Shown here: piece after piece, positions 1 to 64,000 of the stretch
Numbering within the stretch: position 1 is the first letter of the stretch
Layout of the letters: every line of letters begins with the position of its first letter
Assembly (NCBI RefSeq): GCF_031769215.1
Contig: NW_026782349.1
Location: 239,634-303,633 of the forward strand
Reading direction: 5' to 3'
Length of the DNA: 64,000 nucleotides
From: Ylistrum balloti
Lineage: Eukaryota
Program-made: the position numbers and the translations under genes
The notes under the pieces: model-generated
What the model saw: only the letters and a program-made list of their open reading frames with translations
Databases searched by the model: none
Told to the model about the DNA's origin: nothing

Positions 1-2706
1 TAAAGATATTGTTGATGGGACTTGTTACCCTTAAGGATATATATGTGAGTTCAATATTTGTGTAACTTTAAGTATTGATTTCAAGTTATGTGTATGGGAG
101 TGGGTGTGTACCCAAACGTGTGCTGCAATCCAATGACGAGTGTTTCACGTTACATTTTTTATTTCATATTCGTACTGTTTATTTAAATAAAAGATCTTAT
201 TACAATGTGAATATATAGAATGTTTTCATTTATTACTTATTCTTTACTGTGACACTGTGCTATGAGACACATATAAGGTAAACAACCGATGAAAATAACG
301 TTAATCTTTGATGCACAATGTTTCCGTTCACAGCTAAGTTGAACCATCTGATAAGTTGAATATTTTATTTGGTCCTGTCAACTTTGACTTATTGATGTTT
401 TACTATACTTTAATTGGCAATTAAACAAACTATGTTCAAAAGTGTCATTTTCTAAAATTAATTACATGTATATCAAACTTCATCATCTCCCCAGGGGAAA
501 ATGTGATACCTTGGGGTCAGAGAATTCATAATGTACTACAATATCTTCAAACCTTTCCATTCATAAAGAGTATTGGATTCAACTCTATCAGAGTTGTGAG
601 AAAATTTGTGAAATGTCTTTCAATTTTATCTCTTTTGCCCTCCCCACTCCCATCAGCCCCTTAGATCACCCAAGAAGAATATGTGCATTCCATTAAACTG
701 CCATCTTATACTAATAATTCTAACTAATTTCCAATTATTTTCATTGCAAATCAAAAAAAAAGGTTCAAAAGCATCATTTTCCTATATAAACCAATGAGAA
801 ATCTACATATGAGCACTAAGTCCTGTACTCAAAGAATTTTCATGGAACTCACTGAGTTTCTGGATATAATTAAATTTAACAATGTGGGACCAATAGTGAT
901 TACAATAAAGTTTTAAAAGGATTGATGAAAGTGAACTGTAGATTGATTACTGTAAACTTTACACCTATCCCAGGGGAAAATATGAGATTATTAATTCGAG
1001 TTCATGAACATTCATTCTATCAAGAGTATATTTTCTAGGTGTCTTGGTCTGGAGTAGAAAATTGTTGAAATTGAAGGTATTAGGAATGTAAATAATGACT
1101 TCCTGTCAAAATCCAAATGTATACCAATATTTCTGTGTGCAGCAATGTTTGATTTAATCTATAATCAGGAGTTGCCAACTGTTAGACAAACAGACAGCTC
1201 TAGGGATAGACATATGGGCATTTTACAACAAGCACTATTATCACTAGGTTTCCCAGACAGAAAAAAGAAAGAAGGTGAAAAAACAGTAAATTGGATCCAG
1301 CAACCTTCGTAAAGAAATAAGTAGACATCAGTGTAATTAAATATGTGTTTGACGACAACTTCCCAGAATCAGAAAACATAATGCCACACCTGTCCAAAAA
1401 GTTGATATTAATGGATGGAAACAGGGGTGATGAATTGTAGGTTTTTATTCTGTGCTCCCTGCAATAAAGACTTGTAAGTTTTGTCATCTAAGACCTTGCA
1501 CATAGAGGAAATTGAGAAAGGTTGGAGTAACTGCAAGTGATGTTTGTCGACCCCGATTATGAGCAGGTAGGTCTTTTAACTACATTGATTTAGGTCTAAT
1601 TATATATAATAAGTGTAATACACAAAATATAAAATTACATCCTATTTTACAAACCATGACAAAACTGTCATAGTATCAAACTTCATCTCATAGTTATAAT
1701 ATCAATCAAGTTTGAATGATTTCCAATCAATTCAGAATGATTGGTAATGCGCTGACCAAAATATACACAAAAGTATCATTCTCCTATAAACTACAGTAAA
1801 CTTCATAAATATGTAGAGCAAACATGGAGCCCTAGGTCATGAAATGAATAATTTTGATGAAGCAACTTAATATTTCAGTTCCCATCTGAAACTCTCGAGG
1901 TGATGATCATAAAATTAATATGTTTTGTTCATCTTTGACAAAGGAAGGCCCTTGCATAATTTCAATGAATTCAAGTCGGGGTTTCTGGGAAAAAGTAGAA
2001 AAAGTAAATTGTTTACAGATGCATGATGAATGATGGACACAGGATAAAGCACAATCACAGATGAAACATGATTAGAATAGATCAGTTGAGACTTTATCTC
2101 AAATGACATAAAAAATTAAAGCCTGTAATGCCAAAAACTTGTTTTTGATAAAGTAGATTTTAGCCAGTAGATATAAATAACATTTGATTTCCTGTTGATC
2201 CAGTTACTGGTTTAAAGTGTGTGACATATTAAAACACTAAACAATATGATAAAGAACAAATCGCTACAAGAATACAGAACAGTGACAGTTGTACTAAGGT
2301 AGGTAGTCAAGAATATATCATGAAAACGATCATGCTCCTATGAGCATTATCAAGGGTATCTTCACTGTTCACTTGGTAAACCAACGCTTGTTAGACCATC
2401 CACTTGTTTTCATTATGATACATGCTAGTTTAAACATATTTTATTGCCGAAAGCAAATGATACATGCAATCAATGTGGAGTCCATTGACAAATATTGATG
2501 TGTTGATAAATGTTTCTCATTTGAACAAATACAATACCTAAATGTTAGCAAAAACAACCCTGCTCTTAGCTAAATTTGCACTTCCCAGTTTTAAACATGT
2601 TGTGATCGCTCATAAGCAGTGCCAATATCATATTATTTGAATATTTATGAAATTTACTTAAAACTGAAGTGCATTGTATGAAGCCATGGAACGGACAGTT
2701 CATAAT

Positions 2707-2708
<2 letters not shown>

Positions 2709-2764
<56 letters not shown>

Positions 2765-2785
2765 CGTGCGCGCGTGTGTGTGTGG
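2709..2785. repeat. (GT)n microsatellite followed by a (GCGT)n/(GT)n tail
   Basis: Direct reading: tgtgtgtg... then cgtgcgtgcgcgcg. It produces the artefactual (CV)n ORF at 2674-2967. Confidence 0.95.
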
Positions 2786-3349
2786 TATATAGTTATATAT
2801 ACACGAGCATCTTCATGATCAACTTGCGCTCGCTTTTAGGCAGTATCTATTTCATATTAATGTGTAAAATTGTACATTACTTCCTATATGCTGGTCAGTT
2901 CATGATCGTACAATTAAGATACTTCAAGAAAAGAGTATTAAACAATGAAATAATCTGCAGGTTTTAAGATAAATGATGATCAGCGTTTTGTTTGTTACAA
3001 AGCAAATCCAGACACTCGATATATTCTGCCAACGTCGCATTTCAGGAAAATAACAGCGGTCCGTCATTACCCTTCATTTTGATGTTTACCTTCGACTGAG
3101 CAACAACTACGTCCTCTTGTCCGGCTCATCCATCGATGTACGACTGCCTTTCCACACCAGTAATCAAAATCGAAGCTGTTTCTGCTTCTATACACGCTGG
3201 TCACAAGCAGGTAATATGTTCACTTCTCTTCTGTCAAACGTCAAAGACACCATACTGTTGGGAACCCGGATGCAGGGATCCTTCATTGTATACGTTGCAT
3301 CATTATTGAAATTTCGTAGTTTAACGAACTTTTAAAATTTGATTACTAT

Positions 3350-3577
3350 TCGAGGGATTCTAAATATTTATATTTATAAAATGATGATAATTTGTTTTAA
3401 TGGACTTAGTTTGATATGAAAATATCATTATTGAAAAAAATTGAGATCACGGAAATAGCTGTCCGTTGACGACTCGACTTTTACATTTACACTCTCTATG
3501 ATAGAGACGCTTTCACATCATTTCTTCTTTACTAGCAAACGCTCAATTGCTCAGGATTGAGCACGAAACACTGAGAG
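3350..3577 (+). promoter_or_regulatory. CDC23: Putative CDC23 promoter and 5'UTR region directly upstream of the start codon
   Basis: Position only, immediately 5' of the ATG at 3578 that opens CDC23 exon 1. I did not identify a TATA or Inr element with any confidence. Confidence 0.25.
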
Positions 3578-3700
3578 ATGGCGGACATTTCAACTTTTCA
3601 AGCACTAGATCTCCCACCTATTTCAAAGATAAAGTTTGATTTGATTCGCGCAACAAGGGAATGTTCACAGAGAAAACTCCTTAATAGTGCGAAATGGTTT
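3578..3700 (+). CDS. CDC23: CDC23/APC8 exon 1 (start codon; MADISTFQALDLPPISKIKFDLIRATRECSQRKLLNSAKWF)
   Basis: ATG at 3578. DLIRATRECSQRKLLNSAKW aligns with human CDC23 LLLIAGLTRERGLLHSSKW. Donor GTATTA at 3701; this 3' end is the least certain boundary, and a GT at 3697 is an alternative. Confidence 0.6.
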
Positions 3701-4139
3701 GTATTAAGTAGTAAATAGAATTGATTGCAGCATGTGTTCAGAATATTGAACGCTCCTTTTGCAATTGGTAAATAGTTGAACTGGAACTTAAATTTTGCCA
3801 AGTCCATAGACTTGCTTGAAGGGTTCCATTCGTTCCGTACCATGACCGGTTCGTACTAGTCGTGTCGTACCACAGCTAGGTAGTTTTGTACCGAAAACGA
3901 AAGTCGGTACGTACTATTATTGTTACGTACCATACATACTTATGTCTGTTCCGAAAGCAGGGACGAAGTTGGTCCCACGGTATTCTACATTCTACATCGT
4001 CCACTGTTCTGTCATTTGGCTGACCATTATACAGTGTGTGCGCGGCGCTTCATCTGACAAATTTTATAAAAACAAGTATGATAAGATAATATTAAAGAAG
4101 AGATATATATTTGTACTGAATGTGTGTATTGTGTAGTGT

Positions 4140-4640
4140 GTGTCCTGTAACTAACTCCTTATCCCACTGCTAGTTTGACCAATCCGGCTACCGTAGCGGC
4201 CTCAGGAGATAAACTCCAACCGGCACAGCTCTACCAGTTTCAGAGGAGAAAGTCTGGATAGTGTATTAAAAAGAAAGAGTTGATTGCCCCTGCTTGAAGG
4301 ATACCAAGTCAGGGGCCTCAGCTACAGTGGCTGGGAGAGAGTTCCAATGTGCGATAGTAGATGGTATCAACATTAGACTGCACTTTCGGTTGGATATTAA
4401 GGTTATAGTCAGTGTTGTAATTGTAAATCATAGGATGGTTACACTTTAACATGTTTTAAGCGATTTCCGATGTTTATACATTTTACGAACTAATCTTTGC
4501 ATTTTCCGGTAGTCCGTTCCAAAGATCGACTACTCTGTAAAGAAGTATTTCCTGATATTCAGGTGTGATCTTAGTTTGGCTACTTTCAAGTGATAACATC
4601 TAGTTGTTACATATGGTGTTAAAGTGACCAAAATTTTCCG
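4140..4640 (-). mobile_element. 5'-truncated non-LTR retrotransposon (CR1/L2/RTE-like) 3' end
   Basis: The reverse strand encodes ..YRVVDLWNGLPENAKISS.., close to the conserved ORF2 C-terminal RVVxxWNxLP motif of CR1/L2-type LINEs. The frame is broken. Confidence 0.4.
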
Positions 4641-6639
4641 TAAACTTTGCTTCATAATTCCCAGTTTTATCTTATAAGTTTCTATTATATTCCCTCTCAT
4701 ACTTTGATATTGATTGTAGGTAATTTAAGCTTTTTAAGGGATCTTAATATGAAAGATGTGACATGTTTGGGAGAGTCTTGATTGCTATCAATTGCACATT
4801 AAATGAAATTAATAATTTTGTACTGCATGATATAGATTTTAAACTTTTATATATTGACATATATCTGAAATTGATGTATTTTCCAGAATATTTATTGATT
4901 TTATCAGAGACATATATACATCTCTAATTTCATTTATCAACTTATCCTAAAGAGCATTGCGGTAAAGATTGTATCTGAAGGAATTGATAATACCTACTGA
5001 CTTTTCATTGATACTCTTGTACATGATGTATAATCTAGGTGCCTTTGATGAAAAAATCTCTTGTCAATGCAGTGTTGGTAATATTCTTCCAGATGTTTTT
5101 GTTAGTTGTCTTGAATGTTTTGACATAAAAAGACTTGAAAGGGATATTCTGCACTAGCTAGGATTTCATGGGGTGCTTTTGAAGAAAACTGAACAAAATC
5201 ATCTACTTATGTTCTAATGGAGTTTGTACACCTCAATTTACCATTTATACAAACATATGATATAAGTCTCATGAAGTAATAGAATTGTAACCACAGCAGG
5301 AATTTTAGTGAACAGCATACACACATGTGTATTTATCCAATACTTTGCATAAAATCTTTGACTGTGTGAAGGAAGGCAACTGTGACAATTCTGCTTGCAC
5401 ATCAACCAAAACAAAAAAAAAACAAAAAAAGTGACGAGCAAACAAACTTGCTTAGAAAACAAGTTTTAGGTACAAATTTAACTTCATTGTTTGGTGCGTA
5501 ACAATTCCAACTTTTGTTTTGGTAAGAGTATATAGTGGTATATATCAACATGGCTGTGGTACAAACTGACCCATAATTTTGGAACATCTATCAAATGCTT
5601 GGTATGATACAACTGGCACAGACCAGTCGTGGTAAGGAAGGACGGTTACTCTGCTTGAAGGCTGAAGCATAGATATCTGGCACACTAGTACAATGAAATT
5701 GAAAAAGACCATGATGTAAATATGTGAAAGGTAGCAAACTTCCGATGTGGTCAGATATGACATAATATCTTGTTTTGATGGATACTTTCAAAATTGCTAT
5801 ATCAATATGACATTTATATATACACAGTACCATTGTAAACAGAAGTGTTGCCTATTAACAGTAAGCCATGATAATAATCTGTGTTAATTTCATGTGAACG
5901 CTATGTTAACATGCCATATAACATATGAATGCTACATAAACATACAGTGTTAACTGTGAATGCTACATGAAAATACTATAATAAAAGAGAATGATACATT
6001 ATGATACCAGTGGTTTTAGGACTCAGATATTTGAGTCCAGGGCTTGTGCTTTTCCTGTGGGACTTGCTCAGATTTTGGAAACCCATTATATCTCTTTGTA
6101 ACTGGACTCATCAAATTTTTGGAAATGGTGCTCTGGACTCACCAGAAAAAAATCTTACAAAATTTACTGAATATATATATGTATATACTGCATCAAATTT
6201 GAATGCTTCATATTCATACCATATTACTTTTAAACATTATGTTGATGTACTTCATTACATGTGAACACTATGTTAATATACCAGGTGCCAAATAACAGGT
6301 GAAGGCTACATTAACATTCCATGTGACAGGTGGAAGCTACCCTATGTATTACATTTCATTTGAAAGCTACTGTAATATACTCAACCAAAAAAGAAAGGTT
6401 ATCATGTTTCCTTGGCGAATACCTGTAAATGAGTGAAAACAAAATGACATTTGTGCAATATTAGAAAATGGTAATGTTTTACATTACAAAATCCAAGGGG
6501 GTTACCAAAATCATTGAAGCGTGAAAGTCTGTATTAGCGAAAGAGCTGCACGAGGTTTTCTGCGACTAACTTGTATCTTCGCTTGAATTTCATAAACATT
6601 CAAACTGACAACTGTTCCCTAGATCCTTAGGACTTAGAA

Positions 6640-7040
6640 ATCACCGAATCCTGCTATCTATCAACTTTATCATTATGCCCCGGCTGTCACAAGTACAGAG
6701 AGAAAGGGCTGTAGGCATGATCCAGGCTGGGGAGTCTCGCCGTCGAGTTGCACGGCATTTTGGTTACAGTGTTAAGACAATTTGCCAGTTGGTAAGTCGT
6801 TTAAACCAAATTGGGTCAACATCCATCTAAATCACCTGATTTATCACCGATTGAGCATGTCTGGGACGTTCTTGGACGACGTGTGAGAGAACGTCAAAAT
6901 CAGCCGTCAAACTTGCAGGAGCTGGCCCAAGCCTTGATCGCTGAATGGAACAACATCTCTCCTCGAATTATCGGTTTACGAGTTTTATGCGACGACCCTG
7001 CAATGCTGTTTACTTCGCATACCCGTTACTAATGGTGTTA
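6640..7040 (+). mobile_element. Internally deleted Tc1/mariner-family transposon remnant in CDC23 intron 1
   Basis: It encodes MPRLSQVQRERAVGMIQAGESRRRVARHFGYSVKTICQLVSRL, a Tc1 N-terminal helix-turn-helix. This is fused out of frame to ..DLSPIEHVWDVLGRRVRERQNQPSNLQELAQALIAEWNNI.., the canonical Tc1 transposase C-terminus. The DDE catalytic core is missing. I did not resolve the terminal inverted repeats. Confidence 0.65.
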
Positions 7041-7743
7041 CCTTTGAAATTGACCCCAACGTCCTTTACAGTCGAATAAAATCAACTGAACACAAAGTTT
7101 TATAATAAATCATGACTGCAGTTTTATCAGAATTGATCAATTACTTTATTCGTACATGATTGGTAAGGATTTTGTGAAGGGGTTACACAGAATAAAGTAG
7201 TGTTACCTTTCTTTTTTTGTTTAGTATATACTGCAATCAGTGTCAAGCTATCCCTCTTTCCCTTTTCCAACAGTCAGTAGTATTCTTAATATTATAATTA
7301 AACACATGACATTATATGTGAATGTTTTCTGAATCCCTTGGTGTATTGTAGTTGCCTTAAGAAAAAACAATTGTGACACCTGTGAGGCGACACGCCTGTC
7401 GGCTAACAACAGACGCGTACCAGTGCTAGGGTAAAAACCAGTCAAATAATTGTTTAAACTTCTAAAACATCAAATTTTTATTATTAACACAGCGGAGGGT
7501 GTTATAATTGGTTGTTGACATCCTATCTATATATATCCATAGTGCTACGAAAATTCCCTGGAAAGAAAAATTCCCCTCGGACGAAACTTCTTCGGTAAGA
7601 AAATTCCCGACACCTCGTGAATATATGCATAGTCTTGCACAAACGCGATTTCCCGACGTCAGATATTGTTGATCGAGACTTGAAGATAGTAAAATTAGTC
7701 CAAAACCACACCCAATTTTATTTTGTTTCTTTGAAACGACGAT

Positions 7744-8004
7744 TCACTGTTCGACTACTTTCACGACTACTGGTGAGACCCAGTGAAGTACGTGCCAATC
7801 TATGTTGCCCAAGCGATCGTCACTTTTTGAAGGGTCATTTTCCTCCTCACTGGATACATCGTCTTGTAATTCCAGTTCAAATCGGTAGGGCTGGATTCCG
7901 TCTTCAGACATATCATTCACACCATAATCAGACTCCTCAAAACTCATGCTCAAATCGCTCTCAGTTGCAGTGTCGTTGTCACTGTCAGTCATGTTGACTG
8001 CCAT
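7744..8004 (-). other. Small acidic 86-aa ORF (MAVNMTDSDNDTATESDLSMSFEESDYGVNDMSEDGIQPYRFELELQDDVSSEEENDPSKSDDRLGNIDW..). A TGACGTCA CRE-like palindrome lies about 25 bp upstream, at around 8021-8028.
   Basis: An ORF plus an upstream palindrome, read directly. It may be a transposon-derived or orphan single-exon unit. There is no homology I can name. Confidence 0.2.
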
Positions 8005-8879
8005 TTCTGTTGAACTTATGACGTCACGAGTAGAAGAGCCTCGATTCCGCGGAAATGACGATTCAGCTGATTAGGTCTGGGCGGACAGGTGAAAATCGAC
8101 AACTTTGAGCTTTAATAACTCGACACTGGGGCGACGGATTTTGACGGGGTTTTCATTATTATTATTTTTACGGCATTCTTAACATTATATCTAAATATAA
8201 AATTACTCTCAGGGTACACTTTAAGATCATACTCTCCAGGGTCCTGAAGAGTGGTTAATGTTACATAATATATTAGTATTACTGTCATATCACATTTATT
8301 TGATTATTTATGATGTTTCAGGGCTGCTGAAATGTCATATGGTTTGGAAGTAGAGATAGAAACATCTCAGTTGCGACATCAAGACAGAGAGGTAATTAAT
8401 GAGAACAGTTGACAAAAAAGTCATTGCTTCTGGAATCATCTTCACCACATTCCTGTGGACGAATGTTCATACTAGTTCATATATGTAGGTAAAGTAGGAA
8501 AAGTCCAGAGAAAACAATCACTGTTTACGTTATTTTACTAGGACTTCAGGCTTCATCACATTTTGTGAAATTTTCAGTTTCTTTTTTTATGTATTAAACA
8601 CTCAGGTTATTTCATCTTGTTCAGTGTGTAGATACCAAGCAATTTAACATGTATGTTTTTTCTTTTAATTCAACATTCTTAGAAAGAAAGAAGAAATAGT
8701 TCAGGAGATAGCCATATATCATAACATTCTTTTTATTTTAAAACTTGGCTACATGAGTGTGATCTGACACAATTATATATTTCAATATTCACATAATCAG
8801 AATTTTTAGGTCACCTGAGCCAAAGACTCATGGTGACCTATTGCCATCATGATTTGTCTGTCGTCATGCGTCGTTAACT

Positions 8880-9670
8880 TTTCACATTTTCGACTTCTTC
8901 TCAAGAACCAATGGATGGATTTCAACCAAACTTGGCACAAAGTATCCATATAGTAAGATGCATCAAGTTTGTGAAAGAAAAGGGTGTGGCTTTAATAGGG
9001 GCTACAGGAGGGGGCAAAAAGGGGTAAAATTAGGTAAATCTTTAAAAATCTTCTTCTTATGAACCAAGTATCAGATTTTCCTAAAATTCAAAATTAATGA
9101 TTCTGAGAGCAAGGTCTACAAAGTTTGCGAATTAGAAAAAAAATGGGTCATAAATAGGTAGGCGCTCCAGGGGGCACTAAAAAGGGGTCAAAATTCAAAG
9201 TTGACATTTCAACCAAATTTAGTATATAAGGTCCCCTTGTGAAGAACATGTGACTTTGAGTTGAAAAAAAGTGTCTGTGGGGTTCTTGGGGCCTCATGGG
9301 GGGCAAAAAGGGGTCAATAATTTTTTTTTTTTTGAAAATGGGTTCTAATGGCATTGACCATGTTTTTGGGTTACAACAACACTAAGCACTCAGCATCTGT
9401 GTAATAAGACACATTTAGTTTGGGGGAAAAAAGTAATGGCTGCAATAGGGGCCCCAGGTGGGGGTAAAAAAGGAGTAAAATTAGGTAAAGTAAGCTTCTT
9501 TAAGTTTACAATAGAAAAAGGTGTGGCCTCAATGGGAGCATATTTAAGGGGCAGAAAGGGGTAGAATTTGTTAAATCTTTGCAAATCTTGTTGTCCTGAA
9601 CCAAAAGTGGAACTTCATATAGATGATCTTTAGGGAAAGGACTGCAAAGTTTGTGAGAATATAAATAACT
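8880..9670. repeat. Cluster of satellite-like units (GGGGC..GGGGGCAAAAAGGGGTAAAATTAGGTAAA motif) with partial internal copies
   Basis: Self-similarity read directly, with units at about 8990-9140, 9160-9230, 9290-9340, 9440-9490 and 9530-9670. The related sequence CTTCTCAAGAACCAaTGGaTGGAT..CAAACTTGG recurs at 10120-10290. Confidence 0.6.
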
Positions 9671-10791
9671 GGTCCAAAATTAGCCCTTCTGATATTTGTT
9701 ATGTATCAATCTTTAATAAAGACATGTTGTGTGTTTATGACAACCATATAGGCGAGAAAAAATGTGTAGCCAGATCTTTCATCAAACCCAGATCTTATTA
9801 CTAGCTGAACCTTCTATGTTCTGAGCTACATGTATAATATGGTTCAATACCTGTGGTAACACTACATTTCTCAGCCTTGATACATATATATTCCCGTCTC
9901 AGAAGTACCACAAGATTTTTTCACATTGTTTTATGTGAGTATTTTTAGTTGGACGCCTTATTGTATAAGGCAAGGAAAAGATTGTGGATAGGCTTGAAAT
10001 TGATCTGATTTTTTGTATACTTTAGCTCTACATGTATCTACTAAGCTATTTTTCAACTTGTAAATGAAAGCATGATTTGCTTTATATAAATGTGCAACCC
10101 TGGCCTCTGTTTGGCTAAGACATTTTGGACTTCCTCTCAAGAACCACTGGGTGGATCATGTTCAAACTTGGTACAGATGTTTTACACATGGTCCTTCACA
10201 AGTGTTGTTACATTTTTGCAACATTTTAAAATCCCTAAATTATTGACATATATTCCTCAGGTGGCCGTTAAGGCCCCTTGGGCCTCTTGTTCGTTTTATT
10301 TTTATCAGATTCAGCTTTTCATCGGTACAGTGGAACCAACTTAATGTCACGTCTGTTAATGTCACTTTCTGGTTAATATCACATTTTTTTATTGATTTCA
10401 TAATTTATGATAGCAGTTTAGATATTTCAAAGAATAAACAAACTAAAGTTAAGGAAAATCATTATTCTTATTGGAGAAACTGATCAAATTACAAATTACT
10501 TGTCTTCAAACAATTTCTGTAAGAGACAATTCAGTTTGGTACATCAGGAACTAGATAGCCTATACAGCTCCATTATGAGTGCTTTTTGTTTTAGCCATTA
10601 AGTCAATTATGACAAGATGCATCTGTTCAATGTGCACATTTTGATATATAGCAGACATATACCTGGGACATTCAATGGAAACCTGCAATACAGATGTATT
10701 GCTTAGCACAAGACTGGCATATTAACATTATGATAACAATACAGAAGGTTGATATTGAACGTCCTTTATTTATAAATAAGACACTTACCAG

Positions 10792-10821
10792 GGAAGGAGG
10801 TCTGCGCTGGATGGCGATCAG
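10792..10821 (+). CDS. CDC23: Tentative 30-nt CDC23 exon 2 (GRRSALDGDQ)
   Basis: A phase-0 micro-exon between acceptor ttaccAG and donor GTacat. It joins exon 1 to exon 3 in frame, but its similarity to human residues (..EEDAQD) is weak. Confidence 0.3.
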
Positions 10822-11243
10822 GTACATAATGAGGGCACTGGGCAGGTACATGCAGAGTAGACAGTACAATGCATGTATGACACTCACTCAGAACTCAAAT
10901 ATCATTCACATCATGTGCAGTGTATGTGCCTGTTGATGACATTGTGTAACAACTTCACCCTACTACGTGTGTTTCCAGAATACTTTGTAAATATACAATA
11001 AAGAACATACACATAACATTGATTAATTTCTAATTTGTCTAGTTGTTTTCTCAGTGGAATTTCCATAAAAAGTGTTGGTAAATAATAACTTTGACAGGTG
11101 TATTGCTGCTTTCAATATGTACTGCTTCCTGACAATGCAATGTTCAAGCTTAATTCCTTATCTTCAACCTTCCTTTGTTCTTGTTTTTGTACTCTCTACA
11201 ATAATTATATTCTGTTTGTGTATATACTTTGTATTTGTTACAG

Positions 11244-11424
11244 GACTTTTTAAAAGAATATGACCAGTACACACTGGCAGTGAGCTACTTTGACCTGAAG
11301 GAATATGACAGAGCTGCCCACTTTGTCCACGATTGTCATAGCAGTCAAGCCTACTTTCTCTACATGTACTCTCGCTACCTGGCTGAAGAGAAACGAAAAA
11401 ATGACAATGCATCTGACTCCATAG
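11244..11424 (+). CDS. CDC23: CDC23 exon 3 (DFLKEYDQYTLAVSYFDLKEYDRAAHFVHDCHSSQAYFLYMYSRYLAEEKRKNDNASDSI)
   Basis: Near-identical to human CDC23 AYTLAKAYFDVKEYDRAAHFLHGC..KAYFLYMYSRYLSGEKKKDDETVDSLG. Acceptor ttgttacAG; donor after ata g|GTtggt, phase 1. Confidence 0.85.
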
Positions 11425-11650
11425 GTTGGTGAAAAAATAAAATTTTTAAAATGTTACATGGGATGAAGAATATATTACAGATTCATCAATAGAAAAATAG
11501 CTTCTTAATGTGTAAATTTTGTACAATGTTCTATAATTGCTGATCATAATTGAGGGCTGTGGTGTTGAATACAAGCATTTTTAACTTTAGAATTTAGATG
11601 AAAACTTTTCTTATCAAGGAATGAGATTATTAAATGTCTTTTATTTAAAG

Positions 11651-11750
11651 GTCCTCCTAACAAACTAGAGAATGAACAGTTGAAGACCCTCAAAATGGAG
11701 CTGTGTAAAAAATATGCTAACAAGGAACTTGATGGTTTTTGTTTATATCT
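11651..11750 (+). CDS. CDC23: CDC23 exon 4 (GPPNKLENEQLKTLKMELCKKYANKELDGFCLYL)
   Basis: Matches human GPLEKGQVKNEALRELRVELSKKHQARELDGFGLYL. Acceptor tttaaAG; donor GTAAGT at 11751. Confidence 0.85.
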
Positions 11751-12061
11751 GTAAGTATTGGAAATTTGTTTTCATTTATTTTAAACATAGTAAATGTAAG
11801 GTTGACTTCCGAGACAACACATGTAAATTGTCTCGGTTTCATTTCCCATAAAACTTTGAAACATTTTCAGTTTTTCAATTTGTTTTGACAAAACAGATAT
11901 GAATCAACATACCACTTAACAGAAGATGTTCTATTAAGCTTTTGTGACTTCATCCAAATTAACATATTTTTAAATTGGTTCCTTTTCTATAATGCTATAT
12001 ACTAAAGTTATAGGTAAACAGCGAGTTTGGTGTGAATTTATGATGCTAAACATTTCAACAG

Positions 12062-12194
12062 GTATGGAGTGGTTCTAAAAAAACTGGAATTAATTAAAGA
12101 ATCAATGGAAATATTTGTGGAGGCAATAACACATGAGCCTTTACATTGGGGTGCGTGGCAGGAACTGGCTGGACTCATCACAGACAAGGAGACG
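12062..12194 (+). CDS. CDC23: CDC23 exon 5 (YGVVLKKLELIKESMEIFVEAITHEPLHWGAWQELAGLITDKET)
   Basis: Matches human YGVVLRKLDLVKEAIDVFVEATHVLPLHWGAWLELCNLITDKEM. Donor acg|GTAGGT at 12195. The 51-bp minisatellite begins here. Confidence 0.85.
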
Positions 12195-12895
12195 GTAGGT
12201 GTTGGAAGGAGGAGCTGGATTCATCACAGTGAAAGAGATGATAGGTGTTGGAGGAGGCAAGGGAGGGAATGGGCTGGACTCATCACAGATAAGGAGACAG
12301 AAGATGTTAGAGGAAGGGAGGGGGCTGGACTCATCACAGATAAGGAGACAGAAGATGTTAGAGGGAGGGAGGGGGCTGGACTCATCACAGATAAGGAGAC
12401 AGAAGATGTTAGAGGGAGAGAGGGGGCTGGACTCATCACAGATAAGGAGACAGAAGATGTTAGAGGGAGGGAGGGGGCTGGACTCATCACAGATAAGGAG
12501 ACAGAAGATGTTAGAGGGAGGAAGGGGCTGAACTCATCACAGATAAGGAGACAGAAGATGTTAGAGGGAGGGAGGGAGGGGGCTGGACTTATCATAGATA
12601 AAAGACAGAAGATGTTAAAGGGAGGGAGGGGGCAGGAGTCATCACAAATAGAAGATAGTAGGTGTTAGATGAGGCAGAGGAGGGAGGGGGCTGGAGTCAT
12701 TGATGATAAGGATAAGGTAGGTAGAGAGGGCAGGAGAGGATGGGACTGGACTCATTACAGATAAGGTGATGGTAAATGTCAAGGGAGGGTGGCTGGACTC
12801 CTAACAGATATGGAGATGGTAAATGTCAAGGGAGGGTGGCTGGACTCATCACAGATATGGAGATGGTAGATGTTGGGAAAGGTGGCTGATTGTAG
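12166..12895 (+). repeat. 51-bp minisatellite, about 14 units, seeded at the CDC23 exon 5 donor
   Basis: Period 51. The unit is GGCTGGACTCATCACAGATAAGGAGACAGAAGATGTTAGAGGGAGGGAGGG. The first unit is the exon end plus donor (GGCTGGACTCATCACAGACAAGGAGACGgtaggtgttgg). Later units carry gacAGAAGAtg, with the GT lost. Confidence 0.9.
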
Positions 12896-13063
12896 ATTGT
12901 AGGAATTTGTGTAGGTAATTTTTTTCTTTTTGTTTTGATGGTAAGACACACTTGATTTAAAGGAAAACAAAACCAGTTTTGATATTTATCACTAAGAGTG
13001 GTCAGCGTGAACTATCTTGTCCCCAGCGACACTTTGATTCTGTTAGTATTTTGTGTCCAACAG

Positions 13064-13241
13064 CTGTTATCCCTGTACCTGCCAAACCACTGGATAAAGA
13101 ATGTGTTTCTAGCCCACATCTACCTCCAACTCCAACTGAATGAGGAGGCAATGAAGATCTACCAGAGCTTGGCAGAAAATGGGTTTGCCAAAAGTTCCTA
13201 CATTGTATCACAGATAGCAGTGGCTTATCACAACATGAGAG
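13064..13241 (+). CDS. CDC23: CDC23 exon 6 (LLSLYLPNHWIKNVFLAHIYLQLQLNEEAMKIYQSLAENGFAKSSYIVSQIAVAYHNMR)
   Basis: Matches human FLSLPDTWMKEFFLAHIYTELQLIEEALQKYQNLIDVGFSKSSYIVSQIAVAYHNIRD. Acceptor ccaacAG; the first donor is g|GTGAGTAG at 13242. That donor is copied about 32 times in the downstream array, so the donor actually used is ambiguous. The first copy gives the correct frame. Confidence 0.8.
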
Positions 13242-14955
13242 GTGAGTAGTTCCAACATTGTATCACAGATAGCAGTGACTTACCACAACATGAGAGGTGA
13301 GTAGTTCCAACATTGTATCACAGATAGCAGTGACTTACCACAACATGAGAGGTGAGTAGTTCCAACAATGTATCACAGATAGCAGTGACTTACCACAACA
13401 TGAGAGGTGAGTAGTTCCAACAATGTATCACAGATAGCAGTGACTTACCACAACATGAGAGGTGAGTAGTTCCAACAATGTATCACAGATAGCAGTGACT
13501 TACCACAACATGAGAGGTGAGTAGTTCCTACATTGTATCACAGATAGCAGTGACTTACCACAACATGAGAGGTGAGTAGTTCCTACAATGTATCACAGAT
13601 AGCAGTGACTTACCACAACATGAGAGGTGAGTAGTTCCAACAATTTATCACAGATAGCAGTGACTTACCACTACATGAAAGGTGAATAGTTCCTACATTG
13701 TATAACAGATAGCAGTGACTTACCACAACATGAGAGGTGAGTAGTTCCAACAATGTATCACAGATAGCAGTGACTTACCACAACATGAGAGGTGAGTAGT
13801 TCCAACATTGTATCACAGATAGCAGTGACTTACCACAACATGAGAGGTGAGTAGTTCCTACAATGTATCACAGAAACAGTGACTTACCACAATATGAGAG
13901 GTGAGTAGTTCCAACATTGTATCACAGATAGCAGTGACTTACCACAACATGAGAGGTGAGTAGTTCCTACAATGTATCACAGATAGCAGTGACTTACCAC
14001 AACATGAGAGGTGAGTAGTTCCTACAATGTATCACAGATAGCAGTGACTTACCACAACATGAGAGGTGAGTAGTTCCAACAATTTATCACAGATAGCAGT
14101 GACTTACCACTACATGAAAGGTGAATAGTTCCTACATTGTATAACAGATAGCAGTGACTTACCACAACATGAGAGGTGAGTAGTTCCAACAATGTATCAC
14201 AGATAGCAGTGACTTACCACAACATGAGAGGTGAGTAGTTCCAACATTGTATCACAGATAGCAGTGACTTACCACAACATGAGAGGTGAGTAGTTCCAAC
14301 ATTGTATCACAGATAGCAGTGACTTACCACAACATGAAAGGTGAGTAGTTCCTACATTGTATCACAGATAGCAGTGACTTACCACAACATGAGAGGTGAG
14401 TAGTTCCAACATTGTATCACAGATAGCAGTGACTTACCACAACATGAGAGGTGAGTAGTTCCAACATTGTATCACAGATAGCAGTGACTTACCACAACAT
14501 GAGAGGTGAGTAGTTCCAACATTGTATCACAGATAGCAGTGACTTACCACAACAGGAGAGGTGAGTAGTTCCAACATTGTATCACAGATAGCAGTGACTT
14601 ACCACTACATGAGAGGTGAGTAGTTCCAACATTGTATCACAGATAGCAGTGACTTACCACAACAGGAGAGGTGAGTAGTTCCAACATTGTATCACAGATA
14701 GCAGTGACTTACCACTACATGAAAGGTGAATAGTTCCAACAATGTATCACAGATAGCAGTGACTTACCACAACATGAAAGGTGAGTAGTTCCTACATTGT
14801 ATCACAGATAGCAGTGACTTACCACTACATGAAAGGTGAATAGTTCCAACAATGTATCACAGATAGCAGTGACTTACCACAACATGAGAGGTGAGTAGTT
14901 CCTACATTGTATCACAGATAGCAGTGACTTACCACAACATGAGAGGTGAGTAGTT
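13193..14955 (+). repeat. 55-bp minisatellite, about 32 units, made of copies of the CDC23 exon 6 end plus 5' splice site
   Basis: Period 55. The unit is TTCCAACATTGTATCACAGATAGCAGTGACTTACCACAACATGAGAGgtgagtag. Every unit retains AGGTGAGTAG. Confidence 0.95.
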
Positions 14956-15120
14956 TTAAAACCCTAAACTGAATTTCATTAGTTTGATTTTGTGATTTAA
15001 AAACATTGAATGTTTTATATTTGTAGAAAAATCCCTACATTTTGAGTCATTAAGAAAATCTACTAAACTGTCATGGTTCACATGTATGGTCAGTGACAGT
15101 GGTTTATTTTGTTGCTGTAG

Positions 15121-15218
15121 ATGTAGATCAGGCAATGACTGTGTTCACAGAGCTTCAGGAAATGGACCCCTACAGACTGGAAAATATGGACATTTTCTCC
15201 AACCTGCTCTATATCAAG
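15121..15218 (+). CDS. CDC23: CDC23 exon 7 (DVDQAMTVFTELQEMDPYRLENMDIFSNLLYIK)
   Basis: Matches human IDKALSIFNELRKQDPYRIENMDTFSNLLYVR. Acceptor ttgctgtAG; donor GTTTAC at 15219. Confidence 0.8.
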
Positions 15219-16138
15219 GTTTACTCTATATTCTATAATAATTCTAATAAAGAAAGAACATCTGATACTTGTAATGTTCATATCTAATGGCAGAAATTTT
15301 ATATCAATTAATACTCCATAAGCTTAATCTTATATCTATCTATAAATTTAGTTGTTTGGATGGTGTTTGTTCAGAGCTCTCACACCCCATTTTGGGACTA
15401 GGGCCTGGGGCCCTTAGAATTGGGTAAAATAATGGTGTTTTCCTTAGAATTGGGAAAACTTGGGGTCTAAATTGGGAAAAAAGATACTATTTTGCATTGG
15501 GAATGGAGCCGAATATCAGCCCCAAATCTGGCAGATCGAGAGTGCTGTTGTTAAACTCTGATCAATATGTCACTCTCTTGAACATTTCTGTGTTAATTAT
15601 TTCATGGTTAGAAAATTTACTGTTCTGATTAGTTCTAGAAGGTTTCCATCTCTACAGTCATTCAGATCAGAGAGATGTACATACACCAGTTATGTTTCCT
15701 AGTGTATCTCTATCTAAGTCATAATAGCACATGTTTGCTTATCACTTAACTATCCTGTTAACAGTTTAAAAACACCTATTACATAATTAATATGTGTGTA
15801 TTATGACCTAGCAGAGCTGTGATTGCATGAAGGTTCCCATTGCTTTGTGGCATCATGTGGAAAGTGACATCATCAAAAAGAGATGGACCATAGATTTTGT
15901 ATTAGCCTTGTAAAATTATATTGACACAAATGTTGCGAAAATATCCTTATTATGTGATAAACAGTGTCTTGCATATATTTCCATTTCATATCTCAGATTG
16001 AATAAAAATTTAAAAGACCTCCTTCATTTCCATTTGAATCAAGACTCATATAAGATCCTTTCTATTTAATGTTAGTTGTTGGTGCATTCTGAATGACATT
16101 ATGATAACCTTGTGACAGATGGTCCCATGCTATTGTAG

Positions 16139-16220
16139 GAGATGAGAGCTGAACTTGCCAACCTAGCTCACAAGTGTTGTGATATTGATAAATACCGGGT
16201 AGAGACTTGCTGTGTTATAG
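16139..16220 (+). CDS. CDC23: CDC23 exon 8 (EMRAELANLAHKCCDIDKYRVETCCVIG)
   Basis: Matches human SMKSELSYLAHNLCEIDKYRVETCCVIG. Donor GTATGT at 16221. Confidence 0.85.
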
Positions 16221-16261
16221 GTATGTAATCTAAATACTTTACATGTGTATGTCAAAAGTTT

Positions 16262-19200
16262 ATGATGTTGTACACTGCATTGTGATATACTGTGGACAAG
16301 GCTATGATATTGGTACACTGTGTTCTGTGATATACTGTGGACAAGGCTATGATAATGTACCCTGTGTTCTGTGATATACTGTGGACAAGGCTATGATATT
16401 GTACTGTGTGTTCTATGATATACTGTGGACAAGGCTATGATAATGGTACACTGTGTGTACTGTGATATACTGTGGACAAGGCTATGATATTGTACACTGT
16501 GTTCTGTGATATACTGTGGACAAGGCTATGATATTGTACACTGTGTTCTGTGATATACTGTGGACAAGGCTATGATATTGTACACTGTGTTCTGTGATAT
16601 ACTGTGGACAAGGCTATGATATTGTACTGTGTGTACTGTGATATACTGTGGACAAGGCTATGATATTGTACCCTGTGTTCTGTGATATACTGTGGACAAG
16701 GCTATGATATTGTACTGTGTGTACTGTGATATACTGTGGACAAGGCTATGATATTGTACACTGTGTTCTGTGATATACTGTGGACAAGGCTATGATATTG
16801 TACACTGTGTTCTGTGATATACTGTGGACAAGGCTATGACAATGGTACACTGTTCTGTGATATACTGTGGACAAGGCTATGATATTGTACACTGTGTTCT
16901 GTGATATACTGTGGACAAGGCTATGATATTGTACTGTGTGTACTGTGATATACTGTGGACAAGGCTATGATATTGTACACTGTGTTCTGTGATATACTGT
17001 GGACAAGGCTATGATATTGTACACTGTGTTCTGTGATATACTGTGGACAAGGCTATGACAATGGTACACTGTTCTGTGATATACTGTGGACAAGGCTATG
17101 ATATTGTACACTGTGTTCTGTGATATACTGTGGACAAGGCTATGATATTGTACTGTGTGTACTGTGATATACTGTGGACAAGGCTATGATATTGTACACT
17201 GTGTTCTGTGATATACTGTGGACAAGGCTATGATATTGTACTGTGTGTACTGTGATATACTGTGGACAAGGCTATGATATTGTACTGTGTGTACTGTGAT
17301 ATACTATGGACAAGGCTATAATATTGTACTGTGTGTACTGTGATATACTGTGGACAAGGCTATGATATTGTACACTGTGTTCTGTGATATACTGTGGACA
17401 AGGCTATGATATTGTACTGTGTGTACTGTGATATACTGTGGACAAGGCTATAATATTGTACTGTGTGTACTGTGATATACTGTGGACAAGGCTATGATAT
17501 TGTACACTGTGTTCTGTGATATACTATGGACAAGGCTATGATATTGTACCCTGTGTGTACTGTGATATACTGTGGACAAGGCTATGATATTGTACTGTGT
17601 GTACTGTGATATACTGTGGACAAGGCTATGATATTGTACACTGTGTTCTGTGATATACTGTGGACAAGGCTATGATATTGTACTGTGTGTACTGTGATAT
17701 ACTGTGGACAAGGCTATGATATTGTACTGTGTGTACTGTGATATACTGTGGACAAGGCTATGATATTGTACTGTGTGTACTGTGATATACTGTGGACAAG
17801 GCTATGATATTGTACACTGTGTTCTGTGATATACTGTGGACAAGGCTATGATATTGTACTGTGTGTACTGTGATATACTGTGGACAAGGCTATGATAATG
17901 TACACTGTGTTCTGTGATATACTGTGGACAAGGCTATGATATTGTACACTGTGTGTTATACTGTGTTATATTGTGGACAAGGCTATGATATTGTACACTG
18001 TGTGTTATACTGTGTTATACTGTGGACAAGGCTATGATATTGTACACTGTGTTCTGTGATATACTGTGGACAAGGCTATGATATTGTACTGTGTGTACTG
18101 TGATATACTGTGGACAAGGCTATGATATTGTACTGTGTGTACTGTGATATACTGTGGACAAGGCTATGATATTGTACTGTGTGTACTGTGATATACTGTG
18201 GACAAGGCTATGATATTGTACACTGTGTTCTGTGATATACTGTGGACAAGGCTATGATATTGTACTGTGTGTACTGTGATATACTGTGGACAAGGCTATG
18301 ATAATGTACACTGTGTTCTGTGATATACTGTGGACAAGGCTATGATATTGTACACTGTGTGTTATACTGTGTTATATTGTGGACAAGGCTATGATATTGT
18401 ACACTGTGTGTTATACTGTGTTATACTGTGGACAAGGCTATGATATTGTACACTGTTCTATGATAAACTGTGGACAAGGCTATGATATTGTAATGTGTGT
18501 ACTGTGATATACTGTGGACAAGGCTATGATATTGTACTGTGTGTACTGTGATATACTGTGGACAAGGCTATGATATTGTACTGTATGTACTGTGATATAC
18601 TGTGGACAAGGTTATGATATTGTACACTGTGTTCTGTGATATACTGTGGACAAGGCTATGATATTGTACTGTGTGTACTGTGATTTACTGTGGACAAGGC
18701 TATGATATTGTACTGTGTGTACTGTGATATACTGTGGATAAGGCTATGATATTGTACTGTGTGTACTGTGATATACTGTGGACAAGGCTATGATATTGTA
18801 CTGTATGTACTGTGATATACTGTAGACAAGGCTATGATATTGTACTGTATGTACTGTGATATACTGTGGACAAGGCTATGATATTGTACACTGTGTTCTG
18901 TGATATACTGTGGACAAGACTATGATATTATACACTGTGTTCTGTGATATACTGTGGACAAGGCTATGGTATTGTACTGTGTGTACTGTGATATACTGTG
19001 GACAAGGCTATGATATTGTACTGTGTGTACTGTGATATACTGTGGACAAGGCTATGGTATTGTACTGTGTGTTCTATGATATACTGTGGACAAGGCTATG
19101 ACAATGGTACACTGTGTGTTCTGTGATATACTGTGGACAAGGCTATGATATTGTACACTGTGTTCTATGATATACTGTGGACAAGGCTATGATATTGTAC

Positions 19201-22200
19201 TGTGTGTACTGTGATATACCGTGGACAAGGCTATGATATTGTACTGTGTGTACTGTGATGTACTGTGGACAAGGCTATGATATTGTACTGTGTGTACTGT
19301 GATGTACTGTGGACAAGGCTATGATATTGTACTGTGTGTACTGTGATATACTGTGGACAAGGCTATGATATTGTACTGTGTGTACTGTGATATACTGTGG
19401 ACAAGGCTATGATATTGTACACTGTGTTCTATGATATACTGTGGACAAGGCTATGATATTGTACTGTGTGTACTGTGATATACTGTGGACAAGGCTATGA
19501 TATTGTACTGTGTGTACTGTGATGTACTGTGGACAAGGCTATGATATTGTACTGTGTGTACTGTGATGTACTGTGGACAAGGCTATGATATTGTACTGTG
19601 TGTACTGTGATGTACTGTGGACAAGACTATGATATTGTACACTGTGTTCTGTGATATACCGTGGACAAGGCTATGACAATGGTACACTGTGTTCTGTGAT
19701 ATACTGTGGACAAGGCTATGATATTGTACACTGTGTTCTATGATATACTGTGGACAAGGCTATGATATTGTACTGTGTGTACTGTGATATACTGTGGACA
19801 AGGCTATAATATTGTACTGTGTGTACTGTGATATACTGTGGACAAGGCTATGATATTGTACACTGTGTTCTGTGATATACTGTGGACAAGGCTACCCTGT
19901 GTGTACTGTGTTGATATACTGTGGACAAGGCTATGATATTGTACTGTGTGTACTGTGATATACTGTGGACAAGGCTATGATATTGTACACTGTGTGTCTG
20001 TGATATACTGTGGACAAGGCTATGATATTGTACTGTGTGTACTGTGATATACTGTGGACAAGGCTATGATATTGTACTGTGTGTACTGTGATATACTGTG
20101 TGTGTACTGTGTGACTGTGATATACTGTGGACAAGGCTATGATATTGTACACTGTGTGTCTGTGATATACTGTGGACAAGGCTATGATATTGTACTGTGT
20201 GTACTGTGATATACTGTGGACAAGGCTATGATATTGTACACTGTGTTCTGTGATATACTGTGGACAAGGCTATGATATTGTACTGTGTGTACTGTGTGTG
20301 TTATACTGTGTTATATTGTGGACAAGGCTATGATATTGTACATGTGTGTGTGTGTACTGTGATATACTGTGGACAAGGCTATGATATTGTACTGTGTTCT
20401 GTGATATACTGTGGACAAGGCTATGATAGTGTACTGTGTGTACTGTGATATACTGTGGACAAGTCTATGATATTGTACTGTGTGTACTGTGATATATTGA
20501 TATTGTACTGTGTGTACTGTGATATACTGTGGACAAGGCTATGATATTGTACTGTGTGTACTGTGATATACTGTGGACAAGCTATGATATTGTACTGTGT
20601 GATATACTGTGGACAAGGCTATGATATGTGTACTGTGATATACTGTGGACAAGGCTATGATATTGTACTGTGTTACTGTGATATACTGTGGACAAGGCTA
20701 TGATATTGTACTGTGTGTACTGTGATATGATACTGTGGACTGTGATATAAGGCTATGATATTGTACTGTGATATACTGTGGACAAGGCTATGATATTACT
20801 GTGTGTTGATATTGTGGACAAGGTGTGTACTGTGTATACTGTGGACAAGGCTATGATATTGTACACTGTGTTCTATGATATACTGTGGACAAGGCTATGA
20901 TATTGTACTGTGTGTACTGTGATATACTGTGGACAAGGCTATGATATTGTACTGTGTGTACTGTGATATACTGTGGACAAGGCTATGATATTGTACTGTG
21001 TGTACTGTGATATACTGTGGACAAGGCTATGATATTGTACTGTGTGTGTGTACTGTGACATACTGTGGACAAGGCTATGATATTCTACTGTATGTACTGT
21101 GATCTACTGTAGACACGGCTATGCTATTGTACTGTTTGTACTGTGATATACTGTGGACAAGGCTATGATATTGTACTGTGTGTACTGTGATATACTGTGG
21201 ACAAGGCTATGATATTGTACTGTGTGTACTGTGATCTACTGTGGACAAGGCTATGATATTGTACTGTGTGTACTGTGATATACTGTGGACAAGGCTATGA
21301 TATTGTACTGTGTGTACTGTGATATACTGTGGACAAGGCTATGATATTGTACTGTGTGTACTGTGATATACTGTGGACAAGGCTATGATATTGTACTGTG
21401 TGTACTGTGATATACTGTGGACAAGGCTATGATATTGTACACTGTGTTCTGTGATATACTGTGGACAAGGCTATGATATTGTACAGTGTGTACTGTGATA
21501 TACTGTGGACAAGGCTATGATATTGTACTGTGTGTACTGTGATTTACTGTGGACAAGGCTATGATATTGTACTGTGTGTACTGTGATATACTGTGGACAA
21601 GGCTATGATATTGTACACTGTGTTCTGTGATATACTGTGGACAAGGCTATATGATATGTGATATACTGTGTGATATTGTACTGTGTGATATACTGTGGAC
21701 AAGGCTATGATACTGTGTGTACTGTGTGTACTGTGTGATATACTGTGGACAAGGCTACTGTGATATTGTACTGTGTACTGTGTGTACTGTGATATACTGT
21801 GGACAAGGCTATGATATTGTACTGTGTGTACTGTGATATACTGTGGACAAGGCTATGATATTGTACTGTGTGTACTGTGCTATGATTGTACTGTGTGTAC
21901 TGTGGACAAGGCTATGACTGTGTGTATTGTACTGTGTGTACACTGTGTGTACTGATATACTGTGGACAAGGCTATGATATTGTACACTGTGTTCTGTGAT
22001 ATACTGTGGACAAGGCTATGATATTGTACACTGTGTTGGACAAGGCTATGATATACTGTGGACAAGGCTATGATATTGTACTGTGTGTACTGTGATATAC
22101 TGTGGACAAGGCTATGATATTGTACTGTGTGTTCTGTGATATACTGTGGACAAGGCTATGATATTGTACACTGTGTTCTGTGATATACTGTGGACAAGGC

Positions 22201-23556
22201 TATGATATTGTACACTGTGTGTTCTGTGATATACTGTGGACAAGGCTATGATATTGTACACTGTGTGTACTGTGATATACCGTGGACAAGGCTATGATAT
22301 TGTACTGTGTGTTCTGTGATATACTGTGGACAAGGCTATGATATTGTACACTGTGTGTTCTGTGACATACTGTGGACAAGGCTATGGTATTGTACACTGT
22401 GTGTACTGTGATATACCGTGGACAAGACTATGATATTGTACTGTGTGTACTGTGATATACTGTGGACAAGGCTATGATATTGTACTGTGTGTTCTGTGAT
22501 ATACCGTGGACAAGGCTATGATATTGTACTGTGTGTTCTGTGATATACCGTGGACAAGGTTATGATATTGTACTGTGTGTACTGTGATATACTGTGGACA
22601 AGGCTATGATAATGGTACACTGTGTGTTCTGTGATATACTGTGGACAAGGCTATGATATTGTACACTGTGTTCTGTGATATACTGTGGACAAGGCTATGA
22701 TATTGTACTGTGTGTTCTGTGATATACTGTGGACAAGGCTATGATATTGTACTGTGTGTACTGTGATATACTGTGGACAAGGCTATGATATTGTACTGTG
22801 TGTACTGTGATATACTGTGGACAAGGCTATGATATTGTACACTGTGTGTTCTGTGATATACTGTGGACAAGGTTATGATATTGTACACTGTGTTCTGTGA
22901 TATACTGTGGACAAGGCTATGATATTGTACACTGTGTGTTCTGTGATATACTGTGGACAAGGCTATGATATTGTACACTGTGTTCTGTGATATACCGTGG
23001 ACAAGGCTATGATATTGTACACTGTGTTCTGTGATATACTGTGGACAAGGCTATGATATTGTACACTGTGTTCTGTGATATACTGTGGACAAGGCTATGA
23101 TATTGTACACTGTGTGTTCTGTGATATACTGTGGACAAGGCTATGATATTGTACACTGTGTTCTGTGATATACTGTGGACTATGATATTGTACACTGTGT
23201 GTTCTGTGATATACTGTGGACAAGACTATGATATTGTACACTGTGTTCTGTGATATACTGTGGACAAGGCTATGATATTGTACTGTGTGTACTGTGATAT
23301 ACTGTGGACAAGGTTATGATATTGTACTGTGTGTTCTATGATATACTGTGGACAAGGCTATGATAATGGTACACTGTGTGTTCTGTGATATACTGTGGAC
23401 AAGGCTATGATATTGTACTGTGTGTTGTGTGATATACTGTGGACAAGGCTATGATATTGTACTGTGTGTTCTGTGATATACTGTGGACAAGGCTATGGTA
23501 TTGTACACTGTTGTGTGATATACATTTGACAAGGTTATGATATTGTACACTGTATT
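16262..23556 (+). repeat. About 7.3-kb minisatellite (unit about 44-45 bp, about 165 copies) filling CDC23 intron 8
   Basis: Unit TGTGGACAAGGCTATGATATTGTACACTGTGTTCTGTGATATAC. It has degenerate patches at 20100-20850 and 21640-22060. It ends in the acceptor of exon 9. Confidence 0.95.
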
Positions 23557-23561
23557 TGTAG

Positions 23562-23726
23562 GTAACTACTATTCTATACGACAACAGCATGAGAAGGCGG
23601 TACTGTACTTCCAGAGGGCACTAAAACTTAACCCCCACTACTTATCTGCCTGGACTCTGATGGGCCACGAATTCATGGAACTGAAGAACACGTCTGCTGC
23701 TCTTCAGGCTTACAGACAGGCAATAG
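23562..23726 (+). CDS. CDC23: CDC23 exon 9 ([54 protein letters not shown])
   Basis: Matches human [54 protein letters not shown]. The acceptor tatttgtAG is the last, degenerate unit of the 7.3-kb array. Donor GTAAAA at 23727. Confidence 0.85.
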
Positions 23727-23989
23727 GTAAAAAAGCTGACAGTTTAATTCACTTTAAAATAATATTATTTCTGTATAATTATACACAGTTATTGTTTAAC
23801 AGAGAATGTTATGAAACCAGAGGCATTCACAGAGAAGAACTACAAGCTACCGTCAGGTGAAGAGTATGGATTTTAATCTCACACAGTATGAGTCAATTTC
23901 TGTACAGATGAACTTCAGCATTATGTGATAGTTAAAGGCTTTATGCTCACATAGTCTAAAGGTGGCATTGTTTTTATATTTGGCTGGTA

Positions 23990-24420
23990 TGTTCCTAGGA
24001 TAATGACTGACAAAGTTTGCAAAAAGAAATGACCTTGACCTATATTCAAAGTTACAGGGGTCAGATTTGTAAAAACTTCAATGACTTTTTCTTATAAACT
24101 AAAAGGCCTTGATGCATGTTATGTGATTGGTTTGTACCTATGATGAAGCTTGACAAAGTCTACGAATATAAATTACCTAAACTTATATTCAAGGTCACAA
24201 GAGTCAGATTTTTTAAAACCTTTTAATGATTTTTTTTTCTGATGAACTAAAAGGCCTACAGGCATGATATTTGGCTAGTATTTTACTAGGATGAAAACTA
24301 TCTAAGTTTGCGAAAAAGAATGACCTTGACTTACATTCAAGGTCACAGGGATGAAATTTGTTAAAACATTTAAATGACATCTTCTCATGAACTAAAAGGC
24401 CTAGAGGCATGATATTTGGC
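23990..24420. repeat. About 120-bp tandem unit x3 (..AATGACCTTGACCTATATTCAAGGTCACAGGGGTCAGATTTGT..)
   Basis: Direct reading. The GACCTTGACC/CAAGGTCA-containing unit is related to the array at 42470-42900. Confidence 0.8.
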
Positions 24421-24650
24421 TGGTATATAAATATATGCTAGGTGAATGCTGTAGGCCCAATGGACCTCTTGTTATCCCTCAGAATCAGACGAGAGGTCCG
24501 ATAGTGGAAATGGTGTAAAATTTTCCAAAAAATTAAGTTTTGGGTGAATAAGGTTATTTAGATATCATTTATTGGAATGTTATAGTTTAGACTGATTCCA
24601 CTTTTAGTACAGCTAATTAACCATGTTGAAATGTAACTCTTTTAAATCAG

Positions 24651-24759
24651 AGGTTGAACGGCGAGACTACCGAGCATGGTACGGACTTGGACAAACCTAC
24701 GAAATCCTGAAGATGCATTACTACTGTCTCTACTACTATCGACAAGCCCAAAAACTCAG
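24651..24759 (+). CDS. CDC23: CDC23 exon 10 ([36 protein letters not shown])
   Basis: Matches human [36 protein letters not shown]. Donor GTGAGT at 24760. Confidence 0.85.
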
Positions 24760-26158
24760 GTGAGTTATTGTATTATTCTAGCTGTGTAATGATATGTCCA
24801 CTTATCAATTTACTGCGATAGCTTTTGTCTCGATAGCAATAAGTGAATAAGATATTTTCACGGCAATAACTATTGCAATAGTTTGTTCATCTATTGATTG
24901 TTAATGATAGTTCCTTTTAACTAAATAAAAATGCTACTTGAAAGCAAGATTTTTCACCAAGTTATTGCCTATTTATAAAAGCATCTTTGGGACCTTGATG
25001 GGGGTAACATTAGGTAAAAGAATGGCACAATGACCTGCTTAGAATAGAAAAAGAAAAATGAGAGTTTATATATTAAATAAGTATTGTATTGTTATTGTTT
25101 CCAATATGGTGTAATTAAATCAACAAATTATAGTAAGGGAGATGGTGACTTTAATTCTGGGTCCATTTTTCATCCTTGAAATGGCCCATTTCGATAAACA
25201 ACATAGTGGAAGGTAGTGGCATTTCAAAAATTGTTCCTAATAAACAGTCACGACGGCAGTAGGACAACATTTTGTTACATGAAAATTAATGACAAAGTGT
25301 CGCATAACTGTTCACAATTAATCTCCAGTTTGTGAAGTACGGACACTTTTGTTTGGTAAATAGCTATATATATCATACCTTTACTATTTAGGCCTACTAA
25401 CATTAAATATACATTTCTTTGATATGGCAAAGATTTATAAAGTCAGACTTCAACCAAATAATTGTATGACTGCGGAATTTTTAATCACCTTTTGAAACGT
25501 AAGTCAAGTTTGAAATAAAGATGCAATTATACTAATCTATCATAAAACTAAGACTATCATTGTGCAACATACCTGATTGTCTACATATTGCCAAAATATG
25601 ATATTTTCAAAAATGTTCAGCTCTAACATTTGGTAAATTGAGTATTTATTTGTTGATTAGAAAACACATGCTAAGGTTAAATCACCATCATGATAGTATT
25701 GCAATACTCACCTAACTATCATAATAATATCACAGTAGTTATTTTACTAATGCAATACTAACGTGATAGCTTTTTTGATCTCAATGGTCATCTCAAATTG
25801 TTGTCCAACCCAGAAACTCATATGATGATTCACTATTTTTCACAGTCACAGACAGTCAGGTGCATCAGTACTTACATCACCCCTAAAACCTCAGGCAAAA
25901 TGCTATAACTAATAGGTCTTTTGAATATGCAATAGAACTTCAGGAAAGTTTGTATTTTCATTGAACTTTAAACCTCAAGCATGTCAACTTAGATATTCTC
26001 CATTTGCCCAGTTTTTTTTATAAAAGTAAGGAAGGTGAATTATAAAGACAAAAGCAGACCAGTTATTCTGATTTCGTATGTTAATAGATAAGACTTAATT
26101 TGGGATTATTTGTATACATATTTTGTGTGTATTTAGATTTCTCAGCATTCATTTTCAG

Positions 26159-26296
26159 ACCAAATGACTCACGCATGGTAATGGCACTGGGAGAGACTTA
26201 TGAGAAATTAGATAGACTACAGGAGGCCAAGAAATGTTTCTGGAAAGCTAACTGTATAGGTGATATGGAGGGAACAGCTCTCATCAAACTAGCCAG
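26159..26296 (+). CDS. CDC23: CDC23 exon 11 (RPNDSRMVMALGETYEKLDRLQEAKKCFWKANCIGDMEGTALIKLA)
   Basis: Matches human RPNDSRMLVALGECYEKLNQLVEAKKCYWRAYAVGDVEKMALVKLA. Donor ag|GTAAGT at 26297. The 45-bp array of exon-end plus donor copies starts here. Confidence 0.85.
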
Positions 26297-27580
26297 GTAA
26301 GTAATGGGTAGAGAGGGAACAGATCTCATCAAACTAGCCAGGTAAGTAATGGGTAGAGAGAGACAGCTCTCATCAAACTATCCCAGGTAAGTAATGGGTA
26401 GAGAGGGAACAGATCTCATCAAACTAGCCAGGTAAGTAATGGGTAGAGAGGGAACAGATCTCATCAAACTAGCTAGGTAAGTAATGGGTAGAGAGAGACA
26501 GCTCTCATCAAACTATCCCAGGTAAGTAATGGGTAGAGAGGGAACAGATCTCATCAAACTAGCCAGGTAAGTAATGGGTAGAGAGGGAACAGCTCTCATC
26601 AAACTAGCCAGGTAAATAATGGGTAGAGAGGGAACAGATCTCATCAAACTAGCCAGGTAAGTAATGGGCACAGAGGGAATGGCTCTCATCAAACTAGCCA
26701 GGGAAGTAATGGGTAGAGAGGGAACAGCTCTCATCAAACTAGCCAGGTAAGTAATGGGTAGAGAGGGAACAGCTCTCATCAAACTAGCCAGGTAAATAAT
26801 GGGTAGAGAGGGAACAGATCTCATCAAACTAGCCAGGTAAGTAATGAGTAGATAGGGAACAGCTCTCATCAAACTAGCCAGGTAAGTAATGGGTAGAGAG
26901 GGAACAGCTCTCATCAAACTAGCCAGGTAAGTAATGGGTAGAGAGGGAACAGCTCTCATCAAACTAGCCAGGTAAATAATGGGTAGAGAGGGAACAGATC
27001 TCATCAAACTAGCCAGGTAAGTAATGAGTAGATAGGGAACAGCTCTCATCAAACTAGCCAGGTAAGTAATGGGCACAGAGGGAATGGCTCTCATCAAACT
27101 AGCCAGGGAAGTAATGGGTAGAGAGGGAACAGCTCTCATCAAACTAGCCAGGGAAGTAATGGGTAGAGAGGGAGCAGCTCTCATCAAACTATCCCAGGTA
27201 AGTAATGGGTAGAGAGGGAACAGCTCTCATCAAACTAGCCAGGTAAGTAATGGGTAGTGACTACTGCCAACTGTATTGGTGATATGGAGGGAACAGCTTT
27301 CATCAAACTAGCCAGGGAAGTAATGGGTAGAGAGGGAACTGCTCTCATCAAACTAGCCAGGTAAGTAATGGGTAGAGAGGGAACAGCTCTCATCAAACTA
27401 TCCCAGGTAAGTAATGGGTAGAGACGGAACAGCTCTCATCAAACTAGCCAGGTAAGTAATGGGTAGAGAGGGAACAGATCTCATCAAACTAGCCAGGTAA
27501 GTAATGGGTAGTGACTATGGTAAACTGTATAGGTGATATTGAGGGAATGACTATCATCAAACTAGCCAGGTAAGTATTTG
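26266..27580 (+). repeat. 45-bp minisatellite, about 29 units, made of copies of the CDC23 exon 11 end plus 5' splice site
   Basis: Period 45. The unit is GGGAACAGCTCTCATCAAACTAGCCAGgtaagtaatgggtagaga. Nearly all units keep CAGGTAAGTA. Confidence 0.95.
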
Positions 27581-27812
27581 TAATTAACTACATAGGTCAG
27601 CATGGTCACTACCTTCATTAGATAATCTATAGAAACTGGTAAGGACAATTTGAAGTGCTGGTGACTATAAAAACTTTTTTTGGCAAGGAAATGGCTTCGA
27701 ATGTTAGCCCTACTTCTCAAATGACTAAAATGTTATTGAATGTTAGAAAAGAAAATGTCAGGAACTGAGATAGATATGAGATATGGCTAACTACAAACAC
27801 TTCTTGTCACAG

Positions 27813-27891
27813 ACTTCACGAGAAACTACACGAGGAGGACCAGGCAGCCTCGGCCTACACAGACTATATCAATGAGGCCAGTAGACAAGGG
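27813..27891 (+). CDS. CDC23: CDC23 exon 12 (RLHEKLHEEDQAASAYTDYINEASRQG)
   Basis: Matches human KLHEQLTESEQAAQCYIKYIQDIYSCG. Acceptor tcttgtcacAG; donor GTAAGT at 27892. Confidence 0.8.
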
Positions 27892-28199
27892 GTAAGTTGT
27901 GTTGTGTATCATCACAAATTTTAACAAAAACATTTTAATGGTTAGGATTAATTACAACCTGAAGTACATCAAAAGAATCAAATACATATGCTGTTATTGT
28001 CCTTGCTTTAACAAAAAATGTTAACCTTTATCAAAGTTAGTTTTTCTCTGACATTTTTTCATATTTTCACTTTTGTCGACTATTATAAGGAAGTTTGTTA
28101 TTTTATGTAAACAAGCAGCCAATGATATGTACAGTACATTCTCTAATTGTAATCGTTATATGCCATCTGACCTTCCATCAACTTTTCCTTTAAAACACT

Positions 28200-28470
28200 T
28201 CTTAGTGCATAAGTAGATTTCAGCCAAATTTGGTCTGAAACATAATTGGGATAGGCAATCATTTCTTAAATCCAGAAAATTGTGACAGAGGGGCAGGGCC
28301 CCAAATGGGGAATTTAGCTACAATTCTGCTTTAAGAGCCCTGCTCTTCCTGAACACCACACATATTTCAATCAAATTTGGCCTGAAGCATTGTTAGAGGT
28401 GGGCAATTATTTCATAAATAGATAAAGTCGATTTAATCCTTGGGATGGCGATGGGTTCCTAAACGAGAGA
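28200..28470. repeat. Two units of the dispersed CCAAATTTGGTCTGAAGCAT.. family
   Basis: Shares the CCAAATTTGG(T/C)CTGAA(A/G)CAT..GGG..CCC motifs with 31280-31870. Confidence 0.5.
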
Positions 28471-28703
28471 TTTTGGCACAAATTTCTCTTTCCATTGTAA
28501 GTACTCCATAATGCCTGAGTGGATTTCAAACAATGATTTCTGCAATGAATTATTCGCTTGTTGGATGACAAAGCCTATGGACCTCTTGTTTATCTGTTCT
28601 GGTCATGGTTTAAGTTTGTTATAGATCAGAACGTAAATATTGAAGAAGTATTTGCCATGTTTAAGGAAATAAACTTTACTAGAAACCTTACTTTGTTTGC
28701 TAG

Positions 28704-28820
28704 AACTATAATCCAGAAGACCAGAGTCAAGCCTACAAGTATCTGGCTAACTATCACCTTAAACTTGGACAGCTGGACGAAGCTTTCACTGCAGCCCAGA
28801 AGTGTTCAGAATTTCCAGAG
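28704..28820 (+). CDS. CDC23: CDC23 exon 13 (NYNPEDQSQAYKYLANYHLKLGQLDEAFTAAQKCSEFPE)
   Basis: Matches human ..STAFRYLAQYYFKCKLWDEASTCAQKCCAFND. Acceptor tttgctAG; donor GTCAGT at 28821. Confidence 0.75.
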
Positions 28821-29160
28821 GTCAGTAGCCATGTCTCTTTTTCTCTCTTTTTATTGTAGGCTATATGTTATTAGACACATTTTGTTTTGATAAAATATAG
28901 TAATATTGGTTAAAATCAAACTGGAACTAGATAGCCAGAACAACCATTATATACCACATCATGTACAATTACACTACATGTCATTTGTAATTTACACTAT
29001 AAACAAAGATTATCCAGTACATGATGATTATTTTGGCAGCCTTTGCTTTGATATCCATGGGAGTAAATGCTGTTTGTAAGGTATTTTGTGATACTTTTTA
29101 TCAAAGTTGAAAAGATGAAAATAGAATTATTGAAATTAGAATAAATGGTTGTTTTTACAG

Positions 29161-29343
29161 ACCCGAGAAGAAGCAAAGGGTATATTACGTGACATTCAGA
29201 GTCTTCGTGCACAGAAGGAAGGCTTAAGCACTCCTATGAGAATGGATGACAGTATGGGATCCATTACAACAGAGCGCTTCCACACTAACGATCATACACC
29301 GATTGGTCGCCTCTCTCCTGTCAACCTTAAGTTCACACCTTGA
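29161..29343 (+). CDS. CDC23: CDC23 terminal coding exon (TREEAKGILRDIQSLRAQKEGLSTPMRMDDSMGSITTERFHTNDHTPIGRLSPVNLKFTP, TGA stop at 29341-29343)
   Basis: Matches the human C-terminus TREEGKALLRQILQLRNQG...RRVSPLNLSSVTP. Acceptor tttttacAG. Confidence 0.85.
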   Translation, partial: TREEAKGILRDIQSLRAQKEGLSTPMRMDDSMGSITTERFHTNDHTPIGRLSPVNLKFTP

Positions 29344-29679
29344 CGAAAAGTTCTTGGGCTAATAATGTTGCACAACTTTTTGTTAGTGTATAAGATAGCA
29401 GAGAATGGGGACAGATTTGTGTGATTTACTCTAGGTGGAGTGAACTAGGTGAAGATCGCAGGTCAGCACCCTTACCTGTCTGTTACTACTCATTTAACTG
29501 ATAAGATAAGTTAATCTGAAACTTACAGCCAGTAAGCCTGACCCAAGAATTATTTTTCTAAGTAGAAAAATTAATAGCTTAAAAATCAGAAAACTATATA
29601 TGGAACAATGCTGGTAGTAATCTTAGGACTAGTGAAATAATCATATTAGAGGCCCAGTCTACTGAAAGCATCAGATTGG

Positions 29680-30600
29680 TGAAATAATTAGATTGGAGAA
29701 TCTACTGGTAGAAATCTAACTTTGCCTAGGACTGGTTAGGTAATTAAATGGGAGGCTCTGCTGGTAGGAATCTCACTTTGCCTAGGACTGGTTAGGTAAT
29801 TAGAGGGGAGGCTCTACTGGTAGAAATCTCACTGGGCCTAGGGCTGGTTAGGTAATTAGAGGGGAGGCTCTGCTGGTAGGAATCTCACTGGGCCTAGGAC
29901 TGGTTAGGTAATTAGAGGGGAGGCTCTACTGGTAGAAATCTCACTGGGCCTAGGACTGGTTAGGTAGTTAGATAGGAGGATCTACTGGTAGAAATCTCAC
30001 TGGGCCGAGGACTGGTTATGTAATTAGATAGGAGGATCTACTGGTAGAAATCTCACTGGGCCTAGGACTGGTTAGGTAATTATAGGGGAGGCTCTACTGG
30101 TAGAAATCTCACTGGGCCTAGGACTGGTTAGGTAATTAGAGGGGAGGCTCTGCTGGTAGAAATCTCACTGGGCCTAGGACTGGTTAGGTAATTAGAGGGG
30201 AGGCTCTACTGGTAGAAATCTCACTGGGCCTAGGACTGGTTAGGTAGTTAGATAGGAGGATCTACTGGTAGAAATCTCACTGGGCCGAGGACTGGTTATG
30301 TAATTAGATAGGAGGATCTACTGGTAGAAATCTCACTGGGCCTAGGACTGGTTAGGTAATTATAGGGGAGGCTCTACTGGTAGAAATCTCACTGGGCCTA
30401 GGACTGGTTAGGTAATTAGAGGGGAGGCTCTACTGGTAGAAATCTCACTGGGCCTAAGACTGGTTAGGTAATTAAATGGGAGGCTCTGCTGGTAGGAATC
30501 TGTGGACCAAGGACTGGTGAAATATATGGGAGGCCCTGCTGGTAGAATTCATACTGGGTCAAGGACAGGTGAAGTAATCAGACAGGAGGCTGTACTGATG
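29680..30600 (+). repeat. About 58-bp minisatellite, about 15 units, directly downstream of the CDC23 stop (probable 3'UTR or downstream flank)
   Basis: Unit CTGGTAGAAATCTCACTGGGCCTAGGACTGGTTAGGTAATTAGAGGGGAGGCTCTA. Confidence 0.9.
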
Positions 30601-31279
30601 TCTGATCTGACAACTCATCACACTAAGACTGTTATAGTGTGATGATGTAGTTTATTGTTGTTACTGTATTATCATGTTAAAATAAAGTGAACGTAATGGA
30701 AAATTTGTTTTTTATAATTAACATATTAAACAATGAAGGGGAATAAGCATTTTCTCTATCATAAAGCTGCTATTGCCCATGAGATATGTGATCAAAACAT
30801 TTTATTTTGAGAAAAGTGCACATCATAAGTTTATCCTGCCTGGAATGTATTTTCAAATAAAATATTCCAGAAGGCTCTTGGCACCCACCATCATGGCCTT
30901 TAATCTATTGGTTATTTTTAGTTGGATATGTTCCCATTGTTTCTATCTCGTCTTCTCTCCTGTTTGTCATCCACTTTGTTTTGTTTTTTGTTTTCATCAG
31001 TCCCAAAATGGAGCATGCACAAAGAGCAAAATTTATGATGGCTGTCTGTTGTCCGTTTTGTTTTTACAATTTATCCTTAAAATTATTGCACCATTTTGTT
31101 TTTCTGATCACTTTGAAAAATGAACATATTCAAGAAGACCATGGGGATCATACAAATGAAAAGGGTCAGACACTTGCTTGATGAAAGAGGAAATTCTTGA
31201 AGGCTGATTTTTTTTTTTTTAGCTGACCTGGTCCAAAGGACCAGTGAGCTTATGCCATAAACAACCAAGCAGATTCTTA

Positions 31280-31870
31280 CCAAATTTGGTCAGAAGTATC
31301 CTTAGGGAAAGGGGAACATATCCTTTGTAAATCTTGTGTCTGGAACCTGCTGGGTCCGAGGGGCTTAGTCCAAAAGTGGAAATTTTGCAAATTCTTTAAA
31401 TCCTATTCCTCCTTGAGGAATGATTAGATTTTTGCCCAAATTTGGTCTGAAGCATCTTTGGGAGAAGGGAGGTTTCGGCCCACTTGAGCAGCAGGGGCAA
31501 TGCCCAGTAGGGGAAATAGAGCAAATTCTTCAAAATCCAACTTCCTCTAGGAATGATAGGATTTTGTCCAAATTTGGAATCATGTTCTGTGAAAGGAATC
31601 AATTTTGTAAAAATGGTGGGTCTTGTCCCCTTATGGCAGGAGAGGGACTCCATAGGGGAAATAGAGCAAATTTTCTTTTGAATCCTTTTCTTTTGTAGAA
31701 ATGCTTGGATATTGTCCCAATTTGGTCTGAAGCATGCTTTGGTGAATGGAAATCAATTTGTATTAACAGTGGGTCTCAGCCCCCTGGGGCCAGAGGGGTG
31801 GGGTCCAGTCAAGGAAATGGAGAAAACTCCTTTGTGGGAATGCTGAAAGGTGAATCTGACTTCTGTATGA
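31280..31870. repeat. About 135-155-bp satellite-like unit x4 (CCAAATTTGGTCTGAAGCAT..GGGGCAATGCCC..GGGGAAATAGAGCAAATT)
   Basis: The anchors CCAAATTTGG recur at 31280, 31435, 31569 and 31717. Confidence 0.8.
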
Positions 31871-32219
31871 TCACAAGGCCATACCTAATAGGGAAATAAT
31901 TTCAGAAATTACTGGTATTTGAAAATCTTTGTTAAATGACTGAATAGCAGTAGTAGCCAGGTGAGCGATGCAGGCCTCTTAATTGAACATATTTTACCCC
32001 TGTGACCTTGAATAGAGGTCAAGGTAATTTATATGAGAAACATTCCTAGTACTCCAACCAAGGTACCTCCTTACCAAATATTAAAAGGGATAGGCCTTCT
32101 GGTCATATGAGATAGAAAAATTATGTATCTCTTCATTGCTGAAGGAGACAATAACTGAACTATCCAGTGGAATTTCTGTGAGTAAATTTTACTTACCTGT
32201 AAATAATACCTTATCTGAG

Positions 32220-32640
32220 AGTTACTTTATGTATCCTGCGATAAAGCCCTGGGGAAAACACATAACCCTTGATTTAAAGTGAGTTGCTGGGCTTAATAGA
32301 AGGACCTACACATAACCTCATATTTAGTCTGTTGTTGGGCTTATCACAAGACCAACACATTTCCTCTTGTTTAGTTTGTTGTGCTCATTACAGCACCAAT
32401 ACATAACCATTATTCAGTCAGTTGGGCTTATCACGGCACAGAGGTATCTCTTGATTTTTCTTTTGTTGGGCTTATTGCAGGGCTAACACATCATCCCTGA
32501 TTTTGTCAATATTTGGACTTATTACAGAACAGGCACATTGCCCCTTAATTAGGTACTGGGCTTATTATTGTTACAGGACATTGAAATAGCATTTATTGAT
32601 GATTCTAAACAGCCATAGATAAGGGTGGGCTTATTACTAA
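32220..32640. repeat. Degenerate about 60-bp tandem units carrying the TGGGCTTAT(C/T)ACAG motif
   Basis: Seven or more copies of ..GGGCTTATCACAAGACCAACACAT..CTTGATTTAG.. The core GGGCTTATTACAG is shared with the 66-bp array at 47060-48650. Confidence 0.6.
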
Positions 32641-34358
32641 ACAAAGGTTTTCTGCTAGATAAATACAGAGTACCTCCAATATTGCTCACTTCAATAAATA
32701 GGACTCCACTTGGTTTTCTCTATAAAATATAAGTCCCTTTGGTTCTTTGAAATCTATGCTTCATCTGACAAAGCACACTAACAACTATTTGTCTTTACTT
32801 AATGCATTTATCTGCTCTTATTAGCAGGCATTGACTTGTGTCATTAGTTAGCATGAGAAAATAACAATATTTTCTCGCAGATTTTATCATGTTGCTCTCA
32901 CTAACAATTGACGATATAATACCTTCTCACAAGAGCAAATAACTCTGCATTATGAAAAGACGGAAAATACAACAGACGCTGTCATCTTCAGCTTTATTTT
33001 GTTTAATGCTGTAATACATTTAGATATTGTTAGATGTACAATGGTTATAAACCACTCATTCACCAATAGTATACTACTACCATGGACACTTTATACACTC
33101 TAGGACTAATGTTCACCATCTTCTACTGATCAGATAAAAACATTACAACTATTCCACTTATGGCAAGATAATAGAGTTCTACCAAGTATAAATATAGAAC
33201 CTATTTACAGGAACAAAATGTGGTTATAAATGGGTATATTAAGAACTCCCTATATCAGCCTTTTTTATCTAATATTTTCTTAGATAACAAAGTACAAGCA
33301 GAATTTTACAATATTAATTTCAGTAAGTGTTTGCAAACATATATTCACATTAATGATTAATTTCCATATAAATAGATACACACTACTGTGATAGTAAAAT
33401 ATGGTGTGATCAAAACAATGACATGTCTGTATACGTAACTACTCTTCCTCAACATTTAATAAACAGTTCCTGAGTAAACCCCTCGGGTAAAGGGCAATCC
33501 TTTATAGTGGTGTAGAACATATCACTGTATCATACTGTTTCTATACCTTTATGTTGCTTTGACTAATTCTATATAAAGTGTAACATTACATACCTAGCAC
33601 TTCAATGATACCAGTGTACCAATGATACATGTAGATGATGCAATTTTTAATAAATCTAACTAACATCTCAGAAAAATCAAACATAGTCCTGATAACAATA
33701 CACCAAACTGTCTCACCCAAACGTACACAGCAGTGACAGGATTTGATTATCCTAAATCTATGACAATTCAATCCCACTATTCATTAAGAAATGGCATAGA
33801 TGGGTTTGGCAAAGAACATTAGAACTTTTAGTGACTGGAGCACTATGGGCACAGGTAAACCACTCACAGCAGTATCAGTTTTGATTACCATGAGAACTAT
33901 ACATTTTGACATCAAAATAAGAGTAGATTTTCATGCTAATTCTACGTATCAACATATCACAGTAGTGCAACGTCAGAGACAACCTTGTCACAATACATGT
34001 TTATACACACATAATATCACAGACTTCTGCAGAATATCTTAACACAAACCAACCAACACCCTATAAACTGCCGTTCTCCTGTTTTATGAAGTTACTGGAA
34101 ATATGGCACTTCGTAAGTTATTCTCGGAGAATTATGCATGATCTTTCAAAAAATTTACAGAAACCAAAAATATAAATATGTCTTTGTTCTATTTCCAAAG
34201 GAATTTGATGAAAAAGTTGTATCATTATCAAAAGTACTGAAATTGTAATAAACTATTTTTTAAAACTCTAGCAAACTTAACAGCGCTACACTAGATATAA
34301 ATTATCTATTTATGATATAATTTCATCTGTGCTGGAATCCATCACTTCACAGATCAGG

Positions 34359-34403
34359 CTATCTTACTTGGTCTGATTTCCTTAAAACATTCCGCTGGAC
34401 TTT
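34359..34403 (-). CDS. Putative last coding segment (KVQRNVLRKSDQVR, then TAG stop at 34359-34361). The stop overlaps a caa|GTAAGA donor-like site, so the true 3' end may lie further downstream.
   Basis: Acceptor ttgtgcAG. A short phase-0 ORF running to TAG. Confidence 0.3.
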   Translation of the reverse strand, partial: KVQRNVLRKSDQVR

Positions 34404-34654
34404 CTGCACAAAGAAATAAAAATCATTATAAGCACTATAACACCAGAGACAAGGAGGAGTTAACAGAAGCAGCAAATCATTACCGACACAAACGGTCTTT
34501 AGAAAATTTTACATATTTTTTTATGGTGTTACATTCAGTTAAGATGAGATCACTGTAATCAACACAGAAAGAAATCAATCACCAGTATATGATACAACAC
34601 TAATACTATTAAGTGTCTCATAATGCAGTCATGAAGAATTTGAACTTGTCTTAC

Positions 34655-34754
34655 CCTGTTGAAGACCCGTGCTCGGAGACGATTCAGTGAGTAATCCTCA
34701 TCTCGTTTCTTTACATACTTCATGGCCTGCACTTCAGGGAGTTTTTTGTACAAC
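34655..34754 (-). CDS. Exon (RLYKKLPEVQAMKYVKKRDEDYSLNRLRARVFNR)
   Basis: Acceptor acacAG; donor agg|GTAAGA. Confidence 0.45.
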
Positions 34755-35417
34755 CTGTGTGAAAATATGATGTATAATTATATGTATAATACAAGAAACT
34801 TTCTTACCACTGAAATGTATTACTCATGATTAGATGTCCTTGCCACAGCTTGGTTCAGATAAAGGTTGGTTCATAGAAAAGCAATGCTGAGAACAAAACA
34901 TTTGTAATTCTAGAAGATGCTTTTGTAAAGCACACATTGTGTCTTTAGTTGGATGGGAAAGTGTGAAGTCTTAATTTTGCTGAACACATTGTCCAAACCG
35001 CAAAAATAGAGCTAAATCCAAAGTCTCCTAAAGAAACATGGCTAATCAAAAATGTGAAAGAAAAGACAACGTTCACTGTGATGTTAGTGTATAATCAGAG
35101 TTTCAGGTCAACAAATAAAAAAGCAAACTGTATGGGCAAAGCAACAGTTTGAGGTACTCTGAAGTCCATCCAAGGTACAACTGAGCAGTCTCTCATCCAA
35201 GTGCTGACCACATTTGACATTGCTTAATTTCAGAACATGGACATGACACTCAACAGCACAACAACAAAAGCAATTGAAATGACAAAAAGTCATGAACCGC
35301 CACAGTATGGACAGATTGACAGATTTTATATTGTTTGTGGGAACATTAATAACTTACATGCTATGACTTTGCCAGTACTTATCTTTGAAGAAATAAAAGT
35401 GAAATCTTTCAACCAAC

Positions 35418-35481
35418 CTTTTAGTTAATTCCTTCATTTCTTTCTTAGACATGGATCTTCTTTTTGGCTTGTGTAGGTTTT
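35418..35481 (-). CDS. Exon (ENLHKPKRRSMSKKEMKELTK)
   Basis: Acceptor atttccAG; donor ag|GTTGGT. The phase joins the 34754 exon. Confidence 0.45.
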
Positions 35482-35789
35482 CTGGAAATAATAAAATATG
35501 GAGATAGAGGAACCAGTTGTTGACAATATTCATTACACGTATTTACCATGAAATGTGAGTCTCTGTTGTCTTTATCACAGTTCAATTATTAAATTCCTAA
35601 ATATTTCTCTCTGGCTATGTGAAGTATTAACTGTCTGTCTCTCAGCTCTAGTAATTATTTTTTTTATTCCTTGTCTCTCTCTATTTCTTTGCTTGGGTGG
35701 GTAATTGACTACATTCTTAATACTTCTCTCAGCTCTTAACTTATTTGACTTCTCTGAAATCTTTCATAATTGAACACTCAAGTCTTTCT

Positions 35790-36110
35790 ATAGAGCCTAA
35801 TAATTAGATGGACATCCAGGTCCCTTTCTCAAGCCTGATAATTAGATGGACATCCAGGTCCCTTTCTCAAGCCTGATAATTAGATGGACATCCAGGTCCC
35901 TTTCTCAAGCCTGATAATTAGATGGACATCCAGGTCCCTTTCTCAAGCCTGATAATTAAATGGACACCTAGGTCTCTCTTTTGACCCTAATAATTAAATG
36001 GAAACCCAGATTGTTATCTCAAGCCAAATAATCCAGGAGACATCTAAGTCTTTCTCTCAAGCTACGTAATTAAATGGACACTCAGATCTCTTTCTTAAAA
36101 GCCTAATGAT
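35790..36110. repeat. 37-bp tandem unit, about 8 copies (GATAATTAGATGGACATCCAGGTCCCTTTCTCAAGCCT)
   Basis: Direct reading. Confidence 0.9.
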
Positions 36111-36189
36111 AATCTGGACAAGTTTACTAACCACAACAGAGATGTGTAATATTGAGTACAAAATTGTGTACCACATTAACTCCATAATA

Positions 36190-38815
36190 GTTAGAAATGT
36201 TGAGTATTGAGGTGTGGAATTCACTACCTGCTAAAAGGGTGTGTAACATTAAGTGTAGAAGTGTGGATTATACACTGACCACTATAGGGGTGTGTAATGT
36301 GAGTATAGAGGTGTGTAATGTTGAGAATTGAGGTACGTACTGCACTAACTCCTGTAATGGTGTGTAATGTGAGTACAGAGGTGTGTAATGTTGAGTATAG
36401 AGGAGTGTACAGCACTAACCCCTATAATGGTGTGTAATGTTGAGTATAGAGGTGTGGACTTCACTAACCCCTATAATGGTGTTTAATGTTGATTATTGAG
36501 GTGTGAACTTCACTAACTGCTATAATGGTGTGTAATGTTGAGTACAGAGGTGTGGACTTCACTAAGCACTATAATGGTGTGTAATGTTGAGTATAGAGGT
36601 GTGGACTTCACTAACCCCTATAATGGTGTGTAATGTTGAGTATAGAGGTGTGGACTTCACTAACCCCTATAATGGTGTGTAATGTGAGTACAGAGGTGTT
36701 TACAGCACTAACCCCTATAATGGTGTGTAATGTTGAGTATAGAGGTGTGGACTTCACTAACCCCTATAATGGTGTGTAATGTGAGTACAGAGGTGTTTAC
36801 AGCACTAACCCCTATAATGGTGTGTAATGTTGAGTATAGAGGTGTGGACTTCACTAACCCCTATAATGGTGTTGAATGTTGATTATTGAGGTGTGAACTT
36901 CACTAACTGCTATAATGGTGTGTAATGTTGAGTACAGAGGTGTGGACTTCACTAAGCACTATAATGGTGTGTAATGTTGAGTATTGAGGTGTGGACTTCA
37001 CTAACCCCTATAATGGTGTGTAATGTGAGTACAGAGGTGTTTACAGCACTAACCCCTATAATGGTGTGTAATGTTGAGTATAGAGGTGTGGACTTCACTA
37101 ACCCCTATAATGGTGTTTAATGTTGATTATTGAGGTGTGAACTTCACTAACTGCTATAATGGTGTGTAATGTTGAGTACAGAGGTGTGGACTTCACTAAG
37201 CACTATAATGGTGTGTAATGTTGAGTATAGAGGTGTGGACTTCACTAACCCCTATAATGGTGTGTAATGTGAGTACAGAGGTGTTTACAGCACTAACCCC
37301 TATAATGGTGTGTAATGTTGAGTATAGAGGTGTGGACTTCACTAACCACTAGAGGGATATGTAATGTTGAGTATAGAAATGTGGACTTCACTAACCCCTA
37401 TAATGGTGTGTAATGTTGAGTACAGAGGTGTGGACTTCACTAACCACTAGAGGGATATGTAATGTGAGTACAGAGGTGTGGACTTCACTAAGCACTATAA
37501 TGGTGTGTAATGTTGAGTATAGAAGTGTGGATTTCACTAACCACTAGAGGGATATGTAATGTTGAGTATAGAGGTGTGGACTTCACTAACCACTAGAGGG
37601 ATATGTAATGTTGAGTACAGAGGTGTGGACTTCACTAACCACTAGAGGGATATGTAATGTGAGTACAGAGGTGTGGACTTCACTAAGCACTATAATGGTG
37701 TGTAATGTTGAGTATAGAAGTGTGGACTTCACTAACCACTAGAGGGATATGTAATGTTGAGTACAGAGGTGTGGACTTCACTAAGCACTATAATGGTGTG
37801 TAATGTTGAGTATAGAAGTGTGGACTTCACTAACCACTAGAGGGATATGTAATGTTGAGTACAGAGGTGTGGACTTCACTAAGCACTATAATGGTGTGTA
37901 ATGTTGAGTATAGAGGTGTGGACTTCACTAACCACTAGAGGGATATGTAATGTTGAGTATAGAGGTGTGGACTTCACTAAGCACTATAATGGTGTGTAAT
38001 GTTGAGTATAGAGGTGTGGACTTCACTAACCACTAGAGGGATATGTAATGTTGAGTACAGAGGTGTGGACTTCACTAAGCACTATAATGGTGTGTAATGT
38101 TGAGTACAGAGGTGTGGACTTCACTAAGCACTATAATGGTGTGTAATGTTGAGTACAGAGGTGTGGACTTCACTAACCACTAGAGGGATATGTAATGTTG
38201 AGTACAGAGGTGTGGACTTCACTAACCACTAGAGGGATATGTAATGTTGAGTATAGAGGTGTGGACTTCACTAACCCCTATAATGGTGTGTAATGTTGAG
38301 TATAGAAGTGTGGACTTCACTAAGCACTATAATGGTGTGTAATGTTGAGTATAGAAGTGTGGACTTCACTAACCACAAGAGGGATATGTAATGTTGAGTA
38401 CAGAGGTGTGGACTTCACTAACCACTAGAGGGATATGTAATGTTGAGTATAGAAGTGTGGACTTCACTAACCCCTATAATGGTGTGTAATGTTGAGTACA
38501 GAGGTGTGGACTTCACTAACCACTAGAGGGATATGTAATGTTGAGTATAGAAGTGTGGACTTCACTAACCCCTATAATGGTGTGTAATGTTGAGTACAGA
38601 GGTGTGGACTTCACTAACCACTAGAGGGATATGTAATGTTGGGTATAGAGATGTGGACTTCACTTACCACAAGAGGGATATGTAATGTTGAGTATAGAGG
38701 TGTGGACTTCACTAACCCCTATAATGGTGTGTAATGTGAGTACAGAGGTGTTTACAGCACTAACTGCTATAATGGTGTGTAATGTTGAGTATAGAGGTAT
38801 GGATTATACACTTAC
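36190..38815 (-). repeat. 49-bp minisatellite, about 53 units, made of copies of the exon end plus donor of the minus-strand exon 38816..38993
   Basis: Minus-strand unit CCATTATAGTGGTTAGTGAAGTCCACACCTCTGTACTCAACATTACACA. Compare the exon end ..CCTTATAGTG|GTAAGTGTATAATCCATACCTCTATACTCAACATTACACAC. Confidence 0.9.
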
Positions 38816-38993
38816 CACTATAAGGATGAGCCTCTGGGTTCGACTCCTTCTTGCCTCCCTGGTTTTCAAACAGTTCCTTTCTCTCCTGTTCAAGGTAATG
38901 TTGCAGTTGGCGCTCGTGTGCTGCTAACAGGACTCGCTTCTGACGTTCACCCACACGAGATATTGTGCCTTGCTTGAAAGTCTTAAAAGCCTC
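38816..38993 (-). CDS. Exon (EAFKTFKQGTISRVGERQKRVLLAAHERQLQHYLEQERKELFENQGGKKESNPEAHPYS)
   Basis: Acceptor ctttacAG; donor g|GTAAGT at the start of the 49-bp array, whose unit copies this exon end. Confidence 0.55.
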
Positions 38994-39128
38994 CTGTAAA
39001 GTTATAAAGATTTTATTGTTTGGAATGCATCCGTGTACTTGAAACTACTATCTAAAAAATGTATGTCACCATGATCTCATTGGATTTAGAATTTTTATCA
39101 AACTCAAATATGAACTTATCTCACTAAC

Positions 39129-39409
39129 CTGCAAGGACATTTTATTTAATGGCTTTGGATCATAATTTTCTTCATCAGAGCTTTTGGCATCCATGTCATC
39201 ATCACCTATTCTTTGACCTTTTGGGTCAAGGTCAAACTTTGTGTCTCGTGATTTATTGAGGATATCATTACTAACAGCAGCCTTCCAGTCTGCAGGGTGC
39301 ATAGATTTAGGTTGCCATGGTTTCTGTTTTACAGCATGTGCTTGCTGTTCCTTTAGAGGTTGTCTCCATGGTCGAGATTCAGGCAATGGAATGTACCAAG
39401 ATATGCCCC
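39129..39409 (-). CDS. Exon (RGISWYIPLPESRPWRQPLKEQQAHAVKQKPWQPKSMHPADWKAAVSNDILNKSRDTKFDLDPKGQRIGDDDMDAKSSDEENYDPKPLNKMSLQ)
   Basis: Acceptor tgtttcAG; donor cag|GTTAGT. Phase-consistent with both neighbours. Confidence 0.55.
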
Positions 39410-39825
39410 CTGAAACATTCATCACAATTATAACCAGTGAAAGCTGTCAACCACTTTATCTTATACACCAATTCTCATATTTTTCCTTTCTATATTCTGT
39501 GATATGCTTAAATTAAGCTTGTTCTAACTAGCTGTTGCTGGATATTCATTTTATCTATTTAGAGAGCTGTATAATGAAATTAGTAGTTAGCTCTAAGTCC
39601 AAATATGAAACAATATTTCAGTAGATACCAGGTCACTTTATCACGCCTAGAAAACTACTTCACAGGGATGGATGATGCAGAAACAAAAACGGCTGAAGAA
39701 GAGTATGCTTCAATGTCAGTTTATCTCGATAGATAACATAACCACCATGAAATCATAACTTTGTGAAGTATTTGGAAAAGTCATTTGTTTCTACAGGAAC
39801 CATCCCTGTGGTGTAGTTTCCTAAG

Positions 39826-40183
39826 TGTGTTTATACCAGTAAAGATTAATTAAAAAAAGCTTACTGTTTGGGCTGTCCTGTAAATGTGTTTATACCAGTA
39901 AAGATCAATTAAAAAAAGCTTACTGTTTGGGCTGTCCTGTAAATGTGTTTATACCAGTAAAGATCAATTAAAAATGCTTACTGTTTGGGCTGTCCTGTAA
40001 ATGTGTTTATACCAGTAAAGATCAATTAAAAAAAGCTTACTGTTTGGGCTGTCCTGTAAATGTGTTTATACCAGTAAAGATCAATTAAAAAAAGCTTACT
40101 GTTTGGGCTGTCCTGTAAATGTGTTTATACCAGTAAAGATCAATTAAAAAACGCTTACTGTTTGGGCTGTCCTGTAACTTGGC
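39826..40183 (-). repeat. 59-bp unit x6, made of copies of the exon end plus donor of the minus-strand giant exon 40159..42071
   Basis: Minus-strand unit TTACAGGACAGCCCAAACAGTAAGCTTTTTTTAATTGATCTTTACTGGTATAAACACATT. The first unit is the exon end itself, ..GCCAAGTTACAGGACAGCCCAAACA|GTAAGCG. Confidence 0.9.
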
Positions 40184-42071
40184 AATACAGGTGTCGTCTG
40201 GAGTTTCTGGAGTAAACATTCGAGACTTAGGAGGTGGGACAGCCTTCGACAAGTATCCATAATCAATGTCTGTCTTTGGGGACGGTGACCTTGGCTTTCT
40301 TCTGACCTCATTTACAGTTGATCTCTCTGGTGACATACTTATCTCAAATGATGTTGTCCTCTTGTTTTCATGTGACTTTGACCTTGACCTAGACCTAAGA
40401 GGTGAAGCTGACGATGAAATACTAGTATGAGCAGACCTCTGGCGAGCAGGAGAGCGAGAACTTGACCTGTTAGGTGAGGTGGAGACATGTTTGCGTCTTC
40501 TCTCTGGCGACATGAGAGGAACAGGTATGACCCCTCTGTCATTGTGAGAGGGAACATAGGGACTGGTCTGAACAGCCTCAGACACCATTGTGACCTTTCC
40601 TGATTTCTTACCACGTTGCCGCGGAGGACTAACGTGGATTGGAGATGGATACATTGTTGATACAGACTTATACTTTCGAGATGCGGGCGACCTTGATTTC
40701 CTTGGCTTTTCAAACTTGTCACCATATATACCACTTTCTTCCATCTGTGCTAAAAACCTCTCAACATTTTCTTTATTTTTCTGGTTAATTTTCGGTTCCT
40801 GATAAATATCTGCAGTCTTTCCTTTCTTTCCTTTCTGCTTTCCTTTTTTCTCACTGCTGAATTTTTCCCCTCTTTTCTTGGCTGAAAATGGCCGATGAAA
40901 AATACTGTCCTCATTTTGAGATTCAGAATCCTCATGGATACCTGTTGTTTGTACATTGTCCTTCATGGTGATCCTGGCACGTGTTGGCACCCTGCCCTGA
41001 TCCTGAAATGCCACTTGTCGACTTTTGTTTGGCTGTTGGAAGGGTACATCTGTGCTACTCTCTTTAGATGAGGTTGTATCGGCAACAGCAACATTGGAAT
41101 CTGCCTGTGAGGTTAACGTGGAATCTGTATCTAAAAGAGTGGTGGATGAATCTGTCATGGATATAGATGTTGTTGATGACACCAAGTCCAGTTCGACACC
41201 GATGGCTTTGTCTGAAAGTTTCCCTTTTTTTTTAGCAGTCAATAACATTTCCAATTTCTTGAGCTTCTCCATTCTACGCATCTCCTTCTTTCTCTCCTTG
41301 TCGATCTTATCCCGCTGGTGTAGTACCTTGTCATGAAGCTTGGCCATCAGTGGATCAATGACATGTCGTCGTCTGTTACGCTTGGCTTTTAACATCAGCT
41401 CAGAGTCATTCAGTTTACTTGGTGTTGTCGTATCAAAGCTTGTGTCCTCTGGTATTGAGTAAAGAGTGTCAGCACTGTCTCCAAGCTTCTGGACACGAGC
41501 TGGCTTTGTTTCTTTGTTTCTATTTTTATTTTCCTTATTTTTCTTTTCTTTTTCTGCTCGTTTCTTCTTTTCCTGGTGTGCCAGGATCTCAGCATAGCTC
41601 CCATTGCTCTCATCATCTCCACTTAACCTCTTCCTGTACTCTGCCTCCCATCTCAGTCGTTCAGCTTCTTTTCTTTGCTTCGATGATTTCTCCACTTCCT
41701 GTTTTTGAGATGACTGACGATCATCTCCCTCCTCATGTAATGCTTTAAGTTCATTCATCAAGCGGTTTTCTTTGGCGCGTTCGTATGTCACATCATCCAT
41801 GTACTTCTGAACAACGTGCTTTGTTGGGTTTTTAATTAAGCTGGTAAGAGTATCCATGCGTGGTGTGTTCAAGCTGCTCTCACTGGCATTGCTTGGATCA
41901 ACATCTTTGAACCGTTGCCACATGTCATTGATGTCGGGGTGGACAGACTCTCGATACTCCTTCTCCAAACTCTCGCGAAGGATAACAACACGCTTGCTTG
42001 GGGGCCTCTTGTCAAACTCTTCATCATATTCACTCTCGTTATCCACCAGGGGAACAAATTTGTGTTGTGAC
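40159..42071 (-). CDS. Giant exon (about 637 codons; RSQHKFVPLVDNESEYDEEFDKRPPSKRVVILRESLEKEY...TPDDTCIAKLQDSPN)
   Basis: 1913 nt. Acceptor catccatAG. It ends at aca|GTAAGC, the first unit of the 59-bp array. Lys/Glu/Arg/Ser-rich with KKKRAEKEKKNKENKNRNKE and RSRSKS stretches. Confidence 0.6.
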
Positions 42072-42212
42072 CTATGGATGAAAAGAACAATGGAATTACA
42101 TGTGATTCTACCGAAGTTTCTATAATACACAGATCACATGTGTTACATCTATCTAATCACAATCTATTATAAACTGTTACATTATAAGAGGCTCTGATCC
42201 TAAAAGTCTGAC

Positions 42213-42313
42213 CTTGCTTTCATCTCCAGGTCCCTGATCAATTTGTCACGTTTCTCCTTCAGTAGTTTTTCTTTCTCCTCATTTATAGCATCCTCAAAGT
42301 CAGAATCGGGAAG
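42213..42313 (-). CDS. Exon (LPDSDFEDAINEEKEKLLKEKRDKLIRDLEMKA)
   Basis: Acceptor ccttcAG; donor ag|GTCAGA. Predicted coiled-coil-like charged segment. Confidence 0.5.
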
Positions 42314-42469
42314 CTGAAGGAATGAAAACAAATTTAATCTCATGTATCAGACAAGTAGAACATTGAAAATAGAGAGTATATTTCATTCAAGATTAACCAG
42401 AGAACAGCTCATTTTTTCCAGAAATATTTGACAGGTGAACCAGCAACAAACTAGGTTAGAAAATGCAAG

Positions 42470-42900
42470 GCATAAAAGTCCCCACCACCAAGGCCTTGAC
42501 CTTAGACCCTTAGAACACAATTATGTCTACATTATACTCATACTTGACCTTTATATAAAGTCTGACAAAATTCCATGAAAAAATGAAATAGCCAAGTGCT
42601 TAAAGTGTATCAGTTGATGATTTTCTACATATAGCATGGGTGACCTTGGCATTGACCTTAGGCCCCTGAAACACAACATTGTCTAAAGTATACTCTTCAT
42701 TGATAGTGAGTAACGTTTGACCAAAATCCATGAAAGAAATGTGTTTAAATTGAATCAGTTGATTACTTGCTATATATAGCAAGGGCAACCTTGACCTTGA
42801 CCTTAGGACCATTAAACACAAGGATGTCCAAAGCATACTCATATCTGATGGTTTGACCAACATCTGTCAAAGAAGGAAGTTGCTAGGTGCTTCCATTGAA
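42470..42900. repeat. About 130-bp tandem unit x3 (..GACCTTGACCTTAGGCCCCTGAAACACAA..ATGTCTAAAGTATACTC..)
   Basis: Direct reading. It lies in a minus-strand intron. Confidence 0.8.
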
Positions 42901-43232
42901 TCAAGATGGGAAGGGATGGAACATGATGTGATGGGACAGATATGGCTAATGCAATATATGCTACCCATTTCATGACAGAGGCACAAAAATGTTTGTACCA
43001 ACACCCTTCCTTCTACACAGACCCTCTCACTCAAGATAAAATAATACAGAGTAAATTGGCTTTCTTATATTGATACACCTGGATGTGAGTTTTCACCTTA
43101 ACCCTTTATGGCACACATTAGCCTTTGATAACACTGAATCATAGAAGTTGAACTTTACACACGAGTTAGTTAAGACACAGATTGATGGCAGAGACACAAG
43201 CTAACTTTATCATATGCATGACTAATAATCAC

Positions 43233-44687
43233 CTGTTCTAGTTCCTTGAATTGTCCATCTTCTCCAGGATCCAAGTATGCAATTCCTCGTCTGTTATCTT
43301 GGTCTGAGTTCCTACCTAATGTCTCTTGGAAATCAAGTCCTGGCTCCAAGGGTTGAGCTATCAGCCCTTCCCCTGGTTCCAGAGGTCTTTCAACCCTGGA
43401 ACCAAGTGGATGGTCAGCACTTGGATTGTAACCTCTGTCCAGAGGCTGTCCAGTTTTGTCACAGTATGTGGCAGTAACTTCAACCTTGCTGTTGCTCTGT
43501 GGATAGTCTCTCTTTGAATTTGCCCAAGATGGACTCATGAGTCTTTGACGTTCAGCTTGGGTGACATATTCGACTGGTGCATTATCTTCCTTTATCCTAA
43601 AACTGCCCTTGCGTACATCAACACCGCCATCACTGATGGTACCTCCTCCTGTCTCCCTTGTGTTCTGGTAGATTTCCCGGTCTCCCTTAGGATGATAGGT
43701 TTCTCGTCCAGGCTGCCCTTGGTAAATGTCTCTAACATCAAGATCTCTATAAGCCTCCCCAGGTTCAAGTGACCTTGACCTCAACCTTGGATTGTAATCA
43801 ATTTTCTTGTCTAAATGATCAGATTTCCTCAAATCTTGAAAGTCTCTTCCTTTCTCCAAAGGTCGTTTTCTGATTCTCTCTTCCATGTACTTGGCCATAT
43901 GATCATGAGCCTGCCCCTGATTGGGGCTTCCTCTGCTACCAGCCATTGCTGGGGAATCCATTGTTGTATGATGAGAGAAAATTGGGGATGGTTGACATGA
44001 CAAATCCATTAATCTAGTGCTATGAACAGGTGAGGAATTCCTGTGACTCTCAGGACTGAGAGCGATGAGATCTGTCTCCGATTTTGACCTAGATCTTGTG
44101 ACACCAACAGGATCTTGCTTGTAATAGTTTCGGCCTTCAGAATGCCTGTCCAGTGGGTAGACAGACAGGTCACTTTCCCGTCCTGGACGAGGGGTGAAGA
44201 TATCACCAGGGTCGGACCTTGTTGTTACAGAGAGGGGATCATTCTCTGTACCAGTGCTTATCCTCTCCTTAGGTCGTACATCTGCAGAAGTGAGATCTGA
44301 ATGATCTGATCCAATGCTCCGATACTTATAACTGTTTGTACCTCCATCACTAATCATTCTGTTGCCGCCCAGGACATCATCACCAGGCAACAAACTGTAT
44401 CCGTTCCTCTGCTGACTTGCTGATGTTGTCATCCTAGTAGGGTTATAACTTCCTACATATTCTCTGTCTTTTAAAGGTAAATCACGTTGTAAATCTGCAG
44501 AAGTTGGTTTTGAGCTACTGTATGGAGCATCCTGGTCACCATCCTGTCTTACATTGCGACCCGACAGAAGTTCAAGGCCACTGTCTGGACGGTGCTCTGT
44601 TGATGTAATGTTGTCTCCCCTTGAATTGGCTGAGTGTATAGATCGCTTGTCCAAGCCACTGTCTGTCCCTGACTTATCCCGGTCATC
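43233..44687 (-). CDS. Giant exon (485 codons; DDRDKSGTDSGLDKRSIHSANSRGDN...GQFKELEQ)
   Basis: 1455 nt, starting and ending in phase 0. Acceptor tattgacAG; donor cag|GTGATT. Ser/Arg/Asp/Pro/Tyr-rich low-complexity sequence. Confidence 0.6.
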
Positions 44688-44985
44688 CTGTCAATACATA
44701 ACCAACCATAACATATTATATCAACACCTGAAAAATATACAGTGAGAAAAGTCTTACATGTATGTACATTTAGCAACATGATATAATCATAATGTAAACC
44801 AAAGTTAGAGAATGTCTACAAGCCATGAATACTGCTGCTCCTATGCAAACAGACATCAACCAAACCTGTTGAAAGTGTTGACAGGTTCTCAAGATATATA
44901 TGATGTTGATTGGGCCGAAATAGGATAGAACATGGAGACACCAAACACATTGTGTAAATAGTATTCTGTACTGTAAACTACTTAC

Positions 44986-45125
44986 TGCCATTGATTTCTC
45001 CTCTATAGTGGAAAGTCCCTCTGATGACAGCCGGTGACCACAGTAAATGCCTCCAGTTTTTGGTCCATCAGGTCTTGATCCGAGGCAGTGGGAAGGAAAA
45101 GACGGCCCAATCGCATCATCAGAAC
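44986..45125 (-). CDS. Exon (GSDDAIGPSFPSHCLGSRPDGPKTGGIYCGHRLSSEGLSTIEEKSMA)
   Basis: Acceptor gctgtAG; donor gca|GTAAGT. Confidence 0.5.
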
Positions 45126-46258
45126 CTACAGCATAAACAATATCAAAGATAAACTTAAGGTGTTACAATACCAGTGATACACATAATCATCATACACTAT
45201 CATTTCACTTACAAATCAACACTTCACCATCAGTATTTCACAACACAGGACTATAACAGATGAAGCATCATTAATTACTACATTCTACAAAAAAAAATTA
45301 TAGTATCTAGTAAGAAAAAGGAAGTTTGTTTTTACATAACCTTTCGCAGTTAATATTGCATTAATTTATGCTTAAGCTAAACAGTTACTCAAAATTACGA
45401 TATATATAAAATATATAAAACAGAGCACAGTAAAACAAAGGACATATTTAAAATCATCAAAATTAATCCAGTTATCTCTAAGCGTTAAAACTTATTTTGC
45501 AAACTTCACTGAAACAAAAGCAAGTTGAACAATATTGAAAGTATTATACAAACAATTAGCAAAAATTAATATACCTTCCAACATCTGAGTTAAAAAAGCA
45601 TGCATCACGTACATACACGCATACAACTGTACAATTATAAACACACTGATATATACATCCACATGGCCTAACAAATACTTATGTACATAAACAGAGCCGA
45701 AGAATTAGTACGATAAGTTTGGCTAATTAAATATTCATGAGTAGACACCTATCGGTTTACTGGATAACACCTTGTGTGTAAATGATATTGATCTCTGATC
45801 TGCAGTGACAGATGGAGCATATAGAACTGATGATGTTCAAACCTCATTTATTTACTTAATTATCTACCATTAAGATATACACAGACATACACACATATAC
45901 TATAAATTTCATACTATCTATGGATGAAAATATGTTAATTATTGTAGTGCAGCACATCTGATTGTTAAACCAAATATGAGGAATTTTTTCACGTAATACT
46001 TAATAATTCATGAAAACTTGCTCATTCAACAATAAAGCATAATTCACTTATTTCTCTAAACACTAATTAAGTAGTCTCACAGAACATTACAAAAATTTTT
46101 CTTTTGAAGTTGTTAAAATTTGTTATACCACAAAATCTATTAAGCACAAATATTATAAATATTTATAACATGAAGCAAAACATCAACAATATCTATAACT
46201 GTCACAGGTAGCATTACTGTTAGGCTTTGTTTGATTATAGAAACCAACAATGGGATAC

Positions 46259-46702
46259 CTCGATAATCCTTCCACGAGACACTGTGTTGTCCACTGACAT
46301 AGTCACCATGGAAACCATTGTGACGTTCTTTGTAATCACCATGACGACCTAGACCATTCTGATGATTTTTACGATAGTCTCTCATATAATCAGAAGTATA
46401 GCGTGTGTTGCTATAATCTCGGCTCTTTACATCACCAAAGTAGCTCTCTGGGTGAACGTCACTTACAATATCATGCTTGCTGTACTTGTCTTTTTCATCA
46501 TAATCAAATTTCTGTTTACCACTATCATACTTTTGATAATCAGAGTAAGTCCTCGAGTCCCACTCAGACTTTGGTAAATAACCATTATATTTGCTATGTG
46601 AATCTGTGGAATAGCTCATGTAAGTATTGACAGGGGTGGTCTGGTCGTCATGGAGATATTTGAAAGTTTCATCACTATGATCCCAGTTTCTGTGTATGTC
46701 AT
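46259..46702 (-). CDS. Tyr/Asp-rich exon (DDIHRNWDHSDETFKYLHDD...YSDYQKYDSGKQKFDYDEKDKYSKHD...GDYKERHNGFHGDYVSGQHSVSWKDYR)
   Basis: 444 nt. Acceptor tactacAG; donor g|GTATCC. Phases join the 50839 and 45125 exons exactly. Confidence 0.55.
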
Positions 46703-47059
46703 CTGTAGTATAATAATATAAAAAAAAACTGCTGTAACAGCCATTACTGATACAGGTACATTCACTCATTGATATGAATCTTCAGGATACTTAAACTGAA
46801 GAATGGTTATTTCCATGAATAAACACTGAAAGAATATTCAAAGGACTCAATACATATGCAATATAAAGGAGTAATGACATGCCCTCATAATGACTTTCAC
46901 TAGAGATCTGTTGCTCCTCAGGCAGGCACCTACACTAGGCTGAAGGGAAATTCCCACCAGCAGAGATTTGTAAAGTGACCTTTGTAACTCAACTTTGACA
47001 CATCTACCCCCTCCACAAAGTCATGATCACAAAGTCAACCACCAAGATAATGAAATATA

Positions 47060-48650
47060 ACTTTACTGAACAGTAATGTCTTGGGGTGGACATATTACAG
47101 AACAATGAAATAACATTGGTTTATAACTTTACTGAACAATAACATATTGGGGCGGGCTTATTACAAAACAATGAAATAACATTGGTTTATAACTTTACTG
47201 AACAATAACATATTGGGGCGGGCTTATTACAGAACAATGAAATAACATTGGTTTATAACTTTACTGAACAATAACATATTGGGGCGGGCTTATTACAGAA
47301 CAATGAAATAACATTGGTTTATAACTTTACTGAACAATAACATATTGGGGCGGGCTTATTACAGAACAATGAAATAACATTGGTTTATAACTTTACTGAA
47401 CAATAACATATTGGGGCGGGCTTATTACAGAACAATGAAATAACATTGGTTTATAACTTTACTGAACAATAACATATTGGGGCGGGCTTATTACAGAACA
47501 ATGAAATAACATTGGTTTATAACTTTACTGAACAATAACATATTGGGGCGGGCTTATTACAGAACAATGAAATAACATTGGTTTATAACTTTACTGAACA
47601 ATAACATATTGGGGCGGGCTTAATACAAAACAATGAAATAACATTGGTTTATAACTTTACTGAACAATAACATATTGGGGCGGGCTTATTACATAACAAT
47701 GAAATAACATTGGTTTATAACTTTACTGAACAATAACATATTGGGGCGGGCTTATTACAGAACAATGAAATAACATTGGTTTATAACTTTACTGAACAAT
47801 AACATATTGGGGGTGGCTTATTACAAAACAATGAAATAACATTGGTTTATAACTTTACTGAACAATAACATATTGGGGCGGGCTTATTACTTATTTATAA
47901 CTTTAGAACAATAACAATGAAATAACATTGGTTTATAACTTTACTGAACAATACAAATAACATTGGTTTATAACTTTACTGAACAATAACATATTGGGGC
48001 GGGCTTAATACAAAACAATGAAATAACATTGGTTTATAACTTTACTGAACAATAACATATTGGGGCGGGCTTAATACAAAACAATGAAATAACATTGGTT
48101 TATAACTTTACTGAACAATAACATATTGGGGCGGGCTTATTACAGAACAATGAAATAACATTGGTTTATAACTTTACTGAACAATAACATATTGGGGGGG
48201 GGGCTTATTACAAAACAATGAAATAACATTGGTTTATAACTTTACTGAACAATAACATATTGGGGCGGGCTTATTACAGAACAATGAAATAACATTGGTT
48301 TATAACTTTACTGAACAATAACTTTACTGAACAATAACATATGGGGGGGGGGGCTTATTACAGAACAATGAAATAACATTGGTTTATAACTTTACTGAAC
48401 AATAACATATTGGGGCGGGCTTATTACAGAACAATGAAATAACATTGGTTTATAACTTTACTGAACAATAACATATTTGGGCGGGCTTATTACAGAACAA
48501 TGAAATAACGTTAGTTTATAACTTTACTGAACAGCAGTATATGTGGGTGGGCTTATTACAGAACAATGAAATAACAATGGTTTATAACTTGACTGAACAA
48601 TAACATATTGGGGCGGGCTTATTACAGAATAATGAAATAGCATAGATTTC
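47060..48650. repeat. 66-bp minisatellite, about 24 units (GGGGCGGGCTTATTACAGAACAATGAAATAACATTGGTTTATAACTTTACTGAACAATAACATATT)
   Basis: Period 66. The anchors are at 47149, 47215 and 47281. It lies in the minus-gene intron between exons 50839 and 46702. Confidence 0.95.
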
Positions 48651-49521
48651 TAAAACTGAAATATATCATATCAAAATTCAAGGTCAGCGGGTAGGTTTAT
48701 TATAGGACTATGACAAAGCATTTACTTGACAGCAACATATGTGACAGGGCTTAATACTACGCATGGGCTTATTGCCAGAGAACTGCAATAATAAGAGAAC
48801 ACAGAGCAGAACCAGATATAAACACACATTTCTGATCACACTCATACAATCAATGAATATAACACGATGTAATTACACATCTCACAAACAAATATCTTAC
48901 TTGAAATGAATGATAAAACGTTTGGTTGGAATTAAAACAAGGAAATTTAACCAACTCAGAAGATTCATACTAACCATCACTCATGATATAATGATTCCCT
49001 GATACACAGAAATACAGATACCTGCACTACTGGTTTAAAGGTTGATTATCTCAGAATTTTAAACTTGAAGAGATCATGACAGAAAATTTAGATTCTCGAA
49101 AATATGGTACTCAAAAATGAAATATGATATACGTACAAAGTATCATGTTTAATGGACACTATAGAAATTTCTGTTTACAATACTCTCTAAAATGACAGAA
49201 AATACCTAGAAAAATGTATACATTGTGCAGACTTTGAATTAGAATCTCTGAGACCTTATAGTCACCTATCACTATGATTCACCTCATTAACACAGGACAC
49301 TGGTATAAGGGAATAAGAAAGAACTTCGCTGGGAAATATCCAGAATTTCAGAAGAAATCAGATAAAAAACAAAACTCAGAGAGACATTTGATCTGGGTTG
49401 TATAATCAATATAAATCTTATAAGGAAGTTTTTCACATGTAATGGAAGAAAAGGAAAAGTTACGCCAGGAAGGAAACAGGAAGATATTATACAAGTGATA
49501 CAGAACTTATCTAGCAACATA

Positions 49522-49526
49522 TCTAC

Positions 49527-49548
<22 letters not shown>
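49522..49548. repeat. (TA)n microsatellite
   Basis: Direct reading. Confidence 0.9.
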
Positions 49549-49562
<14 letters not shown>

Positions 49563-50838
49563 TACAGACACGTACACAGGTGAAGGTAAGCCAAATTTTA
49601 AGTACCACATATTTTCCTGATGTTTTGGTGTATCATCATCATGCAAGAAATCTTACGCACCTTTATGACTACATATCTATCGATTTGCAGTTTCTATTAT
49701 AAGATATTGGATGAGACAGCAGTAAGTGAAAATGCTGTGTGTAATTTCATAAAGAAGTTAAAAAAACCTTGCAGTGATACCCTAGAGGCTAATTGATACT
49801 GTGAGAAAATATGAGATCTCTTTTGTTGCTTGCCTTGATCAATTGCAATGAAACTATAAAAGCTTAAATAGGAGAGGTAGAGCCAAATACATCTAACATG
49901 TTGTCTCAGTTGAATGCTTAGAAGTTTGTGAGAATGGCAGGTAAATAAGGAGACACAGGTGGCAGGTTTAACAAAAAGGGAGGTTCACCTGAGTGAGAAC
50001 TTTCCATGGTAGAATTTACAGCTGCAAAAGATTGGCATTGGAATATATAATACCAGCTCATATAGTTATACATGCAAGATAGAAACTAATTATCAAAGAA
50101 AAGGATGCTGATAAAAGAGACAGGACTTCATGCTTTTTATGATCAAAACCTTCAACTATAATCTATATTTTAAATACACTGTTGTATTCATAAGAAGATT
50201 AAGCAAAAGATATATGCATGCTTTACCAAAGTGAAAAATTAAGGTATTAAAATTGAACTTGTGCTAATTGAAGGTCATTGCATTTCAAACTATTACAGTA
50301 AAACATTTCTACAATAAACACTAGATAATCTGTCTGTTTAGTGGCCTGTTAAGTATGTAGAGAAAGTACACGAGGATGTAATAACTTCTGCTGACCCTAT
50401 AGGCATGTTTCATTATAGACCTGAATGTAGCTGATCTTATTGGATTATCATTATTTTGATCTTTGATATGACCTTTGTGCAGGATTTAACATCCTTATAA
50501 CAGCTCCGGATATATGAAAAGGCTGCATAATGTGAACTGTCATAAAAAACAGGTATTTAGTTGACACTGAACAGCAAGCTGTTCAAGCATTGTTTAGCTC
50601 TGACCATATATATCCAAACAGCTACATATTTGCAGCGTTTCCATTTATAGAAATTGAAACATGATGCTAATTTGTAGGATCCATATATCTGATAAGCTTA
50701 AGAGGGTTTCATGCAGAATAGTAAATTTGTTTATAATACAGCAAGAGCTCCTACTTCTGTTTGTAATAGACATGTTTTACTGTACCTAACAAGGTGAGAT
50801 GTGGACAGAAACTCTACACTAGCATTAAAGTCACTTAC

Positions 50839-50933
50839 CTGTGTGTGTACTCTCCACCGTGGCAATACTGTCCATTAGAGACCCAGAGTCGTCATGGTCT
50901 TCAGTGTAATATAGATCACGACTCCCATACGGT
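50839..50933 (-). CDS. Exon (RPYGSRDLYYTEDHDDSGSLMDSIATVESTHT)
   Basis: Acceptor tctgacAG; donor g|GTAAGT. Phase-consistent with both neighbours. Confidence 0.5.
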
Positions 50934-52184
50934 CTGTCAGACACATCAACATACAATACTTACTACTTAATTAAGAGATTTCATTATGTGAAACAATTTT
51001 CAGGAACAGAAGTGTCCTGATTAAGAAGATTAATGAAAACAAATAAAAATACTGGATGAGTTCTACTAAAATATCAAGTTATATATCAATGTTATCTAAA
51101 AAATGTTTATGCATGTATTATATCTCAAAATTTTACTGCTGTCAACTACTTCCATCAAAAAATTTTTTCCATATACATACATTAGGTGGTAAATCATATC
51201 CCAATCCATCATATCAAACATGAGGTCAAGGTCACGAGAGGTCAACCTGTCTTTCTCAGACTGCACCCAACGATGTAGACTACACATCATGTCACATTAA
51301 ATATTCTGTTACAACTCTAGTTTCTGATAAAAGCCCTCCACAAAAATTTCCTTTTTATAGAGAAAATCTCACATTCATTGATGCTCCAAAACAAATATCT
51401 TCTTTATGCTCCCAAACTACATCACCGTGTGAAGGTCACAAACAGTTAACCTTGAGATCTTACAGAGATAGTTCCTGATATTGTTGCCATCATAGACAAG
51501 TAACATGACCATGACCAATTTTTTCTGCAGCATTCTCATCCCCTTGTGGTGGAGAAATCACACGAGCATCTTAAATCTACCGATATTTAACAATGACAAT
51601 ACTAGCATTGCTTCAAGGTATATCATCAAATTATGTTGATCCTCCTTACATATGACAGGTGAAATTGAGTATACCATGGTAAAGGGAGTACAGCAACACC
51701 CTATCTCCATCGTATTGTGGATATGGTGAGGTTTCATGCAGTCTGTCAGGGTAACATCCCACATCTTCAATACCCTATTGTGAATGCTTTCATGCAGTCT
51801 GTTATTCCAATAGTCATCAACACTTGCTTAATTAAATACCAGCTTCATTTCCAAGAGTCATCAACACTTGCTTAATTAAATACCATCTCTGTCATTTAAT
51901 GCTGGCTTCAAAGGACAATTTCCTAATCATGTGATGGGGTATATTGGTTACACAAGGTTTTAAGGTGTTCAACAGTTGAAGAAGAGTCCATTTCTCTAGT
52001 CATGTGATGGGGTATATTGGTTACACAAGGTTTTAAGGTGTTGAACAGTTGAAGAAGGATCAATTTGTTTGAGTCTGGGGTAAGATTATTGTTACACAGG
52101 TTTATATGGCATTTTACCTGTTTGACTGGAAAAGGATCTATTTATCTGGTTTATTTGTAATACATTGTGGTAAAGGTGTTTTAC

Positions 52185-52278
52185 CTGTATGGCCGGAGCC
52201 TTGAACCCTCCCGGCGACGTGAGCTGTTGTCAGAGTCATCAGGTGAAATGACACCTCCACTACTGGATGGACTACCCT
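52185..52278 (-). CDS. Exon (EGSPSSSGGVISPDDSDNSSRRREGSRLRPY)
   Basis: Acceptor ccatAG; donor ag|GTAAAA. The phase joins the 50839..50933 exon. Confidence 0.45.
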
Positions 52279-54124
52279 CTATGGAAAAACCCAACAAAAC
52301 ATCAATAAATGGACAATAATGGTCATTGGATTTAGATCGATCATGTGGTGGTCAGCAGTTAGGACAGTGGTGATCAAACTAATAGGGAATAGCATTTTCT
52401 AGACTATAAAGTAGTGTACCTATTCCGTAGCATATATCACATACTGTGGTATTCTACAGTTGTAATCAGAAGAATAGTTGAGGATTTTGTTTCTAGATTC
52501 AACTTTTCTGTTTGGTTTTATAAATAATATAAAATCTCTAAAATATCAAGATGATTTATCATTGATGAAAGTTCTCTTACAGGTTCCTTTCAGCATGGAA
52601 CTCTTTAATGAAGGAGACATTAAATAAATGACTTGTGTATCATATATCCTTAATAATTACACTTAAAAGTTCCCTGACATCTGACAGCAGTGACTGTCTT
52701 GTCAATCAAGATCAATATCTGATACCTTGAAGGTACTAACACCTAACTTCTTGAGTCCTAGCTGTATCTCACACTATATTTAATTATGCATGTCCACCAG
52801 CTGTGCTGAGTCATTTGCTAGAGTTCCTTTAGAAACAACAGGACTCCTCTTACTCAATGTTCAAAAGTCACATAACCATACAGGTTTATTGACTCAATTT
52901 CTCTCCTTTTTTTGTTCTTACCCAATTCTCACTCTTTATTTACATTTAATTGAATTTACACCTTGCCTAATGGCAGAGTGAAATCTATCTTCCGATACTG
53001 TTAATAGATTTTGAACAGGTAAATATGAAGTCGGGAGATAGCTGATCTTATGATTAAGGACACTTGGTCTTCATTTAAAGATAATGTATCAATTTAAATT
53101 TCATTTACAATAAGTCTCCCAACTGAACAACCTTACAATTAAATCAATTATACAATAAAAATTTAATGTTTCTATTTCTCAATTTCAATTTCAATTAATA
53201 TCTTACACATCACTTATGACTAATTTCTGACCTGATCATATTGTGTTGCATAATGCTACAAAAAATGGATGAGAAACAAGTTAAAGTGGAAAACCAATAT
53301 CAAAATAGTTAGAACACGCACATGTAAATAGCACACCTATAATTATATACAGACCACAGAATTAATTTTTATCTTCTTATACAATTTCTTAGGTACTACT
53401 TCCATTCTAGGTCTGTGATATATATAGTTGATCGGAAGAATCAGAACTATTTAAGTGATATTGTAGATATAGGGTTAATCTGTATAATATAAGACATTAT
53501 CATGGTCTCTGAATTAGAGTTATGATAATGAACAGTAACAGCTAGGGCAGGCTTATCACAGGATAAATACACTAACTGTGCAGACTGGGGAAAAAAACCT
53601 TGTGCATTCCACATTGTGGCTGAGTGAGGTGACTTAAGTGGAGTTTCTACAGAACTGCTATGGTCTTTTATAACAAATGTCAGGTGTGTTCCAATACATG
53701 ATCTTAGTTACTGTATAAGCTAGTGATGGGACAGTGATTAGATGTAATCAATTATCTACTGGGGTAATCATTTAACCTTTTCTGATGCAATGGTTCCTTA
53801 CTATTTTCTTGTGTGTTAGCAAAAACAAATTCACAGGAGTAATAAAGATGGCAGTTATTGAATTATAAGATAATATTCAGTCTTTTTCCAATGTTGCCCT
53901 AAAGTTTTTTTCTCTGATTTTGAAGCCATGAAATGGGTAACACAGGAAATTCATAAATTTGTCTTCTCAGCCCATTTATTAAAATCAACTTTTCTACAAG
54001 TTTCTCCTTGTTTCCAAGTTAGCTTAAAGAATCTGTGGTGAGTCTAAAACAAGCACTCAATAATTAACATGCACATATTCACACACAATAGTGTTACATG
54101 TTAGTGTTAACACACCATCTCTAC

Positions 54125-54160
54125 CTCTGTGATGACGACGGAATCTTTTCTTTCTACGAG
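54125..54160 (-). CDS. Tentative 36-nt basic micro-exon (ARRKKRFRRHHR)
   Basis: Flanked by tatttcAG and GTAGAG. Its length is a multiple of 3, so including or skipping it keeps the frame. Possible cassette exon. Confidence 0.2.
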
Positions 54161-54539
54161 CTGAAATAATTGTAAGCATTGGCATACACAATATAAGTAT
54201 ATATATATATATACACACATGCAGGAGAATAAAGAGAAAGCTTTTGTGAAACAATAATAAACGATAAAAAGACTAAAGCAAAGCCTTTCTGCCTTCTTCA
54301 GCTTCCTGAAGTGGATCTTTAAAGTTGAATCTTTTCTCTTTTTTTTCTCTCTTTCCTCTAATATTGCTCTTAATTATATGAAATTTTCAAAATCCTTTTA
54401 AGAAAAAGCAATATTAATTTTTAAATACCACAACAAAGATGGTTGCCCAGTTTTCTGATCAGTCCTAAAATCTGAGGGGCACACACAACAAGAGATCAAG
54501 AGGAATCTACATATAAGATCTGGGAAAGATCTTCTCAAG

Positions 54540-55170
54540 ACGTGATAACAAACTTTCATACCAGTAATCAAAATCCAAGATGGCCACTTGCCAGCTATTT
54601 TCTTTTCTTAATCAATCCAAAAATTGACACTGTACAACTAGGGACCAAGGGGAATCTAATATGAAATCTAAGAGTGATCTGCAATCTATTAGTGTCAAAA
54701 TCCTAGATATACCCCTGTCACCCACATTGTTTTACAGGTCCGTCTGAAAATGGGATACTGCACAATCTAGAGACCAAGGGGTCCCTATATGTGAAATTTG
54801 AGAATGATTCATTCACTGAGTAATTCTCCAAAAATAGTAATAACAAACTATTACTGCCAAAATCCAAGAAGGCCACCTGTCCTTAATGTTATTTTTCAGA
54901 TAAGTTAAAAATGTGAGAATGTACAAACTAGGGAACAAGGGATCCTTACATATGAAATTTGAGAGTGATAAATTAAGCAATTCTCCCAAAATAGTGATAG
55001 CAAACTATTACTGCCAAAATCCAAGATGGCCACCTCTTGGCCATGTTGTTTTTCAGATTAGTCCGAAAATGGGACAATGCTCAAAAAGTGACCAAGAGGT
55101 CCTTACATATGAAATTTGAAAAAGATCTTTCAAATACTTCTCCAAAAATAGCAATAACAAGAATTGTTTC
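54540..55170. repeat. About 150-bp tandem unit x4 (..CCAAAATCCAAGATGGCCAC..GACCAAGGGGTCCCTATATGTGAAATTTGAGAATGAT..)
   Basis: The anchors CCAAGA(T/A)GGCCAC are at 54575, 54865 and 55021. There is a diverged copy around 54700. Confidence 0.8.
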
Positions 55171-56507
55171 AGGATAGCCTGGTAGATCCTGACAACGAAC
55201 CACAGAAGCAGGGCAATTGGAACAGCCCATCATCTGATGATGGTGATATAAACAGAAAACACAACACAATATCATACTGATATCTACCATCTTCAGGCAT
55301 ACATATATTTACAATATACAAAGTAATACTTTTCAGAATTAAGAAACCTAACTTCCTTTTGTAATTTGTGTATTGACTTCCTTATGATCAGAAAATAACT
55401 ATCAGTGAATTAGCACATAACTAATTTCCAACGAGACAGCCATACTCATGAAGTAATTTGCATAGATAGTAGTGATAAACACTGTAAACAAATGTTTGCT
55501 GTAGAATGCAATTTTCTAAAGAATGTTGCACACAGTTTACAACACTTCAAACTTTATTAAAACTTAATTCAGCACATGTATTTAAAACATTTGTCATTTC
55601 ACCATCACAATTCCCCTTTAGGGGGAACAGGGCCCCCTTTACATCATCAACTTTCCATTTATCCGAGCATGCAGTGAGGCTTTATACCTATGGCAATTGT
55701 TTCACAGTTATTTCCAATGATCATTCTGACTTCAGATCAATCCTGATCCTTAGATGATCCAAGCACTTTAGTTGGTAACTCTTGGCTTTGTAGCTAATGC
55801 AATGACTTTTTTTGTTCACCATCCCTTAATGCAGAACACCGAACTGCTTATGATGGCAAGTTCTTAAATACATGATCAGTCAGTTCCTTCTGAGCTTTAA
55901 TGAGAAATCCCTTAAAATCTTTGATTTAGGAAGAGAGATTTGGTCATTCCCATATCACCAGTATCTAATTGATTATCAAATTTATTTTTCAGTGAATTTC
56001 GACCACACTTTCCTGTAAAGACATGTATAGTAATTATATGAAAATCTAAGAAACCTATAGTAACTACTGTTGGCAAAACTTAGTAAAGAGGTACAGTTGG
56101 GAAAAAGTAAACAAAAATGCACTTTCTCCTCAAACATTTATATCTAAACAACCATCCACATGTGTTTTTTTCTTTATTATTCACAGTACATGTATTATGA
56201 AAACAATTATGGAAAATAACGATAGCAGCCAAGATGAAAAACTGAAGTCACTGAAGGTCACAAACTTATTTCTTTATGCTTTCATAATCTTTCTTTCATG
56301 TAAATATGCTACTAAATATATTTTTTCAAATTAAGGTAATAAAGAAGTGACCCACTTTGGCAATTAGTAAGAAACTATAAGAGATTGATCTACAAATTCT
56401 GTGAACAGAGTGACAGGAATGGGAAGAACAAACTATGAAATAATACAACATAATAAAGATAATATAACTAAGCTATGTATAGGTGACATGCTCTTGTTCT
56501 TACTGAC

Positions 56508-56602
56508 CTTGTTGTGGGCTGTTGCCTCCATACGTCTCCTGACGATCACTCCCTGATCGTGACAGGCGGGCACTCTTACTGCTGGACGGGCGACCATCAT
56601 CC
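56508..56602 (-). CDS. Exon (GDDGRPSSSKSARLSRSGSDRQETYGGNSPQQ)
   Basis: Acceptor tttttcAG lies directly against the 41-bp array. Donor g|GTCAGT. Phase-consistent. Confidence 0.45.
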
Positions 56603-56649
56603 CTGAAAAATAGACATACAAAAAGTGAGTGAAAAACAGCATGTAAAAA

Positions 56650-57245
56650 TTAATGGAAGAAGGAAGTTGGTGAAGAACAGCATGGCAGAGTTAATGGAAG
56701 AAGGAAGTTGGTGAAGAACAGCATGGCAGAGTTAATGGAAGAAGGAAGTCGGTGAAGAACAGCATGGCAGAGTTAATGGAAGAAGGAAGTTGGTGAAGAA
56801 CAGCATGGCAGAGTTAATGGAAGAAGGAAGTTGGTGAAGAACAGCATGGCAGAGTTAATGGAAGAAGGAAGTTGGTGAAGAACAGCATGGCAGAGTTAAT
56901 GGAAGAAGGAAGTCGGTGAAGAACAGCATGGCAGAGTTAATGGAAGAAGGAAGTCGGTGAAAAACAGCATGGCAGAGTTAATGGGAGAAGGAAGTTGGTG
57001 AAGAACAGCATGGCAGAGTTAATGGAAGAAGGAAGTTGGTGAAGAACAGCATGGCAGAGTTAATGGAAGAAGGAAGTAGGTGAAAAACAGCATGGCAGAG
57101 TTAATGGAAGAAGGAAGTCGGTGAAGAACAGCATGGCAGAGTTAATGGAAGAAGGAAGTTGGTGAAGAACAGCATGGCAGAGTTAATGGAAGAAGGAAGT
57201 TGGTGAAGAACAGTATGCCAGAGTTACTGGAAGAAGGAAGTTTGT
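56650..57245. repeat. 41-bp minisatellite, about 14 units (TAATGGAAGAAGGAAGTTGGTGAAGAACAGCATGGCAGAGT), directly against the acceptor of the minus-strand exon 56508..56602
   Basis: Period 41. The array ends in the polypyrimidine tract and AG of the exon, read on the minus strand. Confidence 0.9.
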
Positions 57246-57391
57246 TAAGAACTGCATGGTTAAGTTATCAGAAGAACAGTTCATTGTTAAAAAATATAAC
57301 TTTTATTTAACAAATTCTGATGGAAATTTCTAAGCTTTAAAGCAAACTTTGAGATTTTCTTAAAATTTTTATTGATGTAAACAGCTCTTAC

Positions 57392-57493
57392 CCAGCAGGT
57401 GATGAAGAGAGTCTACGGTCAGTCAGCGATGTTGTGTTGTCATCACGACTCAACGGTGCCGCTTCCTCTGACCTACTTCTGATATGTCGTTCC
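57392..57493 (-). CDS. Exon (ERHIRSRSEEAAPLSRDDNTTSLTDRRLSSSPAG)
   Basis: Acceptor tatttAG; donor gg|GTAAGA. In phase with its neighbours. Confidence 0.45.
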
Positions 57494-57589
57494 CTAAATA
57501 CAGACCATCAGTAAAAGAATAAGAGATTTTGCATAACGAAACTTTTAAAGGCCAAAGAATACAAAAGTTTTTCAATTTCTAAAAAGATG

Positions 57590-58320
57590 TTTGTAAATGA
57601 AAAGTGTCTTTTATATAAATAATGCAAAAACAATGCAACTGATGTAAAAATTTTGCCATCAAAGTACAAATAATGCCACTGAGGTATAAAAACAGCCACT
57701 AAAGAATATATAATGCCACTGTGGTATATATAATGCCACTGAGCTACAAATAATGCAACTAAGGTGACAATAATGTCTCTAAGGAACAAATAATGCCACT
57801 ATGGTATACATATTGCCACTAAGGACCTTAGGTAAAAATAATGCACTAAGGTACATACAATGCCACTGAGGTACAAATAACATCACTTAGGCACCTAGGT
57901 ATCAATAATGCCACTAAGGAATAAATAAGCCACTATTGAACAGAGGTAAAAATAAAGCCACTTTGGAACAAATAATGCCACTGAGGTACAAATAATGTTA
58001 CTAAGGTACCTAGGTATTGATAATGCCACTAAGGAACAAATAATACCAATATGGAACAAAGGTAAAAATAATTCCACTATCGAACAAATAATGCCACTAT
58101 GGAACAAATAATGCCATTGAGGCACAAATAATGCCACTGAAGTATCAATAAAGCAAGTATTGAACAAATTATGCCACTCAGAAAACAAAACTTTTCACTA
58201 AGGTACAAATAATACCACTGAGGTATAAATAATGCTACAGAGGAACAAATAATGCCACTGTGTTTTATATATAATGCCACTGAGGTATTAATGCTGATAC
58301 TTGAGATATGAATTTGCACA
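57590..58320. repeat. About 22-bp degenerate minisatellite (AATAATGCCACTAAGGTACAAAT variants)
   Basis: Direct reading. The short minus-strand ORFs across it are artefacts. Confidence 0.85.
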
Positions 58321-59452
58321 GGTTTACAGTATATACACAACACACCAGAGGTATAAAATTAAGATTTTTACAATGAAAGGATGACTGAATGTACACTGTA
58401 CAGCACTTTTATATGGATATATATCCATTACAGTAATGATAAGGAAAATACACATAATACAATGTATAAAACCAAATACATACATATATACTAGACTTTT
58501 AAAGTGCATTAGGCATCAACTATATGTATGGGGGGGAGGGGTGGTAAAATGTAACAAAATGTAAAATTCAAATCACTGCATTAGAATATAGAAAAAAAAT
58601 GTATGTCTAGTACAAAACTTAAAACCAACTGAAGGTTTTATAGGATTGCTGATGTTGAGCTGTGTAGGAGTCATTAATGTGTTAATATTCTCTATGTATA
58701 AGACAGGAAGCAATTATGTACACATAAACAGATTTGTCCAATTAGCATTTTGAATATTGACTACATATAAACATATACATATTCATCTATTAAGTGTTTG
58801 GAATATTGAGTATCTAAATAATTAGTAATGCTGTGCATATTGCAAATTAATCAAATCAATTTATATAATGGTTATTATATACCAGGTAAATTATATCATA
58901 TACACAGAACACAAGATCTATACAATAATCATAATGAATAGAAAACAAAGTTTCACGACTAATGAAATCCTTTTTACTCTTAATTCCCAATAAATTGTTT
59001 AATGAATAATAAAGTTTATCTGATGAATTAGGGATACATAGTAAGAGGTGAATTTTGGTTAGGTAAAGTGCATTACAATGGGCAGTGAGGTAAAACATGC
59101 AGGTTTGGGAGTCTATAGGCTATATTCTAATACTGTACAGTATATCAAACCTGAAGGGACATTGTTGACATAGACATGACTCCTTGCCATCAACATCCCT
59201 CTAGTGGCCAAAGAATACTCCTGTATTTTACTCTAAGAAATATCCATACAACATCTTATTTTCTGAATGGATATCCCTTTTAAAATTTCAAAATTTTGAT
59301 ATTTCAAAAAAGTTGAAACAGTTTTCAAACATTTCTTCAGAAGCTTTGCTCTTTAGATAATAAGTGTTGCAATAACTGAGGTAGGACTCTTTAGGTGCCA
59401 AATACTTTCAACAATAATCTTTTTGTGTGTCTAATTGATGGCCACACTGTAC

Positions 59453-59528
59453 CTGTCGGGACTAATCCTGAAGTCGGGTGAGAGGTCACGAGGGTCGCTC
59501 AATCGTCGCTGTTGGTCTCTCTGCTGGA
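59453..59528 (-). CDS. Candidate exon (..QQRDQQRRLSDPRDLSPDFRISPD)
   Basis: Flanked by cccAG and GTACAG. Its phase links to the 57392..57493 exon. Boundaries are uncertain. Confidence 0.3.
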
Positions 59529-62102
59529 CTGGGCAGTTGTCCAGATCATTAAGAAAAAAACGTTCACTGCAAAACAGGATTGGTGGTGAAAGGTAGGGGG
59601 TGCGGATACACTCTGTGGCACACAGGGCAGTGAGGGGCAGTCCCTCTGGATACGATAAGGCTTATTTCAATGAGATTTATACTGGTTAGAAAATGGGGTT
59701 TTGTTAAAAGACACTTAAATAGGTAAGTGTACAAGTTAAATGGTAACATGTATCTTACATGGTTCTCGGATACAGATATTTTGATCGTTAAACCAAAATT
59801 TTGCATTCTGTATTTAAGTAATGAAGAAGCTTTTCAGAAATTTTGAGTAAGGTCCCATACTATCAATTTTGGGTATTTGTTCTGTTTTTTGATAATGTGT
59901 AACAGCAGATTATAAAAGCATACACTGGTGTAATGCTCCATAACCCAATCATATATCATATACAGGAAACATTGATAAAATACTAATTCTACAAAACAAA
60001 CCCAAGTTATTAATAGCCACAGCTGTGACTGATAATGAATGTTGCAGAACATTTTCATTTATCAAGATTGAAATTTCAGCAAATATGATTACAAAAATTA
60101 TGTAGGAATATGCCAACCGTGACATGAAGTTTGATATACAAGCAAATGACAGAAACATGCATACTTATACAAGCCAAACTTGTGTACAGAGTTTTTAAGC
60201 TTGTTATATGAAAAATTTAACCCCCAACCAATAAAAAGAACAATGTCATGTACTACCTAATATTGATGAACTGATCACTTTTAGGGAGGTATTTACATTG
60301 AAACAAGAAACATTTAAATAGAGTGAGTTCAATGTTCACATTTATCAACAATTTACATATTTATTTATCTTTAGGGATCTCTGAAAGCTTTTTACTTATT
60401 TTTTAAAATTCTTTTATCAAAGCATTTTTTTTCAGAATCATTTTATAATTAATCTATTTCCTAAAAGTAATGCCAGCCTCCTGTCCACCCTGTTGCCATA
60501 AACACATGTACTATTTGACATCCAAATAATGCCATGTACTCCAGGAACACACTCAACACAACTGTGATTCAAAAACTGTGATTTATCTTTGATATGTTCA
60601 ATGTCTGGACCTAAAAAATCCAAATAATTACACTCAATTTAAATTGTAATATTACCAATTAGATATATCTAAGGTTTTTTCTCTGTTTGCATGTTTATAC
60701 AATACATACCTAGGTTTTTTTTTTATTGCTGTCATAAAGATATCATTTTTTAAATATACATTTCTGAATGCAAACCTTAAAATTTTCAGCACTTATTCCA
60801 ACGTAACTTTTTTCCTGTGATGATTTCACATGATATTCACACATGAAGCTAGAGTAGCTTCCCCTGAGGTCAATTATAGCTCTACATAACAAGAGAGTAT
60901 TAGTTCCAGACATTGCCATACTTGGGAAAAACACATGATAAAACATTCATAAAACAGGGTGTGATGTGATAAAGTCAGTGAATTATATCAGAGAAATCAG
61001 TAATTGCATGAATACCAATACTAGGATGTTCATCATGAGATCAATGATGTGCTTCAACGCACAATAAAATTAACCTAAATCCTTCTTTAAAAACTAACCA
61101 TGATACCTGAAATCACAGACAGCCATGTTCTTACTCCTTACAATATATGTCTAGTGCCATTTTGATGGCGGATGAAAACATGGGAGACAACTCCCTCTAA
61201 TGGAATGGATGCAATCTAGTTAATTGTAAATATTACTAGGAAGATCATTAACACATAACAATCAACTAACTTGTTAAGTAAATTCCATCTACTACAAGAA
61301 TTCTATGTAATATTGGTAAAGTGCAGCTCAAGAAGTCTGCAGTTATAATCATTGATCTACATACAGAGCAGGATTCTTTTATCCAAACTGACAATTTTCT
61401 ACTTGAAATATTAAGTGATATGTGAAGTGATGTATGTACTGAGCGCTGTGAACAGATGAATGTGCAGTGAACTGCTGTTGTGAGTTCAATGTTGACAACG
61501 AATATGATGTGATGGAAATGCCATAGGCTCTAGTTTATCATTTACAAATAAATTAATTACTCACATTTTATTGTGAAGTGAAATTATGTGAATTCCATTT
61601 AAGAAAAATGAATTAAATATCAAATCCTACAAATTATATTGGTGATACATTACAACAACGAGTGTGAACATTGATGATTAAAAAGTGTGTCATAACAAAA
61701 AAGTTCAAAAGGCTGCTAAAATGAGAAAATGAAATGTAAATAAAAAGACATAAATGACTTCACAGTGTAAAATAACAGTGCACATGAGAATGTTTAAGAA
61801 TTCTTTTTATGTTTCCATTATTTTAGTTAACTATACTAATGAAAGATATATCACTACTGATTGTGACTGTCTACTCTCAGATCGAAAACATTCATACACA
61901 AATTACAAAAATACAGAATAATATAAACTACTGTAAATCTATTTGTGTTTAAAGAGAAAAGCTATATAAGTTGAGTCATCTAAGTTGTTTTCCTAATTAC
62001 CAAAATGTGCAGACAGCAGGAGATGGGAACAATATGGTATTCATCCAATTTCCATCTCTATATATACTAGCCGGTAGGGAATTCACTCATTAAAAACTTA
62101 CT

Positions 62103-64000
62103 TGGCAAGCTGTGGTGTAACTGTGTCTTTAAGATCCAGCTCCCTAGGAGGCCGTGCTGGAGACGGCTTCAGTTCATGGTAAACTTCCTCATCCTTGCTC
62201 TCAGTATCTCCTCGACTCTCCCCCTGATCTGGCCAAGCTTCTCTGGGGACACCTGGATCTGCCTGCCTTTGATTGTCTCTATACACAGGGTAGCAGTCAA
62301 TGACCTGACGATATGGCGTACGCAGATTTATACTGTGGTCAAATGTGCGATCTGTGGTTTTCTGTATCTGAGATGACAGGTATTTTTCTGCATTCCCAAG
62401 TGCATTGAAAGGTGCATGCTTGCCACCTTTCAAGAAAGACAACTCTGATGCAGTTGTTTTGTCTGGATGCATACTTCCATTTAAAGAACTCATCTGTGAC
62501 CACTCCAATTGTTTCTTGATGTCTCTGTCTCGAACTATAAAACTGCCATTTGGGGATTCATAACTGTCATAGCTAGAGTCCATCTTAGGTCGGTTGGCAA
62601 TCCTCTCCATCATCACACGTTCCTGCTGCATAGCCTCCTCCAGGATACCAAATACTTGTTTCTGTGGTGGTTCCTTCGTGAGAATGGTGAAAACTCGACT
62701 TGCCAAACCAGAGTTGTCCAATGCATCTTTTTCTTCATTTTTAGCCTGGTATTTTCTTATGATCTCCTCCACATCTGGAGCAAGAGTTCTGGGTTGACCA
62801 TTGTCAAGCTCCGATTCAGAATCAAGCTGATCACCTACAATATCTACCTTCCTACGCCCCTGCTCAGGGGATGGCCTCTCATCATCTGTATTGGGTCTGG
62901 ATTCCCCTAAAGCTGTCAGACCTAAAGTATCAGTTTCAGTCTCAGTGTCATTTTTCATAGTCCCAAGGAACACACCTGCACCACTTACATTGATCCCAAA
63001 GTCTGCTGCATGATCCCAGAGAAGTTTACGGTTTCTAGCACTCTCAGGATTTGAGGAGAAACTTTCACCACTTCTGTCCATGTCAGCACCTCTGGATCTG
63101 GGAGCATGGCTATTGTAGGCCTCTTCCCCGACCTGCTGGTTAAGGCTGTTCTGTATGTCCTGCAAGTCCCTCTGTAACAGTGAATAGTCTATGTGTGCAG
63201 GATTTTGGACACCACTATATGCTTTATCTGTATGTCGTGCTTGTTCAAGAGGTGGATACTGCATTTTTTCCACGTAGGCTGTTTTTGCTAAAACATTCTG
63301 CACTCGTTGACCCAGAGAGTCTGCTGAATCTGTACTGCGATCTGAGTTGAGACGGGCACGTGTTTCCTCAAGAAGTCTCTCTGTCTCCCTCTCCTGTCGG
63401 TAGTAGCGCTGCAAAGACTCAAGTTCAGCAGCACTCTCATTACTTAGGTCCCTTTCCTCAGTGACAGATTTCAGGTCAAGTTTCAGACTGCCTGTCCCTG
63501 TGGAATCCCCCTTCACTAGCAGTTTGGCCACTTCTTCACCCAGGGACGAGGTCATACTCTGTTCAGACTTTGATAAATTTTCTGCATTTGATCCCAATGA
63601 CCCAAGACTTCGAGACTGGTTCTCCAGGTTCTCTTTCACTTCATCGATCTTTCTCTCTGCCTGAACTACATCGTACGGAGGTGGGGGTGGTCTGGATTCT
63701 AATGAACATGGCAATGGTCTATCCTTGGCTCCCTGCAATCTCGGCTCCAGTGATGGTCCATCTTTTTGATGATGATCCCCTTCACCTAGGCCTAGTGACT
63801 CTCTGTTGTACAACTGTTTGTGAAGTGTAGCTCCTAATGAACTGGCATCATCAAGAAGTTTGGCGACACGCTGTGACATGTCAGTACAGGACAATGGTTC
63901 AGTTCCGTGAGTTGTGGTGGCAGTATCTGCAGTTATCTGTTGATGAACATTTGCCGAACTTCCACTTTGAACTATGTTTTCTGTTTCCCGTGGTTCTGGA
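62103..64000 (-). CDS. Giant coding exon, open beyond the window, of a disordered Ser/Glu/Arg/Asp-rich protein. It ends either at TAA (62098-62100) or at the overlapping GTAAGT donor (exon end 62102).
   Basis: An uninterrupted frame of more than 1.9 kb with no stop back to position 64000. Low-complexity polar composition. The final codons GCC AAG TAA overlap a perfect caa|GTAAGT donor. Confidence 0.55.

What the first reader, a model, noticed from the sequence alone, without database searches (positions are those of the whole stretch)
12166..27580. Three CDC23 introns each begin with a minisatellite made of tandem copies of the upstream exon end plus its 5' splice site
At exon 5 (donor at 12195), exon 6 (donor at 13242) and exon 11 (donor at 26297), the intron starts directly with a tandem array of 51, 55 and 45 bp respectively. 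Unit 1 of each array is the last 20-35 nt of the exon plus the GT donor. This is not random minisatellite insertion. The duplication breakpoints are pinned to the exon/intron junction in three separate introns of one gene, and again in a second gene (see 36190-40183). That suggests a splice-junction-associated mechanism, such as replication slippage or template switching on a structured junction, or RNA-mediated or R-loop-associated duplication. It may be a lineage-specific feature of genome dynamics. The arrays create tens of tandem candidate 5' splice sites.
Basis: seen in the sequence. Interest (0 to 1): 0.85.

Follow-up and report, generated by a model that had tools for sequence, protein, structure and literature searches.

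The report
Splice-junction 'mirage' minisatellites in scallop genes
In this scallop (Ylistrum balloti) region, five introns of two genes begin with tandem copies of the preceding exon's end plus its splice donor; this is a real, non-random pattern that recurs in related scallops, but it belongs to a repeat class already described in amphioxus ("mirages") and in a few human genes.

Summary
CDC23 exons 5, 6 and 11 end at 12194, 13241 and 26296. Each following intron opens with a 46-51, 55 or 45 bp array whose first unit is the exon end (28, 49, 29-47 nt) plus the donor. Two more such arrays sit on the minus strand in the neighbouring ALMS-motif gene.

Five of the window's 15 arrays span a donor, against about 0.45 expected (P about 5e-5 to 4e-4). 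The coding sequence is 100% identical to Ylistrum balloti CDC23, and only the first donor of each array gives that protein.

Orthologous loci in three other scallops carry the same kind of array at other junctions:
- Pecten: exon 10 and exon 11 donors.
- Argopecten: exon 8 acceptor and exon 10 donor.
- Mizuhopecten: exon 9 acceptor.

The arrays therefore arise repeatedly and turn over.

The breakpoints are not pinned to the junction; they lie 12-49 nt into the exon and 6-41 nt into the intron. The units share no common hairpin or strand skew.

This is the known "mirage" class (Cañestro 2002; F7, CBS and IFI6 in humans), here in a new phylum and at high density. The arrays most likely arose by microhomology slippage and expanded by unequal exchange. 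They are tolerated because the outermost splice site is used. Why they cluster at junctions remains open.

The parts
12062..12194 (+). CDC23 exon 5; its last 28 nt (GCTGGACTCATCACAGACAAGGAGACG) form the exon part of array unit 1
   Evidence: Exon model and continuous ORF; human CDC23 alignment; 100% tblastn match to Ylistrum balloti CDC23; exon copies found in the intron
12167..12881 (+). Array A1: about 13 units in three subfamilies (46-48, 51 and 45-48 bp). Unit 1 is the exon 5 end plus GTAGGT. GGCTG microhomology lies at the distal end. The GT is kept in 5 of 13 units.
   Evidence: TRF; unit table; donor count
13064..13241 (+). CDC23 exon 6; its last 49 nt form the exon part of array unit 1
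13193..14955 (+). Array A2: 32 units of 55 bp, each 49 nt of exon plus GTGAGT only. The array ends in a 4-nt partial unit, AGTT. All 31 intronic units share two substitutions (GCT>ACT, TAT>TAC) that the exon copy lacks. The GT is kept in 32 of 32 units and GTGAGT in 28 of 32.
   Evidence: TRF; unit table
26159..26296 (+). CDC23 exon 11; its last 29 nt (47 nt in the 'long' copies) form the exon part of the unit
26250..27580 (+). Array A3: about 28 units of 45 bp (29 exon + 16 intron nt), plus two 73-bp 'long' units starting at AACTGTATAGG. The GT is kept in 24 of 28 units and GTAAGT in 21. An in-frame TAA follows each donor.
   Evidence: TRF; unit table; donor count. The Pecten orthologue has a 56-bp array with the same left boundary
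40159..42133 (-). Large exon of the ALMS-motif gene (5' limit not determined). It ends in CCCAAACA, with the donor GTAAGC at 40158.
   Evidence: ORF and splice phase fit the next exon, 39409-39129. Orthologous exons map in Pecten
39822..40177 (-). Array A9: 6 units of 59 bp (19 exon + 40 intron nt), 97% identical. GTAAGC is kept in 6 of 6 units.
   Evidence: TRF; unit table; donor count. Absent from the orthologous 415-nt Pecten intron
38816..38993 (-). ALMS-motif exon of the second gene, ending in ...CATCCTTATAGTG with the donor GTAAGT at 38815
   Evidence: Pfam PF15309, E=2e-8; sequence and reading frame
36141..38827 (-). Array A8: about 55 units of 49 bp (about 12 exon + 37 intron nt). The first and last units share GTGTATAATCCA, while the interior units are homogenised to GTTAGTGAAGTCC. 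Most donors are weakened to GTTAGT.
   Evidence: TRF; unit table; donor count. Absent from the orthologous 242-nt Pecten intron
16281..23548 (+). 44 bp x 163 array filling CDC23 intron 8 and stopping 13 nt before the exon 9 acceptor. It may be a degenerate acceptor-side array; derivation from an exon is not demonstrated.
   Evidence: TRF; sequence; alignment to exon 8/exon 9, p=0.02/0.13; similarity to the Mizuhopecten 69-bp array that spans the exon 9 acceptor, p=0.004

Best explanation
These are 'mirage'-type minisatellites, meaning local tandem arrays whose repeat unit spans an exon-intron boundary.

Birth (inferred). A short segment covering the exon end, the donor and 6-41 nt of intron was duplicated in tandem. 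The likely cause is replication slippage or template switching between short direct repeats.

Growth (largely shown by the unit patterns). The array then grew through multi-unit duplication or unequal exchange among the intronic copies. The exon-borne first unit and the last unit stayed outside this homogenisation.

Tolerance (shown indirectly). The most upstream donor is the one that produces the conserved protein, so every further copy is removed as intron. Using a downstream copy would add a premature stop or a frameshift in four of the five arrays.

Turnover (shown across species). The arrays are young and unstable, appearing, expanding and collapsing independently at different junctions in different scallops.

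The excess at splice junctions is real in these data. Its cause is not established. Because the junction sits at no fixed place in the unit, what the unit contains (a splice site and exon sequence) seems to matter, rather than a break at the junction.
For: Units derive from the adjacent exon.
- Only exons 5, 6 and 11 have extra copies. All are in the same orientation and all lie in the exon's own downstream intron (unit tables).

Microhomology or partial units at the distal ends.
- AGTT after the last 55-bp unit, and GGCTG after the last exon 5 unit.
- In Mizuhopecten the exon 6 donor is followed by AGTTCATACA, the first 10 nt of the same unit.

Expansion from the intronic copies.
- All 31 intronic exon 6 units share two changes that the exon copy lacks, and blocks of several units recur.
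- The first and last units of the 49-bp array share GTGTATAATCCA against a homogenised interior.

The first donor is the functional one.
- The first-donor splice model gives a gapless match to human CDC23 and 100% identity to the annotated Ylistrum protein.
- In-frame TAG or TAA stops, or frameshifts, follow the donors.

Non-randomness.
- Five donor-spanning arrays are observed against 0.45 expected.
- In the other three scallops, 5 junction-spanning arrays are observed against 0.59 expected for periods below 100 bp.

Turnover.
- The exon 5, exon 6 and both second-gene arrays are absent from Pecten. Pecten has arrays at the exon 10 and exon 11 donors, Argopecten at the exon 8 acceptor and exon 10 donor, and Mizuhopecten at the exon 9 acceptor plus a 3-copy relic at exon 10.
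- A more distant relative (70% amino-acid identity) has the exon 5 donor at the same position with no array.

Same class in the literature: PMC3087553, PMC3902484, PMC1557585.
Against: - No RNA data were available, so use of the first donor rests on protein conservation and the public annotation.
- The slippage origin is inferred from 4-10 nt terminal partial units, which can equally be the ragged end of any array.
- Uniform birth with tolerance does not explain the roughly 10-fold excess at junctions over intron interiors.
- The window had been picked because it shows the pattern. With all period sizes included, the cross-species excess is only marginal (5 observed against 2.0 expected, P=0.05).
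- The Mizuhopecten assembly contains gaps and may have collapsed some arrays.
Confidence: 0.8

Rival explanations
1. A splicing- or transcription-coupled mutational process acts at the 5' splice site itself and generates the duplications there. Candidates are polymerase pausing, R-loops, or RNA-templated repair.
For: - Donor-spanning arrays are in excess.
- The arrays follow gene orientation on both strands.
- The pattern recurs at several junctions in four species.
- Three units end only 6-9 nt into the intron, roughly the stretch of the donor consensus: Ylistrum exon 6 at +6, Pecten exon 11 at +9, and the last exon 11 copy at +7.
Against: - Breakpoints are scattered from -49 to -12 in the exon and from +6 to +41 in the intron.
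- The units share no hairpin.
- The sign of GC skew relative to transcription is not shared.
- Acceptor-side arrays exist as well.
- The units contain intron sequence, so a spliced RNA template is excluded.
Confidence: 0.25
2. The arrays are kept or expanded by selection because tandem U1-binding donor copies help the gene. They might reinforce use of the upstream donor or protect long introns from premature cleavage.
For: - Every unit class includes the splice site, whatever the breakpoints.
- The GT is retained in 32/32, 24/28 and 6/6 units of three arrays.
- For human F7, the authors proposed that consecutive donor copies stimulate selection of the most upstream site (PMC1557585).
- The exon 10 array is present in three scallop genera.
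Against: - Donors are lost or weakened in most units of A1 (5/13 keep GT), of A8 (mostly GTTAGT) and of the 271-copy Argopecten exon 10 array (CACATGAGT), yet those arrays persist.
- High retention in A2, A3 and A9 is expected simply from their youth (92-97% unit identity).
- Each array is missing from at least one sister species with the same conserved gene.
Confidence: 0.12
3. It is coincidence. Ordinary intronic minisatellites in a very repeat-rich genome happen to abut exons, with no enrichment.
For: - Minisatellites cover 30% of the window and 14-50% of CDC23 in the other scallops.
- Ten of the 15 arrays in the window do not contain exon sequence.
- The window had been pre-selected.
Against: - P is about 5e-5 to 4e-4 in the window.
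- Independent junction-spanning arrays occur in three other species, P about 3e-3 to 4e-4 for periods below 100 bp.
- The units demonstrably contain exon sequence.
Confidence: 0.05
4. The arrays are an assembly artefact, or exon fragments captured and amplified by a transposon.
For: Tandem arrays are error-prone in assemblies. The Mizuhopecten locus contains 541 N.
Against: - The units carry structured variants and higher-order blocks.
- Comparable arrays occur in three independent assemblies, partly at the same junction with the same boundary.
- The copies are contiguous with the parent exon and are found nowhere else in the window.
- There are no terminal repeats or other transposon features.
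Confidence: 0.02

Closest known systems
'Mirage' minisatellites of amphioxus (Adh3, globins BflGb6/9, troponin C, PGBD5; Cañestro et al. 2002, as cited in PMC3087553 and PMC3902484)
   Same: - Tandem minisatellite-size units that span an exon-intron boundary and reiterate the splice signal.
- Both donor-side and acceptor-side cases occur.
- Edge units are excluded from homogenisation.
- Normal mRNA is still made.
- The origin is described in the literature as unclear.
   Different: - Different phylum: bivalve mollusc rather than cephalochordate.
- Much higher local density, with five arrays in 64 kb and three in one gene.
- Far larger arrays, up to 55 units here and 271 in Argopecten.
- Here there is cross-species evidence of gain, sharing and collapse at orthologous junctions.
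- Length polymorphism and somatic instability, shown in amphioxus, could not be tested.
Human VNTRs whose first monomer spans a donor: F7 IVS7 (37 bp), CBS IVS13, IFI6 (6-16) intron 2, LMNB2, PDGFA intron 4 (PMC1557585)
   Same: - The authentic donor is followed by identical pseudo-donors.
- In F7, LMNB2 and PDGFA only the most upstream site is normally used.
- Unit sizes are 37-100 bp.
   Different: - The human cases are isolated single loci with 5-26 copies.
- Here several occur per gene.
- Donor usage was tested experimentally in humans but not here.
Intron gain by tandem duplication of an AGGT-containing exon segment (Rogers model; PMC3265369)
   Same: A tandem duplication that includes splice signals lets the duplicated exon sequence be removed as intron.
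   Different: No new intron is created here. All the affected introns sit at positions shared by four scallops, and exon 5's position is also shared with a more distant relative. The duplication extends an existing intron.

Membership tests
Mirage (exon-intron boundary) minisatellite | Head-to-tail array of minisatellite-size units (about 10-160 bp) | tested here: met
   Periods of 45-59 bp with 6-55 copies and 87-97% matches
Mirage (exon-intron boundary) minisatellite | The unit contains part of the exon plus the splice signal and adjoining intron | tested here: met
   Exon parts of 28, 49, 29-47, 19 and about 12 nt, followed by GTAGGT, GTGAGT, GTAAGT, GTAAGC and GTAAGT
Mirage (exon-intron boundary) minisatellite | The array is contiguous with the authentic exon, lies in the same orientation and is confined to that intron | tested here: met
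   All extra exon copies are on the + strand in the exon's own downstream intron. The two minus-strand arrays start at their own exon ends
Mirage (exon-intron boundary) minisatellite | Normal splicing is maintained through use of the outermost authentic site | tested here: inconclusive
   The first-donor model reproduces the conserved protein and the annotated protein exactly. No transcript data were available
Mirage (exon-intron boundary) minisatellite | Length instability or polymorphism of the array | not testable with these tools
   Only one haplotype per species was available. Between-species gain and loss is shown
Intron gain by tandem duplication (Rogers model) | The duplication creates an intron at a position that lacks one in relatives | tested here: not met
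   All 12 mapped exons (exons 3-14), and therefore the intron positions between them, are conserved in Pecten, Mizuhopecten and Argopecten
Transposon-borne or dispersed satellite | Copies of the unit at unrelated loci, or transposon termini flanking the array | tested here: not met
   Within the 64 kb window the units occur only next to their parent exon. No Rfam or tRNA-derived element was found. The rest of the genome was not searched

The most novel reading that the evidence does not exclude
In scallops, tandem arrays preferentially arise or expand from segments that contain a splice site. This would reveal either a splicing- or transcription-coupled form of DNA instability, or selection for arrays of U1-binding sites. 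Genome-wide it would be a major driver of intron size, as suggested by CDC23 spanning 16 kb in Pecten, 26 kb in Ylistrum and 82 kb in Argopecten. It would also provide natural series of up to hundreds of competing identical donors.
Probability: 0.3. Interest if true: 0.7.

Novelty: new member of a known kind. Interest (0 to 1): 0.45.

Why it matters
- The origin of mirage-type arrays was described as unclear in the amphioxus papers read here, and no genome-wide study turned up in the literature searches.
- Scallops appear to carry them at high density, and chromosome-scale or multi-megabase assemblies exist for several species. This makes the enrichment question (mutation bias or selection) directly testable.
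- The arrays are natural experiments on 5' splice-site choice, with 6 to more than 250 tandem decoy donors.
- They contribute to large differences in intron size between close relatives.
- They are a practical hazard for gene annotation and read mapping at exon ends.

Tried and rejected
- **44-bp intron 8 array.** Derivation from the exon 8 end or the exon 9 start was not demonstrated (p=0.02 and 0.13). There is only a weak link to the Mizuhopecten acceptor array (p=0.004).
- **66-, 41-, 56- and 38-bp arrays.** They were tested against flanking exons and junctions. Only the 66-bp array has a degenerate flank unit with a donor-like site, and the putative mini-exon there carries an in-frame stop in the phase the next exon requires. 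None of these was counted as anchored.
- **DNA hairpin or 'structured junction'.** Not a shared property of the units.
- **RNA genes.** Rfam and tRNA scans of the window found nothing.
- **Protein searches.** The first search, with two exons at E<=1e-10, returned one fragment and wrongly suggested the database lacked eukaryotes; the full-length query resolved this. The search with the large exon of the second gene returned only unnamed fragments, so a full exon model of that gene was not obtained.
- **Amphioxus origin.** I first suspected the window came from amphioxus; the 100% match to Ylistrum balloti excludes that.
- **Literature.** Cañestro et al. 2002 is not held in the library, so it is cited only through papers that describe it. 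The C. elegans intronic minisatellite paper (PMC4039745) is unrelated to junction duplications.
Full report
**What is in the sequence**

TRF finds 15 tandem arrays with period of at least 10 bp, together covering 30% of the window. Three of them lie at the coordinates in the finding:
- 12168-12873, periods 46/51/47 bp.
- 13193-14955, 55 bp x 32.
- 26268-27576, 45 bp x about 28.

Reading the sequence shows that each array starts inside a coding exon and runs across its donor:
- ...GGCTGGACTCATCACAGACAAGGAGACG|GTAGGTGTTGG...
- ...AGTTCCTACATTG...ATGAGAG|GTGAGT
- ...GAGGGAACAGCTCTCATCAAACTAGCCAG|GTAAGTAATGGGTAGA

**Gene and organism**

I built an exon model by hand. Exons 3-14, joined at the first donor of each array, give one open frame ending in a stop codon.
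- The frame matches human CDC23 (PDB 5g04_C) at E=2.5e-211, with no gap across the exon 5/6, 6/7 and 11/12 joins.
- It is 520/520 identical to XP_060076584.1, CDC23 of the saucer scallop Ylistrum balloti. Identity is 517/520 to Pecten maximus, 514/520 to Mizuhopecten yessoensis and 502/520 to Argopecten irradians.
- The first donor of each array is therefore the one that yields the conserved, annotated protein.

**The units are exon copies**

A blastn-short search of each exon against the whole window finds extra copies for only three exons:
- Exon 5: last 28 nt.
- Exon 6: last 49 nt, 31 copies.
- Exon 11: last 29 nt, or 47 nt in two longer copies; 27 copies.

All copies are in the same orientation and lie only in the exon's own downstream intron.

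**Second gene**

The neighbouring gene runs on the minus strand and encodes an ALMS-motif protein (Pfam PF15309, E=2e-8). The same gene is the neighbour in Pecten and Mizuhopecten. Two of its introns begin the same way:
- The exon ending at 40159 (CCCAAACA|GTAAGC) is followed by six 59-bp units (19 exon + 40 intron nt).
- The ALMS-motif exon ending at 38816 (CATCCTTATAGTG|GTAAGT) is followed by about 55 units of 49 bp (about 12 exon + 37 intron nt).

The splice phases of these donors fit the downstream exons.

**Is it more than chance?**

- With 30 donors assumed in the window, random placement of the 15 arrays predicts 0.45 arrays whose first unit spans a donor. Five are observed.
- Simulation gives P=5.5e-5. 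A Poisson calculation gives 5e-5 to 4e-4 for 25-40 donors.
- Because the window had been chosen for this feature, I looked for independent evidence in orthologous loci.

**Related species**

I fetched the CDC23 loci of Pecten maximus (L002), Mizuhopecten yessoensis (L003) and Argopecten irradians (L004). All 12 mapped exons (exons 3-14) are conserved, so these are old introns and not new ones. The arrays, however, differ between species.

| Species | Junction-spanning arrays in CDC23 |
|---|---|
| Pecten | None at exons 5 or 6. 37 bp x 32 at the exon 10 donor (GCTCAGAAACTCAG\|GTGAGTCACC...). 56 bp x 17 at the exon 11 donor, starting at the same AACTGTATAGG as the long Ylistrum copies. |
| Argopecten | 75 bp x 15 spanning the exon 8 acceptor (TTTGTAG\|GAGATGAGG..., about 60 nt of exon). 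37 bp x 271 starting at the exon 10 donor and clearly homologous to the Pecten one. |
| Mizuhopecten | 69 bp x 6.8 spanning the exon 9 acceptor. A three-copy relic at the exon 10 donor. The exon 6 donor is followed by AGTTCATACA, the first 10 nt of the Ylistrum-type 55-bp unit. |
| Ylistrum | A single copy at exon 10. |

Further points:
- Both second-gene arrays are absent from the orthologous Pecten introns, which are 415 and 242 nt long.
- A more distant relative (Logan contig, 70% amino-acid identity) has the exon 5 donor at the same position with no array.
- Counting arrays with period below 100 bp inside CDC23 of the three other scallops, 0.59 junction-spanning arrays are expected and 5 are seen (P=4e-4). 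Treating the two exon 10 arrays as one event gives P=3e-3.
- With the long-period, probably transposon-derived repeats included, the excess is only marginal (2.0 expected, P=0.05).

**Anatomy and what it says about mechanism**

1. *The breakpoints are not at the junction.* The exon/intron shares of the unit are 28/18, 49/6, 29/16 (47/about 26), 19/40 and 12/37 nt here, and 14/23 and 47/9 nt in Pecten. Only the presence of the splice site in the unit is constant.
2. *Distal ends carry short partial units.* These are AGTT after the last exon 6 unit and GGCTG after the last exon 5 unit. This is what slippage between short direct repeats would leave.
3. *Growth came from the intronic copies.* All 31 intronic exon 6 units share two substitutions (GCT>ACT, TAT>TAC) absent from the exon, which keeps the conserved AVAYHN codons, and blocks of several units recur. 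In the 49-bp array the first and last units share GTGTATAATCCA while the interior is homogenised to another variant. This is the usual signature of unequal exchange with unhomogenised edges.
4. *Donor retention varies.* The counts below come.

| Array | Units keeping GT | Note |
|---|---|---|
| Exon 6 | 32/32 | 28 are GTGAGT |
| Exon 11 | 24/28 | 21 are GTAAGT |
| 59-bp | 6/6 | |
| Exon 5 | 5/13 | |
| 49-bp | 42/55 | mostly the weaker GTTAGT |
| Argopecten exon 10 | GT lost in the consensus unit | consensus reads CACATGAGT |

5. *Misuse of a downstream donor is usually harmful.* It would give an in-frame stop (TAG after exon 6, TAA after exon 11) or a frameshift (55-, 59- and 49-bp units). Only the exon 5 array stays open in frame, and most of its units have no GT.
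6. *No shared physical property.* The units share no DNA hairpin (z = +0.4, -0.3, -2.2, -1.8, +1.2). They share no GC skew relative to transcription either.

**Interpretation**

The arrays are local tandem duplications of a segment spanning a splice junction, later expanded by unequal exchange. They are tolerated because the outermost site (first donor or last acceptor) still makes the correct mRNA.

Tolerance explains why such duplications survive when duplications inside exons would not. It does not explain why they outnumber ordinary intronic arrays per base by roughly ten-fold. The junction's variable position within the unit argues against a break or stall at the junction itself. It points instead to the unit's content (a splice signal or exon sequence) favouring expansion or retention. 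I could not separate a mutational cause from a selective one.

**Comparison with what is known**

- Tandem duplications of exon-intron boundaries were named 'mirages' in amphioxus Adh3 (Cañestro et al. 2002; not held in the library). They have since been reported for amphioxus globins, troponin C and PGBD5. Those reports include both donor and acceptor boundaries, undisturbed splicing, unhomogenised edge units, and an origin described as unclear (PMC3087553; PMC3902484).
- Human F7 IVS7, CBS, IFI6, LMNB2 and PDGFA carry minisatellites whose first monomer spans the donor. For F7, LMNB2 and PDGFA only the most upstream site is normally used (PMC1557585).
- Four of the five defining features of the class are met or indirectly supported here. 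Length polymorphism could not be tested.
- My literature searches found no report of this class in scallops or other molluscs, and no genome-wide survey.

**Verdict**

What is new is the phylum, the density (five arrays in 64 kb, three in one gene) and the comparative evidence of recurrent gain, sharing and collapse at orthologous junctions. I rate the interest as moderate.

Noticed in passing
window 16281-23548: A 44 bp x 163 array makes up almost the whole of CDC23 intron 8 (7.3 kb) and stops 13 nt before the exon 9 acceptor. The same intron is about 640 nt in Pecten. The array is weakly similar to the Mizuhopecten 69-bp array that spans the exon 9 acceptor.
   Followed up: partly
window 56629-57259: A 41 bp x 15 array ends 25 nt upstream of a minus-strand acceptor (exon 56604-56506 of the ALMS-motif gene). 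It is pyrimidine-rich on the transcribed strand, and no exon sequence was detected in the unit.
   Followed up: partly
window 47056-48800: A 66 bp x about 24 array has a degenerate flanking unit (48663-48800) carrying a donor-like CAA|GTAAAT. It could be an old junction array, but the putative mini-exon has an in-frame stop.
   Followed up: partly
L004 10001-91725 (Argopecten irradians CDC23): The gene spans 82 kb, against 16 kb in Pecten and Mizuhopecten. Half of it is tandem arrays, including 38 bp x 250, 37 bp x 271 and 59 bp x 53.
   Followed up: partly
L003 about 18243-18258 (Mizuhopecten exon 6 donor): The donor GTGAGC is followed by AGTTCATACA, which repeats the exon sequence 49 nt upstream. 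This is either a collapsed 55-bp array (biological or through assembly) or the ancestral direct repeat that seeded the Ylistrum array.
   Followed up: partly
window 6609-7029: Open-frame remnants of a Tc1/mariner-like transposase (…KSPDLSPIEHVWDVLGRRV…) lie in CDC23 intron 1. The identification is from reading the translation only.
   Followed up: no
window 29685-30597: A 56 bp x 16 array lies about 340 nt downstream of the CDC23 stop codon, in the 3' UTR or between the two convergent genes. The unit contains TAG|GTAATT.
   Followed up: no
window 23976-24426 and 54727-55160; L002 2227-2687 and 21756-23808; L003 18848-19233 and 21267-21958; L004 several: Repeats with periods of about 146-171 bp recur in introns of all four scallops. 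They are probably an interspersed element family that forms short arrays.
   Followed up: no

What the first reader, a model, noticed from the sequence alone, without database searches (positions are those of the whole stretch)
16262..23561. A 7.3-kb, about 165-copy minisatellite fills almost all of CDC23 intron 8 and supplies the 3' splice site of exon 9
The array begins about 40 bp after the exon 8 donor. Its final, degenerate unit (..GTACACTGTATTTGTAG|GT) forms the acceptor for exon 9, with only a weak polypyrimidine tract. There is thus almost no unique intronic sequence between the two exons. Some units (TGCTGTGTTATA..) resemble the exon 8 end. Such a long, pure array is a candidate for length polymorphism, unusual chromatin or replication-fork stalling inside an essential cell-cycle gene.
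Basis: seen in the sequence. Interest (0 to 1): 0.6.

Follow-up and report, generated by a model that had tools for sequence, protein, structure and literature searches.

The report
Giant minisatellite filling CDC23 intron 8
A 7.3-kb run of about 160 copies of a 44-bp unit really does make up 99% of one intron of the cell-cycle gene CDC23 and its last, mutated copy carries the intron's 3' splice signals, but it looks like an inert, lineage-specific repeat in a genome that is full of such arrays.

Summary
Observation confirmed. A 44-bp minisatellite (TRF 16281-23548, 162.8 copies; 160 anchored units) fills 99% of a 7341-bp GT-AG intron (16221-23561). A validated 14-exon, 583-aa CDC23 model shows this is intron 8. 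The last degenerate unit supplies the acceptor.

The array is splice-silent. Of the intron's 166 AGs, 162 are AAG. Only the real acceptor combines UAG|G, a branch-like TTGAC 32 nt upstream and the most T-rich tract. There is one strong donor-like site besides the real donor.

There is no hairpin or G4 potential, no ORF and no Rfam hit. No copy of the unit occurs elsewhere in the window or in metagenome contigs. Orthologous introns in two relatives are 244 bp and about 1.1 kb and lack the unit. So this is a young, locally amplified, probably neutral intronic VNTR.

Context matters more. At least five other arrays in the window (three in CDC23) are tandem copies of an exon tail plus 5' splice site. 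These are 'mirages', described so far only in amphioxus. A relative has duplicated the same exon 8 junction. Whether the 44-bp array is a decayed mirage is unproven (nominal p 0.004-0.03). Its acceptor tract is typical for this gene. Length polymorphism and assembly accuracy could not be tested.

The parts
16139..16220 (+). CDC23 exon 8 (82 nt; ...ETCCVI + first base of the Gly codon)
   Evidence: Spliced translation; PDB CDC23 match; gene model
16221..16261 (+). Unique 5' part of intron 8: donor GTATGT plus about 35 nt. The first ~18 nt are orthologous to the intron start in relative L001.
   Evidence: Alignment A1: GTATGTAATCTAAATAC against L001 GTAATGTATAATAAATAC. Not significantly unit-like (p 0.11).
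16262..23526 (+). Body of the 44-bp minisatellite: about 160 units, main types A (x40) and B (x25), 71 distinct variants, with re-duplicated multi-unit blocks
   Evidence: TRF; unit segmentation; identity profile; longest exact internal repeat 441 nt; 146 core matches against 0 in shuffles
23527..23561 (+). Terminal degenerate unit acting as the 3' splice region: branch-like TTGAC (A at 23529), a T-richer tract, and the acceptor TAG at 23559-23561
   Evidence: Alignment to type-B consensus. It is the only YAG|G in the intron with a yUnAy motif 15-45 nt upstream.
23562..23726 (+). CDC23 exon 9 (165 nt; (G)[13 protein letters not shown]...QAYRQAI)
   Evidence: The exon 9 start shows no similarity to the unit (p 0.3-0.6).
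3578..29343 (+). Host gene: CDC23/APC8, 14 coding exons, 583 aa. Exons: 3578-3696, 8322-8391, 11244-11424, 11651-11750, 12062-12194, 13064-13241, 15121-15218, 16139-16220, 23562-23726, 24651-24759, 26159-26296, 27813-27891, 28704-28820, 29161-29343.
   Evidence: Model built. Validated independently against PDB 5g04_C (E 8.5e-218) and Pfam ANAPC8 (E 2e-55).

Best explanation
The feature is a lineage-specific, locally amplified intronic minisatellite (VNTR-type array). It has inflated an ancestrally short CDC23 intron 8 about 7- to 30-fold.

It is transcribed as part of the pre-mRNA and removed with the intron by ordinary GT-AG splicing. The donor is the unique exon 8 junction (TAG|GTATGT). The branch site and acceptor lie in the last, mutated repeat unit.

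The array is tolerated inside an essential gene because its roughly 160 interior units carry almost no usable splice signals. They have no yUnAy branch motif, their AGs are almost all AAG, and they have no strong donors. The spliceosome therefore has only one competent 3' site to pair with the donor.

The array grows, shrinks and homogenises by unequal exchange or replication slippage of single units and multi-unit blocks. It most likely has no function of its own.

Shown: the anatomy, the distribution of splice signals, the absence of the unit elsewhere, the short orthologous introns and the block duplications. Inferred: neutrality, the turnover mechanism and actual splice-site use (no RNA data).
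For: Array and junction anatomy.

Gene identity and intron number.

Splice-signal scan: the intron holds 166 AGs, of which 162 are AAG. Only 5 YAGs lie in the intron, and only 23561 is YAG|G with a yUnAy motif (TTGAC, A 32 nt upstream). The whole 7.3 kb holds only 9 yUnAy motifs. There are 958 GTs, but only one scores 8/9 against the donor consensus; the real donor scores 7/9.

No coding or RNA signal: no ORF of 90 aa or more in the array; no Rfam hit.

No structure potential: z-scores -1.36, +0.42, +0.55; no GGG.

Locus-specific: no copies elsewhere in the window, in 7 related loci or in metagenome contigs.

Lineage-specific expansion: intron 8 is 244 bp in L007 and about 1.1 kb in L001, both with ordinary T-rich acceptor tracts.

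Turnover: 441-nt and 350-nt exact internal duplications at offsets of 9.2 and 5.0 units, and repeated unit-type strings such as BAAABAIJK x2.

The acceptor is not an outlier among the gene's 13 introns.
Against: There is no transcript evidence that the predicted junction is the one used, although the reading frame and the end-to-end match to human CDC23 require it.

No population or read data are available, so neutrality, polymorphism and exact copy number are untested.

The near-total lack of splice signals in 160 units could reflect selection. It could equally reflect the founder unit's sequence followed by homogenisation; the two cannot be separated here.

A GU-rich RNA of 7 kb could bind RNA-binding proteins. 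That was not testable.
Confidence: 0.72

Rival explanations
1. Decayed 5' 'mirage'. The array began as a tandem duplication of the exon 8 tail plus donor, like the arrays in introns 5, 6 and 11. It then drifted away from the junction sequence and expanded until it reached the acceptor. This concerns origin and is compatible with the array being inert today.
For: Five other arrays in the window are proven exon-tail plus donor repeats. Alignment scores are 49-81, and none of 3000 control windows reached them.

Relative L001 carries a 2 x 66-bp, 100% identical duplication of this same exon 8 junction.

Exon 8's last 56 nt match the array better than controls do (p 0.004-0.03 in 4 scoring schemes). 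It scores best of 11 exon ends (29 against 14-25), and shuffling gives p 0.008.

A lenient alignment runs from the first unit across the donor: TGCTGTGTTATAG|G-TATG-TAAT against TACTGTGGACAAG|GCTATGATAT.
Against: The junction alone is not significant (p 0.08-0.15).

The best exon 8 alignment is gappy and hits one aberrant unit (21641-21691).

Sixteen tests were run without correction.

The first ~18 nt of the intron are orthologous to L001's intron start rather than to the unit.

The proven mirages are anchored at the donor and leave 165-236 nt of unique 3' sequence. This array has the opposite layout, with 41 nt unique at the 5' end and 0 at the 3' end.

Units carry no donor-like site, unlike the intron 6 and intron 11 arrays.
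Confidence: 0.3
2. Acceptor-anchored origin. The founder unit was the last ~44 nt of the ancestral intron (branch site to AG). It was amplified upstream, and only splice-dead copies were tolerated and homogenised. On this reading the terminal 'degenerate' unit is the ancestral original, not a mutated copy.
For: The array is flush with the acceptor, while unique sequence survives only at the 5' end.

The terminal unit differs from the consensus exactly at the branch-like motif (TTGAC against TGGAC) and at the AG (TTTGTAG against TTCTGTGA).

Relative L001 has an acceptor-side junction array at exon 11 (78 bp, at least 4.3 copies).

The 41-bp array at 56629-57259 also ends 28 nt from a putative acceptor.
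Against: The exon 9 start shows no similarity to the unit (p 0.3-0.6), so this is not a junction-spanning mirage.

The 3' ends of the relatives' introns do not resemble the unit (p 0.12 and 0.90).

Edge units of any array are usually the most diverged, so the pattern is not diagnostic.
Confidence: 0.3
3. Assembly artefact. The array is chimeric, or its length is grossly wrong (collapsed or over-expanded).
For: No reads were available. Arrays of this size are error-prone in assemblies. PMC3087553 reports a mis-assembled mirage in an amphioxus draft genome.
Against: The array is internally heterogeneous: 71 distinct unit variants in a non-periodic order. The longest exact internal repeat is 441 nt.

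Both flanks are in-frame CDC23 exons with correct phase.

Many other arrays in the window show the same style.
Confidence: 0.07
4. Functional RNA or DNA element. The GU-rich repeat RNA, or the repeated DNA, regulates CDC23 splicing, expression or chromatin. Human intronic VNTRs in ABCA7 and TERT do influence splicing.
For: The sense strand is 63% G+T with many UGUGU motifs. Human precedents show that intronic VNTR length can affect splicing (PMC5954066; PMC3948165).
Against: The array is absent from both relatives. There is no structure signal and no Rfam hit. The same genome carries many unrelated arrays in other introns, which points to a mutational bias rather than a function.
Confidence: 0.06
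5. Imported satellite. The array belongs to a dispersed satellite or transposon-borne repeat family that inserted into the intron.
For: Nothing specific. It was considered because many invertebrate satellites derive from mobile elements.
Against: All 146 core matches lie inside the array on one strand. There are none in related loci or metagenome contigs. There are no terminal repeats or element ends, and only 41 nt of flank is not array.
Confidence: 0.04

Closest known systems
Large human intronic VNTRs, such as the ABCA7 intronic VNTR and the TERT intron 6 38-bp VNTR
   Same: These are kilobase-scale arrays of units a few tens of bp long, lying wholly inside an intron of a protein-coding gene and removed by splicing. 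They are expected to vary in length.
   Different: The human arrays occupy only part of their introns; the TERT repeats lie more than 1 kb from the junctions (PMC3948165). Their length has measured effects on splicing (PMC5954066). Here the array is 99% of the intron, its last unit is the 3' splice region, and no effect has been measured.
'Mirages': minisatellite-like tandem duplications of exon/intron boundaries in amphioxus (Adh3, globins, TnC, PGBD5; PMC3087553, PMC3902484)
   Same: The same genomic habit is present here. Five other arrays in this window repeat an exon tail plus donor. They have similar unit sizes (45-59 bp; published range 10-160 bp), leave the reading frame intact, and homogenise internally. 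The target array sits in the same gene, and the same junction is duplicated in a relative.
   Different: The target array's units do not demonstrably contain exon 8 or exon 9 sequence or a splice site, so the defining feature is not met. The published cases held in the searched library are all cephalochordate, and the organism here is unidentified.
Human F7 intron 7 37-bp VNTR (PMC1557585)
   Same: It is a minisatellite at the very start of an intron in which only the most upstream donor is used. That is the likely rule for the intron 6 and intron 11 arrays seen here.
   Different: F7 has only several copies, and its first unit spans the boundary. The target array has about 160 copies, none with a donor, and it abuts the acceptor rather than the donor.
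Intron gain by tandem duplication of an AGGT-containing exon segment (Rogers model, discussed in PMC3087553)
   Same: Both ends of intron 8 read TAG|GT, and the intron body is a tandem repeat. This superficially fits the model.
   Different: An intron at exactly this position (before G-NYYS) exists in several other organisms with unrelated intron sequence. So the intron predates the array, and this reading is rejected.

Membership tests
Minisatellite / intronic VNTR-type array | Head-to-tail copies of a 10-100 bp unit, many copies, far beyond chance | tested here: met
   Period 44, 162.8 copies, TRF score 9080; 146 core matches against 0 in 100 shuffles
Minisatellite / intronic VNTR-type array | Lies entirely within an intron of a validated gene | tested here: met
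   Intron 8 of a CDC23 model validated against PDB and Pfam
Minisatellite / intronic VNTR-type array | Internal variant structure showing turnover by unit or block duplication | tested here: met
   71 variants, repeated unit-type strings, 441-nt and 350-nt exact block duplications
Minisatellite / intronic VNTR-type array | Copy number variable between alleles (the 'VN' in VNTR) | not testable with these tools
   Only one haplotype is available, with no reads or population data
Mirage (exon/intron boundary minisatellite) | The repeat unit contains the exon tail or head together with the adjacent splice site | tested here: inconclusive
   Exon 8 tail against array: nominal p 0.004-0.03, with a gappy alignment. 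Junction alone: p 0.08-0.15. Exon 9 start: p 0.3-0.6. Positive controls (introns 5, 6, 11) score 49-81, and no control window reaches them.
Mirage (exon/intron boundary minisatellite) | The first or last copy is the authentic junction, in register with the array | tested here: not met
   At the 5' end, 41 nt of unique sequence orthologous to L001's intron start separates the donor from the array. At the 3' end the last unit reaches the AG, but the exon is not part of the unit.
Mirage (exon/intron boundary minisatellite) | Repeated copies carry splice-site-like signals | tested here: not met
   One donor-like site scoring 8/9 in 7.3 kb, and no YAG|G with a branch motif except the real acceptor. 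By contrast, intron 6 has about 32 donor-like sites and intron 11 about 24.
Dispersed satellite or transposon-borne repeat | The same unit occurs at other loci, or element termini flank the array | tested here: not met
   No copies outside the array in the window, in related loci or in metagenome contigs. The whole genome was not available.
Intron created by tandem duplication (Rogers model) | The intron position is lineage-specific (absent in relatives) | tested here: not met
   ORF fragments from other organisms enter exon 9 from unrelated intron sequence at the same G|NYYS position (P0048, P0049, P0062, P0047, P0076). L001 and L007 have the intron without the array.

The most novel reading that the evidence does not exclude
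The 44-bp array is the end-state of a directed mutational process. In this lineage, tandem amplification is seeded preferentially at splice junctions, possibly coupled to transcription or splicing. The resulting arrays inflate short introns many-fold, drift away from the junction sequence, and can eventually take over or replace a splice site. Intron 8 would be the most advanced case in a series visible within one gene: a fresh 2-copy duplication of the exon 8 junction in a relative, then 29-32 intact-donor copies in introns 6 and 11, then decayed donors in intron 5, then intron 8. If the organism is not a cephalochordate, this would also extend 'mirages' beyond amphioxus.
Probability: 0.25. 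Interest if true: 0.7.

Novelty: new member of a known kind. Interest (0 to 1): 0.38.

Why it matters
On its own the array is an extreme but ordinary intronic minisatellite. It is useful mainly as a marker for length polymorphism and as a warning for assembly and annotation.

Two points give it some wider value. First, it is a natural test of 3' splice-site definition. A 7.3-kb intron has essentially one sequence repeated 160 times. The only competent branch and acceptor combination differs from its neighbours by a handful of substitutions, so a minigene that swaps those bases between units would test directly what makes a unit splice-competent.

Second, it sits beside arrays carrying about 24-32 intact tandem donor copies in an essential gene. 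Each of these is a larger natural version of the human F7 model for 5' splice-site choice. Together they point to a junction-anchored repeat-generating process whose mechanism is unknown.

Tried and rejected
1. **Intron creation by tandem duplication** (both ends read TAG|GT). Rejected: the intron position is shared with other organisms that have unrelated intron sequence.

2. **Unit derived from the exon 9 start.** No similarity (p 0.3-0.6).

3. **Unit derived from ancestral intron 8 sequence still visible in relatives.** No significant similarity to L007 or L001 introns (p 0.08-0.9).

4. **In-phase, ungapped comparison of the 5' unique segment with the unit.** By eye, about 33% identity, which is random. 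Only gapped, lenient alignments extend to the donor.

5. **Dispersed family.** None found in the window, the related loci or the metagenome contigs.

6. **Structure-forming DNA or RNA.** No signal.

7. **Known RNA families.** None in the window.

8. **Organism identification.** This failed. The protein database returned only unnamed metagenome fragments. The window's own ORFs are not in the collection. The Cañestro 2002 mirage paper is not held.

9. **Pfam scan of raw translated frames** to find exon 2. Exon 2 was found by splice and phase logic instead.

10. **The human CDC23 probe** used to locate exons was written from memory. It served only to find candidates. The final model was validated against the real PDB chain and Pfam.
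Full report
**1. The observation**

Tandem Repeats Finder reports a single array at 16281-23548 with period 44, 162.8 copies, 84% matches and a score of 9080. The 22-nt core GGACAAGGCTATGATATTGTAC occurs 146 times at up to 3 mismatches. Every match is on the + strand inside 16294-23548, and none appeared in 100 dinucleotide-preserving shuffles. Segmenting on the anchor GGACAAGG gives 160 units, 113 of them exactly 44 bp. There are 71 distinct variants and two main types, A (x40) and B (x25). The array is real and far beyond chance.

**2. The host gene**

Exon 8 (16139-16220, donor TAG|GTATGT) spliced to exon 9 (23562-23726, acceptor TTTGTAG|GT) reads [41 protein letters not shown].... This matches human CDC23 residues 312-392 with E about 1e-42.

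I located the other exons with a tblastn probe written from memory and found exon 2 by splice-phase logic. Assembling 14 GT-AG exons gives a 583-aa protein. Independently of the probe, this protein aligns end to end with the solved human CDC23 chain 5g04_C (residues 27-593, E 8.5e-218). It also matches Pfam ANAPC8 (E 2e-55).

The array therefore lies in intron 8 of 13 (16221-23561, 7341 bp). Unique sequence is 41 nt at the 5' end and none at the 3' end, so the array is 99% of the intron.

**3. How the intron can still be spliced**

I scanned every AG and GT in the intron.

- **Acceptors.** The scan window (intron plus the first 30 nt of exon 9) holds 168 AGs, 166 of them in the intron. Of these, 162 are AAG, mostly the GACAAG|G of the unit, with the disfavoured A at -3. 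Only five are YAG. Only the true acceptor (23561) is YAG|G, has a branch-like yUnAy motif 15-45 nt upstream (TTGAC, A at 23529, 32 nt from the AG) and has the most T-rich upstream tract.
- **Branch motifs.** The whole 7.3 kb contains only nine yUnAy motifs.
- **What makes the last unit different.** It differs from the type-B consensus chiefly at two places: ACTGTGGAC becomes ACATTTGAC, and CTGTGTTCTGTGA becomes CTGTATTTGTAGG. These are exactly the changes that create the branch-like motif and the UAG.
- **Donors.** Of 958 GT dinucleotides, only one interior site scores 8/9 against the donor consensus. The authentic donor scores 7/9.

The array is thus nearly free of competing splice signals, which explains how it can be tolerated.

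However, this lies within the 50-75% range of the gene's 13 acceptors. Only the longest uninterrupted pyrimidine run (3 nt against 4-7) is the lowest.

**4. What the array is not**

- It contains no ORF of 90 aa or more on either strand, and the window has no Rfam match.
- Three-unit segments fold no better than shuffles as DNA or RNA on either strand (z -1.36, +0.42, +0.55).
- The longest G run is 2, so G-quadruplexes are excluded. The sense strand is 63% G+T.
- The unit is not found elsewhere in the window, in seven related loci or in the metagenome contig collection. So there is no evidence that it belongs to a dispersed satellite or a mobile element.

The sequence therefore gives no support to the suggestions of unusual structure or replication-fork stalling.

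**5. Comparative evidence**

Several database ORF fragments enter exon 9 from unrelated intron sequence at exactly the G|NYYS position, while others have exons 8 and 9 fused. The intron is therefore older than the array. This rejects the idea that a tandem duplication of an AGGT segment created the intron.

Two contigs from relatives carry the orthologous region.

| Locus | Exon 9 identity | Intron 8 length | Acceptor tract |
|---|---|---|---|
| L001 | 96% | about 1.1 kb | aaaaaaaaattattttcag |
| L007 | 93% | 244 bp | ordinary |

Neither contains the 44-bp unit. The first ~18 nt of the window's intron still align with L001's intron start. So the 5' unique stretch is ancestral and the expansion is specific to this lineage.

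**6. Turnover**

Unit-type strings recur (BAAABAIJK x2, BBHBA x2). Exact internal duplications of 441 nt and 350 nt lie at offsets of 9.2 and 5.0 units. These are the usual signatures of unequal exchange or slippage of multi-unit blocks.

Mean identity of units to the nearer main type is 0.94, with a messier zone at about 19.9-22.2 kb. This heterogeneity, together with in-frame exons on both sides, argues against a gross assembly artefact. Copy number cannot be verified without reads.

**7. Context: a genome that builds arrays on splice junctions**

The window carries more than ten minisatellites. Three further CDC23 introns are dominated by arrays whose units are the tail of the upstream exon plus the donor.

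| Intron | Unit | Copies | Unit content |
|---|---|---|---|
| 5 | 51/47 bp | about 8 + 2.7 | ...GCTGGACTCATCACAGAYAAGGAGAC + decayed donor |
| 6 | 55 bp | 32 | 49 nt of exon + GTGAGT; about 32 strong donor copies |
| 11 | 45 bp | 29 | 29 nt of exon + GTAAGTAATGGGTAGA; about 24 strong donor copies |

These were read directly. They score 49-81 against their exon ends, and none of 3000 control windows reaches those scores. Reading through the first donor meets a stop codon at once in introns 6 and 11, so the first copy must be the one used.

On the minus strand, an ALMS-motif gene (Pfam E 1e-5) has two more such arrays:

- 59 bp x6, where the exon ends ...CCCAAACA|GTAAGC
- 49 bp x50, where the exon ends ...CCTTATAGTG|GTAAGTG

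Relative L001 has a 2 x 66-bp, 100% identical duplication of the exon 8 tail plus donor. It also has a 78-bp array (at least 4.3 copies) of the acceptor plus the exon 11 start.

Such boundary-spanning minisatellites have a published name, 'mirages'. The library I could search reports them only from amphioxus genes (PMC3087553; PMC3902484). The human F7 intron 7 VNTR is a small analogue in which only the most upstream donor is used (PMC1557585). I could not identify the organism of the window.

**8. Is the 44-bp array itself a mirage?**

The evidence is suggestive but insufficient.

- **For.** Exon 8's last 56 nt match the array better than random windows in all four scoring schemes (p 0.004-0.03). 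Exon 8 is the best of 11 exon ends (29 against 14-25), and shuffling gives p 0.008.
- **Against.** The alignment is gappy and hits an aberrant unit. The junction alone gives p 0.08-0.15, and the exon 9 start is null. Sixteen tests were made without correction.
- **Layout.** The proven mirages are donor-anchored and leave 165-236 nt of unique 3' sequence. This array leaves 41 nt at the 5' end and none at the 3' end. That fits an acceptor-anchored origin at least as well.
- **Relatives.** Their introns do not resemble the unit.

I therefore leave the origin open, at roughly 0.3 for a 5' mirage, 0.3 for a 3'-end seed, and the remainder for some other intronic origin. I do not file the array as a mirage.

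**9. Verdict**

The best explanation is an inert, lineage-specific intronic VNTR. Its units are splice-silent, and its terminal unit carries the only competent branch and acceptor combination. It is a new member of a known kind.

Its main value is as part of a striking set of junction-anchored arrays in this window. These deserve a follow-up of their own.

Noticed in passing
window 13193-14955 (CDC23 intron 6): A 55-bp x32 array whose unit is the last 49 nt of exon 6 plus GTGAGT. This gives about 32 near-perfect tandem copies of the 5' splice site (26 GAG|GTGAGT). Read-through of the first donor hits a stop at once. It is a textbook 'mirage' and a much larger natural version of the human F7 donor-choice model.
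   Followed up: partly
window 26268-27576 (CDC23 intron 11): A 45-bp x29 array whose unit is the last 29 nt of exon 11 plus GTAAGTAATGGGTAGA. It has about 24 strong donor copies (19 perfect CAG|GTAAGT). The unit is a multiple of 3, but read-through gives AGG TAA, a stop.
   Followed up: partly
window 12200-12880 (CDC23 intron 5): 51-bp and 47-bp arrays derived from the exon 5 tail (GCTGGACTCATCACAGAYAAGGAGAC). In the homogenised core units the donor has decayed to AGAAGATGTT. Edge units keep GGTAGGT or GGTAAAT.
   Followed up: partly
window 36380-38823 and 39822-40177 (minus strand): Two more exon-tail plus donor arrays in a neighbouring minus-strand gene. One is 49 bp x50 after the exon end ...CCTTATAGTG|GTAAGTG; that exon matches the Pfam ALMS motif (E 1e-5). 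The other is 59 bp x6 after ...CCCAAACA|GTAAGC; each of its units also ends in an acceptor-like TTTACAG|G.
   Followed up: partly
L001 3293-3424 and 7674-8011: A relative's CDC23 carries a 2 x 66-bp, 100% identical duplication of the exon 8 tail plus donor. This is the same junction that borders the target intron. It also carries a 78-bp array (at least 4.3 copies) of the acceptor plus the exon 11 start. Junction duplication therefore seems ongoing in this lineage.
   Followed up: partly
window 56629-57259: A 41-bp x15 array that is pyrimidine-rich on the minus strand. It ends 28 nt upstream of a putative minus-strand acceptor (ctatttttcag|GGATGATGG...). This is another array abutting a 3' splice site. 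The exon is unverified.
   Followed up: no
window ~40085-63894, minus strand: Very large low-complexity Ser/Arg/Lys-rich open exons (681, 494, 209 and 598 aa) with no Pfam match. They probably belong to the same ALMS-motif gene as the small exon at about 38816-38995.
   Followed up: partly
window ~6300-6600 (CDC23 intron 1): A remnant of a Tc1/mariner-type transposase ORF (...KSPDLSPIEHVWDVLGRRVRERQNQPSNLQELAQALIAEWNNI...).
   Followed up: no
window 23976-24426 and 54727-55160: 148-bp x3 and 157-bp x2.7 tandem copies of what look like interspersed elements. The 148-bp element has a GACCTTGA...TCAAGGTCA inverted repeat and lies in CDC23 intron 9.
   Followed up: no
window 29685-30597, 35794-36085, 47056-48662, 57665-58285: Further minisatellites (56, 38, 66 and about 60/115 bp) with no demonstrable link to a splice junction. 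The 56-bp array starts about 340 bp after the CDC23 stop codon.
   Followed up: no
L001 ~3470-3690 and ~4150-4240 (intron 8 of the relative): SINE-like or tRNA-related segments (...cctgagcaggattcaaactcgcaacgttagtggtgatcgg...). They account for part of the extra length of that intron compared with L007.
   Followed up: no

Follow-up and report, generated by a model that had tools for sequence, protein, structure and literature searches.

Which family does the large minus-strand gene of this Ylistrum balloti locus belong to? A first-pass annotation of the 64,000-nt window (the whole stretch of DNA analysed) had left this unresolved, leaning towards nuclear-speckle proteins of the BCLAF1, THRAP3 or SRRM kind. 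We consider that the gene is the Y. balloti orthologue of ALMS1, with ALMS1-like collinear islands and a motif-based centriolar role, at a probability of roughly 0.87. ALMS1 is a protein of the centrosome, centriole and basal body, and is mutated in human Alström syndrome.

Gene model and cassette exons

One large gene fills the whole interval 34359-64000 on the minus strand. Spliced mapping of the RefSeq protein P0001 (Ylistrum balloti LOC132556190, "uncharacterized protein", 2561 aa) onto the window gave 14 GT-AG coding exons with consistent phases and 0 mismatches (Table 1), which cover aa 376-2561 and the stop codon in 6561 nt. The single long multi-exon gene for more than 2000 aa proposed by the first-pass annotation is therefore confirmed, and 34359, its stated start, falls on the final base of the TAG stop codon. 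All peptides quoted there were recovered, RSRSRSKS and SRSPARQRS in exon 9 and the C-terminal peptide as exactly exons 12-13. Since exon 1 remains open at 63999, the gene extends beyond the window edge; its 5' end lies outside, with aa 1-375 encoded past 64000. The giant exons measure 1898+, 1455 and 1913 nt, and since a codon in the window DNA is a stop with probability 0.068, 633 codons in a row would stay open by chance with a probability of ~6e-20. A coding-looking stretch at 35578-35763 was rejected as an exon because it had 0 orthologue matches.

Two further conserved, frame-preserving cassette exons accompany the 14 mapped ones. Cassette exon A has AG/GT boundaries, keeps the frame, agrees with the Pecten sequence at both ends, and is present in proteins of Pecten maximus (85% identity), Tegillarca and Ostrea. 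Cassette exon B is the Tyr/Asp-rich block that had been pointed out earlier, and it is genuine, though skipped in the Ylistrum RefSeq model. It is AG/GT-bounded and 444 nt long, so the frame is preserved, and Mizuhopecten isoform X2 includes it (aa 1135-1304, 171 aa aligned at 58% identity); comparison of the bivalve orthologues found no counterpart in oysters or mussels.

Table 1. Coordinates of exons, motif copies and conserved blocks in the window.
Feature	Position	Strand	Evidence or remark
Exon 1 in window, giant, aa 376-1007	62102..64000	-	100% tblastn identity over 633 aa; no-mismatch spliced mapping; donor TGCCAA/gtaagt
Looser repeated-motif copy CTDMSQRVAKLLDDA, aa 413-427	63844..63888	-	equivalent oyster 'LSQRVAKLL' copies fit the pattern
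Repeated-motif copy SSLGEEVAKLL, aa 524-540	63505..63555	-	motif scan and shuffles
Repeated-motif copy DSLGQRVQNVL, aa 600-616	63277..63327	-	motif scan and shuffles
Repeated-motif copy SGLASRVFTILTKEPPQ, aa 803-819	62668..62718	-	motif scan and shuffles
Cassette exon A, 114 nt, 38 codons: ERFFLNDLDNCPVQQRDQQRRLSDPRDLSPDFRISPDR	59453..59566	-	absent from Ylistrum RefSeq model
Exon 2, aa 1008-1041	57392..57493	-	spliced mapping
Exon 3, aa 1042-1073	56508..56602	-	spliced mapping
Exon 4, aa 1074-1104, conserved ALMS1 mid-block begins (...SRRREGSRLRPYR)	52185..52278	-	spliced mapping and alignment
Exon 5, aa 1105-1136, mid-block core first half (PYGSRDLYYTE...ATVESTHT/G)	50839..50933	-	spliced mapping and alignment
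Cassette exon B, 444 nt, 148 codons, Tyr/Asp block	46259..46702	-	skipped in Ylistrum RefSeq model
Exon 6, aa 1137-1183, mid-block second half (SDDAIGPSFPSHCLGSRPDGPKTGGIY...LSTIEEKS)	44986..45125	-	spliced mapping and profile alignment
Exon 7, aa 1184-1668, giant, low-complexity	43233..44687	-	spliced mapping
Exon 8, aa 1669-1701	42213..42313	-	spliced mapping
Exon 9, aa 1702-2339, giant, with conserved lophotrochozoan blocks	40159..42071	-	spliced mapping
Lys-rich helical patch in exon 9, aa 1925-1995, pI 10.45	41192-41404	-	composition
RS-rich patch in exon 9, only one in protein, aa 2220-2319	40220-40519	-	composition
Exon 10, aa 2340-2433, pre-motif block and first ALMS motif residues	39129..39409	-	spliced mapping
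Pre-motif block GISWYIPLPESRPWRQPLKEQQAHAVKQKPWQPKS in exon 10	39303-39407	-	profile matches in vertebrate ALMS1
Exon 11, aa 2434-2492, ALMS motif long first helix and NPEAHPYS linker	38816..38993	-	spliced mapping, Pfam, AF2
Exon 12, aa 2493-2513, ALMS motif segment ENLHKPKRRSMSKKEMKELTKR	35418..35481	-	spliced mapping, Pfam
Exon 13, aa 2514-2547, ALMS motif core YKKLPEVQAMKYVKKRDEDYSLNRLRARVF	34655..34754	-	spliced mapping, Pfam
Exon 14, aa 2548-2561 and TAG stop, ALMS motif end	34359..34403	-	spliced mapping

The ALMS motif and the blocks shared with vertebrate ALMS1

The scallop protein, of ~2560-2750 aa, is mostly disordered with short conserved islands. Its C-terminal peptide, in which no conserved domain had been recognised, is a full-length ALMS motif (Pfam PF15309, E 2.7e-26, 92.9 bits, cutoff 27) that spans positions 2-132 of the 133-position profile and sits at the extreme C-terminus. 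Each of the 11 bivalve orthologues carries the motif, which in the scallop departs from the PHI-BLAST pattern of Knorz at a single position (V instead of [EQ]). As described earlier, this terminus is short, basic (pI 10.4) and predicted to be helical. The AF2 model, built from only 7 sequences and with a pTM of 0.22, places helices at aa 2432-2481, 2505-2517 and 2520-2560 (block pLDDT 77-92); the motif is predicted to consist of two long helical segments flanking the conserved non-helical linker NPxAHPYSENLHxPKRR, without a compact fold. The Pfam search at E<=0.01 found no other family in the scallop protein, and a frog ALMS1 control (2621 aa) had the same architecture, PF15309 only.

An exhaustive, database-wide HMMER run of the C-terminal profile returned 456 matches. 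The names looked up for 30 of the best 150 included 'uncharacterized' mollusc, annelid, nemertean, urchin and hemichordate proteins, a tunicate 'Alstrom syndrome protein 1 homolog', many vertebrate ALMS1 and two C10orf90/FATS. The likeness to ALMS1 reaches beyond the motif. With a full-length HMM made from invertebrates only, and therefore non-circular (Z = 1e6), the mid-block was found in ALMS1 of opossum (i-E 1.7e-19), crocodile (2e-18) and gerbil, bat and frog (2e-10 to 2e-13), and the ALMS motif at 1e-27 to 1e-30. The mid-block (LRPYRPxGS...ESTHTGSDDAxxPxFPxxxLGSRxD...GIY; PY[RK]PxGS...ESTH[TS]GS[DN]DA...GIY as shared with vertebrates) is common to 78 of the fetched proteins and aligns residue by residue, as a specific motif rather than a compositional likeness. 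A pre-motif block, WYIP..KPWRxPLxEQ (W[YF]xP in the shared form), is likewise common to scallop and vertebrate ALMS1: the match of the invertebrate-only HMM spans it in opossum, stingray and teleost ALMS1, and a stingray alms1 cluster matches C-terminal profile positions 2-216. Finally, the scallop carries DSLAxRVxxLL in 3 strict copies; a shuffled sequence is expected to contain 0.008, and none of 3000 shuffles had as many as 3. The invertebrate-only HMM of this motif matches ALMS1 of tunicate, echidna, caecilian, shark and frog with scores higher than the best of 300 shuffles, and in these 5 chordate proteins the match is always upstream of the mid-block. The copy SGLASRVFTILTKEPPQ is nearest to the single DSLAARVxxLLxxxxP site of vertebrate and tunicate ALMS1. 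Block order is the same in scallop and vertebrate ALMS1 (DSLxxRVxxLL, mid-block, pre-motif block, ALMS motif). The suggestion of a fast-evolving or lineage-specific protein is not supported: across Bivalvia the orthologues keep a collinear arrangement and share hundreds of invariant columns, and conserved blocks reach annelids, nemerteans, echinoderms, hemichordates and vertebrate ALMS1.

Vertebrate ALMS1, especially in its non-mammalian forms of 2100-2900 aa, is also large, mostly disordered and partly encoded in giant exons, with the ALMS motif at its extreme C-terminus. It resembles the scallop gene even in an exon boundary within the ESTHxG core, where both are alternatively spliced. Scallop exon 5 ends within the invariant ESTHTG/SDDA core (ESTHT/G), cassette exon B, if included, falls exactly between ESTHTG and SDDA, and isoform differences of 42-45 aa in echidna, caecilian and crocodile ALMS1 end at ES[ST]HS/G. 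Alternative splicing here probably adjusts the mid-block module: scallops can insert the Tyr/Asp cassette, and vertebrates can skip the upstream 42-45 aa exon. Such modulation is speculative. There are differences too. The scallop has several DSLxxRVxxLL copies where vertebrate ALMS1 has one, carries the Pectinidae-specific Tyr/Asp cassette, and in exons 1 and 9 has large lophotrochozoan-specific conserved regions with no detectable vertebrate counterpart. It lacks the 47-aa tandem-repeat domain PF18727, of which gerbil ALMS1 has 22 copies; the frog control lacks it too, and the literature calls it mammal-specific.

Alternative identities

The composition that had suggested an SR-related splicing protein is as described: Ser, Arg, Lys, Glu and Asp make up 43.8% of the residues and order-promoting residues only 21.6%, most of the protein is low-complexity or disordered, and RSRSRS occurs in the RS patch. 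Nonetheless, this reading is effectively refuted, because RS and SR dipeptides show no enrichment (60, with 51.9±6.3 in shuffles) and no further Pfam family matches. Pfam does include PWI, cwf21, THRAP3_BCLAF1 and RRM models. Alternating RS runs occur in a single stretch of ~100 aa only, and every conserved block points to ALMS1. Automated pipelines have here repeated the compositional mistake, with orthologues auto-named 'SRRM2-like' (for one oyster orthologue 'serine/arginine repetitive matrix protein 2-like'), 'futsch-like', 'serine-rich adhesin' and 'mucin-12'. A counterpart of CEP295 (KIAA1731/Ana1) is very unlikely. That centriolar protein is similarly large (~2600 aa) and ends in an ALMS motif, but the motif is described as more divergent (PMC6327082). 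The defining features of CEP295 are an N-terminal DDC8-like domain and a PICA motif (PMC5007451). Pfam finds the ALMS motif alone in the scallop. CEP295 accounted for 0 of the 30 matches named among the best 150, where ALMS1 and C10orf90 were abundant, and two or three additional collinear blocks, one with the internal exon boundary, are common to the scallop and ALMS1 specifically.

There is a small chance that the gene encodes a lophotrochozoan-specific protein sharing only a shuffled C-terminal module, or a C10orf90/FATS counterpart. Indeed, similarity outside the motif was reported within chordates only (Knorz et al., 2010; PMC2965680), exons 1, 7 and 9, most of the protein, have no significant vertebrate match, and C10orf90 motifs, at i-E ~1e-27 to 1e-29 against the invertebrate profile, score about equal to those of ALMS1. 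Against a shuffled module, invertebrate-only profiles find the mid-block, pre-motif block and DSLAxRVxxLL in the vertebrate ALMS1 order, and urchin, hemichordate and tunicate intermediates bridge scallop and vertebrates. C10orf90 is a protein of ~570-800 aa without the mid-block, which shares only the C-terminal motif with the scallop; the C10orf90 control has PF17730 (Centro_C10orf90), which the scallop lacks. C10orf90 is probably a vertebrate paralogue, and the scallop gene may therefore be the co-orthologue of both ALMS1 and C10orf90 instead of a strict 1:1 orthologue.

A putative centriolar scaffold

By analogy with Drosophila and human work, scallop ALMS1 is likely a largely disordered centriole or basal-body scaffold. 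ALMS1 goes unmentioned in the top-ranked mollusc papers. The best experimental model for function, in centriole duplication, is the pair Alms1a and Alms1b of Drosophila, invertebrate ALMS1 homologues defined by the C-terminal ALMS motif (PMC7535930; PMC12000580). The motif of Alms1a directly binds Klp10A (kinesin-13) and Sak (Plk4) (PMC7535930), and Alms1a/b are required for the Plk4-Ana2 loop (PMC12000580). ALMS1 localises to centrioles at their proximal ends (PMC2965680), and a human CEP295 fragment with the motif binds microtubules directly (PMC4958302). In the scallop the motif would act as a partner-binding module, through whose contacts the protein would aid centriole duplication or cohesion and the function of the cilium or flagellum. 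As the scallop counterpart of ALMS1, the gene would thus be an ordinary, poorly annotated conserved gene.

A single minus-strand gene and its exons

The first-pass annotation had proposed one long gene on the minus strand, and this is borne out by the spliced mapping of P0001, the 2561-aa Ylistrum balloti RefSeq protein of LOC132556190, which aligns with zero mismatch over 14 coding exons. The open stretches on this strand reach 633+, 506 and 681 codons at a local GC content of 32-46%, and a 633-codon open run would arise by chance with a probability of ~6e-20 (stop probability 0.068 per codon, minus strand). A homologue search with the joined translations of the confident exons ranked P0001 first, followed by orthologues from ten other bivalves, and tblastn of P0001 against the window recovered exon 1 (633 aa) at 100% identity. 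The 14 exons, each bounded by AG/GT and consistent in phase, together encode aa 376-2561 plus the stop codon, the final base of which is the start coordinate, 34359, first given for the gene; aa 1-375, the 5' end of the gene, are encoded past base 64000. Given that the spliced mapping is free of mismatches, the window is genomic sequence of Ylistrum balloti.

Two cassettes bring the exon total in the window to 16. Cassette B is the Tyr/Asp-rich block (YSDYQKYD) that had been counted as coding from the start; it is a real exon, present in Mizuhopecten yessoensis isoform X2 (aa 1135-1304, 58% identity), and is missing from the Ylistrum RefSeq model. Proteins of Pecten maximus, Tegillarca and Ostrea contain cassette A. 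The Lys-rich open stretch at 35578-35763 was rejected as an exon, having a counterpart in no orthologue.

Features of the window, with window positions
Feature	Position	Strand	Description
ALMS1-like gene	34359-64000	minus	14 coding exons
Cassette A	59453-59566	minus	114 nt, unannotated, frame kept
Cassette B	46259-46702	minus	444 nt, AG/GT boundaries, frame kept
Tandem array at exon 9/intron 9	39822-40177		59 bp x 6, 97% identical; each unit made of the final 19 nt of exon 9 and the initial 40 nt of intron 9
Minisatellite of intron 11	36380-38823		49 bp x 50; most of intron 11, its start within the final 8 nt of exon 11 (donor 38816)
Further intronic minisatellites, ALMS1-like gene	47056-48662; 56629-57259; 57666-58287; 35794-36085		units of 66 bp x ~19 with longer-period variants; 41 bp x 15; degenerate 20/40/60 bp; 38 bp x 5.7
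CDC23/APC8	~12069-23860	plus	tail-to-tail with the ALMS1-like gene
Skewed region	16000-24000		GC skew strongly and persistently positive (0.28-0.40), AT skew negative
Coding-like repetitive ORFs	12200-12600; 26513-27187		

Two introns of this gene carry arrays seeded on the 5' splice site. Intron 9 opens with five additional near-perfect copies of the donor junction ACAGCCCAAACA|GTAAGC (40111, 40052, 39993, 39935 and 39876), each preceded by an acceptor-like tttacag; because the 59-bp unit is not a multiple of three, use of a downstream donor would shift the frame. The donor of exon 11, TATAGTG|GTAAGTG, recurs in degenerate form 45 times (<=2 mismatches in 14) within the array of intron 11, the second such intron, and most of these copies read G|GTTAGTG. 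Several of the intronic minisatellites yield spurious repetitive ORFs on both strands. The neighbouring gene was recognized from one exon fragment matching PF04049 ANAPC8 (E 9.9e-8, above cutoff) and another matching TPR repeats (E 2.5e-13). The two coding-like ORF stretches probably belong to additional tandem repeats within CDC23 introns or close to them.

The C-terminal ALMS motif and the family it points to

The family had been left unresolved at first, with no conserved domain named. The C-terminal exons settle this: they encode the ALMS motif, PF15309, the motif of the centriole and basal-body protein ALMS1, at aa 2428-2556 of the 2561 aa of P0001 (E 2.7e-26, 92.9 bits against a cutoff of 27, profile positions 2-132 of 133), and the motif is present in 11/11 bivalve orthologues. 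Its detection depends on joining the small 3' exons; roughly concatenated, the exons of the window match at E 5.8e-22, and the giant exons taken singly matched no Pfam family, with one sub-threshold Spectrin match only. Full-length P0001, including aa 1-375 from outside the window, was searched in Pfam, and the 11 bivalve proteins yielded no family besides PF15309 (E<=0.01). The motif core described by Knorz et al. 2010 is Y-x4-EV-x5-[EQ]-x10-[RK]-x5-[FY] (PMC2965680). The scallop version, YKKLPEVQAMKYVKKRDEDYSLNRLRARVF, has V in place of [EQ] and keeps the other fixed positions and spacings, and the strict pattern, a PHI-BLAST search heuristic and no family definition, is satisfied by the oyster and mussel orthologues (5/11). 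The motif is basic in the scallop (pI 10.4). AlphaFold2 predicts helices at aa 2432-2481, 2505-2517 and 2520-2560 (pLDDT of the block 77-92) with a conserved non-helical linker between predicted helices, NPEAHPYSENLHKPKRR, and no compact fold (pTM 0.22, from an alignment of 7 sequences only); no solved structure turned up in the PDB when its sequences were searched with the C-terminal profile (E<=1).

The first-pass annotation had instead noted a compositional resemblance to SR-related or nuclear-speckle proteins (SRRM, BCLAF1, THRAP3) and had thought the protein possibly fast-evolving or lineage-specific. Composition does lean that way, with 12.3% Ser and 43.8% S+R+K+E+D in P0001, but RS+SR dipeptides number 60, and 1000 shuffles give 51.9±6.3. 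Alternating runs go no further than RSRSRS and are confined to aa 2220-2319, and the densest 100-aa window holds 12 RS/SR dipeptides. Pfam includes models for PWI, cwf21, THRAP3_BCLAF1 and RRM, and none of them matched in the 11 orthologues (E<=0.01). We therefore set the SR reading aside. Nor does the sequence behave as lineage-specific or unconstrained, the 11-species alignment having hundreds of invariant columns over its full length. Automated names follow composition in a similar manner: the orthologues of Saccostrea, Littorina and Haliotis are called 'serine/arginine repetitive matrix protein 2-like', 'microtubule-associated protein futsch-like' and 'serine-rich adhesin for platelets-like', and the ALMS1 orthologue of the shark Heptranchias is called 'mucin-12' (these misnamed orthologues carry our handles P0009, P0034, P0036 and P0115). 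For clear ALMS1 orthologues such names are misleading.

Three animal families bear the motif, namely ALMS1, C10orf90/FATS and CEP295/Ana1 (PMC2965680, PMC6327082, PMC5007451), and CEP295/Ana1 is additionally defined by a DDC8-like domain and the 43-aa PICA motif (PMC5007451). A bivalve profile of the C-terminus, 222 aa long, was run exhaustively with HMMER against 1.84 billion representative proteins; it returned 456 matches, and names were obtained for 30 of the top 150. The whole profile was matched by 'uncharacterized' proteins of gastropods, bivalves, an annelid (Owenia) and a nemertean (Tubulanus), together with a stingray alms1 cluster; next came proteins of urchin and hemichordate and a tunicate 'Alstrom syndrome protein 1 homolog', and later many vertebrate ALMS1 proteins, of opossum, gerbil, bat, wombat, echidna, caecilian, crocodile, bird, frog and teleost. 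Among these 30 named matches, every named large vertebrate or tunicate protein is ALMS1/alms1, while C10orf90/FATS accounts for two matches and CEP295 for none. C10orf90 combines PF17730 (Centro_C10orf90) with the ALMS motif, and PF17730 is absent from all 11 bivalve proteins, P0001 included; the Elephantulus C10orf90 used as a control gave E 9.2e-172. Gerbil ALMS1 carries 22 units of the 47-aa ALMS_repeat (PF18727) besides the motif, and PF18727 matches none of the 11 bivalve proteins, P0001 included; frog ALMS1 (2621 aa) has, like the scallop, the ALMS motif alone. Because the repeat domain is reported to be specific to mammals (PMC6327082), its absence from the scallop is expected, and it is no family criterion outside mammals. 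The gene is mollusc ALMS1, probably distinct from CEP295 judging by published descriptions and by the names of the 30 matches.

Collinear blocks and a splice-split core upstream of the motif

A full-length bivalve HMM found a second matching site in mammalian ALMS1, far upstream of the ALMS motif. Iterated profile searches gave much longer alignments to vertebrate ALMS1 with circular E-values, so that invertebrate-only profiles were used instead (23 sequences, against named vertebrate proteins, Z = 1e6). With these, the ALMS motif matched vertebrate ALMS1 at i-E 1e-27 to 1e-30, and the mid-block 'PYRPxGS...ESTHTGSDDA...GIY', encoded by exons 4-6 (scallop aa ~1096-1185), matched ALMS1 of opossum at 1.7e-19, of crocodile at 2e-18, and of gerbil, bat and frog at 2e-10 to 2e-13. 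The aligned mid-block reads LRPYRPYGSRDLYYTE...ATVESTHTGSDDAIGPSFPSHCLGSRPDGPKTGGIY in the scallop and LLPYKPPGSTTMYYVP...TTVESTHSGSNDAIAPDFPPEALGTRDEN...KEGIYSKK in the opossum, and the similarity is residue-specific, not compositional; 78 of the retrieved proteins carry the block. The C-terminal match reaches upstream across the pre-motif block 'WYIP..KPWRxPLxEQQA' (exon 10) in opossum, stingray and teleost, and C10orf90/FATS is matched by the invertebrate-only HMM solely at its C-terminus. Homologue searches with the mid-block or C-terminal profile returned nearly only unnamed, exon-sized fragments of raw assemblies, which are uninformative on family or specificity.

Exon 1 of the scallop holds a further shared element, the peptide D-S-L-[GA]-x-R-V-x-x-[ILV]-L, in three copies plus one looser copy (expected count 0.008; three copies reached in 0/3000 shuffles). 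Annelid, urchin and hemichordate orthologues have two or three copies of this DSLAxRVxxLL repeat. An invertebrate-only motif HMM places one 'DSLAARVxxLL' site above the best of 300 shuffles in ALMS1 of tunicate, echidna, caecilian, shark and frog, and slightly under the shuffle threshold in crocodile, a second shark and teleost, in every case upstream of the mid-block. The similarity to ALMS1 outside the motif (mid-block, pre-motif block and DSLAxRVxxLL) is conserved in order, a feature by which orthologues of ALMS1 can be told from other proteins bearing the motif. Knorz et al. 2010 found similarity outside the motif within chordates only (PMC2965680); the additional collinear blocks modestly extend that finding, and as far as we found these modules have not been described before.

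The exon 5/6 boundary of the scallop falls inside the invariant core of the mid-block, ESTHT|G-SDDA, and in the Mizuhopecten isoform cassette B is inserted exactly there. In echidna, caecilian and crocodile, pairs of ALMS1 isoforms differ by 42-45 aa ('...LLPYKPSGS..MYYVP...ES[ST]HS'), a segment that ends at the equivalent point, immediately before GS[ND]DA. The coincidence points to an old intron position common to both lineages, in each of which splicing would toggle the module; for the vertebrates it is read from protein isoforms only. Exons 4 and 5 measure 94 and 95 nt, and skipping either alone causes a frameshift; judging by their joint length of 189 nt, skipping both would keep the frame and lose the 'LRPYRP...ESTHT' half of the mid-block. 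Such a joint skip, hypothetical in the scallop, would parallel the 42-45 aa exon skipped in the three vertebrates. A Mytilus galloprovincialis orthologue (P0008, aa ~1240-1260) carries a 14-aa insertion, AQRRVTWNPSTYYL, exactly at ES.HT|GSDDA, the insertion site of cassette B in scallops; it may reflect an alternative donor or sequence retained in that model, or else be a further sign of a splicing hotspot.

A putative centriolar scaffold

In gerbil and bat proteins the mid-block lies ~840-865 aa from the C-terminus, an offset that would place it near residues 3300-3330 of human ALMS1, inside the fragment 3176-3549 that is sufficient for partial centrosome targeting (Knorz et al., PMC2965680). 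Because of this placement the mid-block could be a docking element. We tentatively propose, with a probability of about 0.3, that ALMS1 orthology between protostomes and vertebrates extends well beyond the motif through short collinear modules, and that the boundary-split mid-block is an ancient, splicing-switched element for centriole docking or partner binding.

Functional precedents for ALMS1 come from published work (PMC2965680, PMC7535930, PMC12000580). The ALMS motif of Drosophila Alms1a binds Sak/Plk4 and the kinesin-13 Klp10A directly, and the Drosophila Alms1 proteins are required for centriole duplication (PMC7535930, PMC12000580); a human CEP295 fragment with the ALMS motif binds microtubules directly (PMC4958302). 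By analogy with these Drosophila and CEP295 precedents, the scallop protein would most likely act as a disordered scaffold at centrioles, with docking sites formed by the conserved islands, in dividing cells, in sperm and in ciliated epithelia. Order-promoting residues are low (21.6%) and the conserved islands are short.

The Ylistrum gene has an annotation but no name, the ALMS motif of some orthologues is already on record in databases, and no mention of ALMS1 was found among the top-ranked mollusc literature matches. The function of ALMS1, the Alström syndrome gene, is still poorly understood, and its alignability outside chordates was previously thought to be limited to the ALMS motif. Our result is useful but unsurprising, and its wider benefit is modest: an 'uncharacterized' Ylistrum gene is corrected to mollusc ALMS1 and joins the genes of centriole and cilium, and the mid-block, the pre-motif block, the DSLAxRVxxLL repeats and the core splice junction offer short, specific sites that could be mutated in human, fly or mollusc systems.
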